DNA from: Somniosus microcephalus
Lineage: Eukaryota
DNA: 64,000 nt
Direction of reading: 5' to 3'
NCBI GenBank assembly: GCA_052327205.1
Contig: CM126210.1
Coordinates: forward strand, 164,362,001 to 164,426,000
The notes below the pieces were generated by a model. That model was not told where the DNA came from. It made no database searches and was given only the letters and a program-made list of their open reading frames with translations. Positions 1 through 64,000 of the stretch are shown here, one piece after another (position 1 is the first letter of the stretch; each line of letters begins with the position of its first letter). Made by a program: the position numbers and the translations under genes.

Positions 1-616
1 TTAATTGGTCTACCATTTCTTTGTTCCCCATTATAAATTCCCCTGATTCTGACTGCAAGGGACCTATGCTTGACTTCACCAATCTTCCAATCTTTTTCTC
101 TTCATATATCTATAGAAGCTTTAAAAGTTAGTTTTTATGTTCCCTGAAAGCTTACTCTCACACTCTATTTTCCCCCTCTTAATAAATCCCTTTGTCCTCC
201 TTTGCTGAATCCTAAACTGCTCCCAATCCTCAGGTTTGCTGCTTTTTCTGGCCAATTTATATGTCCTCTCCTTGGATCTTATGCTATCTCTAATTTCCCT
301 TGTTAGCCACGGTTGAGTCACCTTTTTTGTTTTACTTTTATGCCAAACAGGGATGAACAAATTCTTTAGTTCATCCATGCGATCTTTAAATGTTTGCCAT
401 TGCCTATCCACCGTCAACCCTTTAAGTAACATTCCCCAATCCATCCTACCCAACTCGCGCCTCATACCATCGTAGTTTCCTTTATTTAAATTCAGGACCC
501 TAGTCTCTGAGTCAAATACTTCACTCTCCATCTTAATGAAGAATTCTATCATATTATGATCGCTTCTCCCCAAGGGGCCTCGCACAACAAGATTGCTAAT
601 TAATCCTTTCTCATTA

Positions 617-965
617 TGGTGGCATAGTGGTTAGCACTGTTGCCTCACAGCGCCAGGGACCCGGGTTCGAATCCGGCCTCGGGTGACTGTCTGTGTGGAG
701 TTTGCACATTCTCCCCGTGTTTGCGTGGGTTTCCTCCGGGTGCTCCGGTTTCCTCCCACAGTCCAAAGATGTGTGGGTTAGGTTGATTGGCTATGATAAA
801 TTGACCCTTAGTGTTAGGGGATTAAATACGTGGGGTTACGGGGATAGGGTGGGATATGTGTTGGTGTAGGGGTTACGGGGATCAGGTGGGATATGTGTCG
901 GTGCAGGCTCGATGGGCCGAAATGGCCTCTATCTGCACTGTGGGGTTTCTGTGATTCTGTGATTA
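617..965 (+). mobile_element. V-SINE (HE1-like) inserted in the CR1
   Basis: tRNA-like head (tggttagcactg...gggttcgaatcc), V-domain (gtggagtttgcacattctccccgtg...ggtttcctcccaca) and a gattctgt repeat tail. It interrupts CR1 sequence that is contiguous in the copy at about 22551-22580; ATTA flanks both ends. Confidence 0.88.
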
Positions 966-2926
966 CATAATACCCAGTCTAAGATGGCCTGATCTCTAGT
1001 TGGTTCCTCGACATATTGGTGCAGGAAACCATCCCGTATACACTCCAGTATTGTTACTAATTAGGTTAGCCCAATCTATATGTAGATTAAAGTCACCCAT
1101 GTTAACTGCTGTACCCTTATTGCACGCGTCTCTAATTTCCCATTTAATGCCATCCCCAACCTCGGCATTACTGTTTGGGGGTCTGTATACAACACCCACT
1201 AACGTTTTCTGCCCCTTGGTATTTCTCAGCTCTACCCATACAGATTCCACATCATCAGAGCTAATATCCTTCCTTAATATTGTATTAATCTCCTCTTTAA
1301 CCAGCAATGCTACCCCACCTCCTTTTCCTTTTTGCCTGTCTTTCCTGAATATTGAATACCCCTGGATGTTGAGTTCCCAGCCTTGGTCACCCTGGAGCCA
1401 TGTTTCCATAATCTCAATCATATCGTATCCATTTACATCTATTTGTGCAGCTATTTCATCCACCTTATGACGAATGCTCCTTGCATTAAGACACAAAGCC
1501 TTCAGGCTTGTTTTTTTTTAACACTCTTAGACCTTTTAGAACTATTATTTACTGTGGTCATGTTTGATTTAAACCCTTGAGTTCTCTGCCTGCCATTTTT
1601 GCTTTTCTCCTTCCTGTCTTTTGCTTCTATCTTTGTTTCCAATTCCTCTGTCTCCCTGCACGGGTTCCCAACCCCCTGCCATTTTAGTTTAAACCCTCCC
1701 CAACAGCACTAGCAAACACTCCCCCTAGGACATCAGTCCCAGTCCTGCCCAGGTGCAAACCGTCCAGTTTGTACTGGTCCCACCTCCCCCAGAACCGGTT
1801 CCAATGTCCCAGGAATTTGAATCCCTCCCCCTTGCACCATTCCTCTAGTCACGTATTCATCTGAAATATCCTTCTGTTTCTACTCTGACTAGCACGTGGC
1901 ACTGGTAGCAATCCTGAGATTACTACCTTTAAGGTCCTATTTTTTAATTTACCTCCTAACTCCCTATATTCAGCTTTTAGGACCTTGTCCCGGTTTTTAC
2001 CTATATCGTTGGTACCTATATGCACCACGACAACTGGCTGCTCAGCCTCCCCCTCCAGAATGCTCTGCAGCCGCTCTGAGATATCCTTGACCCTTGCACC
2101 AGGGAGGCAACATACCATCCTGGAGTCTCGTTTGCGGCCGCAGAAATGCCTATCTATTCCCCTTACAATAGAATCCCCTATTACTATAGCTCTCCCCCTC
2201 TTTTTCCTCCTGTCCTGTGCAGCAGAACCACCCATGGTGCCAGGAAGTTGGCTGCTGCTGTCTTCCCCCGATAAGCCATCCCCCCCAACAATATCCAAAG
2301 TGGTATATCTGTTTGAGAGGGGGATGGCCACAGGGGACCCCTGCACTACCTGCCTGCACCTACTACTCTGCCTGGCAATCACCCATTCCCTTCCTGCCTG
2401 TGCAGCCTTTACCTGCGGTGTGACCAACTCCCTAAACGTGCTTTCCACAACGTCCTCAGCATCGCGAATGCTCCAGTATGTATCCATTCGCAGCTCCAGC
2501 GCTGCAATGCGGTCTGCCAGTAGCTGCAGCTGGATACACTTCCCACACACATGGTCTTCAGAAACACAGGAAGTGTCCCTGATGTCCCACATAGTGCAGG
2601 AGGAGCAAACCACGGCACCGAGCTGTCCTGCCATGACTTACCCTTCAATTAATTTAAATTAACTTAAATCAAATCAATACCACCAATTACACTACAATTA
2701 AATGATATACTCAAGGGCCCTTGGTTACTAGCACTAGAAACTATAACCACAAAAAAATTAAGACCTTCTAAACTTTATAAACTATGAACCTTAACTGTCA
2801 AACTATAGAGTAGTATAAATACTCCCTGGCCGTACTCACCCAATCAGCTGCTCCCTCCTGCCCGCGTCATGTTTTGAATTGTGACGTGGCTCTGGAACGC
2901 CGCTGCCGGTCTGCGAGATTGCTAAG

Positions 2927-3142
2927 AAAGCCCGCAAAAGTGAGTTTAAATACTCACTGGGTCTCCGGTCTCACTGCTCCCGACACCAGCCTCTGCAAAG
3001 AAAGCCCGCGAAAGTGAGTTTAAATACTCACTGGGTCTCCGGTCTCACTGCTCCCAACACCAGCCTGTGAAATAAAGCCCGCGAAAGTGAGTTTAAATAC
3101 TCACTGGGTCTCTGGTCTCACTGCTCCTGACACCAGCCTCTG
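2927..3142. repeat. About 3 copies of a 73-74 bp tandem unit at the CR1 5' end
   Basis: Unit aaagcccgcgaaagtgagtttaaatactcactgggtctccggtctcactgctcc... starts at 2927, 3001 and 3074. Confidence 0.9.
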
Positions 3143-3159
3143 TTTGTGTGCAAGTGTTT

Positions 3160-3446
3160 TTTAGGGGATTCCTATTATTATGCTTATGATAATTCCGTAC
3201 GTAATTGGAATCCCCATAAGCATAATGGGAATCCCCCTTTGTGATTGGCTGGGCCGGCCCACGTGATCCCAGGGATGCTTGCGAATTGCCTGAGCCCCTG
3301 GGATACGTGGGCCTTTACGCAGGCCTACGCCTGCAGGCCCAGGAGCGCGAGCCTTCGTAGGTCCGGGGCCATCAGGTAAGTACAGATTTTCCTTACGGTT
3401 CGGAGGCATTCGCCCGCGGGAAGTCTCCGACCGCAATCTCAGGTCC
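3160..3446. mobile_element. One end of a Harbinger-type non-autonomous element
   Basis: Its end (cccgcgggaagtctccgaccgcaatctcaggtcc) resembles the reverse complement of the left end of the 5259-6016 element. Confidence 0.6.
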
Positions 3447-3538
3447 ATTATGTCTCAGTTATTCCGTGGAATGTAACATTGCAGGACTAAGAAAAATGAT
3501 AATGAGGTAAAAATTAAATCTTATTTTATATCCACAAG

Positions 3539-3658
3539 GACATGGCAGTTGCTGCAAGGGATGCTACGACTGGACAACTGGAGACTATAAAGATCAAATA
3601 TGAAGAAACCGTTGTGGCTCGGAAGAAGGCAGAAGATGAACTTGAAGCTTTCCGTCCA
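3539..3658 (+). CDS. IF gene, internal exon (coil 1B), 120 nt, phase 0/0: DMAVAARD...AEDELEAFRP
   Basis: Flanked by AG and GT; heptad pattern; aligns to vimentin AENTLQSFRQ; in frame with the next exon. Confidence 0.88.
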
Positions 3659-4087
3659 GTAAATAAACTGTTTGCTATCTTCCTACCTGTCTGTCAGTCT
3701 ATAGTATTTATCTCCTGTCTGTATGTCTAACTGTCTCCTTCACTGTTTACCTTTTTACTTCCAAAAAGGCTGAGTATTAAAATATCTACATCTCAATCTG
3801 TAATAAATATGTTTATAGGAAACAATGGGGATGAATTTCTGTAAGGCTTCTTCCACTCGCCAGCCATAACTTCAGTGGAGAACTGTGGAAACACTGTTTA
3901 TGTCATTTTTCTGGGGTTTCCACAGATCTTCCATTGAAGTTACAGCAGATGAATGGGAGAACCCCATGGAAATTCATCCCTATTGTAATTACATAACTTA
4001 AGGTCTACATACATACCGTTAGATAGTCTTCCTTCATTAATTTCTATTATATCTATCAGTAAGTAACAGGATTTATAATTATTTTAG

Positions 4088-4183
4088 GATGTTGATGCTG
4101 CCACAGCAGCCCGTATGGACCTTGAAAAGCAGCTGGAGAATCTTGAAGTTGAACTAGAATTCCTACAGAGAGTGCACAAAGAG
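4088..4183 (+). CDS. IF gene exon, 96 nt: DVDAATAARMDLEKQLENLEVELEFLQRVHKE
   Basis: ttttag/gtatag splice sites; same length, phase and sequence pattern as the 96-nt vimentin/desmin exon. Confidence 0.95.
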
Positions 4184-4719
4184 GTATAGTTTCATATTCA
4201 ACATAACATAAAGTCTGATTATAAGTTACACATTCATGCCGGTTTTATAATTTCTAGTTATAAGGGAGGAAGAGTCTAAAAAGCAAATACAAAACTAGAG
4301 ATTGAGTTATATAGGGGCTAGTATGTATAATAATAATATTGGTCAGTTCAACTGTTTCAGTTCTCCAACAGCATAATATAGAATATGTATAGAAAGAAAC
4401 ATATTGTGTGTATGAATAGGCAGACAAGTAACAGCAAGGAATAGACATGTAAGAATTTTGTGCTACTTTTTAATGAATTATCTGAGCAGGTAAACATGTC
4501 ACCTTGACAATAGCTGCATTGAAAATCTTGTTAACTTCCTATCATGAAGATTTTTTATCATAGAGCAAAATATAGCAGTCCATAAGTGACAAAATATTAC
4601 CAAAGAGTTGTGGTTTTCCTCCAAACCATTCTAGTTATGCTGCATGTAATTGTTAGCTTGAATTATCTTGTTTTTTTATGAAATTATCATTAAATATGTA
4701 TTATTTATCTGTTAAATAG

Positions 4720-4854
4720 GAAATTGAGGAACTAATGAAACAGATCTACAGTGTTAGTGCCAGTGTTGAGGTGACATACACTATTCCAGACCTGACTGCT
4801 GCACTCAAAGACATTCAACTTCAGTATGAAGACATATCAGTGAAGAATCTGCAG
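4720..4854 (+). CDS. IF gene exon, 135 nt: EIEELMKQ...PDLTAALKDIQLQYEDISVKNLQ (L12, coil 2A)
   Basis: aatag/gtaaga splice sites; PDLTAAL and KNLQ are type III/IV motifs. Confidence 0.95.
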
Positions 4855-5258
4855 GTAAGATGGTAAAGAAAGTGGGTTATTGCCCACTCTCTGGATAGAC
4901 CTTATGTGTCCTACATGCAGTATTTGTATGAGACTTAGTGAACACATACATTGGAGCATTGTTCTAACACACAGGGGTGAATTTCATCTTCAGGTATAAA
5001 TCAGTTCTAATTTGGCTTTTACTGCTTTAAGACCTGCTTGAATCTCAAGCGCTAATAACACTCAATTCTTTGGTCTAAAAAGAAAAAAGGAAGACTTGGA
5101 TTTATATAGTGCCTTTCACGACCTCAGGATTTCCCAAAGCACTTTACAGCCAATGAAGTACTTTTGAAATGTAGTCACTGTAGCAATGCAGGAAATGTGG
5201 CAGCCAATTTGCGCACAGCAAGGTCCCACAAACAGCAATGTGATAATTACCAGCTATT

Positions 5259-6016
5259 GGCCCAGAAATTCGGGTCGGGGACTTCCCACGGGTGCAAGCC
5301 CCCGACCTGCACTTACCTTGCGCGCCGGCAGTTGAGCTCTGGGCTCCCGTGGAATTCCGCTCCGGGGCCTGCTCCAACTCCTGACGCGCTGTGCTTGCGT
5401 GTCCCAGGGGCGTAGTTAGTGCGATGCGTCCCCTGGGATCACGTGAGCCATGGGCAGCCAATCAGAGGAGGGAAAAGCCCATTCATAAGATTGACAGGAA
5501 GACCTGTCTAAACTTATGAATATACGGGCCCCAAAATAACAGTAAACCTTCAAATACATTTTTTTTTTAAATCACACTTTTTAAATAAACTATAAATTAC
5601 ATTAAATAACTATTTTAAACAATAATTTAAAGTTTTGAAAAAAATAATTTTATGAAAAAACGGGGCAAAAATAAACTTACCTTGCTTTAAAATATTTAAA
5701 AATAATAAACCTGTGGAAAAAATGTTTTAATTTTAATTAATTGACCACTTACCTTTTAAAATGCAGGCCTTACGCCTGGTTTTTACATTTCTAAAATCTA
5801 AAGACTTAACCTCACAGAAAAACCTGTAAAAAAAACGTAAGTTCAAAGCGCAGACTCCCGCACGCACGCGTTCGACCTCTGAACCCCTTCGTTCAGAGGA
5901 ACGGAAGTGCCGGTTTCCCGCGCATGCGCAGTGCATGCAAGAAACCGGCACTTCCATCGGGTCCACGCGTGAGTACCCCGTGCGTACTCACGCGTTGGGA
6001 CCCGAATTTCTGGGCC
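5259..6016. mobile_element. Harbinger-type MITE
   Basis: Perfect TIR ggcccagaaattcgggtc / gacccgaatttctgggcc; flanks ATT/AAT; no transposase. Confidence 0.82.
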
Positions 6017-6181
6017 AATCTGTTTTAGTGAAGTTGATTTGAGGGATAAATATTGAGGATAACTCCCCTGCTCTTCTTTGAAATAGTGCCATGGGATCTT
6101 TTACATTAACCTGAGAGAGCAGACGTGGCCTTGGTTTAACACCTCATCGGAAAGTCAGCACCTCTGACAGTGCAGCACTCC

Positions 6182-6564
6182 CATAGTGGTTAGCACTGTT
6201 GCCTCACAGCGCCAGGGACCCGGGTTCAAATCCAGCCTTGGGTAACTGTCTGTGTGGAGTTTGCACATTCTCCCCGTGTTTGCGTGGGTTTCCTCCGGGT
6301 GCTCCGGTTTCCTCCCACAGTCCAAAGATGTGCAGGTTAGGTTGATTGGCCATGATAAAAATTGGCCCTTAGTGTTAGGGGGGATTAAATACGTGGGGTT
6401 ATGGGGTTACGGGGATAGGGCTTGGGTGGGATGGCTGTCGGTGTAGGGACCGGGTGCTAGGGTTTGGATGATCAGCCATGATCTTGTTGAATGGCGGAGC
6501 AGGCTCGAAGGGCCGAATGGCCTACTCCTGCTCCTATCTTCTATGTTTCTATGTTTCTATGTTT
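6182..6564 (+). mobile_element. V-SINE body with a CR1 LINE 3' end
   Basis: The body matches 617-850. The last ~115 bp match the reverse complement of 20228-20335 and end in (tttctatg)n. Confidence 0.85.
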
Positions 6565-7195
6565 ACTGCACTGGAATGTCAGCCTAGATTTTTGTGCTTA
6601 AGTCTCTGGAATGTCAGCCTAGATTTTTGTGCTTAAGTCTCTGGAGTGGGACCTGTACCCACAACCATTTGACTCGGAGGCGAGAGTGCTACCAACTGAG
6701 CCACGACTGACAACCAATTGTCTAACCTCATTTAAATAATTGTTCAACATCTCCAGGTGCAAACTCAGGTGGGTCTAGAGATGAAACAACTGGTAGGAGA
6801 GGAAAATTGCATGCAAACTAAATTTAAAGGGGTAGGGACAATAAAAGGGGAGTGTTAGAAAGAAGGAGACAAAAATGTAGGAAGCATCTGGAGAGCATTA
6901 AAAGGCATTTTAACCCATCAGCAACCTTAGCCAAGACTGAAGGAGCTGGTCACGAAGAAGTGGAATGCTAGCATGAAGGGAAAGGGGCCCCTAGGTACAA
7001 GTATGAGTCTGCAGACTAGTGACAGCAGAGTCCTGCACCCGGTCCCTTCTTTGATTGCTGTTGAAGTTGAGGTGCTGCTGCATGAGAAGCTTGCAAGGAG
7101 GGTTTTCCTTTTGCTATTTAACAGCACCATCCCATATGTCAACACTGCAGTGCTCCTGCAAGAATGTATGCACACCCAGCTCAGTCAACCCTGCA

Positions 7196-10033
7196 AAGTC
7201 CCCCTCACCAGCATCTGGGGACTTATACCAAAATTGGGAGAGCTGCCCCACAGACTAGTCAAGCAACAGCCTGACATAGTCATACTCACAGAATCATACC
7301 TTTCAGCCAATGTCCCAAAATCCTCCATCACCATCCCTGGGTATGTCCTGTCCCACTGGAAGGACAGACCCACCAGGGGTGGTGGCACAGTGGTATACAG
7401 TTGGGAAGGAGTGGCCCTGGGAATCCTCAACATTGACTCCGGACCCCATGAAGTCTCATGGCTTCAGGTCAAGCATGGGCAAGGAAACCTCCTGCTGATT
7501 ACCACCTACCGCCCTCCATCAGCTGATGAATCAGTACTCCGGCATGTTGAACACCACTTGGAAGAAGCACTGAGAGTAGCAAGGGCACAGAATGTACTCT
7601 GGGTGGGGGACTTCAATGTCCATCACCAAGAGTGGCCCGGTAGCACCACTACTAACTGAGCTGGCCGAGTCCTGAAGGACATAGCTGCCAGTCTGGGCCT
7701 GCGACAGGTGGTGAGAGAACCAACACGAGGGAAAAATCTACTTGACCTCGTCCTCACCAATCTACTTGTCACAGATGCATCTGTCCATGACAGAATTGGT
7801 AGCAGTGACCATCGCACAGTCATTGTGGAGACAAAGTCGTGTCTTACGCTCCATTGTGTTGTGTGGCACTACCACCATGCTAAATGGGATAGATTCAGAA
7901 CAGATCTAGCAGCTCAAAACTGGGCATACATGAGGTGCTGTGGGCCATCAGCAGCTGCAGAATTGTATTCCACCATAATCTGTAACCTCATGGCCCGGCA
8001 TATTCTTCACTCTACCATTGCCACCAAGCCAGGGAACCAACCCTGGTTCAATAAGGAGTGTAGAAGAGCATGACAGGAGCAGCACCAGGCATACCTAAAA
8101 ATGTGGTGCCAACATGGGGAAACTGTAAGATAGGACTACATGCATTTTAAAAAGCAGAAGCAGCATGCTATAGACAGGGCTAAGCAATCCAACAATCAAC
8201 GGATCAGATCAACACGCTGCAGTCCTGCCACTTCCAGTCGTGAATGGTGGTGGACCATTAAACAACTAATGGGAAGAGGAGGCTCCATGAATATCCCCAT
8301 CCTCAATGATGGTGGAGCCCAGCACGTGAGTGCAAAAGACAAGGCTGAAGCATTTGCAGCCATCTTCAGCCAGAAGTGCTGAGTGGATGATCCATATCGG
8401 TCTCCCCCTGAAGTCCCCACCATCACAAAAGCCAGTCTTCAGCCAATTCAATTCACTCCACGTGATATTAAGAAATGGCTGAGCACACTGCATACAGCAA
8501 AGGCTATGGGCCCTGACAACATCCCGGCTATCGTGCTGAAGACTTGTGCTCCAGAACTAGCCGCGCCTCTAGCCAAACTGTTACAGTACAGCTACAACAC
8601 TGACATCTATCCGACAATGTGGAAAACTGCCCAGGAATGTCCTGTCCACAAAAAGTAGGGCAAATCAAATCCGGCCAATTACCGCCCCATCAGTCTACTC
8701 TCAATCATCAGCAAAGTGATGGAAGGTGTCATCGACAATGCTATCAAGCAGTACTTACTCACGAATAACCTGCTCACTGATGCCCAGTTTGGGTTCCGCC
8801 AAGACCACTCGGCTCTTGACCTCATTAAAGCCTTGGTCCAAACATGGACAAAGGGCCTGAATTCCAGAGGAGAAGTGAGAGTGACTGCCCTTGACATCAA
8901 GGCAGCATTTGACCGAGTGTGGCATGAAGGTGCCCTAGTAAAACTGAAGTCAATGGGAATCGGGGGGGAAAACTCTCCACTGGCTGGAGTCATACCTATC
9001 ACAAAGGAAGATGGTTGTGGTGATTGAAAGTCAATCATCACAGCCCCAGGACATCGCTGCAGGAATTCCTCAGGGCAGTGTCCTAGGCCCAACCATCTTC
9101 AGCTGCTTCATCAATGACCTTCCCTCCAACATAAGGTCAGAAATAGGGATGTTCGCTGATGACTGCACAGTGTTCAGTGCCATTCACAACTCCTCAGATA
9201 ATAAAGCAGTCGATGCCCACATGCAACAAGACCTGAACGACGTTCAGGCTTGGGCTGATAAGTGGCAGGTAACATTCGCAGAGGTGCCAGGCAATGACTA
9301 TCTCCAACAAGCGAGAGTCTAACCATTCAATGGCATTACCATCGCCAAATCCCCCACCATCAACATCCTGGGGGTCACCATTGACCAGAAACTTAACAGG
9401 ACCAGCCACATAAATACTGTGGCAACAAGAGCAGGTCAGAGGCTAGGTATTCTGCGGCGGTCTCCTGACTCCCCAAAGCCTTTCTACCATCTACAAGGCA
9501 CAAGTAAGGAGTGTGATGGAATACTCTCCACTTGCCTGGTGAGTGCAGCTCGAACAACACTCAAGAAGCTCGACACCATCCAGGACAAAGCAGCCCACTT
9601 GATTGGCACCCCATCCAGCACCTTAAACATTCACTCCCTCCACCACTGGCGCACCGTAGCTGCAGTGTGTACCATCTACAAGATGCACTGCAGCAACTTG
9701 CCAAGACTTCTTCAACAGCACCTCTCAAACTCACAACCTCTACCTCCTAGAAGGACAAGGGCAGCAGGCGCATGGGAACACCATCACCTCCAAGTTCCCC
9801 TCCAAGTCACACACCATCCTGACTTAGAAGTATATCGCCAATCCTTCATCATCGCTAGGTCAAAATCCTGCAACTCCCTACCTAACAGCACTGTGGGAGT
9901 ACCTTCACCACACGGGCTGCAGCAGTTCAAGAAAGCAGCTCACCACCACCTTCTCAAGGGCAATTAGGGATGGGCAGTAAATGCTGGCCTTGCCAGCGAC
10001 GCCCACATCCCATAAACAAATAAAAGAAAAAAA
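7196..10033 (+). mobile_element. Decayed CR1-group LINE ORF2 (endonuclease + RT), family unresolved
   Basis: ILTESYL, YRPPS, GDFN, SDH, QFGFR, LDIKAAFD, PQGSVLGP and FADD motifs across stop-broken ORFs; A-rich 3' end at about 10015-10033. Confidence 0.88.
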
Positions 10034-10924
10034 GTTTCAGGCTACAACTGACCGTTATTGTCTCTGCACATCTGCAAGCAGTACGCTGCATTTTAGCTGC
10101 AGCTGTCCTTGCAGCTGTTGCCACAGCTCAACACCTGTCCCTCTGCTGATCCAGACATCGAGAAGGCAACTTCCCATTGCCATTCCCAGGTAAATTTGCT
10201 AGGGCATGTAAAAATGGTTGGTGGTATCCTGGCAAGTGTGGCCAAACATGGAATGCTGACTCCTGATCACACTGGCATTCCTTCTTTTAGGCAGTACCAT
10301 GAGATGCTGTGATTGGAATCATTCGGAAGAACCTTCCAACAGAACGGTTTGTCAGTTATTCACATCACATTGTGATGCCACCGGGGTTCTGCTGGTGCAG
10401 TGTCCTTTAGGAAGAGGAGCCTCCACTAACAACATCTGCCAAAGTGAAGTATACTACCTCTCTCTACAGATGTGGAGGTGCGGATGGCAGCAGGATGGCA
10501 CAGAGCACTTCTCGGTCTTTCTGACTTGCCAAGCATTCCTCCATAGCTCCTCCTCTTCCTTCAAGTGCGCCAGTTCAGATGATCCCGAGCGGCAAATAAA
10601 GGCAGTTTGTATCTACAGTTAGCACTTTCCATCTCAAAAAGATGTTGTTCAAACCTCGCACTATGGCTTTGAACCATACAATTTTATAGCACAGAAGGAG
10701 ACCGTATGGCCCATCATGCCTGTGTCGGTTCATTTGGTCCCATTCGCCACGCTGTTTAAATTTTTTTTTTTTCAAATATTGATCCACTTCCCTTTTAGAA
10801 GATATTATGGATTCTGCTTTCACCTCTGGTAGGATATTCCATGTTCTAATAACATACAACATTTTGTTTCTTCTCCCGTGCTCTCTTTTCATTCTTTTGT
10901 TGATGATCTTACATTTATGTCTTA

Positions 10925-11285
10925 AGTATATAATCTAGGCTGACTCTCCACTGAAATACTGAGGGGGTGCAGTATTGTTGGAGGTGCCATCCTTCAGATG
11001 AGATGTTAAACTGAAATCCAGTTTGGTTGTTTAGGTGGATATAATGCATCCTATGACATTATTTGCAGAAGTAGAGGGAGTTCCCACAGTGTCATGGCCA
11101 ACATTTCTCCCTAAACTAACATCACCTGAACAGATTAAGCAGTCCTTCATCTCATTGCTATATATGGTATCTTGTTGTGTTCAAATTGACTGCCATATTG
11201 GCCTACACAAGAACATGCACCATACTTCCTAGCAATTTATTGTATATGAAGCACATAAGGGACTGTATATATGCAAGTCTTCTAC
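10925..11285 (+). mobile_element. Degenerate DeuSINE-like SINE
   Basis: aatctaggctgac...ctgaggg...ggaggtgccatccttcagatgagatgttaaac core, shared with 27061-27480 and 5092-6712. Confidence 0.55.
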
Positions 11286-12724
11286 TTTATTTTGCTTTTT
11301 ATAATTAAAATCAGACAACCTTTTTATATTGCCATGTTATTTTTCTAATTGAAAAGAGCTGGTTAAAAAAATCAGCTCTTTTCAATCCAAATACAGCGGC
11401 AGTGCAGGATAGGGGACTGGTAAATTCTCTGAACATGTGTTTAAATGTGATGAGTAGAGCTCTATCGCCCCTTCCCTGCAGAGCACTGTAAGCAGCTATT
11501 AGACATGAATAGCTTCTGGTAAATACACAAGTGGTAATGTATTGATACTGCCATTACAATGGCTACATTACAGAACCTGGGTTAGAGCCATGTATGGAAT
11601 GGGCATACTGCGCAGCTGCAGTACATCTGTGCTGTTCTTTGGTTGAAGGTGATGTACATCTACAATTGCTAGATTATATGTTTGAATTGGAAGAGTTTGA
11701 TGCTGTAACTGCGTCAAAGTTATAAGAAGTTCTTATACAATGTCCCTCATCGTGATTGAGGCAGACACCAAACTGTAAAAAACATAAAGGCATATCATGT
11801 CAAAAAAAGAAATTGGATTTAGCTATAAGTCAACCTTATTTACTTGCACAGCATTTAACACAAATAATGTGACAGCTTTAATAAATCCATGTTTATATGG
11901 ACATCGAAGTGCTCATGTCCCAAATAATTTCCTTGCTATACTGGGCTCTCCTCAAAATATATTTGTTTCTTAAATGATTGAAACATAAATTAAAATACAA
12001 CAAAGAAAAGAACATTATTAATAATGTTGTAAATGACATTTAAGAAATGAGGAGAGCTGCTATGTGTGAGGAAAGAAACAACTTCTGTCCATTTCAATCC
12101 TCCACAGTTAGGTTGAAGAAACATTGTCCGAGCAATCTGAGGAGAGCTTGCACTTGGAATCAATCCCTTGCCATACCTGACCAAGATGCTGTTTTATACC
12201 GTCAGGAGGTGCAAAATGGAGAATGTTCCATTCTGCAGCACTATCATCCCTGACCTTGAGGGACACAATAAACCATCTGGTTCTATTCATGCGAATACAG
12301 TTACTTGTCAGGCTACTGACAGAGAGTTTGAATATATCTTTGTATTGCATTTGTTCGATGAACGCTCAAGGTCTTTCTAGGTGGTGTACCATGCTATTGT
12401 GTATGTTGAAAGACTGGGTAAAAATGAAATAAAATAGTGAAAACATTTTTTTTTAACAAAAAAAGCAATAGAATATCCCTTTGATGAGAGGGCCATGCTG
12501 TCAGGTGACAGGCTGCTCATCGCTTTGGAGTAGCGTTGTGCTTATCAGGCTATTTTCTTGTTTGTGACTAGAAATTGCCATAAAATGTTTGGTCACTAAT
12601 TTTGACGAAAAATTATGCAAGAATCTCCAGTGACTAATATGTTCATATTGATTTGTATTACTTTGTTTACCTTTATTTACAAACTATCCTTGATTATTAA
12701 TATTTACTTTTATGTTTCTCCTAG

Positions 12725-12835
12725 GAAATGGATGAATGGTATAAAAGCAAATTTGTTGATCTGAATCAAACATCTGCCAAACGCATAGAAAATGTGCGAA
12801 ACACAAGAGAAGAACTTGCAGAGTGTAAGCGGATT
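12725..12835 (+). CDS. IF gene exon, 111 nt: EMDEWYKSKFVDLNQTSAKR...ECKRI
   Basis: ctcctag/gtaagt splice sites; EWYKSKF motif. Confidence 0.95.
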
Positions 12836-13341
12836 GTAAGTAGTCATCAGCCCAGCAGAGTGCTGTCCTTCCCTTTATTGACAAATTAAAACAAATTCTT
12901 GTTGCTTGCAAAATACACTTTGAACTCATCCATTATATCTAACTGCTTTCCCAGTTAGACAAAAAGGGATTATTAGGCAATATGGTTGCATGATGATCTA
13001 ATGTGTTGGAGTTCATGGTGTGGTAAGATTCAAGTTCATAGCCATGATTCACCCACCACATGATTTTAGCTCTTCCGCCATGGGAGAGAAGGAAAATCAC
13101 AAGATTAGTCACCTGCAGATACTTCTCAAGCACCTCCTCTCAAACAACTACAAAAAAAAAACTCTAACTTACAACAACAGTCTGAAATACTAGTGAACCT
13201 CCTGTAGAGATGTTCATGATGTGGTGTTTATAAAAGGAGGAACTTGCTTTTATATAGCATCTTTCATGTCTTCAGGACATTCCAAAAGCGCTTCACAACA
13301 AATGAAGTGCTTTTGAAGTGTAGTTACTGTTGTAATATACA

Positions 13342-14065
13342 CAACAACTTGCATTTATACAGCGTCTTTAACGAAGTAAAATGACCCAAGGCGTTTCACA
13401 GGAGCGTTATCAAATAAAGTTTGGCACTGAGCCACATAAGGAGATGTTAGGACAGGTGGCCAAAAGCTTGGTCAAAGAGGTAGGTTTTAAGGAGCGTCTT
13501 AAAGGAGGAGTGAAAAGTAGAGAGGCAGAGAGGTTTAAGGAAGGGAATTCCAGAGCTTAGGGCCTAGGCAGCTGAAGGTACAACCGCCAATGGTGGAGCA
13601 ATGAAAATCTGGATTGCACAAGAGGTCAGAATTGGAGGAGCGCAGAAATCTCGGAGGGTTGTAGGGCTGGAGGAGATTACAGAGATAAAGAGGGGCGAGG
13701 CCAAGGATGGATTTAAAAACAAGGATGAGATTTTTTTTAATTGAGGCTTTGCTGGACCAGGTACCAATGTAGGTCAGCAAGCACAGGGTTGATGAGTGAA
13801 CAGGACTTTGTGCGAGCTAAGATACGGTGCAGCAGAGTTTTGGATGAGCTCAAGTTTACAGAAGGTGCAAGGTGGGGAACTGACCAGGAGAGCGTTGGAA
13901 TATTCAAGTCTAGAGGTAACTAAGGCACGGACAAGGGTTTCAGCAGCAGGTGAACTGCAGCAGGGACAGAGATGGGCAATGTTACAAAGGTGGAAGTAGG
14001 CGGTCTTGATGCTGCAGAGGATATGGGGTCGGAAGCTCAACTCAGGGTCAAATAGGATGGCAATA
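13342..14065 (-). mobile_element. L2 LINE 3' fragment inserted in a DeuSINE-like SINE (flanks about 13240-13341 and 14066-14200)
   Basis: L2 C-terminal motifs (LVTSRLEYSNALL, LELIQNSAA, APLYLCNLL, GPKLWNSLP) and a (caa)n tail. Confidence 0.8.
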
Positions 14066-14491
14066 TAGGGAAACATGGCACAAATTTGCACACATCAAGG
14101 TCCCACAAACAGCAATGAGATTAATAACCGGATAATCTGATTTAGTGGTGTTGGTTGAGGGATGAAATTTAAACAGGACACCGGGAGAAATCCTATGTTC
14201 TTAAACAGAAAATGCTGGAAATATTCAGCAGGTCAGGCAGCATCTGTGGAGAGAGAAACAGAGTTAACGTTTCAGCTGTCCATAGAGAAAAATTAGCCCC
14301 CCAAACCAGCTATACCTCAAAGATATTGGCAATTATCCTGACCCCGAGAGGCCCATTGTTCCCAGCGTGTACTCAACTGCTCCAATGCGTCAGTGTATTC
14401 TCAAAATTATACAGTGGTTTCACAAAATATACGTATGTATTTTACCTCATTTACATTTTTTTTAAACCAACAATTTTTCTGCTTTTTTCAG

Positions 14492-14602
14492 CTTCAAAGC
14501 AGTCAGATGGAACTGGATGCACTGAAGTCCCGTAAGGCAGTACTGGAGGCTCAGAATAAAGAGGCAGCAAATAAATATAAAAAGGAGATTGAAGAATACC
14601 AG
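14492..14602 (+). CDS. IF gene exon, 111 nt: LQSSQMELDALKSRK...EIEEYQ
   Basis: ttttttcag/gtattc splice sites; aligns to vimentin VQSLTCEVDALKG...ANYQ. Confidence 0.93.
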
Positions 14603-16439
14603 GTATTCACAGTGGGTTTACTTCACTTTGGGCCTGAAATGCAATCTAGGTAAACAATTTAAAAGCATTTGCAACCATTTGTCCTGAAAGTTAAAGAACA
14701 GCTAATTAGTATTCTGATTGAGGATGAATTCTCTATTTAGCAGTAAATCGATATTGGCCCGGATTTTGCAGTCAGCAGTGAAGGAACGGCGCTCACTGTT
14801 CATTGCGCTGACAGCTGCCCGCAGACTTTTTGCGGGCTTTTGAGCGGCAACTTGCTGTCATCGGGCATCTGATCCAGCGCGGCGTCCCCTACAGGAGCTC
14901 TGTGGCTTGTGTGAGCAGGGAAAGCAACAGTGTATCTCCTCAACCAATCCAACTGAAGAATCCTCACTGAGACACACTGGGGGAAATTTTAACCTAAAAA
15001 AACAGGTGGGTTGTGGGTGTGTGGGTAGTTAAAGTGTTCAAAATGTGAATCCTGACCTGAACCCACCTCCAACCCGCCCACTTCCAGTTTTAACGGAGGC
15101 GGGACCGGGGACAAGCAGCAAATCCGCTGCCAGGAGGCAGGTCATCTATTTAAATATAAGGTGGCTGAAAGCCGCTGCTTTAACCGCCATTTTGAACTTA
15201 ACCTTCGCTGGTCAGGTTTTGCAGGCCTTGTGAAAGCCGTCAGCTAAAGCAAGGCGAGGACTGCTGGATCCAAGAGGTAAATGTCTTTACACTTACTTCC
15301 TGGATCCAGGGTCCTTACCTAACCCACCCCCTGTGATCAGAGACCCCCCCCCCCCACGAGGCCTCCCCCACCCCACCATACCATGCTCCTCTGGCCGCCG
15401 ATCTTTGCTGACATTCCCCCGCTCCTCTGGCCCTCCCCAAGCTGCGCCCGGCCCCCGATCCTTCAGCGAATGTCCCCTGCCCCGATCCTCCTTCGGCCGC
15501 CTTCTGGCCCACAATCGCTAATACACCACCTCCCCCACACTCCTCCAGCCGCCCCCTGGCCCCCACGCAATCGCTGCCTCCCAACTCTGTGCAGCCTAGT
15601 ACCGCTGGCCTACCTGCCCAGAGCCTGCCAGCCTCTCAATCTGGCTGGCTGTGGGTGGGAAATAAAGGCTGTAATGTATATACCTTTAAGGGGGGAACTA
15701 CTTTTTACAGCTCATGTATACTGTAGTACCGGCAGTGACCACACCTGTATATAGCACTGAGTAGTAATCTGTACAGTTCAGTTCCAGAGTGAGCCACGTT
15801 GAGTAAACACCTGTTGTACCGTTCTCCTGCAGTCTGTGTCTTACTACTGACAGACACAACATTGGCGACGAGGCAAATTCGATCCTACCTGCAACTCTGC
15901 ATCACCTCCCAGGGATTCGTTCCTGGAGACCAGTAGATCGGAGGTCAAGGCCAGAGACACGGGCGTCGACCACGGGCAACCGCCCAGTCATCCAGCAGAG
16001 ACTCGAGAATTGCGGGGGAGGCTGTTGAGAGCCAGGCTTGGCTTTCCAGTCGCGGTGGTCCAGCGAAACTGGCTGGCAACAGGTAGTGCGCAGACCCTTC
16101 CCGGACAGCGGCGGGCTAGAGCCCGACCGAGCGGCACAGCAAAGGGCTGAGCAGCGTCGATGGGAGAGAGAGAGAGAGGGCAGAGCGCACAGGGTGCAGC
16201 CGGTGTTCAGGGGCCGAGCAGCGTTGAGGAGAGGGAGAGAGACGCGCAGAAACCCGCGAGGCGCCGCCATTACCATGAGGACCGCCGAGAGCGGCGTTGG
16301 CAGCAGCGCAGGAGAAGCACGTGAAACCTACAGGGCGCCGCCATTGCCATGAGGACCGCCGAGAGCGGCGTTGGCAGCAGCGGGGGAGGAAGGAAAGCGC
16401 GGGAGATGCCATTTTAAGCCATTTTTAACCACACCCAAA

Positions 16440-19400
16440 ATGCCGAAGAGTGGCAGTATCACCGCATTTGACAATGAAGTCGAAGATTGGACTACATATG
16501 TCGAACGAATAGAGGTATACTGCAAGGCAAATGAGGTGTCAGATGACAAGAAAGCGCCGGTATTGTTAAATTTAATGGGTGCAAAAACGTATGGCTTATT
16601 ACAAAATCTAGTAACCCCAGCGAAGCCAGTGGAAAAGAGTTTTGGAGACATAGTGACGATACTACAGGAACATTTAAACCCCACACCGCTGTTGATAGCA
16701 GAAAGATTCAAGTTTCACAAACGGAACCAGCATAAGGATGAAAGCAATGCTGAATATTTAACAGAACTGCGCAAACTATCGAAACATTGCCAGTTTGGAA
16801 CGGGACTGGCAGATACCTTAAGGGACAAGTTTGTGTGTGGGCTTCAAAGTGAAGGAACCCAGAAACGGCTTTTATCTGAAAAGGACCTTACGCTGGACAA
16901 GGCTTTCAGCATTGCGGTATCATATGAAGCAGCAACACGGGGCGCTGCAGAGATACAACAGAGACCGCAAGAATATGGCACAAATGAAATGTCATACAGA
17001 ACAGAGAAGTGCTATCGCTGCGGCAGAACAACACATGACCACAATGATTGCTGGTTCAAAGACAAAGTGTGCAGACAGTGTGGAAAAGTAGGACACATAG
17101 CACGAGTCTGCAGGTCGGGAAAGAAAACCAGCAATAAGAAATCTCAAAGAAAAGTACAAGAAGGTACATAAGGTGACGGAGAATAGTTCAGATGAACAAA
17201 AGAGTGATACCGACTCCGAAAGCAGGGAGCTGAGTTGTCTGAAACTACATAATGTGATCAAAACGGAGGATCACCGAACCATTTGGGTCACTCTCAAGAT
17301 AGCAGGAGTCCAGGTAAAAATGGAATTGGACACAGGATCAGCCCTATCAGTCATAAACCAATGGGACTATGAGCGGCTATTCTCACATATACCCTTGAGA
17401 GACACAAACATTATTTTGAAGACGTACACGGGGCAAAAAGTCTACCCCAAAGGAAAAATAAGGGTGACCGTTATATATAACGGTAAGGAAACACCAAAAC
17501 TAGACCTGTATGTATTGCAAGATGGAGGACCACCATTACTGGGACGTGAATGGATCCGGAAAATACAGCTGGATTGGCATTCCATACAAGCACTGACTGT
17601 GGCTGCCAAAAAGGATGACGACATCACACCTGGGCGACTGTCAAAGATCCTAACCGACGCACAAGAAGTGTTCCAGCAAGGACTCGGAACACTAAAAGGC
17701 ATGACAGCAACAATTAAAATTGAAGAAAACACAAGCCCAAAATTTTTTAAGGCCAGACCGGTACCTTATGCGATCCGCCCAGCTGTCGAAGCAGAGCTGG
17801 AGAGTTTGGAATGTTCAGGAGTACTGTCCAAGGTAGACTGGAGCGAGTGGGCTACACCCATCGTCCCTGTGATGAAAAAGTCGTTGAGCAGCAGGCCTGG
17901 GGAACCAAGGAAGGTTCGCATCTGTGGGGACTTTAAGGTAACAGTGAACCCAGTCCTTCACACCGTGCAATATCCACTTCCGCAGATTGAAGATATTTTC
18001 GCCTTGCTATCTGGAGGGAAATGCTTCACTAAGATTGATCTGGCCCAGGCGTATCTGCAAATGGAGGTAGAAGAAGCATCAAAAAAAAACCTCACAATCA
18101 ACACCCATAAAGGTCTCTACCAATACAACCGGCTGGTATTCGGGGTAGCATCAGCTCCGGCTATTTGGCAAAGGGCAATGGAACAAGTCCTGCAAGGGAT
18201 CCCAGGGACCCAGTGTTATTTGGACAACATCCTGGTCACGGGCGAAAATGACAGTGATCACCTCGCCAACCTGGAGCAGGTGCTCACTAGATTGAAGGAA
18301 TATGGGCTCCGAGCTAACCGCCCCAAATGCGAGTTTTTTAAAAAACAGATCTCGTATTGTGGCCACGTTATCAATAAAGAGGGGTTACATAAGTCCCCAG
18401 AAAAGATTGAGGCAGTAGTCAAGGCTCCAGCACCGGAAAACGTGTCACAACTGAGGTCGTTCCTCGGGCTGGTAAACTACTACCATAAGTTCTTGCCAAA
18501 TTTGTCTACAATACTACACCCGCTGAACACCCTACTGCAAACTGGAGTGCCATGGAAGTGGAGTGACGAATGTAAATGAGCTTTCCAGAAGAGCAAAACA
18601 CTAATCACATCGAAAGAGGTATTGGCCCATTTCAACCCAGCACTACCAATTCGGTTGGCGTGTGATGCATCACCCTATGGCATTGGAGCGGTGCTGTCGC
18701 ACAAATTCTCGGACGGCTCAGAGAGGCCAATAGCCTTTGCGTCACGATCACTAACCTCAGCCGAGCGTAACTACGCCCAGATTGACAGGGAGGCCCTCAG
18801 CCTAGTGTGGGGAGTGAAAAAGTTCAATCACTATCTGCACGGGCAGAAATTCACATTGCTGACTGACCACCAGCCTCTTGTCTCCATTTTTAATCCGAAG
18901 AAGGGCGTTCCGGTGATGACTGCGCAACGACTACAAAGATGGTCACTCTTTCTAGGGGTGCACCACTATGAGATTGAATATAAGGGCACGAAACAACATG
19001 GAAATGCTGATGGGCTATCACGCCTGCCACTGCCTACTGCGGAGGAAGCACCAGCAGTGGATCCTGTCGAAATATTTCATTCGACTATAGTTGAATACCT
19101 ACCGGTAACTAACGCTCGTATAGAAAAGGAGACCCGAAATGACCCGACACTGTCTCGAGTACATGATTTGACGGTGAAGGGATGGCCAGCACATGGCGAC
19201 TCACTGTTGCCAGCATTCTCGACAAGAAGAGAACAGCTGTCAGTGTGCCGGGGGACCTTGATGTGTGGATCCCGAGTGGTAATTCCACTCAAGTTAAAGG
19301 ATAGAGTGCTAAATGAGCTTCATGAGGGTCATCTGGGAGGGGTAAAAATGAAAAGCCTTGCTAGGGCTTATGTGTGGTGGCCGGGAATCGATAAACAAAT

Positions 19401-22400
19401 CGAGGACCTGACCAAGAGCTGCTCAGGATGCCAGAAAGTCCAAAATGCACCACCACATGCCCCTCTACACCCATGGGCGTGGCCCTCATCTCCATGGCAA
19501 CGGTTGCATATTGATTTTGCTGGTCCATTCATGGACTCAATGTTTTTAATAGCCATGGATGCGCACTCGAAATGGCCTGAGGTCATCAAAATGTCCTCCA
19601 CCACCACGGAGAAAACTATTGCAGTCCTACGGACCATTTTTGCCAGGAACGGCTTGCCGGAACAGATCTGCTCCGATAACGGACCACAGTTTGTGTCCGA
19701 AGAGTTCCGGAGGTTTATGAAGAAGAATGGGGTAAGGCATTACACATCCACCCCGTATCATCCAGCCACAAATGGATTGGCTGAGAGGTTCGTACAAACC
19801 TTTAAGAAGGCAATAAATGCTATGTACAATGACAACATTCCGCTGCAGCATAAGGTGGACAATTTCCTGTTCGCCTACCGGAATGCGGCACATGCAGTCA
19901 CCAACCAGGCCCCGGCCATGATGTTCTTTAACCGAAGGTTAAGATCTCGCCTGGATTTGCTCAGACCAAACGTACGAAGAGATGTTGAGAGTAAGCAATT
20001 CCAGCACATCCATGAGAAGCCAACAAGGAGCTTCAATGTAGGGCAACCAGTCTTGGCCCGCGACTACCGAACAGAAAAATGGCAGCCAGGAACGATATGC
20101 ACACGGCAGGGCCCACTAATGTACACAGTGGACGTTGGGGAGAATATCGTGAGACGCCATGCTGACCAGATCCTAGAGTCACAGGAACAAGTCAACCCCA
20201 TGCCTCGCCCATACGTACCTGGTGAGGAACATAGAAGATAGGAGCAGGAGTAGGCCATTCGGCCCTTCGAGCCTGCTCCGCCATTCAATGAGATCATGGC
20301 TGATCATCCAAATTCAGTACCCTGTCCCTGCCTTCTCCCCATATCCCTTGATCCCTTTAGCCTCAAGAAATATATCCAACTCTTTCTTGAATATATTTAA
20401 TGAACTGGCCTCCACCGCCCTCTGTGGCAGAGAATTCCACAGGTTCACCACTCTCTGGGTGAAGAAGTTCCTCCTCATTTCAGTCCTAAATGGCTTACCC
20501 CTTATCCTTAGACTATGACCCCTGGTTCTGGACTCCCCGGCCATCTGAAACATCATTCCTGCATCTAGTCTGTCCAGACCTGACAGAATTTTATAGGTTT
20601 CGATGAGATCCCCTCTCAATCTTCTAAACTCCAGTGAGTATAAGCCCAATCGACACAATCTCTCCTCATACGTCATTCCTGCCATCCCAGGTATCAGCCT
20701 GGTGAATCTTCGCTGCACTCCCTCCATGGCAAGAACGTCCTTCCTCAGGTAAGGTGACCAAAACTGCACACAATACTCAAGGTGCGGTCTCACGAAGGCC
20801 CTGTACAACTGTAGCAAGACATCCTTGTTCCTGTACTCAAACACTCTTGCTACGAAGACCAACATACCATTTGCCTTCTTAACCGCCTGCTGCACCTGCA
20901 TGCTTACCTTCAGCGACTGGTGCACAATAACACGCAGGTCTCTTTGCACTTCTCCTTCTCCCAATCTATTGCCATTCAAATAATAATCTGCCTTCCTGTT
21001 TTTGCCACCAAAGTGGATAACCTCACATTTATCCACATTATAGTGCATTTGCCATGTTTCTGCCCAATCACCCAACCTGTCCAAATCATACTGGGGTTTC
21101 ACGACATCCTCCTCACAGCTTACCCTCCCACCAAGCTTTGTGTCATCTGCAAATTTGGAGATATTACATCCAATTCCCTCGTCCAGATCATTAATATATA
21201 TTGTGAACAGCTGGGGTCCTAGGACCGATCCTTGCGGTACCCCACTAGTCACTGCCTGCCACTCGGAAAACGACCCGTTTATTCCAACTCTTTGCTTTCT
21301 GTCCGCCAACCAGTTCTCTATCCAAGTCAATACCTTGCCCCCAATCCCATGTGCCTTAATTTTGCACGCTAATCTCTTGTGTGGGACCTTATCGAAAGCC
21401 TTCTGAAAGTCCAAATACACCACATCCACTGGTTCTCCCTTATCTATTTTACCAGTTACATCCTCAAAAAATTCCAGTAGATTAGTCAAGCATGATCTAC
21501 CTTTTGTAAATCCATGCTGACTTTGTCCGATCCTCTCATTGTTTTCCAAGTGCTCTGCTATTACATCTTTTATAATAGACTCCAGCATTTTCCCCACTAC
21601 CGATGTCAGGCTTACCGGCCTATGATTCCCCGCTTTTTCTCTACCACCTTTTTTGAATAGTGGGGTAACATTAGCTACCCTCCAATCCATGGGTACCGTT
21701 CCAGAGTCTATCGAGTTCTGGAAGATGACCAGCAATGCATCTACTATCTCTAGAGCCACTTCCTTCAGTACCCTGGGATGTAGACCATCAGGCCCTGGGG
21801 ATTTATCGGCCTTCAGTCCCATCAATTTTCCTAACACCATTTCCCTACAAATACTGATTTCTTTCAGTTCCTCCCTTTCAACAGACCCTATGTTCCCCGA
21901 CATCTCTGGGAGGTTATTTGTGTCCTCCTTTGTGAAGACAGAACCAAAGTATGTATTTAGTTGGTCTGCCATTTCCTTGTTTCCCATTATAAATTCCCCT
22001 GATTCTGACTGTAAGGGACCTATGCTTGACTTCACCAATCTTTTTCTCTTCACATATCTATAAAAGCTTTTACAGTCAGTTTTTATGTTCCCTGATAGCT
22101 TACTCTCATATTCTATTTTCCCTTTCTTAATTAATCCCTTTGTCCTCCTTTGTTGACTCCTAAACTGCTCCCAATCCTCAGGATTATTGCTTTTTCTAGC
22201 CAATTTATATGTCCTCTCCTTGGATCTTATGCTATCCCTAATTTCCCTTGTTAGCCACGGTTGAGTCACCTTTTTTGTTTTATTTTTATGCCAAACTGGG
22301 ATGAACAAATTCTGTAGCTCATCCATTCGGTCTTTGAATGTTTGCCATTGCCTATCCACTGTCAACCCTTTGAGTGCCATTCCCCAATCAATCCTACCCA

Positions 22401-22871
22401 ACTTGCTCCTCAGACCATCGTAGTTTCCTTTATTTAAATTGAGGACCCTTGTCTCTGAGTCAACTACTTCGTTCTCCATCTTAATGAAGAATTCGATCAT
22501 ATTATGATCGCTCCGACCCAAGGGGCCTCGTACAACAAGATTGCTAATTAATCCTTTCTCGTTACATAATACCCAGTCTAAGATGGCCTGATCTCTGGTT
22601 GGTTCCTCGACATATTGGTCCAGGAAACCATCCCGTAAACACTCCAGGAATTCCTCCTCCACAGTATTGTTACTAATTTGGTTGGCCCAATCTATATGTA
22701 GATTAAAGTCACCCATGATGACTGCTGTGCCCTTATTGCACGCTAGCATCGGAAGCTGATGACCCAACCGACGACAGGGTGCCAGAATCGCCTCCGCACC
22801 AAGAGCGAGACACTCTGGAAAGGCGCTATCCAGAAAGGATCAGAAAGCCTCCCCAAAGACTGAATATATAA
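16440..22871 (+). pseudogene. Gypsy gag-pol (two CCHC knuckles, protease, RT, RNase H, integrase), inactivated
   Basis: CYRCGRTTHDHNDC, CRQCGKVGHIARVC, LDTGS, CDAS, HIDF, SDNG and NGLAER motifs. Lesions: frameshift near 17140-17170, RT YLDN instead of YLDD, TGA at 18577, and a CR1 in the integrase tail, which resumes at 22744-22871 (...RRYPERIRKPPQRLNI*). Confidence 0.92.
20228..22743 (-). mobile_element. 5'-truncated young CR1 LINE with uninterrupted ORF2, inserted in the Gypsy integrase
   Basis: About 810 codons without a stop, with QHGF, DFQKAFD, PQGSVLGP and FADD; CR1 3'UTR and ttctatgt tail; homology to the first CR1 ends at 22743. Confidence 0.95.
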
Positions 22872-24065
22872 ATGGACTATTTTCAGCTAACGTTGTATGT
22901 TAAAAGTGTTAATTGTAATTAGTTTGATATTTAATTGTTAAGTGAGTGTTATGGTACTGTTAATCTAAAAGGGGAGGAATTGTAATGTATATACCTTTAA
23001 GGGGGGAACTACTTTTTACAGCTCATGTATACTGTAGTACCGGCAGTGACCACACCTGTATATAGCACTGAGTAGTAATCTGTACAGTTCAGTTCCAGAG
23101 TGAGCCACGTTGAGTAAACACCTGTTGTACCGTTCTCCTGCAGTCTGTGTCTTACTACTGACGGACACAACAAAGGCTTCCCATTCAAATCATTAAATGC
23201 CGAATATAACGGCAGGGCCTGTGGGAAAACATTTCTCCCAAGTTTCCCGACCGCTTCCGACCCCCACCCCCACGCTGCTCCCAACCCACCTTCCCCATTA
23301 AAATTCAGCCCACAGAGTCTAAATCAAGAAGTATAAATTAGAATATTTAATTCAATGTAAAATCATGTACAGAAAGGGAAATAGAGAGGGAAAGAAAGAT
23401 AGGGTTGAGAGAGATAAAGACAGAAAGAAAAAGTTTAAAAAAAAATTATTTTTGTTTTATTTCTCCAACAAAACTAAAGGAATGAGATTCCATACTTGTA
23501 AAATTAAATTTTCAGTGCCAGAGAGGTTGTTGGCAGTAATTAAGACTTATCACGCCGTTAAAAATTAATTTACACCTGATAAGCCCTAATTTTTTTTGGA
23601 GTGTTTAGTGGGTAACTAGTGGGTAAGTACTGCAACTTCACGCTCTTCATGTGTTCTAATGTTGAATCTATCGGCGAGGTACTGGAGTAGCAAAGCTTGT
23701 GGGGGAGTAGGGCAAATCGGACAGCAACTCCCAGATTTCTGCGTTTAACTGTGCATGTGCGGACGCCAGAAGTTGCTGTCCAATTTACCCCATAACGGTG
23801 AGTGCTGATAGCTATTCCTATTGCAAAATCCGGGTGATTATGTTATGCTGCCAAAATATCTTTAAATTGCTTAAAAAAGTTACAGCAATTTTGCCATTGC
23901 ACTGTATGCTGTTTATATAGAATAAGTAGTGAAAATGAATCCTGATAACTACCTGCATTTAGACGCTGCACTTTGAGCAGCAATGTGAGTACTGGTGGCT
24001 TCAAATAATTGAAAATTTCTCTTGGCAAATTATCACAAAGTAATTTTAAAATGTTTCTCCTGCAG

Positions 24066-24190
24066 ATCAAAATTGAGAGCTTACAACAAGAACTGAGTAC
24101 CATCAAGGAAAAGATAGCTTTGCATTTACGTGAATATCAAGACCTGCTCAACATTAAGATGGCACTGGAGGTTGAAATTACGACATACAG
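24066..24190 (+). CDS. IF gene exon, 125 nt, phase 0/2: [10 protein letters not shown]...[22 protein letters not shown]
   Basis: ctgcag/gtaagg splice sites; IF helix-termination consensus. Confidence 0.97.
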
Positions 24191-25121
24191 GTAAGGGACT
24201 TTCCATAGAGATAAAAATAAAAACATAAACTGCTGGAAATACAAGCAGGTCCATTCGTATCTGAAAAGAAAAATGATATGTTAATACTTCAGGTAGTGCC
24301 CCTTCATCAGATGTTACAAAGAAAGGGTCATTTTCCAACTCTGTGCTCTGAGTGAGGAGTTTCACCTGCATCTTGGAAATTCAGTTGTACGCTACGCCTG
24401 AATTTCCAACCATTTACCTGAAGTGTTAACCTATCGTTTATCCTTTCAGGCCCTGGTGGATTTACTATAATTTAATTTACTTCGAAATTAGTTAGAAGAA
24501 AATAACAATTAAATGAGTGCAAAAGCAAACCTGGTTTCCGTGGCCCTTCTGAAGTTATGGAGGATGAACTCCTGGGTAAATTCATCCCATAGACTCTGGA
24601 TTGTCAGTAGAGGAAAAAAAGGAAGAATTTTGTTCACAGTGAAGTTTATTAGAACATGGATTATTACCACAAGTGTCTATTGAGGCAAAAACTGTAATAT
24701 AATTTAAAAGGGCATTGGCTAAGTGTTTGCGAGGTAAGAATATAAAAAGATACAGATAAACGGCAGAGAAATGAGACAGCTCCAGTTCAAGAGCTAGTAT
24801 CAGCACAGGTGCGTTGGCCTCAATGGTCTCCTTCTGTGCAATAAATCCTATGGGAGGGGCGATTTTCATCTACAAGTCTGTCAGTTCTAAACAGTTTAAA
24901 ACTGGTCCTAATCCAACCTGAATTTTAAGTTCAAATACTCTCCAGTCTAAGCTAACTTCAATAATTATTCATAACTCCAGAAGTAAAGTCAAACGTGTCT
25001 GAGGAAGATACTAGGAACATAGGAACAGGAGTAGGCCATTCAGCCCCTCGAGCCTGTTCCACCATTCAATGTGATCATGGCTGATCTGTATCCTAACTCC
25101 ATCCACCTGCCTTGGCTCCAT

Positions 25122-25991
25122 GGGGGAAAAATTCGGTTGGTTTGCGCCTCCTGTTAGCACCTTAAGAGGGCGCTAATGGGGCGCAAAGCAACTAGCGCCC
25201 GTACACGGCAATGTTTGCGCCGCTCACGAAATTAACTAGACATTTTGCGGCGGCGCTAAACACTACCGCCACGATCTCCTGCGTTGGCAACGCCCCGGTA
25301 GCGCCCCATACCCGATATTGAGTGGTGCCCTCTGCCTTACCACCTGCTGCTAGCAATGACAAGTTGAGGGGAGCGTTTTGCAGTCAGGAAGGGACTGGGG
25401 GAGCGTTATTTAAAGGCGACCGCTTCCTGCCTTTTTTTGTTGGTGACATTTTTGCACCACGCATTCTGAGAGAGAGAGAGAGAGACTTCTGGAGAGATTC
25501 AACACTGTGTGAAGGAGTTTTGGGTACTGAGCAGCACTTTGCAGGTTCATTTTGACTTGCCCTTCCTTGTATCGATTTAGAAGAGACTGTGGGGACTGCA
25601 CTCTGAGCTCGTTCCCTGGGTCTCTCCATTGTTCTTTCCAGCAGATTTGATGTACAGGTCTCGCCAGGCCGAGATTCAAGGCTGCAATGAGCAGGATGTG
25701 GGTGGAGAGCAAGATGAACCCTCCCCTTTAAGAACTGGCCAGCGCCATTGTGTCTGTGTTCCATTGCTGACTGACATCACATGAGCTTCGCCAGCACTCT
25801 GAGGTAGCGCCTCGCTCCTCGGCCTTTGCGTCTTAAGACAGGTGTGTAGCGCCTGATTTAGCGCTCCAATCGCCTCCAGAGGCGATAAAAGCCAAGTTTG
25901 CAGTCGGAGGCGATAATTAGCGCCAGGTGCTAATCTTTGCGCCCGGCCGACTAATTGCGCCCCAAATAGGGCGCTACTGAATTTCTCCCCC
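25122..25991. mobile_element. Harbinger-type MITE, next to a minus-strand CR1 3' tail fragment (about 25012-25120)
   Basis: TIR gggggaaaaattcggt / actgaatttctccccc; many gcgcc subterminal repeats. Confidence 0.72.
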
Positions 25992-26151
25992 ATGAACTTG
26001 AAGCATCCCCATTAGCAAATCTACTGGCACTAGTAAAGGGAAAGTGGGGCAAAAATAAATAATTAATGAGAACTAGCACAAAGGTTGACAAAAAAAAAAT
26101 CTGCCGTTTAGGCTTTCATGAGACTGGGCCATAACAGGTCTAAAACACCTA

Positions 26152-26849
26152 GGCCTAGAAATTCGGTGGGGTTAGCGCCCAATTAGAGGCGTTAGAGGGT
26201 CTTGCGCCGGAATTATAGCTGGTAACGAAATTGCGTTGGGCCCTACCATCGGCGTTAGCCGGTAGCGCTGCGCCAGCACTGATGACGTCATCGGTGTGCA
26301 CAGCGTCCAGGTTGCCGTGGTAACCCGGCCCCAAGCCCAAATTCAGTTGCGGCCGCCTCGCCCGTGGCAGCCGCAACCAACGATTGTTGAAAGGGATGTT
26401 ACACACCTTTGCGCCGGCGCATAAAGGTGGAGCGGCAGCCGGCCGCTTTCCCGGCGGCCGCCTGCCCGCACCTCCCTCCCCGGACTCCTCCACCACCCCC
26501 CCCGCGGCACTGATGTGTGTGGCCCGCGAGCCCGGCTCTTCCCCGAGGTGCCGGGCTCATTTGTCGGGTGAATCGACCGGCCAGCGGTCGGCTGCAGGCA
26601 GCTCCTCCTTAACAGAAGGAGGAGGCCTGCAGTACCCCAGCCTGCCGCACCGCCTCGGGTGCCGCAGCGGGGGATTAGCGCCTCAAAACTGCACTGAACG
26701 CCCATAGTGAGGCGCAAAAACCCTCCATTAGCGCCCGCCGCCGTCTGGGCCCGGGGCAACCGAATTTTCGTCGGGTGCAGCGGCATTAACGCCGGTGCAA
26801 AATTTCGGGCGCTAAAGCCCTGGCGGACCCACAACCGAATTTCTAGGCC
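26152..26849. mobile_element. Harbinger-type MITE, GC- and CpG-rich
   Basis: Perfect 16-bp TIR ggcctagaaattcggt / accgaatttctaggcc; 3-bp TSD CTA. Confidence 0.85.
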
Positions 26850-27060
26850 CTACTTTTGAAATCAGTAGGTCTTTTAAAGGCTCTTTTGCCTAAACGTGCA
26901 CCCAGCAGCTCCTTGTTTGCACCCAAAATCAGGACTTAAGGTACACACAAATTTGGCCCCTATGATTCTATAAAGGGAAATTTTAGACATGATGATGCAC
27001 CAGTGAGTGAGATGATGTTTTATGCTTTGTTATTTACAAATTCTCCATGTTTTAAATTTT

Positions 27061-27480
27061 CAGCTTAGCCCAGTTGGTAGCACTATTGCCTCTGAGGCAA
27101 AAAGTTGTGGGATTAAGCCGACTATAGGACTTGAGCACGTAATTTAGGCTGACAGTTCAGTGGGGTGCTGAGGGAGTGCTACATTGGCTGAGGTGCCATC
27201 TTTGGAATGAGACATTAAACCAAGACCCCGTTTGCCTGTTCAGGTGGATGTAAAAGATCCCACTATTCAAAGAAGAGCAGGGCACTTCTCCCAATATCCT
27301 GGTCAACATTTATCCATCAAGCAACATAACTATAAACACTCACCTTGCTGAGTGAAAATTGGCTGCTGTGTTTGTCTCCATGACTATAGTGAATACACTT
27401 AAAAAAATAATTAATTGGCATTAAATTGCTTTGGGATGTCCTGAGGACATGAAAGATGCTAAATAAATGTAAGTTCTTTC
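27061..27480 (+). mobile_element. DeuSINE-like SINE
   Basis: Decayed tRNA head (cagttggtagcact...gcctctgag...gttgtgggattaag), Deu-like core and L2-like tail. Confidence 0.65.
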
Positions 27481-27649
27481 TCTAATACATCCATTATTTT
27501 CTGCTACTAATTATTTTGAAAAAGTAAAAACACGCTTTGTCCTTTAATCATTTTATTCAACTCCAGTCCATGGTTTCAGGGGTGTTTGTTGGAAGACTGA
27601 ATTCCTTCCTGTGAAAGCAAACTTTTTTGGTTTTTTACCAACCTCACAG

Positions 27650-27793
27650 GAAGTTGATTGAAGGAGAGGATTCTCGCTTGTCAACAGTGATGGGTGGGTT
27701 CTGCATGATGGGGCAAGGGAACCTCAGCGCCATTGAGAGCATTTCCAAGGAACAGGCTGTGGAGACGACCGAAAGGAAAACTGTACTTATCAG
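27650..27793 (+). CDS. IF gene exon, 144 nt, phase 2/2: KLIEGEDSRL...TTERKTVLI
   Basis: ctcacag/gtaaaa splice sites; completes TYRKLIEGE; the tail resembles type III KRTLLIKTVET. Confidence 0.95.
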
Positions 27794-28088
27794 GTAAAAG
27801 TAATTCACTCCTCCAGTGCCTGAAGAGCAAATTATAAATTGGAAGTCCCTTTAGGTATTGCAATATACCTGTGATCAGCAGCAAAAGTATATTTCCCACT
27901 TAAGTGGTAAGATAGGTGAAGAAAATAATAAAAATATTTTAATTTTACATATGGGTAACTTGCAGAATTTAAGTTTTTGTAAATATGTTTCTTGAGAAAT
28001 TTTGGTATCAGACTCGTGTGCTTTCTTTCATTTTCCCCCCTTTGGTGGTGGAGAAGAAATCAGGAAAAGGTGTAAAAAAAAATGGAGT

Positions 28089-28294
28089 GACTGTTGCCAA
28101 CGAACGAAAGCTGTGCAGAAGCGTACTGCGCATTAATCTGGAACTGGAAGCATGATGTTTCTGGGGTTTTTTTCCCCCAGAGCCCGCTCCCTCCCCGGCA
28201 TTTAAAAAAAATTAACAAGCCCGCTCCCTTAACGAGCCAGAAGCGCACATGCGCAGAACGCTGCTACACAGCTTCCGGTTCGTTGGCAGCAGTC
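28089..28294. repeat. Fold-back with ~46-bp imperfect inverted arms
   Basis: 28089-28133 pairs with 28249-28294. Confidence 0.8.
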
Positions 28295-28901
28295 GTGTCC
28301 TACAAAATAATACGTAAAGTGATGTACACTATTTCATTTCAATTGAGATGTCTTCAGGTGTTCATATCTATTTTATAATGGTAATTTCAATCACAGTTTA
28401 AATCTCAGTGAATAAATATGCAATACACTGCGCAATAACACAGTTGATTCTTATGTGCTGCTTAATGTGGCAAACAAATGTTTGGGTTTCTACATGAAAT
28501 TTTATTACTTTATTGACTCTGGCTCCCATTTCTAACACTAAGGAGGTACTTTAATGAATTTGTGCTCCTGGTGCAGAACCTCGCCGCTGGAGGCACGTAT
28601 TAGGAAATCAGGCACATGCTCTCCATGATTTTCTATCCATTTTCTGATCTGTTCCTGGTGCAGAGCCTTGCCCAAGCTCATAAAATTACCCCAGAAATGT
28701 TCCAAAATTCATTCGGACTGGACCCGTGTCATGCTTGGACTGTAACCTAGACCAGGATAATGTTCCAGGGTTTAGTGTTCAATGGTGACTGTGCGATTTA
28801 TCCATCTATCGCTCCGTCCCAGAAGCCAACGAGTTAGCATATTCTGAAAATTCAGGAAAGAGGTTTGCCTCAGAAGTGAATAACATCCACAGGATTGTCA
28901 T

Positions 28902-30877
28902 TAAAAACAGAAAATGCTGCAAATACTCAGCAGGTCAGGCAGCATCTGTGGAGAGAGAAACAGAGTTAATGTTTCAGGTCGATGACCTTTCGTCAGAACT
29001 GGAAAAAGTTAGAGATGTAACAGATTTTAAGCAAGTACAGGGGCAGGGAAAGGGGGAGGGGAGGAAAGAACAAAAGGGAAGGTCTGATAGGATGGAAGGC
29101 AGGAGTGATTAAATGACAAAAAGTATGATTGTACAAAGCAAAAGGAGATGGTAATGGGACAAGTAAAGAAACAAAAGATGAGTCTAGATGAGGTGTAAAT
29201 GTGAATAGCAGAATCATCAACAGCTGCAATCTGGAATAAATAGGGGCAGAGGTTATGGTCTGAAAATGTTGAACTCAATGTTGAGTCCAGAAGGCTGTAT
29301 AGTGCCTAATCGAAAGATGAGGTGCCGCAAAGTGGTCACCCAATCTGCATTTGGTCTCCCCAATGTAGAGGAGACCGCATCATGAGCAGCGAATACAGTA
29401 TACTAGATTGCAAGAAGTACAAGTAAATCGGTGTTTCACCTGGAAGTAATGTTTGGGGCCCTGGACAGTGGGAAAGGAGGAGGTAAAATGGCAGGTGTTG
29501 AATCTCCTGCGCTTGCATGGGAAGCTGTCGTGGGAAGGGGAGTGGGTGTTTGGGGGTGATTGAGGAGTGGACCAGGGTGTTGCAGAGGGAGCGGTCCCTT
29601 CGGAATGCTGAAAGGGGAGGGGAAGCTGTGTTTGGTGGTGGGATCACGCTGGAGGTGGCGGAATTGGCGGAGGATGATCCATTGAATATGAAGGCTGGTG
29701 GGGTGGAAGGTGAGGCCAAGGGAAACCCTATCGTGGTTCTAGGAGGGATCGGATGGGGTGAGAGCAGAAGTGCGGGAAATGGAACGGACACGGTCGAGGG
29801 CCGTGTCAACCACAGTAGAGGGGAATCCTCAGTTGAGGAAAAAGGAAAACATATCGGAAGCACTGATAAGGAAGGTGGCATCGTCAGAACAGATGTGACA
29901 GAGATGGAGAAATTGGGAGAATGGGATAGAATCCTTACAGGAAGCAGGGTGGGAGGAAATGTAGTCCAGGTAGCTGTGGGAGTCAGTGGGCTTATAGTTT
30001 GTTCATAGCCTATCCCCAGAAATGGAAACAAAGAAGTCGAGGAAGGGAAGAGTCAGAGATGGACCATGTGAAGGTGAGGGAAGGGTAGAAATTGGAAGCA
30101 AAGTGAATGAAATCAGTCATCAATGTTCTGGAAAAAGAGGTGAGGGAGAGGACCTGAGTAGGATTGGAACAATGAATGTTCCACATATCCAATGAGAAGG
30201 CAGGCATAGCTAGGACCCATGTGGGTTCCCATAGCAACACCTTTTATTTGAAGGAAGTGAGAACAGCCAAAGGAGAAGTTGTTCAATGTGAGAACAAGTT
30301 TAGCCAGACGGAGGAGAGTGGTCGTGAATGAGGACTGGTTGGGCTTCTGTTCAAGGAAGAAGCGGAGTGTCCTCAGGCCAACCTGGTGAGGGGTGGAGGT
30401 GTAGAGGGATTGGACGTCCATGGTGAAAAGGAGATGGTTGAGGCCAGGAAACTGAAAACTGTTAAAGGGGCGGAGGGCGTCGGAAGAGTCGCGGATGTAG
30501 GTGGGAAGAGACTGGACAAGGGGAGAAAAATAGAGTCGAGATAGGAAGAAATCAGTTCCGTGGGGCAAAAACAGGCTGAAACAATGGGTCTACCAGGGCA
30601 GTCCTGTTTGTGGATCTTGGGAACAAGGTAGAAGTGTGGGATTGGGGGACTATGAGGTTGGTGGCTGTGGGGGGAAGTTCTCCAGAGGAGGTGAGGTCAG
30701 TGACAGTCTTGGAGACGATGGCTTGATGTTCGGTAGTGGGGTCATGGTCCAGGAGGAGGTAGGAGGAGGTGTCAGAGCTAGCATTCAGCCTCCAAGGTAG
30801 AGGTTGGTTCGCCAAACAACAACAGTGCCACCCTTGTCAGCAGATTTAATGACAATGTTGGGGTTGGATCTGAGAGA
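28902..30877 (-). mobile_element. 5'-truncated Penelope-like element (RT + GIY-YIG endonuclease, decayed)
   Basis: MDVQSLYT and GVAMGTHMGPSYA motifs; GIY-YIG region around 29340-29440; pLTR; 13-bp TSD acaggattgtcat. Confidence 0.9.
28963..29001 (-). ncRNA. Minimal hammerhead ribozyme motif in a Penelope pLTR
   Basis: Minus strand reads cagtt CTGACGA aaggtc atc gacct GAAA cattaact; stem III carries a probable CpG-decay change. Confidence 0.65.
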
Positions 30878-31691
30878 ACAGGATTGTCATGTTATGCAAT
30901 TTAATACATAAACCCATTGTTTATATTGGTTCTTTAAAAATTATTAAAACTAATGCAGAGAAGAAAATATTAGGGTCTGTCCATATTTGATAGTTGCAAT
31001 TTATTTATAGTGGGGACAATTTTAACTTTACCCACCCAATGGAAAGTGGGTAGGTAGGCAGTTAAAATCACTCTGGTTACATACCTTCCCTGGAAATACC
31101 AGGAGATGTCCGTCAACCTGCTCTACTGAGCAGGCAGCAAGGACACCTGTCCAAAATCGGCAGGGTCAATTTTTACATATGCATATCGGGTCCTGATGAC
31201 GTCATCAGGACCTGACTGTAACTTTAACTGGACGGCCTGAGCAGGAAGCTACAGCCAAGTGAAGACCGCAGCGAAGCAGATCGGGGCCTGAGAAAGCCCA
31301 AACAGGTAAAAAAAAAATATTTGTTGGGCCTGGCGTTATGTGCCTTTGCCTGTTTTTCCTCTACCTATTGCGCAGGAAATGGGTGGACATGCGGCATTAA
31401 GCTGAGGAAAACCAGCTCCATTTTTTCCTGATATTGTGAAGTACCACAATGATTTAAAAGATACTGCCTTCAGCTAGACATTAGTGAATTATGAAAAGTA
31501 TACACATAATGTTGCTTCACAGCCCTTATTTCCACTTGGATACTATAGGGACAGACTTTCCCTGCACCTGGGTGTATTGGATCACCTGGGCACAGCACAT
31601 ACAGATGTCACACCCATAAGGGAGCCTGCCTGATTTTCTATCCACTTCACTGTGAAACTGCAAATGCTGTAACCTTTTCTTTTAATCTTAG

Positions 31692-31785
31692 AACAGTTAA
31701 AACAGATGAAGACATGTTGCAAAAAGACACACAAGAGAGAACCATTACAATCTCTGGTGCTGCAGATTATAGCGATGAAGAATAA
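31692..31785 (+). CDS. IF gene last coding exon: TVKTDEDMLQKDTQERTITISGAADYSDEE*
   Basis: Pyrimidine tract plus ttag acceptor; the phase-2 join gives RKTVLIRTVKTDE; TAA stop followed by an AT-rich UTR. Confidence 0.85.
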
Positions 31786-31957
31786 GAATCTTGGAAATGA
31801 TGCTGATGGTCAAACAGATTTTAAAAAATTGCTGCAAACATTTAAGTTATAATGCTTTGAGTTCCTTAACAAATGTGCCATTTAAAAATTTAAATTATAG
31901 AGAGTCAAGGACATTGCTGAGAATGCTGTCGTGAGATTCCGATGCTGCTTCTAAAGA

Positions 31958-31963
31958 AATAAA
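31958..31963 (+). terminator. Candidate polyadenylation signal of the IF gene
   Basis: AATAAA about 170 nt after the stop, with ATTAAA and a GT-rich stretch just downstream. Confidence 0.5.
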
Positions 31964-32424
31964 ATTACAGGCATTAAATCATTGTGTGGGAGTCGTCATG
32001 TCCACTGTATCAAACACTGCAGTTACTTAAACCAAATTCTGTTGCATTTTATAATTTTTATGAAACTTTATATGAACATTCAAAAGCACTAACTATAACA
32101 GTCAAGAAATGTTTCCCCCTAACCATGAATTTCTTTAGTATATGTAGCAACTTAGTGGTCATGTTACACTCATAGGTTCCCAGTGCTTTCCAAGCTTAGC
32201 ACCACCTCCTTAGAAACTGGCACAGGACAACCTCCTGCAAACTCCTTCTATGCACAGCACTTGTGTGCTGCACTTTTCTATCTTCACAATACCCATGGAG
32301 AGCACCCTGACACATGGGGGACTAAATAAAGACATGCCACTAATTTCAAATAAGGAATCCATGCCCCTGCTTTTATAGTAGAAAACAAGAGGAAGACTAC
32401 TCAAGGAGGCATGACCACATAATG

Positions 32425-32965
32425 AGATTAATGACCAGATAACCTGTTTCAGTGATGTTGGTTGAGGGACAACTGTTGGCCAGGACACCGGGAGAACTCC
32501 CCTGCTCGTCTTCAAATAGTGCCAGGGGATCTTTACATCCACCTGAGAGGGCAGACAGGACCTCAGTTTAACATCTCATTTGAAAGGCAGCACTTCTGAA
32601 TGTGCAGCACTGCTTGGGGTCACTTTAAACTAACTCGGCTGGTGGGAAACTGACAAGGATTGGAACAGCTGCCCGATTTACATCCCGCCCAATTTTACTT
32701 TCCATTGACTTCAGCGGTGGGTTAGGTTAAAATGACCCCCAAAGTGTCAGCCTTAATTACATGCGCAAGTTTCTGGAGTGGGACTTGAACTCATGACCTT
32801 CTGGTGGTGGGAGGGGGTTGCAAAACAGGCAGTAGCAAATTAGCTGCCCGTTACATATCCTGCCCAATTCAATACCGCCTATTTTGTGCTTCCACCGAAG
32901 TTGAATTTCACCCTCTCTGACTCAGAGGGGAGAGTGTTACCACTGATGAGCCAAAGCTGACACCC
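32425..32965 (-). mobile_element. DeuSINE-like SINE with small MITE-like inserts
   Basis: Core similar to 6017-6180; the tRNA head is split around 32770-32960. Confidence 0.6.
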
Positions 32966-33871
32966 AAGGGTAAATTGGGAAGTAATGACTCAGGAGATGA
33001 CCAAGCTTGAATTTTGAAAATTTATAACCTATATGTGGATGGAAGTTGATGAACTGAGATTAAAAAGGACTTTGGGCGAATGGCCATCTAAGCTGGTTGG
33101 TTGGACTTGCAAGAAACATAAAGAAACTGTGGGCTAAAAATTGGTCCAGGCTCATTTTCAGTTCTGAAATAGGCAGCACGCACCGAGTGTGTGTCAGAAG
33201 CTGGAGGCCCGATGCTCACCTGAAATTGGGCCTTGGGTCTCATTTTAATGATTGTGGCGAGCTACTGGCAATGGTTGTGTCTTCAGAGGCAGCTCGTGAG
33301 TCGCCGCGGGACCAATTTGAACCGCTGCCTTGGCGGCAGTGGCCCTCAGATAATTCATGGGGTGGGGGGCAGGAGGAGAATGTGAGGGGAACTAGCATAG
33401 GTCGGCACTGGTCCTTGGGAGTGCTGTGAAGCTGGGAGGAGCACTTCTGCTCAACAGGGTTCAAAATTTTTCCTGCATGGCAGGGTTTCCAGAAGTGCAG
33501 AGCATTGTAGATGGCACCCATGTACTCTACAGACTGTAAAGTCTGGCTGCCACATCCTGACAGAGATAGACATTTCCCCAGAGAACAGCAGTGCACTAAG
33601 TGTCAAACAAGGCAAACCTTCTCACACTCTCCACAGGAGTCGAATGCTGAGCCACTCTGTCACTTGCCCACAGATACAACTTCTTGCCAGCACGTTAAGT
33701 TTTCTTTTACTTCACTTTTGCTTGGCACTTCTTCGTCTGTTACCCTCACACACTCCCACCCCCAAACCCCCGTCCCCCAATCACCACACCGTGGCCATGG
33801 TAAAGACTGACAAATATCTTGGTTCAATCTAAAGACTTTATAAAGGCTGAAGCAATATTCCAATATTCACC

Positions 33872-34774
33872 AGTACGATAGCAAAATACTGCGGAGATGC
33901 TGGAAATCCGAAATAACAACAGAAAATGCTGGAAAAACTCAGCAGGCCAGGCAACATCCGTGGAGAGAAAATAGTCAACGTTTCGAGTCAAGCTCTTTGT
34001 CAAGACTGGAAAGGCACAGGAAATGAAATAGATTGAAAGGCCAGGCTGGGAGAGAACAAAAGAGAAATGAAGAGACATTAAGAGGTATTCAAAACGAGAC
34101 GAGATGGTGATAGGACTAGTGGAGACAAAAGACGGCTTCAGATTAGATGTGAAATGTGCTGGCAGAATGAGACACAGCTGCCACGTGGGAGAGAAAAAAA
34201 AGAGAGAAAAGAGAAAAAAAGAGGGGGCGGGGGGAAAGGGCCAAAACAAAGGTGGGGATAAAAAATAAGTAAAAATGTAATGGGGGCCGAGGTTATGATC
34301 TAAAATTGTTGAACTCGATAGAGAGTCCAGAAGGCTGTAAAGTGCCTAATCGGAAGATGAGGTGCTGTTCCTCGAGTTTACGCTGAGCTTCCGTGGAACA
34401 ATGCAAGAGCCCAAGTACAGTGAGGTCTGAGTGGGAATGGGGCGGTGAATTAAAATGACAGGCGACCGGAAGCTCGGAGTCACACTTACGGACTGAACGG
34501 AGGTGTTCCGCAAAGCGGTCACCCATTCTGTGTTTGGTCTCCCCAATGTAGAGGAGACCACATCGTGAGCAGCGAATACAGTATACTAGATTGCAAGAAG
34601 TACAAGTAAATCGCTGTTTCACCTGGAAGGGTTGTTTGGGGCCCTGGACAGTGGGAAGGGGGGAGGTATAAGGGCAGGTGTTGCATCTCCTGCGTTTGAC
34701 TCGAAACGTTGACTATTTTCTCTCCACGGATGTTGCCTGGCCTGCTGAGTTTTTCCAGCATTTTCTGTCGTTAT
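33872..34774 (-). mobile_element. Penelope-like element, GIY-YIG end with an inverted pLTR copy at the truncated 5' end
   Basis: ORF 34293..34622 (NLVYCIRC..C..LYIGETK); about 33910-33991 is inverted at about 34697-34777; 14-bp TSD ttccaatattcacc. Confidence 0.9.
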
Positions 34775-35524
34775 TTCCAATATTCACCCCCATATGTAAC
34801 CAATTGCTTTAAGTAGGCACATCTCTTTAAGTTTGAGATGCAAGCCAGATTTTCTACATCCTCCATGAGGCTAACTCTTGGCCAAAGGCCAAAGTTATGC
34901 TGGGAGTTTATGCTAATTATTCAAATAAGTTGACTCCATAACACTGCAGACAGTCAGCTCAGTGTGCTTTTGGCTAGCTTTGCTCTGGCAACTAGCCATT
35001 CCATGCTCCATTTTAGCAGGATTACAAAATCAGCCTTATAGCACCCTCAGAAATTTCTTAAATACTTCATGTAGAATGAATTACATTGCAGAGCAGTGAC
35101 AGTAGGTATGTAGGAAAATGCAGCAGTTATTTTGTGCACAACTAGATCCTACAAACAACAAATGAGATAAATAACCAGTTAATGAGCTATATAAAAGCAC
35201 ATTCTTTCTCAAATCTGTTTTGTGTTGGTGATATTTGTTGGGGGAAGAATATTGAAGAGTCTGCTTTTCTTTGAATATTGCCATAGGGTCTTTAGGGCTG
35301 AATTTTCCTCCAGTAGATTTACGCCCACAAATTGAAGCACAGCAGGGTTGTAGTCAACTTACATCGGCGTAATTTAGCCTCGGAAGACTTTGTAGCTTTA
35401 CTTATGCAGTACTGAATCAATTTTTCTCACAATTTCTTTTGGTTTTTTTTGTATCACTGAGACGTGCACTAAACTTAACCAAATTGCAGTCAGTCTCTGA
35501 ACCTGGCAGGATCAAGCAGCTGCA

Positions 35525-36480
35525 ATGGCCTTCCTCCCTGTCCAGCATCATCATGAAAGAGGAAGAGCAGTAACAGAGGAAAGAGTCACTAAGAGTGACG
35601 CACCATACCAGGAGACTCACTATTATCCCACCCAGATAGGGTACAGGCAGTGGATGTCATTCCAGGACCCTTTGGAGGAGAAATGCATCAGGACTCTGTG
35701 CTTCACAAAGTAAGCATCAGCCATCTATGTGAAATTCTGCAGGATGGCCTCAAGCCGTGCTTCACTTCTCACAGGGCATTATCTATTGAGATGAAGGCCA
35801 CCACAGTCCTGAACGTCTATAGCTTTGGATCTTTCCATTCAGCTACAGGGGATCTATGCAACATCAGCCAGGAAGCTGTAAGGGCCCTATATTCACCAGG
35901 TGACAGATGCCCTTTTTCACAGGGCACCAGAATTAATCTCCTATGCATATGTCAAACAGAACAAAGGACAGGGCCAGGCAGTTCTACAGACTTACTGACT
36001 TCTCCAGGGTGCAGGGGGTGATCAACGGAACCCACATGGTGCAGAAACGCTACAGCAGAACCCTATGACTTACATCAACAGGAATGGCAACCATTCGCCT
36101 AATATGTAGATTGTCTGTGATGCCCAGCAGCAGATACTGTACATTAGCATGCAGGGAGCTGCCCAGTCACCTTTATCCTTCAAACATTGGCCAGTTATAC
36201 AGTGAGGATTGGTGAATCAACGGTTGGATCCTGGGGGAACAAGGCCTAACCCCTGACATCATGGATGCTGACACCATTCCGAGTGATGCACAACACAGTA
36301 GAGGAGCATTACATACGTGCCCATGCAATGACCAGGCGGGTGGTAGCGAGGACCTTTGGCAGTTCTGAAAGGCTGCTTCAGGTGCCGGGACAGGACAGGG
36401 TGTCTCCTGCAGTACACGCCAAACAGGGTGCCAAAAATTATTGTGGCCTGCTGTGCACTGCAGAATTGTGACTGAGCCTA
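35525..36480 (+). pseudogene. PIF/Harbinger DDE transposase remnant
   Basis: Across frames: CIRTLCFTK, LNVYSFGSFH..GDLCNISQ, VQGVINGTH, YINRNGNHS, IVCDA, GWILG, WMLTPF, AHAMTRRVV and IIVACCAL. Confidence 0.8.
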
Positions 36481-36669
36481 GACATCCCTGGTGAGGAGCC
36501 GTGGAACCAGAAGATCCTGAGTTGCAGGCCCCAGAGCCAAGGACAGATACCCACTGAAACGAGTCAACACCCTAATGCAGAGGGCAGTTCTTAGCAGGTG
36601 TTCAGCAACTGATTGCTTCCACCATCAGATCAAAGCTTGACCACCTTCACCCTCACTCTAAGACAGTAA

Positions 36670-37350
36670 GGGGGCAAAATTGGGTACATTTGTGCCTCCC
36701 GTTAGCGCCCCCGGGGGCGCTAACAGGGCGCAAACTACTCCCACCATATTCGGCGGGAGATTTGCGGCAGCACTACGGCATTGCGCCCCGATATCCTTCA
36801 CCTGGAGATCGTGACATCATCGCCGTGTGCATCACCCCAGTAGCACCCTGGACCCGAAATTGACTTCCACCCCTTGAAGCAGCACCAGGCGAAAACACCA
36901 ACAGCTGCAGGAGGCGTGCATCGGGCGGCCGCCTGCTTCGGGGGTGATGATTAAAGGCGAGGTGGCCGAGGTAAGTAAAAAAAATACTTACCTTTCTTAT
37001 TCCGCTTTTTTTTGCGGGTTTCTGCCTGCGATTGATCAGCCCAGCACTCTGCTTGAGTGCCGGGCTGATTGCATTGGAACGTGGCTGCCTTGGTGTCCAA
37101 GTAGGTCATTTTTCTATTGCAGAGCCTGCAGTGATGGCCCTTCCCTTTAAGGGAAGGAAGGAGCCTTTGAACGCGGCAGCGCTGCACGGCCCAGTGTGCA
37201 CAGCCCAGTGTGCAGCGCTGCTGAAGTCTCCACCTCGCCTGCTACCGACTGCGCTCCAAGAAGGAAGTGGAGCGTTTGATTTAGCGCTCCACTTCCTTCT
37301 TGGAATGCAAAACCAGATTTAGCGCCCCAAACGGGTCTATAATGAATTTT
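36670..37350. mobile_element. Harbinger-type MITE
   Basis: Left end gggggcaaaattggg..gcctcccgttagcgcc is similar to the 25122 element; the right TIR is degraded. Confidence 0.55.
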
Positions 37351-38193
37351 CAGAAGGCTATACCCACCAAGCACATGTCCTCTGACCATTCAATGGCTAT
37401 GCCAACTTTTATTGGCCGACTGAAGAAGTCTGAACTAATTGTGTGGACCATTCCCCCGTGGCACTGTGGTCTCAAAGAGTAACAAAGCAGAGAATTAAAG
37501 TGAAGTTCTAGCTTTCATACAACAAACAATAGAACACAAACTGGCTTCAATGAACACCAAGGGCCCCCAAAAAAAGAACTGTCAACAAGGATACATAAAT
37601 AGTGGGATTCCGATCCAGCTCCATAAAATACACTAGTGACCAACAACAGAAAAAGTGAACAGTCAAGGTGTATACAAACTTCACAATAAATAATACATGC
37701 TCCATTGAACTCTATTAGTGCACTTTGAACCTTGATATGAAGATGGACAAGGACAAGTGGGCCTGCATCAATGACACAGAAAAGAAAAGGAGCAATGTCA
37801 CCGTTTACAATTTTTGCTAAAGAACATTCTTCACTGGAAGTTTTTAGCACTGTTTTCAATGTTTGCTAGATTAAAAACATTCATTATTGAACTGTATTAA
37901 TGAACATTTAACCGTAATAAAGAAATTTTCAACGACAAATAGGCTAGCATTACTGACTCAAATCAAATTAAGTGCAGTATTGAAGAGCATAGAGTAATTG
38001 CAAGGGAAAACAAAACATTCTCCATGGAATTGTTATAGTGCACAAACAACCTTTATACAGCAATGGCCAAAACCAAACGGGCCAACGTAATAAACTCTGA
38101 ACAGAAAAAGTGAACAGTCACTTGTCATGAAGTTACAAAGCAGTCCGCAGAAGTAAAATGAACTAAAAGAAGGTGGACTCAGCAAACAGACAG

Positions 38194-39046
38194 TCACCCT
38201 ACTCTTTCGAGACACTGCACTTTCCATGGTTTCTGGACATGCCTTTCAGGCAAGTTCTCCACTGTTATTTCTAACTGTGGCTTTGGGATCAGGAAGGTAG
38301 GAAATGGGGGCTCCTGATGCTGGAATGAAGAGTCATGGGGCTGAGGTGGCTCGCGACTCAAAGCAGCAGGTTCCTGACATGGAGCTGCATCGCTGGAGTG
38401 AGCTTCTGGCGAGCCTGATGTTGCCTGCCATTCCACTGGACTGCTGGTCCTTGGAGGCAGGCCAGAGCCCTGGCAAATGCTACCATCCTGAGAGTTGCCA
38501 GCATCAGGCACTTGGACTACAACCACCAACCTGCCACTTGGCCCTGGATCTGCAGCCACCAAATACTGTAAGCACGGAGTCACTGCATTGGTCAGCAACC
38601 GGATGGCACAAGTCAAGCCCTCCAATCTGTCCCCCAGTGCCACAAAAACTGCAGTCTGAACCTCTGATGTCACAGCTGTGAGCCGCCGTTCATCACTGGA
38701 GATGGTCCCTAGAGCACCCACATACCTATGATGCTCCTGATACATCCATCTCTTAAGGTATGCACCTGTAAGATCTGGGTCACATGGCTCTCCAATCCTT
38801 GCCTATCTTTCACTCTTCCTCCATCGAAGAGTGGCCATATGCTCCCCCTTCTGACTCTTTCTTGTCTCCTAGACTATCAGACACAGCCAGCAACCTTACC
38901 TGGCTACATCTAACCCCTGGGGACATAACTCTGTGCTTGTGCCTAAAAAGGTGAGCCGGATGATGCTGATGGTGGAATGTGGGATCTTGGAGGTAGCAAG
39001 GAAGGTGACCTCCTAGATGAGGAGGCAGCAATTGAGCTCTGGTCAA
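38194..39046 (-). pseudogene. Possible 3' part of the Harbinger second (Myb/SANT-type) gene
   Basis: Convergent to the transposase; low-complexity and helical content (MYQEHHRYVGAL...LGDRLEGLTCAIRLLT). No SANT domain is visible. Confidence 0.35.
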
Positions 39047-39061
39047 TTAACTGAATATAGT

Positions 39062-39283
39062 ACAATAGCAAAATACTGTGGATGCTGGAAATCTGAAATA
39101 ACAACAGAAAATGCTGGAAATACTCAGCAGGCCAGGCAGCATCCGTGAAGAGAGAAACAGAGTTAACGTTTCAGGTCTGGGACCAGTTCTGATGAAGGGT
39201 CCCAGACCTGAAACGTTAACTCTGTTTCTCTCTCCACGGATGCTGCCTGGCCTGCTGAGTATTTCCAGCATTTTCTGTTGTTA
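39062..39283. mobile_element. Non-coding fold-back Penelope insertion made only of pLTR sequence
   Basis: 87-bp inverted arms 39098-39184 and 39198-39284 with one mismatch; 14-bp TSD taactgaatatagt. Confidence 0.9.
39184..39224 (+). ncRNA. Minimal type I hammerhead ribozyme motif
   Basis: cagtt CTGATGA agggtc cca gacct GAAA cgtta actct: intact core, stem II, and palindromic AACGTT stem III. Confidence 0.75.
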
Positions 39284-39332
39284 TAACTGAATATAGTGCT
39301 CAGTTTTAGATTAAAACTGTTCCATAATGTAT

Positions 39333-39681
39333 GAGGAACAGCACCTCATCTTTCGATTAGGCACTTTACAGCCTTCTGGACTCAACATTGAGTTCAACAA
39401 TTTCAGACTATAACCCCTGCCCCTATTTTTTCAGGTGGTGGTTGTTGATGATTCTGCCATCCCCATGGCAACATTTAACCACTCCTGCCTTCCACCCTAT
39501 CAAAGACTTTTTTCCCTTCCTCCCCCCTCCCTTTCCCTGCCTCTGCACCTGCTTAAAACCTGTTAAACCTATAACTGTTTTCAGTTCTGACGAAGGGTCA
39601 CAGACCTGAAACGTTAACTCTGTTTCTCTCTCCACGGATGCTGCCTGACCTGCTGAGTGTTTCCAGCATTTTCTGTTGTTA
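39333..39681 (+). mobile_element. Penelope 3' fragment
   Basis: EEQHLIFRLGTLQPSGLNIEFNNFR C-terminus plus pLTR; 13-bp TSD ttccataatgtat. Confidence 0.88.
39582..39622 (+). ncRNA. Minimal type I hammerhead ribozyme motif
   Basis: cagtt CTGACGA agggtc aca gacct GAAA cgtta actct. Confidence 0.75.
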
Positions 39682-39914
39682 TTCCATAATGTATCTATTG
39701 AGTATACTGTCTTCACATCATGAACAGCCTTTGCTAAGTGTGCATTCATAAACCATCTTTAGCATACTGCAGCATGGTTCCTGCTTCACAAAAGTATTAA
39801 AGATGGTAGCCTAGAGTTTCCACATGATTTCCGCCCAGATATCAGCGTAATTTGGGTGTAATCGAATGAAATAGTGCTAAGTCTGTTTGCAACCTTGGTG
39901 TCATATTTGATCAC

Positions 39915-42545
39915 GAATTGAGCTTCCTACCTCATATCCATTCTATCACTAAGACTGCCAATTTCCACTTTCGTAATATCACTCTTACCTCAACTCATCA
40001 GCTGCTGAAATCCTCATCCATGCCTTTACCACCTCTGGACTTGATTATTCTAATGCACTCCTGGTGGCCTCCCTAGTTCTACCCGCCATAAACTTGAGGT
40101 CATCCAAAGCTCTACTGCCCATGTGCTAACTCACATCAAGTCCCACTCACCCATCTCCCCTGTGCTCGCTGATCTACATTGGCTCCCAGTTAAGCAATGC
40201 TTTGATTATAAAATTCTCAACCTTGTTTTCAAATCTCTCGATGGCCTCGCCCCTCCTTATCTCTGTAATCTCCTCCAGCTCTTTCATCTCCCTAGACCTC
40301 TGTGCTCTGCCTATTCTGGCCTTTTGAACATCCCCGATTTTAAATGCTCCGCCATTGGCAGTCGTGCCTTCAGCTGCCTACTGTCTCCCAACTCTCTTAC
40401 AACAGCACTTACGAAATCACAACTGTTCAGCCTTTGGCCCTCCATTCACCACAACATTTCCTTAACTGCCCATCTGCTCAACCACACCCTCACCACCAGT
40501 TTTGATGCCCTAGTCCCTATTAAAACAATTACTCTCCCTCACCCTGGCCGTTCCCCAGGTACGGCCCTCACCTTTACTCCCTTAAGTCCAAAGGACGCAG
40601 ACTTGAATGGATATGGCAGACAACTGGTTTAGCCATTCACCGCCAGATCTGGCTGGACCACATAAAGCATTATCGGGTCCTGCTCTCGTCTGTCAAAGAT
40701 AAACCCCAGCTTCGATTCTCTACTGCTAACCGTCTTCTTAAACCCCTCTCCCCTGTCTCCTCCACCTTCACCTCCAACAACAAGTGTGAGGAGCTCATGG
40801 ACTTCTTAGTCTCTAAGATTGAGACCATTCATTCAGCTGCCTCTGCCACTTCCTTTCCTTCCCCTAGCCCATTGGACCAAACTTCCTCTAAGGCTCCCCT
40901 GCTGCCTTAGCCCTGAACTCGCATCCTTCTCCAGTTTCTCTCCGATCTCCCCTCATGACCTCTCTGCGCTCATCTTGTCCATGAGACCGACTTCTTGCTC
41001 CCGCGGCCCTATTCCCACCAAACTGCTGACCACCCAATTTCCTTTTCAGGCTCCCATGTTAGTTGACATTGTTAATGGTTCTCTCTCCTCAGGTATTGTC
41101 CCCCTCTCCCTCAAATCTGCCATCGTCACCCCTCTCCTCAGAAAACCAACTGTTGACCCCTCCGTCCTTGCAAACTACCACCCCATCTTCAACCTCCCTT
41201 TCCTCTCCAAAATCCTTGAATGTGTTGTCGCCTCCCAAATCCGTGCCCATCTTTCCCGCAACTCCATGTTTGAATCCCTCTAATCAGGTTTCTGCCCCTG
41301 CCACAGTACCGAAACGGCTCTCATCAAAGTCACAAATGACATCCTTTGTGACTGTGACAAAGGTAAACTATCCTTCCTCATCCTTCTTGACTTGTCTGCA
41401 GCCTTTGACATAGTTGACCACTCCATCCTCTTCCAACGCCTCTCCACCATTGTCCAGCAGGATGGGACTTCACTCGCCTGGTTACATTCTTATCTATCTA
41501 ATCGTATCCAGAGAATTACCTGCAGCGGCTTCTCTTCCCGCTCCCGCATCGTTACCTCTGGGGACCCCCAAGGATCTATCCTTGGCCCTCTCCTATTTCT
41601 CATCTACATGCTGCCTCTTGGTGACATCATCCGAAAACACAGCATCAGTTTCCACATGCACACTGACGGAACCAGCTTTACCTCACCAACACTTCTCTCG
41701 ACCCCTCCATGGTCTCTAAATTGTCAGACTGCTTGTCCGACATCCAGTTCTAGATGAGTAGAAATTTTCTCCAATTAAATATTGGGAAGACTGAAGCCAT
41801 TGTTTTTGGTCCCTGCCACTGACTCCATCTCTCTCCCTAATATCTGTCTGGGGCTGAATCACTCTGTTAACAACCTTGGTGTTATATTTGAGCCTGAAAT
41901 GAGCTTCCGACCACACATTCGCGGCATAACTAAGACCGCCTATTTCCACCTCCGTAACATCGCCCATCTCCGCTGCTGAAACCCTCATCCATGCCTTTGT
42001 CCTGGCTGGGCTCCCACATTCCACCCTACGTAAACTTGAGGTCATCCAAAACTCGGCTGCTCGTGTCCTAACTCGCACCAAGTCCCGTTCGCCCATCTCC
42101 CCTGTGCTCGCTGACCTACATTGGCTCCCGGTTAAGCAGCACCTCGATTTCAAAATTCTCATCCTTGTCTTCAAATCCCTCTATGGCCTCACCCCTTCCT
42201 ATCTCTGTAATCTCCTTCAGCCCCACAAGCCCCCTCCCCCGAGATATCTGCGCTCCTCTAATTCTGCCCTCTTGAGCATCCCTGATTGTAATCGCTCAAC
42301 CTTTGGTGGCCGTGCCTAGGCCCTAAGCTCTGAAATTCCCTGCCTAAACCTCTCCGCCTCACTACCTCTCTTTCCTCCTTTAAGATGCTACTTAAAACCT
42401 ACCTCTTTGACCAAGCTTTTGGTCACCTGCCCTAATTTATTCTTATGTGGCTCAGTGTCAATTTTTGTCTTAAAATACCCCTGTGCAGCGCCTTGGGATG
42501 TTTTATTATGTTAAAGACGCTATATAAATACAAGTTGTTGTTGTT
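39915..42545 (+). mobile_element. Two adjacent decayed L2 LINE pieces (about 39915-40380 and 40381-42545)
   Basis: NYHPIFNLPFLSKILE, LDLSAAFD, PQGSILGP and LHWLPVKQ motifs; (gtt)n tail at about 42535-42545. Confidence 0.85.
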
Positions 42546-44356
42546 CATCTGTACCAACACTGAAGTGAGTTCCCCTGCATTCGGACCACTACTTTCATAA
42601 AATAAAGGATTAAACTACTCCCTGAATTCTCAACTTTCACTTGCCTTCATAAACAAAACATTATTTCTCAAAATTATAATAACAGTGCAGCGAGACAAAG
42701 GCACGTGTTATAAAGGGCATTGTAAAAGTGCATTGGTATTGTATTCAGCTTGAAATTGGTAATTAAGTATAGGATGTCAATTGAGGAGGTAAATTAATAT
42801 AAAACATAAAAGATAAAGGAAATCAATTGGATTCATAAAGTGAGATTTCATCCTTCTACCTTTCTACTGCGTTATGAGTTGTAACTGATTTATATTGTGG
42901 CGGAGCCACCAAAGGACTCAGGGCGGTTGTACATAATTCCTTTAACAGTGTTGCGGTGAAGATAAATTCACATCTAAACCGTGTAAAAGTAAAAAGATGC
43001 AGTTTATTATCAGAGCTCTGGAAGAAGCGTCTCAGACCCTTCTCGTTCTCTCTTGGTTGGTACAGCTTTTTATTCTATTTTCATCCAATCACATTGTATT
43101 ACAATAATCACCTGATCATATTGTATTACAATAATCACCTGATCACATATGGATTCTTTTCAGTATTAGTAAAGGTTAGTTACATCTTACTATGCCTTTG
43201 GTTACAGGTCAAATTCCCATGACCCCTATATTCTGCTGTGTCTACAATTTTTAGCTAAAGCAGCATTTTCCTTATCGCTTACGCAAAACGCACATATTCT
43301 GTCTGGTCCCACAACTGCGTCTTATCTTGGTTTTTCGAAGCTTCTCACATTGTTCTTTGTTTAGTTTTGCCTTTTTACGTAAGTCAATTTTTATTGTGAT
43401 ATTTCTTATCTCAACCTGGTTTCTTTTAGTCACTTTCACATGACCCCACTCCTTTGTTCTGATTTGAAGCACTAAGAGGATTTGCTTTTTAACCCTTTCA
43501 ATCCCTCCTGTTGGTCCCGCACCAAATTTAAACTTTGGCTAGGGATACCAACTTCTCTTCCACTTTTACCATCCCCGGGATTACTCCTATACTGATGGCT
43601 TAAACTAAGTTTGTCTTTCCCCTCTGTCTATCTTGTTGTGCTCAGTGTGGTAGTCTGTGCAAATGACTAAAGAACTTTACATGTATGTTACTATCGCTAT
43701 CAGTTCATTATCCCGCATTAACTGTTCGGTTTCTGGCTCAATATTGATTATATCAACTGTAGCAACCGGCACTATTCGGGACACAGCTGCCCTACAGCAT
43801 GCTTTCAGAACCGTCATTATAACACAAAATAATACTACAACTATAATGACAATTATAAGTCCTTATCATTTCTATTTGTCTTGATATTCGACCTTGCTGG
43901 CTTTTATGCTATCTTTTTCCGCTTGCCTGTTGTCAGTCCCTGGTCTAAGAATTAAAACCCATCTTTGAATCTAACAGCTATTTCTTACAATTCCCTTTTT
44001 TTGAGAAGGAAATATCCTTATTGACTTCTCACAATCGACTCTTGACTAATCTAGCTAGCTCTTATTGCTCTCTCAACTTGGGCGTTAGTTAGTAGGGAGT
44101 CTTGAAGATTTCTCCCTTTTTTACAGTCCATTCCTTTGAGGAGAAGGAGCAACCTCTGACCCCTTACTCAAATTCAATTCACTGTTCCGGTGTTCCAATT
44201 CTGCCCCGTCTGGGTATCCTCTGTTTCTTCTATCTTTCCTGATGTTACCCCGCCTGGGGTCTCCTCTACATTGCTTCGGATCTTCTCTTTCGGTGTGCTC
44301 AATTAATTTGTTAGTGCTTGTCAGTCATGGGCATGAGTACCCAATTGGCTTATGTA

Positions 44357-44760
44357 TCAAAATCTTACTACACACGCTACATATATCAAATACACTATCA
44401 TTACAAGTTGGATAACTACCAGAGCATGTGAAATAATACAAACCTAAGGGTGTGCTGATGTATTAAGCCCAATATCCCATCAATGTGAGTTGTCCCCTAT
44501 GCTGTCAATTTCAATATCTATTCTCGAGTTGTCTTGCTCCAAAACATAAAAATGCTTTAGGGAGGAGTTCAGTCGCATCATGAGCTCACTGAAACCCACA
44601 AATAACAGGGGAATGTCATATCCGAGTATCCGAATTGTGCCACATAATTGTGTAGCTCATACTTAAAAACGTGTTGGTTGATGGGACAGGTCCTGTTAGA
44701 CCCGTAAAGCATGGTAATTGCAGTAGTAGTGACACAGGAGGCACCACTAAAATCACCTCA
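44357..44760 (-). pseudogene. env C-terminal remnant (Cys-rich segment, heptad repeat, membrane-proximal region, transmembrane helix)
   Basis: CVTTTAITMLYGSNRTCPI, then a frameshift, then DIPLLFVGFSELMMRLNSSLKHFYVLEQDNSRIDIEIDSIGDNSH*WDIGLNTSAHP*VCIISHALVVIQLVMIVYLIYVACVVRF. The two stops sit where Trp codons would fit. Confidence 0.7.
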
Positions 44761-45389
44761 TGCTGGATTCGTACTGGTTTTTCCCACGCTCTGTTACCTA
44801 CAAAACACAATTATTACAGTCACAGTTAAATTCAGTCTTACAATCATATCAAATACATTACAGTTCAACATTTAATCAACAAATCATGGATTTAAAAGAT
44901 TCTCCAGATCTCTTTTTTGCTCGTATCCATCTTGTGGATAATTCTTACTAAACATGATTTCTCCTTGGCCCGCAATTGTCCCAATCCAGATTCCATGTAA
45001 CTCTCCACTTCAACTTCAATTTCAATCCCTCTAACAGGTACCAGTGTGTTTAACTCTATTCTGATTGTTTCATTAATTAAATAGTTTCTCGATGGAGTAT
45101 GTGTCAATGCTTTAAAAGTTGTCTCACTCTCCTGAGCCACATTAACCATGTTTTGCTGTTGTCAAGTAACTGAGCATGTCTGAGACCCGTTCTTCAGTGC
45201 AAATTCACCATACATTCCTGGATGGTAATTACTTCATACGTAACAAATCACATTTGCACACTCATACCGGTATCTCAATATCATGCCACCCATGCCATCC
45301 GATACAAGCCTTTCTCGGGCTTTCAGGTATCTTATCGAAAGATTGTAGTCGTCTAATGGCTGAATACTTCTTCAAGGTCTTACTTGCTG

Positions 45390-45947
45390 CTATTTAAGCT
45401 TTGACCTGAGCTCTTGGCCCTCTGCCTGTAATCTGGCCACTTCAGCCTGCTTGATTTCAAGCTGATTTTTGGCAGTAACTAGCTCTACATTAATCTCTTC
45501 CATTTCTTTCTCCTGAAGTGCTCTTTCCTGTAGTTGTGCTTTCACTAATGCAGTTTTCTCAGCTATTAGGCTCTCTAAAAGCATAATCTGTTGCTTAAAG
45601 TTATTCTCAAGATTCAACTTTTCTTTTTCCACGGTCTCTATTGTTGCCTGACTTTTCTCAATGTTTTCCGAAAACTGCTTTAACCTGTCAACTTTTTCAA
45701 GTAAAGCATCTTCCTTCTCAGCTAGAAGGGAGGCAAAAGAATTTTCATTCTGCTTTGACTTCATTAATTTATTCTCCAAGTTTGAAACCAGTCCTTCCTT
45801 GGTCTGGCAATCTACCTGGAGATTTAGTAAGCGGTCGTTCAAATTATTTTCTTCTTGTTTCAGATCATCGAGTTCAGACTGATTTTTTTTCAGTTTTGTT
45901 TCTGCTCTTTTAAACTGCCTGAGAGCATTTTGCAAGTTCTCATTCAA
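45390..45947 (-). CDS. 185-codon coiled-coil ORF inside the ERV-like element; function unknown
   Basis: Continuous E/K/Q/L heptads with no Pro. There is no ATG, so the start is probably frameshifted. Confidence 0.55.
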   Translation of the reverse strand: MNENLQNALRQFKRAETKLKKNQSELDDLKQEENNLNDRLLNLQVDCQTKEGLVSNLENKLMKSKQNENSFASLLAEKEDALLEKVDRLKQFSENIEKSQATIETVEKEKLNLENNFKQQIMLLESLIAEKTALVKAQLQERALQEKEMEEINVELVTAKNQLEIKQAEVARLQAEGQELRSKLK

Positions 45948-47668
45948 TAGTGTAATTCTCCTGTTTCAATCTTACACTCTCAATCACTTTCCTTTAATTA
46001 CCATTCATATCTTATTCATGAGTCCTGGAAAAACTTTACTGTCCAGTACAATATTTAAGATAGAAAACATAGATCAAACGTTCTCACTTGATCCAAGTTA
46101 TTAACACATTTTATTATCATTATTTTTAGAGGATCTTTTATTTTCCCAAAAGTAACCAAATATATAGTGCCTGAGTCCATTTTGTCATTTCAAAATTATC
46201 CCAAAATCCAAATAGCAGTACAGTTGAACTGACAGGTTTTGTCAATGTTCAATTTCATCTCTATCAATTTATCTTCCATTTCCAATTTCAGAAACAAGTG
46301 ATTCTCAGGCTAGGTAGCTTAAACAGTGTTTTTAATATTAGAGACAGAAATGCTGCAATTAGTTTACAAGGTAACTTCCATATAACAGAAGAAAGAAAGG
46401 AATCCATTGTGACTCTGCTTAGAGCCCAAGGGATTAATTTATCAAATCTTAATTTTCCCTCTGTCACTGTGGTGAAATAATAACTTAAAATTAAGAAACT
46501 TAAATTTAATAATGTCCAATATCTTTAGATTTCATACTAAAGTTGTTGCTTGGTGAACTTAAACAGCTGTCAGTGGAAAGGGTTAACTCCTTTGCAGGTT
46601 TTTAAGAAGGTGGAGCAAAACATTATCAAATGCACGCAACTGCGTCAATTCACGTAAATCAAAAAAAAGAACTTTCCTGATCAAAAGACAGTTGTGTTTT
46701 CACACTTTAACTAAACACGAACACGGAGGTAATATGGACAGTGAAGAAAGACAGGATTGAGCAAAGTTCACAAGCTAAGTAAGTCTTTGTAAGGAACTCT
46801 GCAACTATCGGATGTTCTTGCGGAGTGGAGTTATCTTATTCAATGCGGTCTACACAAATTTACACCAACCAAAATTTCACCGTGGCCACAATGAAAGTCT
46901 GGTTTTAATAGGTTAATTAACCTCATAACTCCAATTTAATCCAAATCTTGTAAACATTCAAATTAATTTTCTTCCAAGCACATTGGCAACTGTAACTTTA
47001 AGGCAGAAGCTTATCTTTTGTAAAACTATGAACAGACAAACAAAACAAAATAGCACATTCTTGCAGAAAACAGTAAATTACGTCATATTTTCTTATCAAA
47101 TCAAACTGCTTTAGAAGATTTCACCATAGCAACCGCGACTCCAAGGTTAAATCTTAGACTGAAACTTAATCTTCTGTTATACAAACTTTTTGTTGCTCTT
47201 CAGTTTTTACACACCAGCTTAACTTAAATTAGTTCAAAGGTTTTTTTTTCAATTCTTGGGGCACAATCTTATTCGCACATGCTTCCAAAATCCAAGACAA
47301 GACAAAAGTTTTTAAACGCTTTTAACACAGAGAAGTGGGTGGAGCTAAAACAAACATAACAGAATCTTTCTTTTAAGGAACATCTAATCAGACAAAAGAA
47401 ATACTGTAACTTCTTAAACATTCATAGTCAGGAAAACTTTCACACAAACTGAAATTCCAGCATTTTTTTAAGGTTCCTTTCACTCAGAAAATCTTGTGTT
47501 TTATTTGTCTTAGCACAAATGTTAATAACTTCCATGTCAGTAAAACTTTAAGTTTCTCTTTTTTTCCTCTTTTTCCATCGGTGTCCCTATCTTCTTTCTC
47601 CTTGTTTATCCTTTAGTTTTGCCAATTTTTTAAATCTAATTTTGTCACCTGCTCTTGTAGATTTTCGT

Positions 47669-47887
47669 TTAAATTTCCTCGGTCTTTTGAATGACCGTTA
47701 CTAATTGGTGTACCAATATAACTCCCGCTTTCTTTTGTGTCTCCCACCATTCTTGTTGGTACACTGGTACCTTAGACGGATCCCATCCATCCTTTTTCAT
47801 CTTATCTATCAAACCTTTCTGATCGTCAGCATAGAGCCAACTCAATGAACCCGGCGGTCCCCAATCTGGGCCTCCGCCTTCTGCCAT
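47669..47887 (-). pseudogene. Probable gag N-terminal remnant
   Basis: ATG-initiated ORF about 520 nt after the PBS (atcATGg): MAEGGGPDWGPPGSLSWLY...; the call rests on position only. Confidence 0.45.
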
Positions 47888-49371
47888 GATGTATTATTTT
47901 TGATACTAGTCTACCGCGTTCCGGTCCTCCCTAGTAACTCATTCTCAGAGGTCTACCTATCATCCACCACTAGTGATGGCGGTCCTGACTTGTAACTATC
48001 TCGCTGTCAGAGGTGATTATTTCACTTGTAGCCGTTAATACATTATTACCATACGTCGCGTCATGCAATACAACAGAGAGACTGTTAGCCTGTCTCGGAT
48101 TCCCAACTAACTCTGGCCTTCACGTGGGGCCCAATTGCCCTCTTAATTCCGACTCAGTATGGGTCCTCGAGACATTTACATTCCGAAATAACACATCAGA
48201 TGTAAATCAACTTAACCACTTATTTAGACTTATCCACTATTTGAACTTATCCACTATTTAAACTGCATCTCTCACCCGTCACGGATACCAGATTCTTTTG
48301 GTACTGCGTCGCTGTCACACCGCCCTTCCGAGTGATCCAATTTCTGGACGGTCAAGATTTGACTACTCGCCCCGTTCACTGGTACAGGCAGTCTTCCAGC
48401 TCCGAAGTACCCTGCTCACAGCGCCAATTTGTTGCGGTGAAAATAAATTCACATCTAAACCGTGTAAAAGTAAAAAGATGCAGTTTATTATCAGAGCTCT
48501 GGGAGAAGAGTCTCAGACCCCGCGGTCTGTGTACGCACCTTCTCATTCTCTCTTGGTTGGTACAGCTTTTTATTCTATTTTCATCCAATCACATTGTATT
48601 ACAATAATCACCTGATCACATTGTATTACAATAATCACCTGATCACATATGGATTCTTTTCAGTATTAGTAAAGGTTAGTTACATCTTACTATGCCTTTG
48701 GTTACAGGTCAAATTCCCATGACCCCTATATTCTGCTGTGTCTACAATTTTTAGCTAAAGCAGCATATTCCTTATCGCTTACGCAAAACGCACATATTCT
48801 GTCTGGTCCCACAACTGCGTCTTATCTTGGTTTTTCGAAGCTTCTCACATTGTTCTTTGTTTAGTTTTGCCTTTTTACGTAAGTCAATTTTTATTGTGAT
48901 ATTTCTTATCTCAACCTGGTTTCTTTTAGTCACTTTCACATGACCCCACTCCTTTGTTCTGATTTTAAGCACTGAGAGGAATTGCTTTTTAACCCTTTCA
49001 ACAGCAATGTAGTTACTGTCTGTGCCTGTACCTTTAATTATACTGTTTGACTGTATAATGTCTAGTTACCTTTACAACACGGTTTCAACGTGATGACTTC
49101 ATGCCGTTAGTCACGTGATGCCCCAATGGCGGGAAGAACGTGATGACGTCACGACATCAGTCTCCTGACCAGAGGATCAGTCCTCGTGGAGCCCTCAAGG
49201 AGAGTAGACCTGTTATTGATGTGTTCTAGCAGTTTCCAGTTTAAACTCATTTGGTTTCATTAAAGTTCATTAATTTAATTACCTGAGTCGAACTCAGTCT
49301 TTTTGATAGGAACCTCCATTCCTACATTGGTGACCCCGACTTCTACGAACGATTTTCGTGGAAGATTCGAC

Positions 49372-52300
49372 ATGGACACGAACGCCGTCACGCTGAAACT
49401 GCCACAGTTCTGGGAGCAACAACCAGACGCCTGGTTCACCCAGGCTGAAGCCCAGTTCGCCATTCGGAACATCATCGCGGATCAGACCCATTATTATTAC
49501 GTGGTCTCCGCCCTCGACAGCGCAACTGCATCACGGATCATCAGCCTCATCGGTAGTCCTCCTACTGACAGCAAGTATGATGCAATTAAGGCGCGGTTGC
49601 TTCAGGTTTTCGGGCTATCAAAGTCGGAGCGTGCTCGCCGGCTCATCACGCTGCCCAGCCTCGGGGACTCCAAACCGTCTGAGCTCATGAGCCAAATACT
49701 CACGCTCTTGGGTGCTGAACCGGAATGTTTCATCTTCCGGGAGCTTTTCCTCTATCAACTGCCTGAACAGGTTCAGGCTGCCCTAGCCAGCTCCGACATT
49801 ACTGACTGCGCCAAGCTTGCGGCCGAAGCCGATAAGATTTTCACGGTTACCCAGCAGTGCTGTGCGGCCACGAGGCACCCACCCCCACAGACGCGGTCCC
49901 GGCTTCTCCTACAGCGGGCTGGTGCTCCTACCACACCCGTTTTGGCATGAAAGCACGATGCTGCCGTTCCCCCTGCAGTTTTTCCCCCCAAAAGAAACAA
50001 GAAGGCGTAGGCGGCGTCCCTGGCGACGGATGATCAAGTCTAACGGGCATTCCGCGGTGGCGATGGCCGTCGGTTCTATGGGGAAACTCCTCTATATCAC
50101 CGATTCCCACTCAGGCCGCCATTTCCTTTGTGACACCGGGGCGCAGTGTAGCATTCTACCTGCGTCGAAGCTCGACACGCAGACTGGGAACCTCGGTTTT
50201 TCCCTCGTAGCGGCTAATGGCGCAGCTATTCGAACATTCCGAAAGCAGCGGGTCGAAGTCTATTTCGGCGGTCAGTGCTTCTTTTCGGATTTCATCACGG
50301 CTACAGTCTCACAGCCTATCCTAGGGGCAGATTTTCTGTGTGCCAACAGCCTACTAGTCGATGTCCGGCAGCGCCGGCTGATCAACGCGGCCACCTTCCA
50401 CTCGATTCCGTGCTTCCACTGTACCTCCGTGGCGCGCTCCACTGCCTGTACTTTCCCTCCTCCAGATGACTTCACGTGGCTCCTCGGGGAGTTTCCGGAG
50501 CTGACAAGGCCCAACTTCTCCTCTTCAGCGACGAAACATGGTGTTGAACATCACATCACTACTACTGGCTCCCCGGTTTATGTGCGGGCTAGAAGGCTCG
50601 AACCCGGCAAGCTTGCAGCTGTGAAGGCGGAGTTTGCCACAATGGAGTGGCTCGGCATCATTAGGTGATCGAAGAGTCCCTGGTCTTCGCCTCTTCACAT
50701 CGTGCCGAAACCAGGCGGCGGCTGGCGGCCATGCGGTGACTACCGACGCCTCAACGACGCCACCACTCCGGATCGGTACCCGATCCCGCATATCCAGGAC
50801 TTCTTGGCCCACTTGGCGGGAAATTCTATCTTCTCTAAAGTCGACCTCGTCCGTGGACATCACCAGGTTCCAGTGCACCTACAAGACATCCCGAAAACCG
50901 CAGTCATCACCCCTTTTGGCCTCTTTGAGTTCCTGCGGATGCCGTTTGGCTTAAAGAACGCAGCACAGGCGTTCCAGCATTTAATGGACTCCATTCTTCG
51001 AGACCTGCGTTTCCTTTTCATCTACCTTGATGACATACTCATCGCCAGTGCCAGCAAGGAGGAGCACATCTCCCATTTGCGTTCCCTCTTTACGCGCCTC
51101 AGCCAACATGGTTTAATCATCAACCCGGCCAAGTGCCAGTTCGGCCTGCAACAAATCGACTTCCTGGGACATCGCATAACATCGGACGGCGCCGTCCCTT
51201 TGGCGACGAAGGTTGAGGCGGTTACTTCTTTCCCGTGGCCGTCGACAGTCCAGGCCTTGCAGGAGTTCCTGGGGATGGTCAACTTCTACCACTGTTTCGT
51301 CCCCAAGGCAGCTCAACTCATGCAACCCTTGTTCGGGGCCCTCAAGGGCAAGTCCGGTAAAGACCCAATCAGCTGGACAGCTGAAATGATCCAGGCATTC
51401 GGCGATACCAAGAACGCTTTGGCCAACGCAACCATGCTGGCGCACCCACTTCCAGATGCTACTATCGCCCTTACCACCGACGCGTCAAACTACGCCATCG
51501 GTGCAGTGCAAGAACAGTGGCTCAATGGCACGTGGCAACCGCTGGCGTTTTTCAGCCGTCAATTGCGAACAAATGAAAAAAAGTACAGCACCTTCGATAG
51601 GGAACTACTGGCCCTTTTCCTCGCCATTCGCCATTTCCGGTTTTTATTGGAGGGGCGCCCCTTCACTGCTTTTGTCGACCACAAACCCCTTACATTTGCC
51701 ATGGCCAAGACCACCGAACCGTGGTCCGCTCATCAACAACGTCGCTTGACGTTCATTTCCGAATTCACCACGGACATTCAACATGTGTCTGGTAAGGACA
51801 ACCTGGTGGCAGATTGCCTCTCCCATGCGACGGTCCACACGGTGCACCTGGGAATCGACTACGCCCTCATGGCGGCAGATCAAGTTTCGGATTCGGAGGT
51901 CCAATCATATAGAACCGTTCCCTCTAGCTTCCAAGCGACCGACGTTGTCTTCCAGGCCGCAGGTGCCACGCTCCTTTGCAACGTTTCCATGGGAGTTCCT
52001 CATCCCATAATGCCAGTTGCATGGCGCCAGAGGGTTTTTGATGCCATACACGGGTTGTCGCACCCAGGGATGAAGGCTTCGCAATGGCTTATGTCAGCCA
52101 AGTTCATCTGGAAAGGTATGCACATCGATGTCCGTGACTGGGCTAATACCTGCGTCGTATGCCAGAAGGCCAAAGTCCAGCGTCATGTCAAGGCTCCAGT
52201 GGCTGCATTCACTGTTCCGGAGCGTTGTTTCGACCACGTGCATGTGGACCTCGTGGGGCCACTTCCGCCTTCTCAGGGTTATACTCATCTCCTCACCATA

Positions 52301-53314
52301 GTGGACCGCACCACTAGGTGGCCAGAGGCAATTCCTTTGGTTTCCACCACGTCGGCAGACGTTGCTAGAGCTTTCACCTCCTGTTGGGTTGCCCGTTTTG
52401 GGGTACCGGCGGACATCTCCTCTGACCGCGGGCCACAATTTTCCTCAGATCTTTGTAACGCTGTGGCTCAGGGGCTCGCTACCAAACTTCATCGCACCAC
52501 CGCCTATCATCCGCAGACAAATGGCCTTTGCAAGCGATTCCACAGGTCGCTTAAAGCCTCTCTTCGGGCCAGTCTTCAAGGCGCAGGATGGGTGGACAGA
52601 CTCCCATGGGTCCTGTTGGGTCTCCGTACAGCGCCCAAAGATGATCTACAATTGTCTTCAGCTGAACTCGTCTATGGCCAGCTGCTCCGCGTACCAGGAG
52701 ATTTCCTCCCTTCTCCCACAGAGCCATGGTCCGCCTCCCGGCAACTTGTTCGCCACCAAGAAGCGGCCAGATGCTTTGCTCCGATACCTACATCCAATCA
52801 CGGTTTGCAGACCTCCTACGTGCCACCGGGACTGAAGAATGTGGAGTATGTCTTCACCCGACACGACGCTCACCGGGATCCGCTCAAGCCCCCTTACACT
52901 GGTCCTTTCCGCGTCATCGAACCAGGAGACAAATCCTTTTTGGTCGACGTCGGAGGGAAACCGGATCACATCTCGGTGGACCGCTTGAAGCCGGCTCACC
53001 TGGACCTGGACCACCCTGTCGTAGTCGCCCAACCATCCAAACATGGCCGACCGCCTGTTGCCGCCGCACCTGATCAACCAAAGCCGCCTGACAACTCGAC
53101 CGTGCTCGCCGCGCCTGCTCAGCCGCCACCGACTGCCAATTCGACCACCGGTCGTCAACTTCCTCTACCAGGGTATCGAAGTCGATCGGACAGGCTCATC
53201 AGGCCTCCTCCTCGCCTCACCTTTTCTGTTAAAGACAATTCTGGGGGGGCACATGTGACAGAGCCACCAAAGGACTCAGAGCGGTTGTACATAATTCCTT
53301 TAACAGCAATGTAG
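49372..53314 (+). pseudogene. CsRN1-like gag-pol, inactivated
   Basis: KLPQFWEQQPDAWFTQAEAQF; CHCC knuckle (CSYHTRFG..RCC..PC) out of frame; CDTGA; YLDD; TDAS. TGA at 50666, and integrase NGLCKRF has lost the catalytic Glu. Confidence 0.9.
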
Positions 53315-54744
53315 TTACTCTCTGTGCCTGTACCTTTAATTACACTGTTTGACTGTACAATGCCTAGTTACCTTTACAACACGGTTTCAACGTGATGACG
53401 TCATGCCGTTAGTCACGTGATGCCCCAATGGCGGGAAGAACGTGATGACGTCATGACGTCCGTCTCCTGACCAGAGGATCAGTCCTCATGGAGCCCTCAA
53501 GGTGAGTAGACCTGTTATTGATGTGTTCTAGCAGTTTCCAGTTTAAACTTGTTTGGTTTCATTAAAGTTCATTAATTTAATTACCTGAGTCGAACTCAGT
53601 CTTTTTGATAGGAACCTCCATTCCTACAATATATATATATTGTCACGTTGCATTCACACTCCGTCAGTGGAACATAGTGGCAATCGTAAACTCGCAAACT
53701 TGCTTCAGGTTTGGAGACCCCATTCACACAGACACCTCCAAAATCTGATCAGAGTTGGTGGGAATTCCATTGGCCATGACACTGGAACACATGCATAAAG
53801 TTAGGTAAATCTTTGAGGCATTTAAATTATTTTCTATTTTATCCCAGAAAGGACAACCAATGGAGCACTAATTTCAGATATTAGTGACAATTTCTCCTAC
53901 CTAACACTGGTAAATGTTGCCCTTTGGGAAGACGTAAGCCAAGGTCTGAGATCTGCACTGTGGATCTGAAAGCACCAGGTGCGAAGATGTTAAAGGACGG
54001 AGTCTGGAAATTACTTTGGCCCATCAGTGACCCTGTTTACACATCGGCGTGGAGCTTCCGCTAGGGGCGCAATTGGCAAAATGCACCCAGAATGTGCTGG
54101 ACACTGTTGGTTTTGCCAAGGTGAAGTTACGTTGAAGTTTCCACGCAAACTCATTAGCATAAGCACCAACGTAAAATGTCCCCAGAATCAGCGTAATCAA
54201 GCAACGTAATCGATTCGTGACTGATACAGGCAATCTCCAGCATCACAGAGAGAAGTGGGAGTGCCAGGAAATTAACCATTCTTCAATTGACTGATTTATG
54301 CTCTTGGTCTTACTTTTCAATTGATTTCAATTCACTGCTTTCATCTGCCCTTAAGTACATCGGACCTGTGACCAGCAGGTGTGAAGCCACACAAGTGTGT
54401 CCTGCTCTGTTGTAATTGACTGAATTTAGACTAATTTAAAGTAATTGCAGGAGCAAGGGAAGCAGACCCGGGTCAGGCTTGAATTGATTGCTGGTCACTG
54501 CAGGTACAGGTGGTTAACGCTGAATTCATGTGACTACGGGTGCCTGTGCGCCCGAGAATCTGGGCGCAATGTGATGAACACTATCCAATGGGTACAATCG
54601 GCAGAAACTCGCCATTCTGACTTGGGGGTGTCGCCAGTTTTGTGAGCGGGGATTGGTTTGGGCCAATGGACTTTTTATCATGGATACTCCAGCGTAAAGT
54701 ATTATGGGTGCAACTCACTTATGTTTAAAATTCCACAATCTTTA

Positions 54745-55340
54745 CAACAACAACGTATATTTATATAGTGCCTTTAACGTAATAAAATATGCCAAGGCGC
54801 TTCACAGGAGTGTTATAAAAAATAAATTGACACCGAGCCATATAAGGAGAAATTAGAGCAGGCTACCAAATGCTTGGTCAAAGATGTAGGTTTTAAAGAG
54901 CGTCTTAAAGGAGGAAAGAGAGGTGGAGAGGCAAAGAGTTTAGGGAGGGAATTCCAGAGCTTAGGGCCTAGACAACAGAAGGCACGGCCACCAATGGTTG
55001 AGCAATTATAATCAGGGATGCTCAAGAGGGCAGAATTAGAGCAGCGTAGATATGGGGGGGCGTTGTGGGGCTGAGATTACAGAGATAGGGAGGGCGAGAC
55101 CATGGAGGGATTTGTAAACAAGGATGAGAATTTTGAAATCGAGGTGTTGCTTAACCAGGAGCTAATGAAGGTCAGTGAGCACAGGGCTGGTGGGTGAATG
55201 GGACTTGGTGCAAGTTAGGACACCGGCAGCTGAGTTTTGGAGGGCCCTGAGGGAGGCCAGCCAAGAGTGCGTTGGAATAGTCAAGTCTAGAGGTAACAAA
55301 GACATTGATGAGAGTTTCAGCAGCAGATGAGCTGAGACAA
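54745..55340 (-). mobile_element. L2 LINE 3' fragment
   Basis: VTSRLDYSNALL and GPKLWNSLP motifs; (caa)n tail. Confidence 0.82.
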
Positions 55341-57821
55341 GCCCATGAAATAGAGTCATAAGTACCATTTGGAGTAAGAGGGAGCGATCTCATTCATGGG
55401 TTCCAGGCTACTGAGGAACCTGACATTTTAACTAAAATCTTAAATCAATTTCTTCTCAGGCAATTATTTAATTTTATATACAACAGCCGAGTAGTTTGAA
55501 CAGAAACGACTCCCCATATACTTTCCCTTAAGCCATTTTTACTTCAACAATGATCTCCCCAACATTAGTTTAGTGAACACATATACAAATGCAATGGCAG
55601 TCACTTCTGGCTTTACGTTGCCTATGGTGTCTCGGAAGGGAGTCTGGGCTCCCCGTGGAAATAAATTGTTCAGCCAATGGGCCTGAAATAGAGGAAATCA
55701 AACTAGATTACTCCAGCAACCCAATGGCTGCCCTACTGATACTTCAGATTGTCCCCGTTCACTGATTAAGGCCAGGTCTGACCCGGAGTAAAATTCTTAC
55801 TTTTAGAATTCTCAATTTCCTCATTATTAACCTCAACAAGCAAAAATTGCTTTTTATCACCTTTTTGCTAACGTCCTTTAAATCTGGTCATTCTACCACT
55901 TTTTACTCATATCTGCGTTTTCGTTAAAATTAGCGGCCATTAAATTCTCCCATCTTATTTTACCTAATATACTTTTACACATGAATTTGTATATACATTA
56001 TAAAATAAAATAAAGGTAAAACAACAACGTAGACAAACAGAATCGACTGCAAGGTGTTCAATTTGAATGAAAAAGAAAGGTACCTTGGAAAGAAATGTAT
56101 CTAAATAAGGTTTTTTTTAAACTTTCTTTTGTGGTTCGCGGAAGTTACTCAGGAACGATTTAAACGACAATTGTACCTCGAAACAGAGGAAATCAAACTG
56201 GAGCTACTTTGCTTCAACAAGCCAATGTCCCGGGTCACAGAAATGTGGCCATTTAAATCTGTACATCTTCATCGTGTCATTTAACTTTTGGATCCACCCT
56301 CCACTTATCTTAATTTTATTAGAAAGTTTTATTTCAGAAAACAATGGTACGTCAGTAATAATTCAATCTCGTCATTCGGAATTTCCTAAAAAAAACTGCT
56401 CCCATACACTAAGCAAAAACACCATTTCACTTGTGTAAAGCTGTAATAAGATGACCACAATTAATAGAACTACAATTATTTTTGTGTTCCCCGCACGCAG
56501 TTCAACGCAATGTAAGTTTTATAATATAATACAACTGGGAGTTTACCATCAACATATAGAGAGCTGGTAGAAACTTAGAAACCCTTATATGTAATGGACA
56601 ACAAAGAAATGAAAATGAGTGCTTCTGATTTTATGAAACTGAAAAAAATGAATAAGCGAAATATATTGTGTAATCTGCACCATGAAGGGTTTGCATTGTC
56701 GACGTGCAAATCAACTATTATAATAGATTTCTAATAATGCACGAAAATAGATATGTAATTAAATAAGATAAAATACAAAAAATAACTATAGCAGACTCCA
56801 AAGGCACACCTGATCCGCGCATAATCTGATTCAAGCATGGAATTCTAAAGTACCAAACCACTTCCCATTCACTCATATTGTATAGAATTCCTGATCCAAG
56901 CATAATTGTTAAATACAAAATCCTTATCCAAGCATAAAATTTCCTCCAATTATCCGATAGGTTATGCTCAGCGCACTGAAAATGGTCAATCCGCCGCCAA
57001 ATTCCACCCGCAGCCAGCAGGACATTTCAGAAATGTAATTCCTTCCGTGTAAAATTTAGGGTTTTTTTTGTTAAGCGATTTGTTGTTTCTCTTTGGGTTA
57101 AATTGTTGAATGGATTATTAAAAAGGCGGTGGTACAAAGCTTTGTCAATGTACTATTTTTTGTATGCAGTTTATGGAAATCCTAGCCCAAGCATAACATT
57201 GCTTGGCAAACTATTATGCCTTTATTAAGATGCAATTGTAGTGTATAATGAATAGCGTAGTCCAGTAGTCATGCGTATGCAATAATTACATATATCCATA
57301 CAGTCATACATAAACTCCCTACGTGTATTCTGAATATATTAATGGTGCCTAACCCTACTTGCAATGTTCACACTGCTAATTTTATCAATTATCTTGAAAC
57401 GCGTGGAATTTATCTTAACTAGTTGGTTAATTAGTTGATAACTATGTTTTAATACACAATGCAAAATCCGTATTATGTGCAATCTACATCAATGTATAGT
57501 TGTCAGCAGTACATGAAAAATAACACTAATTTAATTCTGATTCTTCTAATGGTCCCTTACTAGAAATTGACATCACTGTCTCGGCAATCAGGCACGCCTG
57601 GGTCATTTGCTTTCCCTCTCTTTCGAAATCAATGTATTTCCATATGGCATGGACGAATCCGATTGCGGGGACCAATTGTTCAAATATTTGGATCAATAGC
57701 CAACAGAACATGGATGGCTAACTAACCATGGGTTCCTGAAAATCGCAAGCCCAGTAACTGCTCGCGTCCACCAATATTCTATCTTTAATGTATTGATGAC
57801 ACTGTTTAAAATGGGGTGTGT

Positions 57822-58008
57822 GTGTGTGGGGTGGGGGAGGGGGGATCAGATAGGTGTGTGGGGTGGGGGGGGTCAGATAGGTGTGTGGGGTGGGGGAGGG
57901 GGGATCAGATAGGTGTGTGGGGTGGGGGAGGGGGGATCAGATAGGTGTGTGGGGTGGGGGAGGGGGGATCAGATAGGTGTGTGGGGTGGGGGAGGGGGGA
58001 TCAGATAG
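57822..58008. repeat. G-rich minisatellite, six units of 32 bp (one is 27 bp)
   Basis: Unit gtgtgtggggtgggggaggggggatcagatag. Confidence 0.95.
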
Positions 58009-61000
58009 GTGCGAAACTTCCTGCATGATTGTAGACACGTGAGATGAATGAAAAACCCGCCAAACCAGATCACATAATTAACTAAAATAAGGGTAAATAA
58101 GAATTGGATTTCATTGCACTGGTGCATTTTATGGACGCATATATATTCTAAAACATTTTCAGGTTATACGTACTATAGATCAAATAAAGGTATTAGCCAA
58201 TGCAGCCATCTGATTATACAATGTGGTCTCAACACACAAATAGAATAAAAATCTGTGCCAAACTTCGCAGTTTTCCAAGTTGCTTTCTGGCAGAATCACC
58301 AGGCCCCATTTTATGGCGCTTATATGTCATTCAAGTTGCAGGGCATAATCAGGTTTGTTTATTGGTCTACAGCGTACAGACATTTAAAAGGCTGCGGTCG
58401 CTTTTGTTCGTCTTCTCAGACATGTGCTACTCAAAGCCAGGCTCTGAAAGCAAGTCGTTCTGTTCTGAGCAGTTTTGTAAACTCTGTAAACTTTGTAGAT
58501 GACAACAACATAAAATACCGTAGTTCATGTCTCCATCCCGTTGGTTCATTTAAAAACTACATCAATCAATATTTCGAACGGAACAAAATCTATTTATTTT
58601 CCAAACGTCCTTTCTAACCATTTCAAGCAAATTTTATCAATCTCCATATAATTTTAAAGAAAGGCTCATGGATTAATTTGGCAGTATCTTAATTTCTAAG
58701 GCGAGAGTACATTGAAATAATTACGTTAATGTACTTTTCGCGTGCTATTTTGGCTATATAGAGTTACAATGGAAACAAGAAAAACGCTGCGTGTCTTTTA
58801 TTGAAAAGGTGGTTTTATTTTTGATTTTCCCATCGAGTTGAAAAAAGGCCTAGGTATGCCAACAAATAAGCCTTAGACTGTATTGTAAGCAGCTATGTTA
58901 TTCAGAAGGATGGCTGGAAATTGGCTGGTTACTGATCTTGTCGTGTAATACAATGAAACCTGAGAATTTCTGTCACTCTGTGCATATGGTCCCGAGTGCT
59001 TTAATCCCAATTAGGGGCGGCTGACACACGGTCCTATTCATAGGGCTCAGGCTCTGAATTCATTTGCCTAGAAATGAACTTCATAAATAGAGTCTCTCCT
59101 AAATGTGCCCAACAGCCAGGACAATCGAATTGAGTGGAGAACTCATTCTAATGCGATCGAGTGAGAAAAGGTATGAATTTATAAGGTACACCGAAACATT
59201 TCAATTCAGCCACAAGTCTCTGGCCTTTTATCTTCATCACGTCAACCGAAAACGAAGTAAAAGTTAGAGAATTCTGTTAAAAGGACAGTTGACTTCTTGC
59301 ATACTGAAATCGCGGCATAAAGACATCTTCAACCTTTGGTAGGGGTTTTAAAATCTTAATTTTAGATCCGCTTAAATTGCATGGGAAAATAAGTACTCAT
59401 ACTTGTTTACTTCAACAGATGTGAAATGTTATATTAATTACAGTGTTTAAATTGTAAGTAGGTCATGTGGCGGGATCCACAAATAACCTTAATTTTGACA
59501 AAAGCTTAATAAATGACTAGCAACCCGCAAAGTGTGCTGCTGTTTCTGTTCTTTTTGTTAACTCATATGACTCTGCTGTATTTAGTTCAAAATAAAAACA
59601 AACAACCTCTTTAGCATTCACTCACGGTGGATTTACCTCCTATATCTTTATGTTAGGCTACAAAGGAGGATGCATTTCCCATATATCTGATACTCTTTCT
59701 CGATTCTTACCGTATTGAATACCTTTGGTAGGTTACAGCAATTCCCTTCATCCAAAATACAGTAATACTAGTCTGTGAAATCAAAATAGCTAATATTTAA
59801 TACAATTAATAAACAACATTAAAACTTTTCAAAACTGTTTTTGAAATTATTTGAGGAACGCCGCAGGGAGTCGTACAGTACCAAAGTTGCAGAAGGGTTA
59901 AATTAAGAAAGATTCCCTTATACACAGGAGTTTGCGAGAACTTCTGATTTATTCCACTGTTTGCCTATAATTAAGTTGGCTCTATATACAGGCATTCATG
60001 CTGGTTTGAATGTAATGTTGAACCTTCTCTAGCCAGAAGCATTTTGATGTGTTGAATGGAGCTCCCTGGTGGGACATTGGCCCAGGCTGCTGTGGCTCTG
60101 GACGTCTGTTGTTCTTCAACATTCATGGCTGATTATCGGGCAACCTGTTAAATCAAAAAGAACATTATGCCAAAAATGTTACTTGATGGCAATGACAGTT
60201 CAACGGCACGCGCAAAAGATCTCAAGCTGGTGCAGGATCTCTTATCAAACTATATTTTGGGCAAACCCGATCATCTTTCGTTGGCGCTTGCAAAATATTG
60301 TTTTGCCGCCAGTTAAAAGTCTGTGACAGCAAGCCCTGGAATGTTTTGATTATCCCCCAGTCCACAACATTGTCCTGGAATAAAGCTGAAACCATGTAAT
60401 TAATGTGTCCTTTTATAAGACACAATACAGTCGTTCAAGCTATTTAATTTCATTTAATTTTCCATCCCATTTGCTTCGAACACTGCTTTTACTTTTAACA
60501 CCCCAGCTTTCATTCTGGCTCCTGCTCCAGTGGACACATTAGATTGGTTTCACCCTTGCTTTTTTTTTCACGGGGAAATATAAAAGGAAACGTGTTTCTT
60601 CCTTCTCCGCCGGCCAATTTATTTCACTTGGAATAGTGCATCTTTGAGCCAGAGTGGAAAAAATTGCCGGGCTGGTGTGAATGATTTCAGAGCAGGGCCT
60701 TTTATTTTTTGTGGCTGGGAACCAGTCACAATTGGCGTACATTAATAAATAACTTTCCTCCCAGTCAGATTTTACATGGTCCTATTGATAAAATTGTTCG
60801 CGTGTCGTTCACGCTTTGAGATCATTAAATAAAGTATGGAAAGGCTCCACAAATGGAGCAGTGGGGTACCTTGCAGTCCAAAGCCATCTACCTCTGCTTG
60901 TCCAATTTAACTTGGTGTCATCCTAAAGTCGCCAGGCCAGAGGTTACAGGGACATGTTCATGGCTTAAATTTATTGGCCCTAACTTCTTGTTTCTTTTTT

Positions 61001-62999
61001 CCACCATTGAGAGAAATACCAATGAAGAGTTATCAAAGAGGTCAGACCCTATTTTTTTTAAAAATCCCATCCCCACGCACCCAGGCATTCGATATTTTAA
61101 TTAAACATAATTATATAACAATGAATATAAAAGAAATGCAGAACTTTGACCAAAAACATAATTTATATTGATATAGATATATGCAATTGTATATGATTCC
61201 CATTAAATTTTTATTTGTTTTCGATACTGGCGAAATCTTTATAAATATAGACGCCATACCTTTCTGCATCATATGTATTGATGATTGAATATATATGATA
61301 CAAACATGGCTGGAAGAAATGTATACTGACAATCAAGTGCCTATTGGTTCTGTCAAATTCATATCCTCTTTACGATCCAACGACAAGTAAGAAGATGATA
61401 GTTGTCTACAAAACCCGAAGCCTTGGCAAAATAACATATCCTAAGAATTAACGTTTTTTTTGCAGCAGAGTGGATAGGCTCTATGTGGCCTCTCCACCGA
61501 TTTCACAGTGCGTCTGAAAGGATCGTTAACCATTCTGGTATCACTTCAAAATAAAAATACATGTACCTAGTGGCAACATTTAGAAACGTTAAAAATATAA
61601 AATATGACATTTAATATTTAAAATTGTCGATGTTTCCTGCACTGTATGATCAAGAACTGGGCATTCGGCACAGATCATTTATACTTCCTCCAAATGCATG
61701 ACATAAAACCATTTTGCTATTGAATTATTTGATATAATACATTTAAAGCTGCCCCACAGCTGGTGTGCTACGTGCATGGGGTATAGTAAATCAAAAGGAT
61801 CATTGCCAACGCCTTTCAGTGCTGTTGAATCGCAATCGGTCGTAAAGTTATTGTTATATTTTAATATCTTTTTCTCACTAATGGACCTTTGACAGGATAT
61901 AAATGCTAGCCTTAAAAGAATAAAAAGCTTACCCGATTTACATAAAATACACCGAACTCATCCTTAATTTAAAAAGCCAGGATGTTTGAAGTACAGCACA
62001 GGTAGTTTTTTTGGGCTAGCAAAACACTCGACAACGCATTTTAATGCTCCTTAGTGCAAATAAGTAAAGGAATATGTTTCTTAGTATGACATATAAATAA
62101 CGTTACGTTTACTACGCTTCCCAAGTGATAGAAACTGGTTTAACTTCAATAGAAGGTCAAACTGCTAAACGATTTATTTCACTTAACTCATTATTACCCC
62201 CTGACGGTCAAAGGAGGAGAATCTTTCCATTGACCTCAAACTATCTTTTTTAACCTTCAAGTGGAAAACAGATGCCAAATTATTAAGTGGGGGTTTATTT
62301 CACGTGTAAACGGTTAGATTCAAAACAACTCATACCCCAAAATATATGCAATAACGACAATCGCTAATAAACGTTGTGGCGATCATGCTGAGGGAGAAAA
62401 TCTATTCTTTTAAAAATAGTTTTTCAAAGGGATAAGATATCACCTAAAGCTTTCTAATTTATGAAGAAGTGCAGTGTTTTATTAAAACGAAGAGCGGTTG
62501 AAATCCAAGATATTGCATTTGTTCCTCTGGATATGAAGAGCTGAATCGACGAGGTCGCTGTTTGTTTTAAGAACGTGGGTCAGTCTGAATTTCCCAATTA
62601 TAGTCCCAAATAATTTCTGAAATTGCCCAATATTGGCGAAGTTTGTTTGGAGTCGCTGGGTTAAAATAATTCGCTCAACTGTATAGACCAGCAGTTTAAC
62701 GGAAGAGCTAGACAAATGTAGATGGTGGTTATGTTGAGACGGTAGCTACTTTTCTGGTGTTTTACCATCAAGTACCTGCCCTGTTTCTATGCGGCACACG
62801 CCGAATCAATAGAAGTTAACAAGTCCTCCAAACATTCCTGCTCTCTTTGTTTAACTGAGATCCACTCCTCTGAGAAAATAAAAAAAAGACGAGGGGGAGA
62901 GAAAAATCTTTGAAGTATATTTAACCTGAAAAGAATCAGCCAAGTAGACTTAACTTTAGTCACTTATTTTCCCAAAGTTTTGTTGGTCGCAATAAAAGA

Positions 63000-63506
63000 A
63001 GGCAAAATTTATGGAGAAATTATACAGTGAATTTGTCATTTAAAATATCGTAACTGTCTGCTGGACAATAACACAAGCTGACGATTAATGGTCCCGCCAG
63101 ACCTTTGATTCACAATCGCCTTTTTTGCGCCCTTGACAAATTGGATTTTAGGAATGGGAAGGTCGCCTGGGCCATTGTTCCTGGCCATTTCGAGCACTTT
63201 ATTATTCAGTTGGGTAGGGAAAGTCTCCATGTGTGTCTCTCTGACCCTCTTGGCTGTGGCTCGCAGCTGTGATCGCACCAAAACTCTCTCACCAAACTGA
63301 GGCACTCTGTGCACTCTGCTCAAACGCAACGTTCCCCCTTTGGATAGAAAAAGCGCAGCGCACGGGCTCCACCGCGTCACTTTGCAGGCGGAGACCAGTC
63401 TGTGCCCATCTCTCTTCTCTCTCTCTCTCTCTCATCTGTCTCATCTCGCTGTCAATCCATCCCTCTTCCTCCGCTCCTTCTTTTCCCCCCCTGCATCCCC
63501 GGAGCC
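63000..63506 (+). promoter_or_regulatory. Probable PRDM13 proximal promoter and 5'UTR
   Basis: CpG density rises toward the ATG and there is a (ct)n tract at about 63409-63433. The transcription start cannot be determined. Confidence 0.45.
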
Positions 63507-63647
63507 ATGCAAACCCCCCGGAGCTCGGCGATCACCGTGACCGCGGAAAGCATCATCCCAGCCGGGCTGCGCCTGGGTCCCGTGCAGGGCATTTTTAGGC
63601 TGGGAAAGTATATGTCCGATCGCAAGGAGCATTGCAACAAGAAAAAG
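63507..63647 (+). CDS. PRDM13: PRDM13 coding exon 1 (start of the PR/SET domain)
   Basis: gccATG; MQTPRSSAITVTAESIIPAGLRLGPVQGIFRLGKYMSDRKEHCNKKK matches human IPAGLRLGPVPGTFKLGKYLSDRREPGPKKK; phase-0 donor aag|gtaaca. Confidence 0.95.
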
Positions 63648-64000
63648 GTAACAGATTTCGTTGCATTGGCATAAATATTTTAAATGCAAACTTTCCTTCT
63701 GCTTTATAATTTCTCGGGAGTGGGGGAGAGAGCTCCAACTTCTGATCAGTCAGTAGCTTGGCAGCAGCAACGAAAGATAATCAGAGTTTGTTTCTCTCTC
63801 ACAAAACCAGGCAAAACAATATTGCAAGTCAATCCTTTATATAAAAAAGTTACCGGACAAAAACATCCATGACCTTTGTACTCTGCGGGTATTGCTTTCG
63901 GTTGTATAATGCCATGGATCCGAATTCATCGCTTGCTGGCTAATTGTTAGTTAATTGTATTTTCCTGCAAATTACCATACTGTGTTAACTTCTGTTAAAG

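Follow-up and report, generated by a model that had tools for sequence, protein, structure and literature searches.

A single-copy shark orthologue of ngs carries both type I-III and type IV introns and is likely a sister of the neurofilament genes

Exons 4-11 of an intact, single-copy intermediate filament (IF) gene lie in the stretch of DNA analysed here, a window of 64,000 nucleotides from Somniosus microcephalus (GCA_052327205.1, contig CM126210.1, forward strand, positions 164,362,001 to 164,426,000). Judged by sequence comparison, this is the shark orthologue of the ngs (notochord granular surface)/zgc:172323 family, an IF gene of fishes and amphibians, and it combines three introns at type I-III positions with two at type IV positions. 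We consider it likely that ngs is the sister of the neurofilament genes and that it has kept old introns which these have lost; our rough probability for this reading is 0.6. To our knowledge, the two intron sets never meet in mammalian genes, from which the textbook account of how neurofilaments arose is drawn. The mixed pattern is already known and is likely the one noted in pufferfish in 2003; what is added here is its likely identity with ngs, its conservation between shark and teleost and its vertebrate-wide age. Neither the gene nor the core observation is new; the findings are of interest to specialists who study the cytoskeleton and how introns evolve.

The whole gene has 11 exons and encodes 487 amino acids. 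Its start lies outside the window, with three further exons of 227, 151 and 150 nt about 15.7, 9.9 and 8.1 kb upstream of the window's first base, and a stricter first-look search found a single locus of high identity in the shark genome. The features are as follows, a dash between residues marking an intron.

Exon 1, L010:4275-4501, upstream of the window: 227 nt; head, with the ATG
Exon 2, L009:74-224, upstream of the window: 151 nt; coil 1A, ending after YIEK at a type II keratin position
Exon 3, L009:1876-2025, upstream of the window: 150 nt
Exon 4, 3539..3658, + strand: 120 nt; coil 1B, its 5' intron (VQR-DMA) private to the ngs family
Exon 5, 4088..4183, + strand: 96 nt; 5' boundary FRP-DVD at the type II/III position
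Exon 6, 4720..4854, + strand: 135 nt; end of coil 1B, linker L12, start of coil 2
Exon 7, 12725..12835, + strand: 111 nt; coil 2, WYKSK read through, private end KRI-LQS
Exon 8, 14492..14602, + strand: 111 nt; coil 2, ending at EYQ-IKI, the first type IV position, phase 0
Exon 9, 24066..24190, + strand: 125 nt, phase 0/2; neurofilament/nestin-type, ending inside TYR
Exon 10, 27650..27793, + strand: 144 nt; rod end and tail, the type I-III position at EDSR read through
Exon 11, coding part, 31692..31785, + strand: 94 nt, up to the TAA stop
Candidate polyadenylation signal AATAAA, 31958..31963, + strand: 172 nt past the stop, by consensus match alone

The lengths of the window exons (120/96/135/111/111/125/144/94 nt) are those given in the first-pass annotation of this DNA, and so are the splice sites, predicted from the DNA (AG at 8/8 acceptors, GT at 7/7 donors), and the frame, with intron phases 0,0,0,0,0,2,2 and open reading through to TAA. 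The rod is collinear with vimentin, as had been claimed: EIEEL to the R of EDSR measures 510 nt, or 509 nt to the AG of the R codon, which equals 162+126+221. The same junctions, including those through the 144-nt exon, were recovered blind by a spliced aligner with the Xenopus orthologue P0084 alone. The 5' boundary of exon 4 is also found in teleost loci L079-L083, and frog isoform P0355 lacks exactly this exon. Exon 5 ends at HKE-EI, a type I/II/III/lamin position, and exon 6 at NLQ-EMD, a private position 9 codons ahead of the type I-III position after WYKSK. There is no break in exon 8 at the type I-III position after column 254, and exon 9, with an in-frame TAA beyond its donor, covers profile coordinates 261-304 as in neurofilament (NF) genes. 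As annotated, this gene has no intron after WYKSK, LKGT or EESR, where type III genes do, and the exons read through. Exon 10 ends at a phase 2 tail position that differs from the type III tail introns, and exons 10 and 11 together form a short tail bearing the type III-like motif KTVLIRTVKT.

Introns were mapped on rod columns (column/phase) and compared with paralogues in the same shark genome. One of the eight rod introns is shared with type II keratins only, one with types II and III, one with types I-III and lamins and two with types IV and VI; three, at 86/0, 203/0 and 240/0, are private. The first of these, YIEK-V, occurs in no type III gene examined and had been missed in the first-pass annotation. 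Its other assignments stand: the boundaries of the 96-nt exon, taken as a type II/III mark, are identical in 4/4 completely fetched type III genes and 3/3 type II keratins, those of the 125-nt exon, taken as a neurofilament mark, in 7/7 NF-type genes examined, so that both classes indeed co-occur, and the listed extra positions are private in the rod (VQR-DMA, NLQ-EMD, KRI-LQS) or, in the tail, unlike type III. The old positions, at columns 36, 126 and 158, all lie 5' of the type IV positions 277/0 and 318/2. Type I-III introns of head and rod number three in shark ngs and are found in 0/7 NF-type genes examined. Measured against type III, 2/6 rod introns (set 105/2, 126/0, 158/0, 212/0, 254/0, 328/2) and 0/2 tail introns are present; none of the three 3' type I-III introns is present, and 105/2 is missing too. 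Neither 277/0 nor 318/2 occurs in the type I, II and III genes or the lamins examined, which share 212/0 and 254/0. The chance that 5/8 rod introns match 12 known positions is 7e-9 if any base is allowed, 2e-6 for codon boundaries only and 4e-3 in the worst case of AG-R sites only. Beyond the rod, ngs also has private head and tail introns. Partial or spurious alignments (C29:26.98, C3:133.4, C4:312.9, C1:5.07, C5:79.1, C32:34.6, lamin exon 2) were left out of the counts. Another NF-type gene of the shark genome carries one extra intron, 171/0.

Orthologues share this structure, as was expected of a separate lineage. Teleost contigs L080-L083, which are 95-99% alike and were treated as one teleost lineage, have 7/8 rod introns at identical column and phase; at the eighth the acceptor is in place and the donor is GA. 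A recent shark-specific gain of introns is rejected; the same junctions occur in teleost DNA. The fish exception on record since 2003 could have been a teleost oddity; with its rod introns common to shark and teleost, the pattern traces back to the root of the jawed vertebrates.

Over its 487 aa, the protein shows 92.8% identity with Heptranchias P0001 and 90.3% with Carcharodon P0002, and neither comparison has a gap at a rod junction. In the rod it matches Danio ngs and zgc:172323 at 63-64% identity, compared with 42-46% for the type III and 35-44% for the type IV proteins of the shark. In the rod phylogeny the ngs clade of 9 rows, including hagfish P0152, is supported at 100/100, and family members exist in hagfish (as a protein, UniRef A0A8C4QYH6) and amphibians. 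No amniote name stands among the top matches listed for axolotl and shark queries (best 120 of 1451 and best 120 of 713), and the gene was probably lost in amniotes; this loss would explain the two disjoint intron sets of mammalian data. Databases label the whole family desmin or GFAP-like, and RefSeq names the shark orthologues desmin. Identity with desmin or GFAP is rejected; the true desmin orthologue, with standard type III structure, is at C4:315.5 Mb. The gene had been annotated as possibly a poorly characterised, vimentin-related fish gene; it belongs to the ngs/zgc:172323 family, which is not uncharacterised. An exon 0.40 Mb upstream of the locus, the sole PF17172 match, is one that we take to be FAXC-like from its Pfam family. 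Zebrafish has the order faxca-ccnc-ngs-pgm3; insensitive searches did not find CCNC or PGM3 near the shark locus, and profiles PF16899, PF21405, PF00134 and PF21549 gave no match there. The zebrafish ngs protein goes by the name chordostatin.

Its PF00038 rod, bearing LNDR and TYRKLLEGE-like motifs at the ends, marks the protein as a cytoplasmic IF of the chordate short-rod type. Coil 1B is short, a lamin tail domain and CaaX are absent, and lamins have exons of 126 nt and 171 nt as against the 96-nt exon here. The head is Ser/Arg-rich and contains SSYRR; the tail, of about 70 aa, ends in DEE. Coil 1A and DVD are 90 residues apart in 8/8 ngs rows and in the countable type IV and type II rows, and 88 apart in 6/6 type III rows; the spacing of 90 has no clear polarity, because type II keratins and Ciona IF-B have it too. 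The best solved-structure match is vimentin 8rve. As a member of the IF family, the protein would assemble as coiled-coil dimers and 10-nm filaments. Zebrafish ngs has a notochord role according to the title of Tong et al. 2013 (PMID 23132861), and the shark protein likely braces notochord cells in the same manner as the zebrafish product.

The best rod tree joins ngs, a one-intron gene and type IV at 93/84, a support under the star threshold. The one-intron gene, at C1:21.44 Mb, is tailless and has a lamprey orthologue. Type IV (99/97), type III (95/89) and type II (100/100) form clades without ngs. Nesting of ngs inside type III or type IV is rejected, both being monophyletic without it, and the annotation as a separate lineage holds. 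Of the suggested placement beside types III and IV, the best tree retains a sister relationship to type IV, but AU tests reject none of the alternatives (ngs+III p 0.144; ngs+IV alone 0.262; III+IV+one-intron gene without ngs 0.291). Trees of half rods, which have little power, put ngs with type IV in neither half: in the 5' half it stands outside all other cytoplasmic IFs (92/60), and in the 3' half, where type IV groups with type III and tunicate rows to the exclusion of ngs (92/93), ngs falls weakly with type II (57/82).

The history that we favour would begin with an ancestor whose intron set resembled that of type II/III and lamin genes. The stem common to ngs and types IV/VI would have lost its 3' introns together with one in coil 1B, probably by partial-cDNA recombination, and gained both type IV introns; since 277/0 and 318/2 are absent from types I-III and lamins, a gain on this common stem is their best reading. 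After a duplication, ngs would have retained three 5' introns and gained three private rod introns; neurofilaments would have lost the 5' introns, and their origin would not be a fully intronless retrocopy. The mixed introns likely preserve a step in the origin of neurofilament genes. The ancestral type III/IV state proposed earlier is too simple for a gene with only 2/6 type III rod introns plus YIEK-V. A point against the favoured history is that neurofilaments must lose three 5' introns yet retain two 3' ones. Intron loss mediated by cDNA is usually 3'-biased, the reverse of what is needed. A bolder version, which we put forward tentatively and at somewhat short of even odds, makes ngs a vertebrate-wide IF class that pre-dates the hagfish-gnathostome split, was lost in amniotes and is the true sister of neurofilaments and nestin. 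It would be the missing intermediate, with type IV introns gained beside keratin/vimentin-type ones, and would overturn the retroposition model of 1986; the gene at C1:21.44 Mb, another lineage so far overlooked, would be a real retrocopy-like offshoot of that stem.

That all old positions lie 5' of the type IV positions is also the layout a chimera predicts. An ancient mosaic, in which the 5' half of a type II/III-like gene recombined with the 3' half of an early, retrocopy-derived type IV gene, would leave the classical model standing, with a neurofilament ancestor that was a retrocopy and gained two introns. Columns 36, 126 and 158 stand 5' of 277 and 318, the three 3' type I-III introns are gone, the AU tests leave several whole-rod placements standing and the halves are placed differently, all as a mosaic would have it. 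However, ngs groups neither with type IV in the 3' half nor with types II or III in the 5' half, its tail motif resembles that of type III rather than of neurofilaments, and 105/2 is absent from the 5' half as well. A mosaic, also raised at first pass, gains no support from the half-rod trees, low-powered as they are, and we regard it as unlikely. Still less probable is the intron-rich ancestral state of the first-pass annotation, in which ngs split off before types III and IV diverged from an ancestor with both intron sets, type III then losing the type IV introns and type IV the rest. The AU value of 0.291, the basal place of ngs in the 5' half tree and YIEK-V, which suggests old retention, speak for it; against it, the examined types I-III and lamins lack 277/0 and 318/2 while 212/0 and 254/0 are common to them, and a gene with both sets would have had an exon of 30 nt from 318/2 to 328/2, unless introns were lost and regained repeatedly.

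Parallel gain, whether a type IV-derived ngs regained three old-position introns by chance or a type III gene gained two type IV positions, seems to us quite improbable. The ngs lineage did acquire introns of its own in the rod (three), head and tail, 171/0 shows the same for another NF-type gene, and in the worst case of AG-R sites only, three matches have p 0.02 and two matches p 0.013. These values drop to 2e-4 and 6e-4 at codon boundaries, however, 2/3 old sites are not AG-R in shark ngs, and types IV (99/97) and III (95/89) are each monophyletic without ngs. An artefact, through misread junctions or because the gene is the ordinary desmin of the RefSeq names, can practically be dismissed: although the junctions are predicted from DNA, they were re-derived blind by spliced alignment, match annotated orthologues free of gaps and recur in teleosts, and the true desmin orthologue with type III structure is a separate gene at C4:315.5 Mb.

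Because the family has a hagfish member, cyclostome gene structures offer a direct test of the question. The exception of 2003 is also linked, by inference, to a gene whose notochord phenotype is known. The only relevant papers found were Guerette 2007 and Kollmar 2015, and the link between ngs and the gene of Zimek may be published. A search with most subscription papers outside its reach found no papers on chordostatin, zgc:172323 or shark/lamprey exon-intron structure, and the excerpts of PMC9748118, PMC10793473, PMC11328412 and PMC11271003 hold nothing on gene structure.

In the pufferfish gene, two introns are reportedly of type IV, three of type I-III and three novel. This count (2 + 3 + 3) equals that of shark ngs, and the gene likely belongs to the ngs family. 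In the account given in Guerette 2007 (PMC2075511), a Fugu rubripes IF gene mixes type I-III and type IV introns (Zimek, Stick and Weber 2003, PMID 12697841), and its authors argued against the retroposition model; the co-occurrence is thus not new. That work, as cited, covers one teleost; the present analysis extends it to a shark, a second teleost lineage and a hagfish protein, and contributes a tree. Closest to the shark gene are zebrafish ngs (Tong et al. 2013, by its title) and the teleost paralogue zgc:172323, with the same clade (100/100), the same head start and a putative FAXC-like neighbour; teleosts have these two copies and the shark one, whose short tail lacks the Gly-rich insertions of many teleost copies.

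Type IV neurofilament/alpha-internexin and type VI nestin share 277/0, 318/2, the 125-nt exon and the coil 1A-to-DVD length with ngs and are the nearest class in the best tree. Unlike them, shark ngs has six further rod introns instead of one long first exon, lacks the long neurofilament tail and stands outside the type IV clade (99/97). With type III (vimentin, desmin, GFAP, peripherin) it has the 96-nt exon, the SSYRR head motif and the tail motif in common, and the top rod identity among shark paralogues (45.7% to desmin), whereas it lacks 105/2, 212/0, 254/0, 328/2 and both tail introns, has a linker L1 two residues longer and falls outside the type III clade (95/89). Type II keratins share introns 36/0, 126/0 and 158/0 with ngs, with 270 nt between the first two; in contrast, shark ngs is only 29-35% identical to them in the rod, lacks 105/2, 212/0, 254/0 and the rod-end intron, and lies outside the keratin cluster.

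The eight exons proposed in the first-pass annotation all lie in the window (C9:164,362,001-164,426,000 of the 6.4-Gb Somniosus microcephalus genome, G000), with the lengths given there, AG acceptors, GT donors and a frame that stays open to TAA. Three more exons lie upstream of the window and a TATA-like box is found about 70 nt 5' of the ATG, giving a gene of 11 exons that encodes 487 aa. A custom-written spliced aligner, with the Xenopus protein P0084 as sole query, regained 9 of the 10 junctions; the alignment ended short of the last exon. The remaining long frames of the window resemble, as judged by eye, LINE and LTR relics; a coiled-coil frame lies at 45393-45965 (minus strand).

Features of the shark gene and its surroundings (rod introns as column/phase, the column being the shark residue number minus 90)
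Upstream of the window: three more exons of 227, 151 and 150 nt
Window 2924-3142: three tandem copies of a 74-nt unit, in intron 3
Window 16353-20238, 20317-22839, 45393-45965, 49279-53311: LTR-retrotransposon-like and LINE-like frames, in introns and downstream
Rod introns: 36/0, 86/0, 126/0, 158/0, 203/0, 240/0, 277/0, 318/2

A search with exon 2 gave 53 proteins, headed by shark and ray "desmin", Callorhinchus Zgc:172323 and teleost notochord granular surface (ngs). The spliced shark protein shares 92.8% identity with Heptranchias P0001 and 90.3% with Carcharodon P0002, and its rod junctions are gap-free in the alignment with both. The C9 locus holds the only high-identity match to P0001 in the genome; true desmin is a separate gene (C4:315.5 Mb) that groups with marsupial desmin at 100/99, and a desmin identity was hence rejected. 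The best 120 of 713 matches to the shark rod and the best 120 of 1451 to the axolotl rod comprise chondrichthyans, bichir, sturgeon, gar, bowfin and teleosts, as well as coelacanth, lungfish, salamanders and frogs, with no amniote among the named rows of either set (one and two rows, respectively, are nameless). Hagfish P0152 shares 49.5% identity with the shark rod. The single PF17172 match in the genome is a FAXC-like exon 0.40 Mb upstream of the locus, and in zebrafish faxca, ccnc, ngs and pgm3 adjoin one another according to an excerpt of bioRxiv 2023.01.04.522723; insensitive searches did not find CCNC and PGM3 near the shark locus.

A PF00038 profile search of the genome gave 123 exon-level matches, and 32 of these loci, whole or partial, were taken to place introns on one profile. 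Both 277/0 and 318/2 occur in 7/7 neurofilament-type genes (7 of about 10 examined), none of which has a type I-III position, and also in a nestin-like gene; that type VI genes have the same two introns as type IV is stated in an excerpt of Guerette 2007. Type III genes have 105/2, 126/0, 158/0, 212/0 and 254/0 (4/4 complete genes), and 328/2 is present in the three re-aligned with desmin. The type II keratins share 126/0, 158/0, 212/0 and 254/0 (3/3), with 36/0 complete in one, its acceptor present in a second and the position beyond the DNA examined in the third; one type II keratin-like gene (C4:338.58-338.60 Mb, L060-L062) is missing 105/2 and thus has a single 270-nt exon. Type I genes have 78/0, 105/2, 158/0, 212/0 and 254/0 (4/4), and lamins 158/0, 212/0 and 254/0 (4/4) with 105/2 in 3/4. 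This paralogue map bears out the co-occurrence of both intron sets claimed from the first reading: of the eight rod introns in the shark gene, three sit at type I-III positions (one confined to type II, one shared by types II and III, one general), two are the type IV pair and three are private. Five matches among eight rod introns would arise by chance with a probability of 7e-9 to 2e-6, rising to 4e-3 in the worst case.

Other intermediate filament loci were seen alongside: a tandem row of four neurofilament-type genes, in one of which the profile match contains a stop (C29:26.83-26.98 Mb; L022, L038), a lone NF-like fragment at C29:26.98 Mb, a tandem pair of type III genes (C5:78.95 and 79.05-79.12 Mb; L027, L028, L052-L054) and a NIF-like neuronal gene with an extra phase-0 intron, 171/0, beyond the two type IV introns (C30:27.53 Mb, L025). 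Dozens of near-identical PR/SET-domain (PF21549) exons at C12:184-227 Mb form a large PRDM-like expansion.

The pattern recurs in a teleost. A metagenome scan yielded 5 loci out of 127 pattern matches. Four of them, L080-L083, are fish contigs of 6 kb that resemble one another at 95-99% and, among the compared proteins, come closest to one from herring; they have 86/0, 126/0, 158/0, 203/0, 240/0, 277/0 and 318/2, and head and tail donors were also located in the two contigs for which a full-length alignment was made. At 36/0 they have the acceptor and a GA donor (GA-AG intron after YIEK; L080:3357-3519), while L079, another fish fragment, has GT-AG there and ends at 86. In the cyprinid-like ORF fragments P0031 and P0032 the donor after YIEK seems to be GC. 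Among 198 proteins of at least 52% identity, a frog isoform is missing precisely residues 176-216, and two models are missing 293-330 and 247-292, respectively; four proteins stop at 409 and five carry insertions at 126 (the YIEK junction); six (P0036, P0149, P0153, P0154, P0164, P0196) have gaps matching no exon boundary and are probably poor predictions.

A quick guide tree (168 of 185 rows, 17 with <80% coverage left out) served to choose rows for the main IQ-TREE analysis (41 rows, 315 columns, lamin root, long-branched type VI rows excluded). Here ngs including hagfish is supported at 100/100, type IV at 99/97 and type III at 95/89; ngs joins the one-intron gene (96/62), then type IV (93/84), then type III (94/91). 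AU tests rejected none of three alternatives, namely III+IV+one-intron gene without ngs (p 0.291), ngs+III (0.144) and ngs+IV alone (0.262). From coil 1A to DVD, ngs and the countable type IV and II rows span 90 residues, type III rows 88. These results show ngs to be a distinct, old lineage, as had been proposed, whose branching point may be any of several placements.

The sister of ngs in the best tree (96/62), L026 (C1:21,440,359-21,446,690, minus), is a tailless gene whose rod is interrupted by one intron only, 114/1, so placed that it matches none of the type I-III or type IV introns. It shares an RV.SPSP head motif with ngs and has a lamprey orthologue, P0184 (368 aa, named vimentin-like). 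Such a structure suggests an old retrocopy or an outcome of cDNA-mediated loss.

Since types I-III and lamins are without both introns, parsimony favours a history in which 277/0 and 318/2 would have been gained on a stem common to ngs and type IV/VI, with ngs retaining three older introns. Such a gain is at odds with neurofilaments having begun as a strict retrocopy; it is weakened by the placements that the AU tests leave and by the loss of 5' introns it demands of neurofilaments. An ancient chimera fits in part, agreeing with the 5'/3' segregation of the two intron sets, but the half-rod trees disagree: ngs is one clade in both, at the base of the 5' tree (92/60) and in a weak grouping with type II in the 3' tree (57/82).

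The best solved-structure match of the protein is vimentin, and it is a short-rod cytoplasmic subunit that would, by analogy with the family, form dimers and filaments; the title of Tong 2013 suggests a notochord role.

An excerpt of Kollmar 2015 holds that intron-based models of the family are hampered by low sampling and that loss is frequent. A paper tying ngs to the mixed intron pattern was not found in a literature search that excluded key papers and supplements. Guerette 2007 cites Zimek, Stick and Weber (2003) for a Fugu gene in which type I-III and type IV intron positions are combined, a finding taken to speak against the retroposition model. That gene reportedly has three introns at type I-III positions, two at type IV positions and three at novel ones, and because this count equals that of the shark, the Fugu gene is likely ngs or zgc:172323. 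The observation is real and has good support, and most of it was known before: the shark gene is a newly described orthologue of a known gene whose pattern was reported in 2003. What we add is depth in time, the likely ngs identity and the concrete test offered by cyclostome genomes.

Follow-up and report, generated by a model that had tools for sequence, protein, structure and literature searches.

An LTR element of 6,052 bp, bounded by TG…CA LTRs, lies on the minus strand at 42949-49000 of the window, that is, of the whole 64-kb stretch of DNA that was analysed. The animal that carries it is probably a shark or ray, and the shark of the original prediction is plausible. The 5' LTR (48430-49000, minus strand; 571 bp, TG...CA) contains a 27-bp tandem repeat, and the 3' LTR (42949-43500, minus strand; 552 bp) is 19 nt shorter. 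They are identical at 542 of 551 aligned columns (98.4%), in agreement with the approximately 98% of the original prediction. The nine substitutions consist of five transitions and four transversions (K2P distance of 0.0165), and there is one indel of 19 nt. ACAG is present on both flanks (42945-42948 on the left and 49001-49004 on the right) and occurs once at the empty site in the other LTR of the host element described below, which confirms the predicted 4-bp target-site duplication. It could be read as 5 bp only if one LTR had lost its terminal base.

A gap of 3 nt separates the 5' LTR from the primer-binding site (48409-48426, minus strand) downstream of it; the first 12 nt of this site are complementary to Ser_AGA_UGA_CGA_2, one of the tRNA ends in the supplement of PMC13524379. 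A 16-mer with three or fewer mismatches is by itself within chance, being reached in 38 of 100 shuffles; the assignment to tRNA-Ser, which had been predicted, is based on the exact match and its position adjoining the LTR. The polypurine tract (43501-43514, minus strand), also predicted, adjoins the 3' LTR and is short, with 10 purines out of 14 nt. The sense strand of the element is A-rich. The 64-kb window contains no further copy of the element, no tRNA gene and no Rfam match. It also contains no host gene: the 77 stop-free frames outside the repeats gave one weak coiled-coil match.

No pol-type Pfam family was detected at E<=0.1 in any of the six reading frames of 43501-48429, and two Gypsy pol frames and one LINE frame of the same window, which served as positive controls, all scored. 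The predicted lack of protease, RT and integrase is thus borne out. Tether, second RNase H and CGIN1-like integrase domains are likewise absent from the element (Pfam, six frames). As in a non-autonomous LTR element, the LTRs, primer site, purine tract and duplication are intact and no enzyme is detectable.

In the sense direction, a 72-codon frame with an ATG start (47669-47887, minus strand) occupies the position of a gag start or leader ORF. The gag-like stub of the original prediction is present to this extent, but the frame has no family match in Pfam, NCBIfam or PDB searches. It is followed by an AT-rich spacer without a long frame (45966-47668, minus strand), which was expected at 1.6 kb and measures 1,703 nt at 32.5% GC, and then by a frame of 191 stop-free codons without a start codon at its 5' end (45390-45965, minus strand). 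This second frame was absent from the original prediction. It has the periodicity of a coiled coil, with a power of 15.4 at period 3.5 and less than 0.7 at six other periods; 191 stop-free codons were reached in 8 of 1000 shuffles. Its match to SMC_prok_B (E of 3.3e-6; 25 bits, the cut-off being 567) is a generic coiled-coil match, as SMC models respond to long coiled coils of any kind. The profile searches gave only such generic matches, and no capsid match that would link the coiled coil to gag. The frame is probably the helical, 'smc'-like N-terminal part of gag. A broken coding-like stretch at 44790-45389 (minus strand), which may derive from gag or from the 5' part of env, has no match to the env relatives described below. 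In the 3' tail, a second membrane-helix-like stretch (43788-43862, minus strand) ends in CC and is possibly the remnant of an accessory gene.

The stretch at 44360-44750 (minus strand) is the 3' remnant of an env, probably of F-type, with a Cys-containing strand, a heptad and a membrane helix at 44443-44378. The env motifs, heptad and transmembrane helix that had been predicted are all present. Relative to its relatives the remnant has an internal deletion of approximately 30 codons; its frame is broken near 44630, and two in-frame stops are found at 44482-44480 and 44446-44444. APOBEC-type editing was considered for these stops and dropped, two sites being uninformative. As predicted, neither CKS-17 nor CX6CC was seen by eye ahead of the membrane helix, and the same holds for the relatives of the remnant. 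The Pfam coat domain of gamma-type Env does not match the remnant; the cleavage site, the fusion peptide and most of the ectodomain are not detectable in the window. Pfam, NCBIfam and PDB gave no match for the remnant or its relatives, and word-index searches with pieces of the window yielded no homolog among 25 and 14 candidates.

The element is nested in the 5' LTR of a Ty3/Gypsy element that is older and lies on the plus strand; the original prediction did not mention this. The interrupted LTR runs from 42896 to 42948 and resumes at 49005-49326. It is followed by gag, protease and an 881-codon RT-RNaseH-integrase frame (49279-53314) and by the 3' LTR (53254-53628), which shows the empty insertion site. 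The LTR pair of this host element has 15 differences in 375 columns, and its frames are near-intact, with one internal stop in 1,175 codons. Because of the nesting, the age of the insertion is capped at that of the host Ty3/Gypsy element. At the rate that PMC4422223 assumes for sharks, the LTR distance corresponds to approximately 37 My. The description of the element as recent is thus doubtful and depends on the rate.

The nesting also provides a clean internal control for decay preceding insertion. Two stops in the 87 env codons compare with 0.07 expected from the divergence of the element's own LTRs (P of 0.002) and with 0.16 expected from the LTRs of the host, which limit the age of the insertion (P of 0.012; 0.03 at the upper limit); these statistics are based on small numbers and leave out the frame break and the deletions. 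The older host, with its single stop in 1,175 codons, is less damaged (Fisher P of 0.013). The proposal that internal decay exceeds LTR divergence is thus upheld on the two stops, at P of about 0.002-0.03. Env damage beyond the insertion age in turn supports copying in trans. The predicted non-autonomous derivative is supported, in the sense of an LTR element without pol in which env had been damaged before the insertion. Decay in place of an old, once intact provirus, with LTRs kept alike by gene conversion, would be helped by the low substitution rates of sharks (PMC10587355) and by the lack of a sister copy in the 64-kb window; spread in trans is read from one locus for this last reason. 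However, the nested element can be no older than its host, and the host, although older, still has frames that are near-intact; decay in place is most improbable. It is very likely that a defective copy was transcribed, packaged, reverse-transcribed and integrated by the proteins of an intact relative; this would be the putative active helper of the original prediction.

A phmmer search of 1.84 billion proteins with the env remnant gave four matches, three of them env-like (E of 1.4e-6 to 3e-4). The top match, P0005 (E of 5.8e-8), is an NHL-repeat protein without a tblastn match in the element and was rejected. The env-like relatives P0006, P0007 and P0008, the first two of them unnamed, share 32-39% identity with the remnant over 85-91 aa. 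P0008 is LOC144608216 of the skate Rhinoraja longicauda. A further protein, P0009 (UPI00398E4DEC) of the sawshark Pristiophorus japonicus, shares 76% identity with P0007 over 70 aa and 56% with P0008 over 103 aa; both named proteins are uncharacterised. Like the remnant, these proteins have a C-terminal Cys strand, FGY, the heptad, the Trp/His-Pro block and a membrane helix, but they are too distant to be the helper of the element. Where lokiretroviruses have an RXKR site with a hydrophobic fusion peptide behind it, the relatives carry RxRR and then a more polar peptide.

The original prediction had suggested a comparison of env with fusion glycoproteins. There is no direct match to PF00523; an F-type assignment is reached through the relatives, from the remnant to P0007 and P0008 by phmmer, from these to P0009 and from P0009 to F-type clusters. 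The Atlas features of P0009 score 0.94-0.95 for Baculo_F/Gypsy Env and 0.92 for Fusion_gly, and F-type entries fill the best 4 of its 10 structure rows (TM of 0.45-0.57), for a model with a pTM of 0.42 and in an Atlas that covers only clusters of at least 50 members and so favours insect families. The features of P0006, a C-terminal relative, score nearest to class III fusogens (0.93). AlphaFold gave poor models both with a two-row alignment (pLDDT of 42.6) and with P0009 alone (33.4); Foldseek returned no match at E<=0.001 for either, and this result was discarded. Taken through the relatives, the parent env was very probably a class I fusogen resembling paramyxovirus F. This env family is little-described: no description was found in the literature covered, mainly papers outside subscription journals. 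In repeat databases the family may go by the name of ERV3 or ERV4. Env proteins of bird and reptile ERV3/4 may carry a similar Trp/His-Pro block.

The original prediction regarded the env as lokiretrovirus-like and hence related to paramyxovirus and pneumovirus F proteins. The relationship to F is supported via the relatives, but it does not single out Loki, because the foamy Env, whose core is common with paramyxovirus F (PMC11468914), and the errantivirus Env (PMC13524379) are F-like as well. The likeness to Loki Env itself is not sustained. WWD and CVTT do not occur in a file with 23 published Loki Env proteins, a comparison at the motif level, without alignment score or tree, in which line breaks can split matches. 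Thirteen of the 23, lamprey included, were read by eye and are uniformly of another type, with a hydrophobic fusion peptide common to all; the 11 of these 13 that reach the region show a Trp-Leu strand and lack the membrane-proximal heptad-Trp-His-Pro block. The primer 12-mer of the window occurs nowhere in the Loki file, where the primer sites seen are of other types. A published screen found none of six chondrichthyan genomes positive (PMC7947760). The element could still be a non-autonomous lokiretrovirus derivative, the first in a cartilaginous fish, with a divergent Env and the coiled-coil frame as its smc. Such a derivative would share the F-type Env, a coiled-coil frame ahead of or in gag, and the layout of LTR, primer site and purine tract; Loki primer sites vary, with two types seen. 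The weak match to SMC_prok_B might be added, but it is open to any long coiled coil. In some Loki elements a coiled-coil smc precedes gag (PMC7947760), and the frame fits this 'smc' and an SnRV-like gag equally well. On balance of these points a Loki derivative seems quite improbable.

Among the candidate helpers an SnRV-like (clade III) one agrees best with the element, the 4-bp duplication excepted. The gag of SnRV and Ovex1 has coiled coils (PMC2717909), and deleted class III copies retaining only cis signals have been described (PMC8278194); the coiled-coil frame of the element may correspond to the former, and its retained cis signals agree with the latter. The SnRV-like chimaera provirus CmiERV (PMC4422223) has a primer site of Ser type, likewise spaced 3 nt from the LTR, and its gag start is charged and helical by eye. 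The Ser primer site is shared by CmiERV lineage I and XtERV-S and is not a defining trait, and in CmiERV the Ser isoacceptor end differs from that of the element. Furthermore, CmiERV and XtERV-S have a class I-like Env, unlike the element; that of the chimaera provirus is of the CKS-17 type by eye. ERV1 typically makes 4-bp duplications, and ERV3 and ERV4 5-bp ones, with exceptions noted (PMC4299795); the 4 bp of the element, with canonical ends, do not match the latter, allowing for an ambiguity of one base. An SnRV-like, clade III parent with a coiled-coil gag is proposed tentatively, at slightly less than an even chance. If the duplication is instead taken as the integrase mark of the helper, this could be a class I (epsilon-like) or foamy-like ERV that carried or captured an F-type env. 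Epsilon-like lineages exist in chimaera (PMC4422223), ERVs of fish and amphibians often recombine between env and pol (10.1101/2021.11.23.469661), and the A-rich sense strand and possible 3' accessory remnant would agree. Such a helper is unlikely: CKS-17 and CX6CC are missing, no foamy Env was matched in Pfam or PDB by the remnant or its relatives, and fish and amphibian foamy-like elements, for all the F-like core of the foamy Env, use Lys or Asn primers (PMC5512871) where the element uses Ser. An env-bearing Ty3/Gypsy (errantivirus-like) derivative, not a retrovirus, is very improbable. Baculo_F and Gypsy Env are the best Atlas rows for P0009, and insect errantiviruses, which have an F-type Env, often use tRNA-Ser (PMC13524379). 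However, the Atlas clusters of at least 50 members favour insect families, both named env relatives are chondrichthyan, and errantiviruses are reported from invertebrates only, with no intact vertebrate homologue found (PMC13524379).

Overall, it is reasonably likely that the element is non-autonomous and descends from a vertebrate endogenous retrovirus whose F-type envelope was not the one of Loki. An already defective copy would have been transcribed from its own LTR, and the transcript packaged by the proteins of an intact relative. These proteins would also have carried out reverse transcription, primed from tRNA-Ser, which would have reset the LTRs to identity and carried the dead genes along, and integration into the LTR of the older Gypsy element with a clean duplication. 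The locus is probably inert now.

It should be mentioned that the parent might belong to an undescribed retrovirus lineage of cartilaginous fish, combining a third vertebrate F-type Env family, besides those of Loki and foamy viruses, with a canonical clade III pol, although this combination is rather doubtful. If true, this would speak for an F-type fusogen in the ancestor of retroviruses, with gamma-type Env taking its place later, and against independent acquisition by Loki and canonical retroviruses. A single or multiple origin of retroviral envelopes has been left open (PMC7947760, PMC9040795); the question becomes testable with an F-type env family that occurs in sharks and skates and differs from both Loki and foamy Env. 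Taken by itself, the locus is a transposable element of a well-known sort in a state of decay, and its value is that of a lead: copies that bear pol can be sought with the LTR as probe, and their RT would place the family. In the copy described here, stops are found in 0 of 191 codons of the coiled coil against 2 of 87 in env (P of 0.10, not significant), and selection might have preserved the coiled coil free of stops once env was dead.

The provirus occupies 42949-49000 on the minus strand (6,052 bp). Pairwise alignment of its 5' LTR (48430-49000, minus) with its 3' LTR (42949-43500, minus) gave identity in 542 of 551 aligned columns, with one 19-nt indel and a K2P distance of 0.0165. The primer site (48409-48426, minus) is 3 nt off the 5' LTR and matches a tRNA-Ser end given in the PMC13524379 supplement. 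A short purine tract adjoins the 3' LTR, and ACAG is present at both flanks as the target-site duplication. When the 4,929-nt interior was translated in all six frames, with X in place of stops, Pfam detected no pol domain; the positive controls, a LINE frame and two Gypsy pol frames elsewhere in the window, gave strong scores. Each of these structural features had been described in the original prediction and was seen again: the provirus is real, well formed and non-autonomous, and ordinary as a locus. The 64-kb window holds no second copy. A 27-bp tandem repeat (2.3 copies) is present in both LTRs (43088-43148 and 48588-48648), and the leader contains 3.2 copies of a 17-bp repeat (48209-48264). 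Between env and the purine tract, a second membrane-helix-like stretch (43788-43862, minus) ends in two cysteines; it is possibly what is left of an accessory gene of the kind found in complex fish retroviruses.

The provirus is located in the 5' LTR of a Ty3/Gypsy element (42896-53628, plus), a point absent from the original prediction. The 3' LTR of this host element has a single ACAG at the position matching the insertion; this means that the empty site is visible inside the window. The host LTRs differ in 15 of 375 columns (4.0%, interval 2.2-6.6%), more than those of the nested provirus, which is consistent with the required order of events. The host was inserted in an AT-repeat target and is nearly intact, with a DUF7041 gag, protease, RT, RNase H, integrase and one stop (50666-50668).

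A second such point is a stop-free frame of 191 codons (45393-45965, minus) with strong heptad periodicity. This length was reached by 8 of 1000 local shuffles, and the frame matches SMC models weakly, which can happen with any long coiled coil. The 72-codon ATG-started frame at 47669-47887 (minus), formerly regarded as a gag stub, had no match in family searches, and no match tied 44790-45389 to the env relatives.

The aligned env tail contains two stops in 87 codons. From the provirus's own LTRs, 0.07 would be expected since insertion (P 0.002); if the provirus were as old as its host, 0.16 would be expected (P 0.012, rising to 0.03 at the upper limit). In the older host, 1,175 codons contain one internal stop. 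The env also has a frame break and an internal deletion, and pol is lost. Together with the excess of stops, this damage indicates that the template was already defective before insertion. Since the provirus lacks its own enzymes, copying is ascribed to Gag and Pol of a relative. Thus, on one locus and few events, the provirus was very probably copied in trans from a defective template, in agreement with the predicted trans-mobilised derivative. The template would have had its env damaged and its pol gone beforehand, and Gag and Pol of a related element would then have copied it.

The insertion had been called recent and its helper active. Neither description was borne out: the LTR distance corresponds to 37.5 My at the shark rate assumed in PMC4422223 (2.2e-10 per site and year) versus 3.75 My at a mammalian rate. 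It equals about 12 million generations at 7e-10 per generation, the rate in PMC10587355.

A phmmer search of 1.84 billion proteins with 44312-44656 gave four matches, one of which, an NHL-repeat protein, was discarded as spurious. The other three are 32-39% identical to the remnant from the heptad through the Trp/His-Pro block to the membrane helix. Two of these three can also be aligned to the Cys-containing piece upstream, beyond a gap of roughly 30 codons (pairwise E 4e-4). A search with the relatives' alignment selected two proteins out of 7,239 candidates: the skate Rhinoraja longicauda is the source of P0008, and the sawshark Pristiophorus japonicus that of P0009. P0009 includes the ectodomain core as well as the cleavage site, and it overlaps P0008 (56% over 103 aa) and P0007, one of the three env-like phmmer matches (76% over 70 aa). 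Its nearest Atlas clusters are Baculo_F and Gypsy Env (0.94-0.95), with paramyxovirus F at 0.92. The top four of its ten structure rows are F-type (TM 0.45-0.57; pTM of the underlying model 0.42). However, another relative, P0006, is nearest to class III fusogens (0.93), and Pfam, NCBIfam and PDB gave no match for the remnant or its relatives. The predicted F-protein likeness therefore stands through the relatives; the remnant is likely, by this indirect route, to be F-type. The central ectodomain is missing from P0008 too, whose sequence picks up again at almost the same residue as the window env does after its deletion (near 44660); this might reflect a shared breakpoint, a splice site or a gene-model artefact. 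Residues about 85-165 of P0008 look like an immunoglobulin V-type domain by eye, with no Pfam match.

The assignment of this env to lokiretroviruses is not supported. In PMC7947760, these are defined by RT position, an F-like Env and a dual RNase H, some members also carrying smc, and six of six chondrichthyan genomes screened were negative. Our comparison was at motif level, without scores: in the portion of its supplement searched, which lists 23 Env proteins, WWD and CVTT do not occur, and HPW (twice) and YCV (once) fall inside RT alignments. Thirteen lokiretroviral Env proteins there (lamprey, coelacanth, teleosts) form one uniform family by eye; 11 reach the C-terminal ectodomain, all without the block present in the window env. 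The primer 12-mer was not found in this portion, where two other primer types were seen. Env is also F-like in foamy viruses (PMC11468914) and errantiviruses (PMC13524379). With the motifs absent and F-likeness so shared, the provirus cannot be filed as lokiretroviral, and we consider a lokiretroviral helper improbable. The provirus works like an F-envelope provirus. The remnant points to a cartilaginous-fish F-type envelope family distinct from lokiretroviral Env; no account of such a family was found in the literature searched.

As the source of Gag and Pol, a clade III (SnRV-like) helper is tentatively put first, at slightly below an even chance. An SnRV-like chimaera provirus (PMC4422223) has a Ser-type primer site preceded by 3 nt of spacer, and its gag start looks charged and helical by eye; however, its env is CKS-17-type, unlike the window env. 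Coiled coils occur in SnRV and Ovex1 Gag (PMC2717909), and XtERV-S has a Ser primer and deleted copies retaining only cis signals (PMC8278194). RT loci in six chondrichthyan genomes numbered 2,843 for clade III versus 2,018 for clade I (PMC11089739). The 4-bp ACAG is at odds with the 5-bp duplications typical of ERV3/ERV4 and resembles the 4 bp typical of ERV1 (PMC4299795). A class I or foamy-like helper seems unlikely; fish foamy-like elements have Lys or Asn primers (PMC5512871). That a Gypsy element served as helper is very doubtful. Bird and reptile ERV3/4 envelopes may carry a Trp/His-Pro block similar to the one here.

Elsewhere in the window, a second Ty3/Gypsy element (16353-20241, plus) has a gag with a zinc knuckle, and a single stop interrupts its pol. 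It is flanked by 192-bp repeats (15670-15861 and 22981-23172), with a LINE inserted; these may be parts of its LTRs. A LINE ORF2 stretch (20314-22839, minus; 841 codons open) covers part of the endonuclease and the RT, and shares 91% identity with a copy at 1-616. Among 77 non-repeat frames, the sole weak match was 14342-14650 (plus), to intermediate filament (E 0.003, below the cut-off); this frame may be a coiled-coil exon of the host. The GC-rich region 25001-27000 (53-57%), with no family match, is a possible promoter island. Repeats at 14190-14290 and 39090-39290 are presumably of elasmobranch type; with the skate and sawshark env relatives, they make it plausible that the DNA comes from a shark or ray. 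An 87-bp inverted repeat and related copies (39094-39284, 39596-39686 and 34293-34781) lie beside nuclease-like frames, and we take this set to resemble Penelope-type termini.
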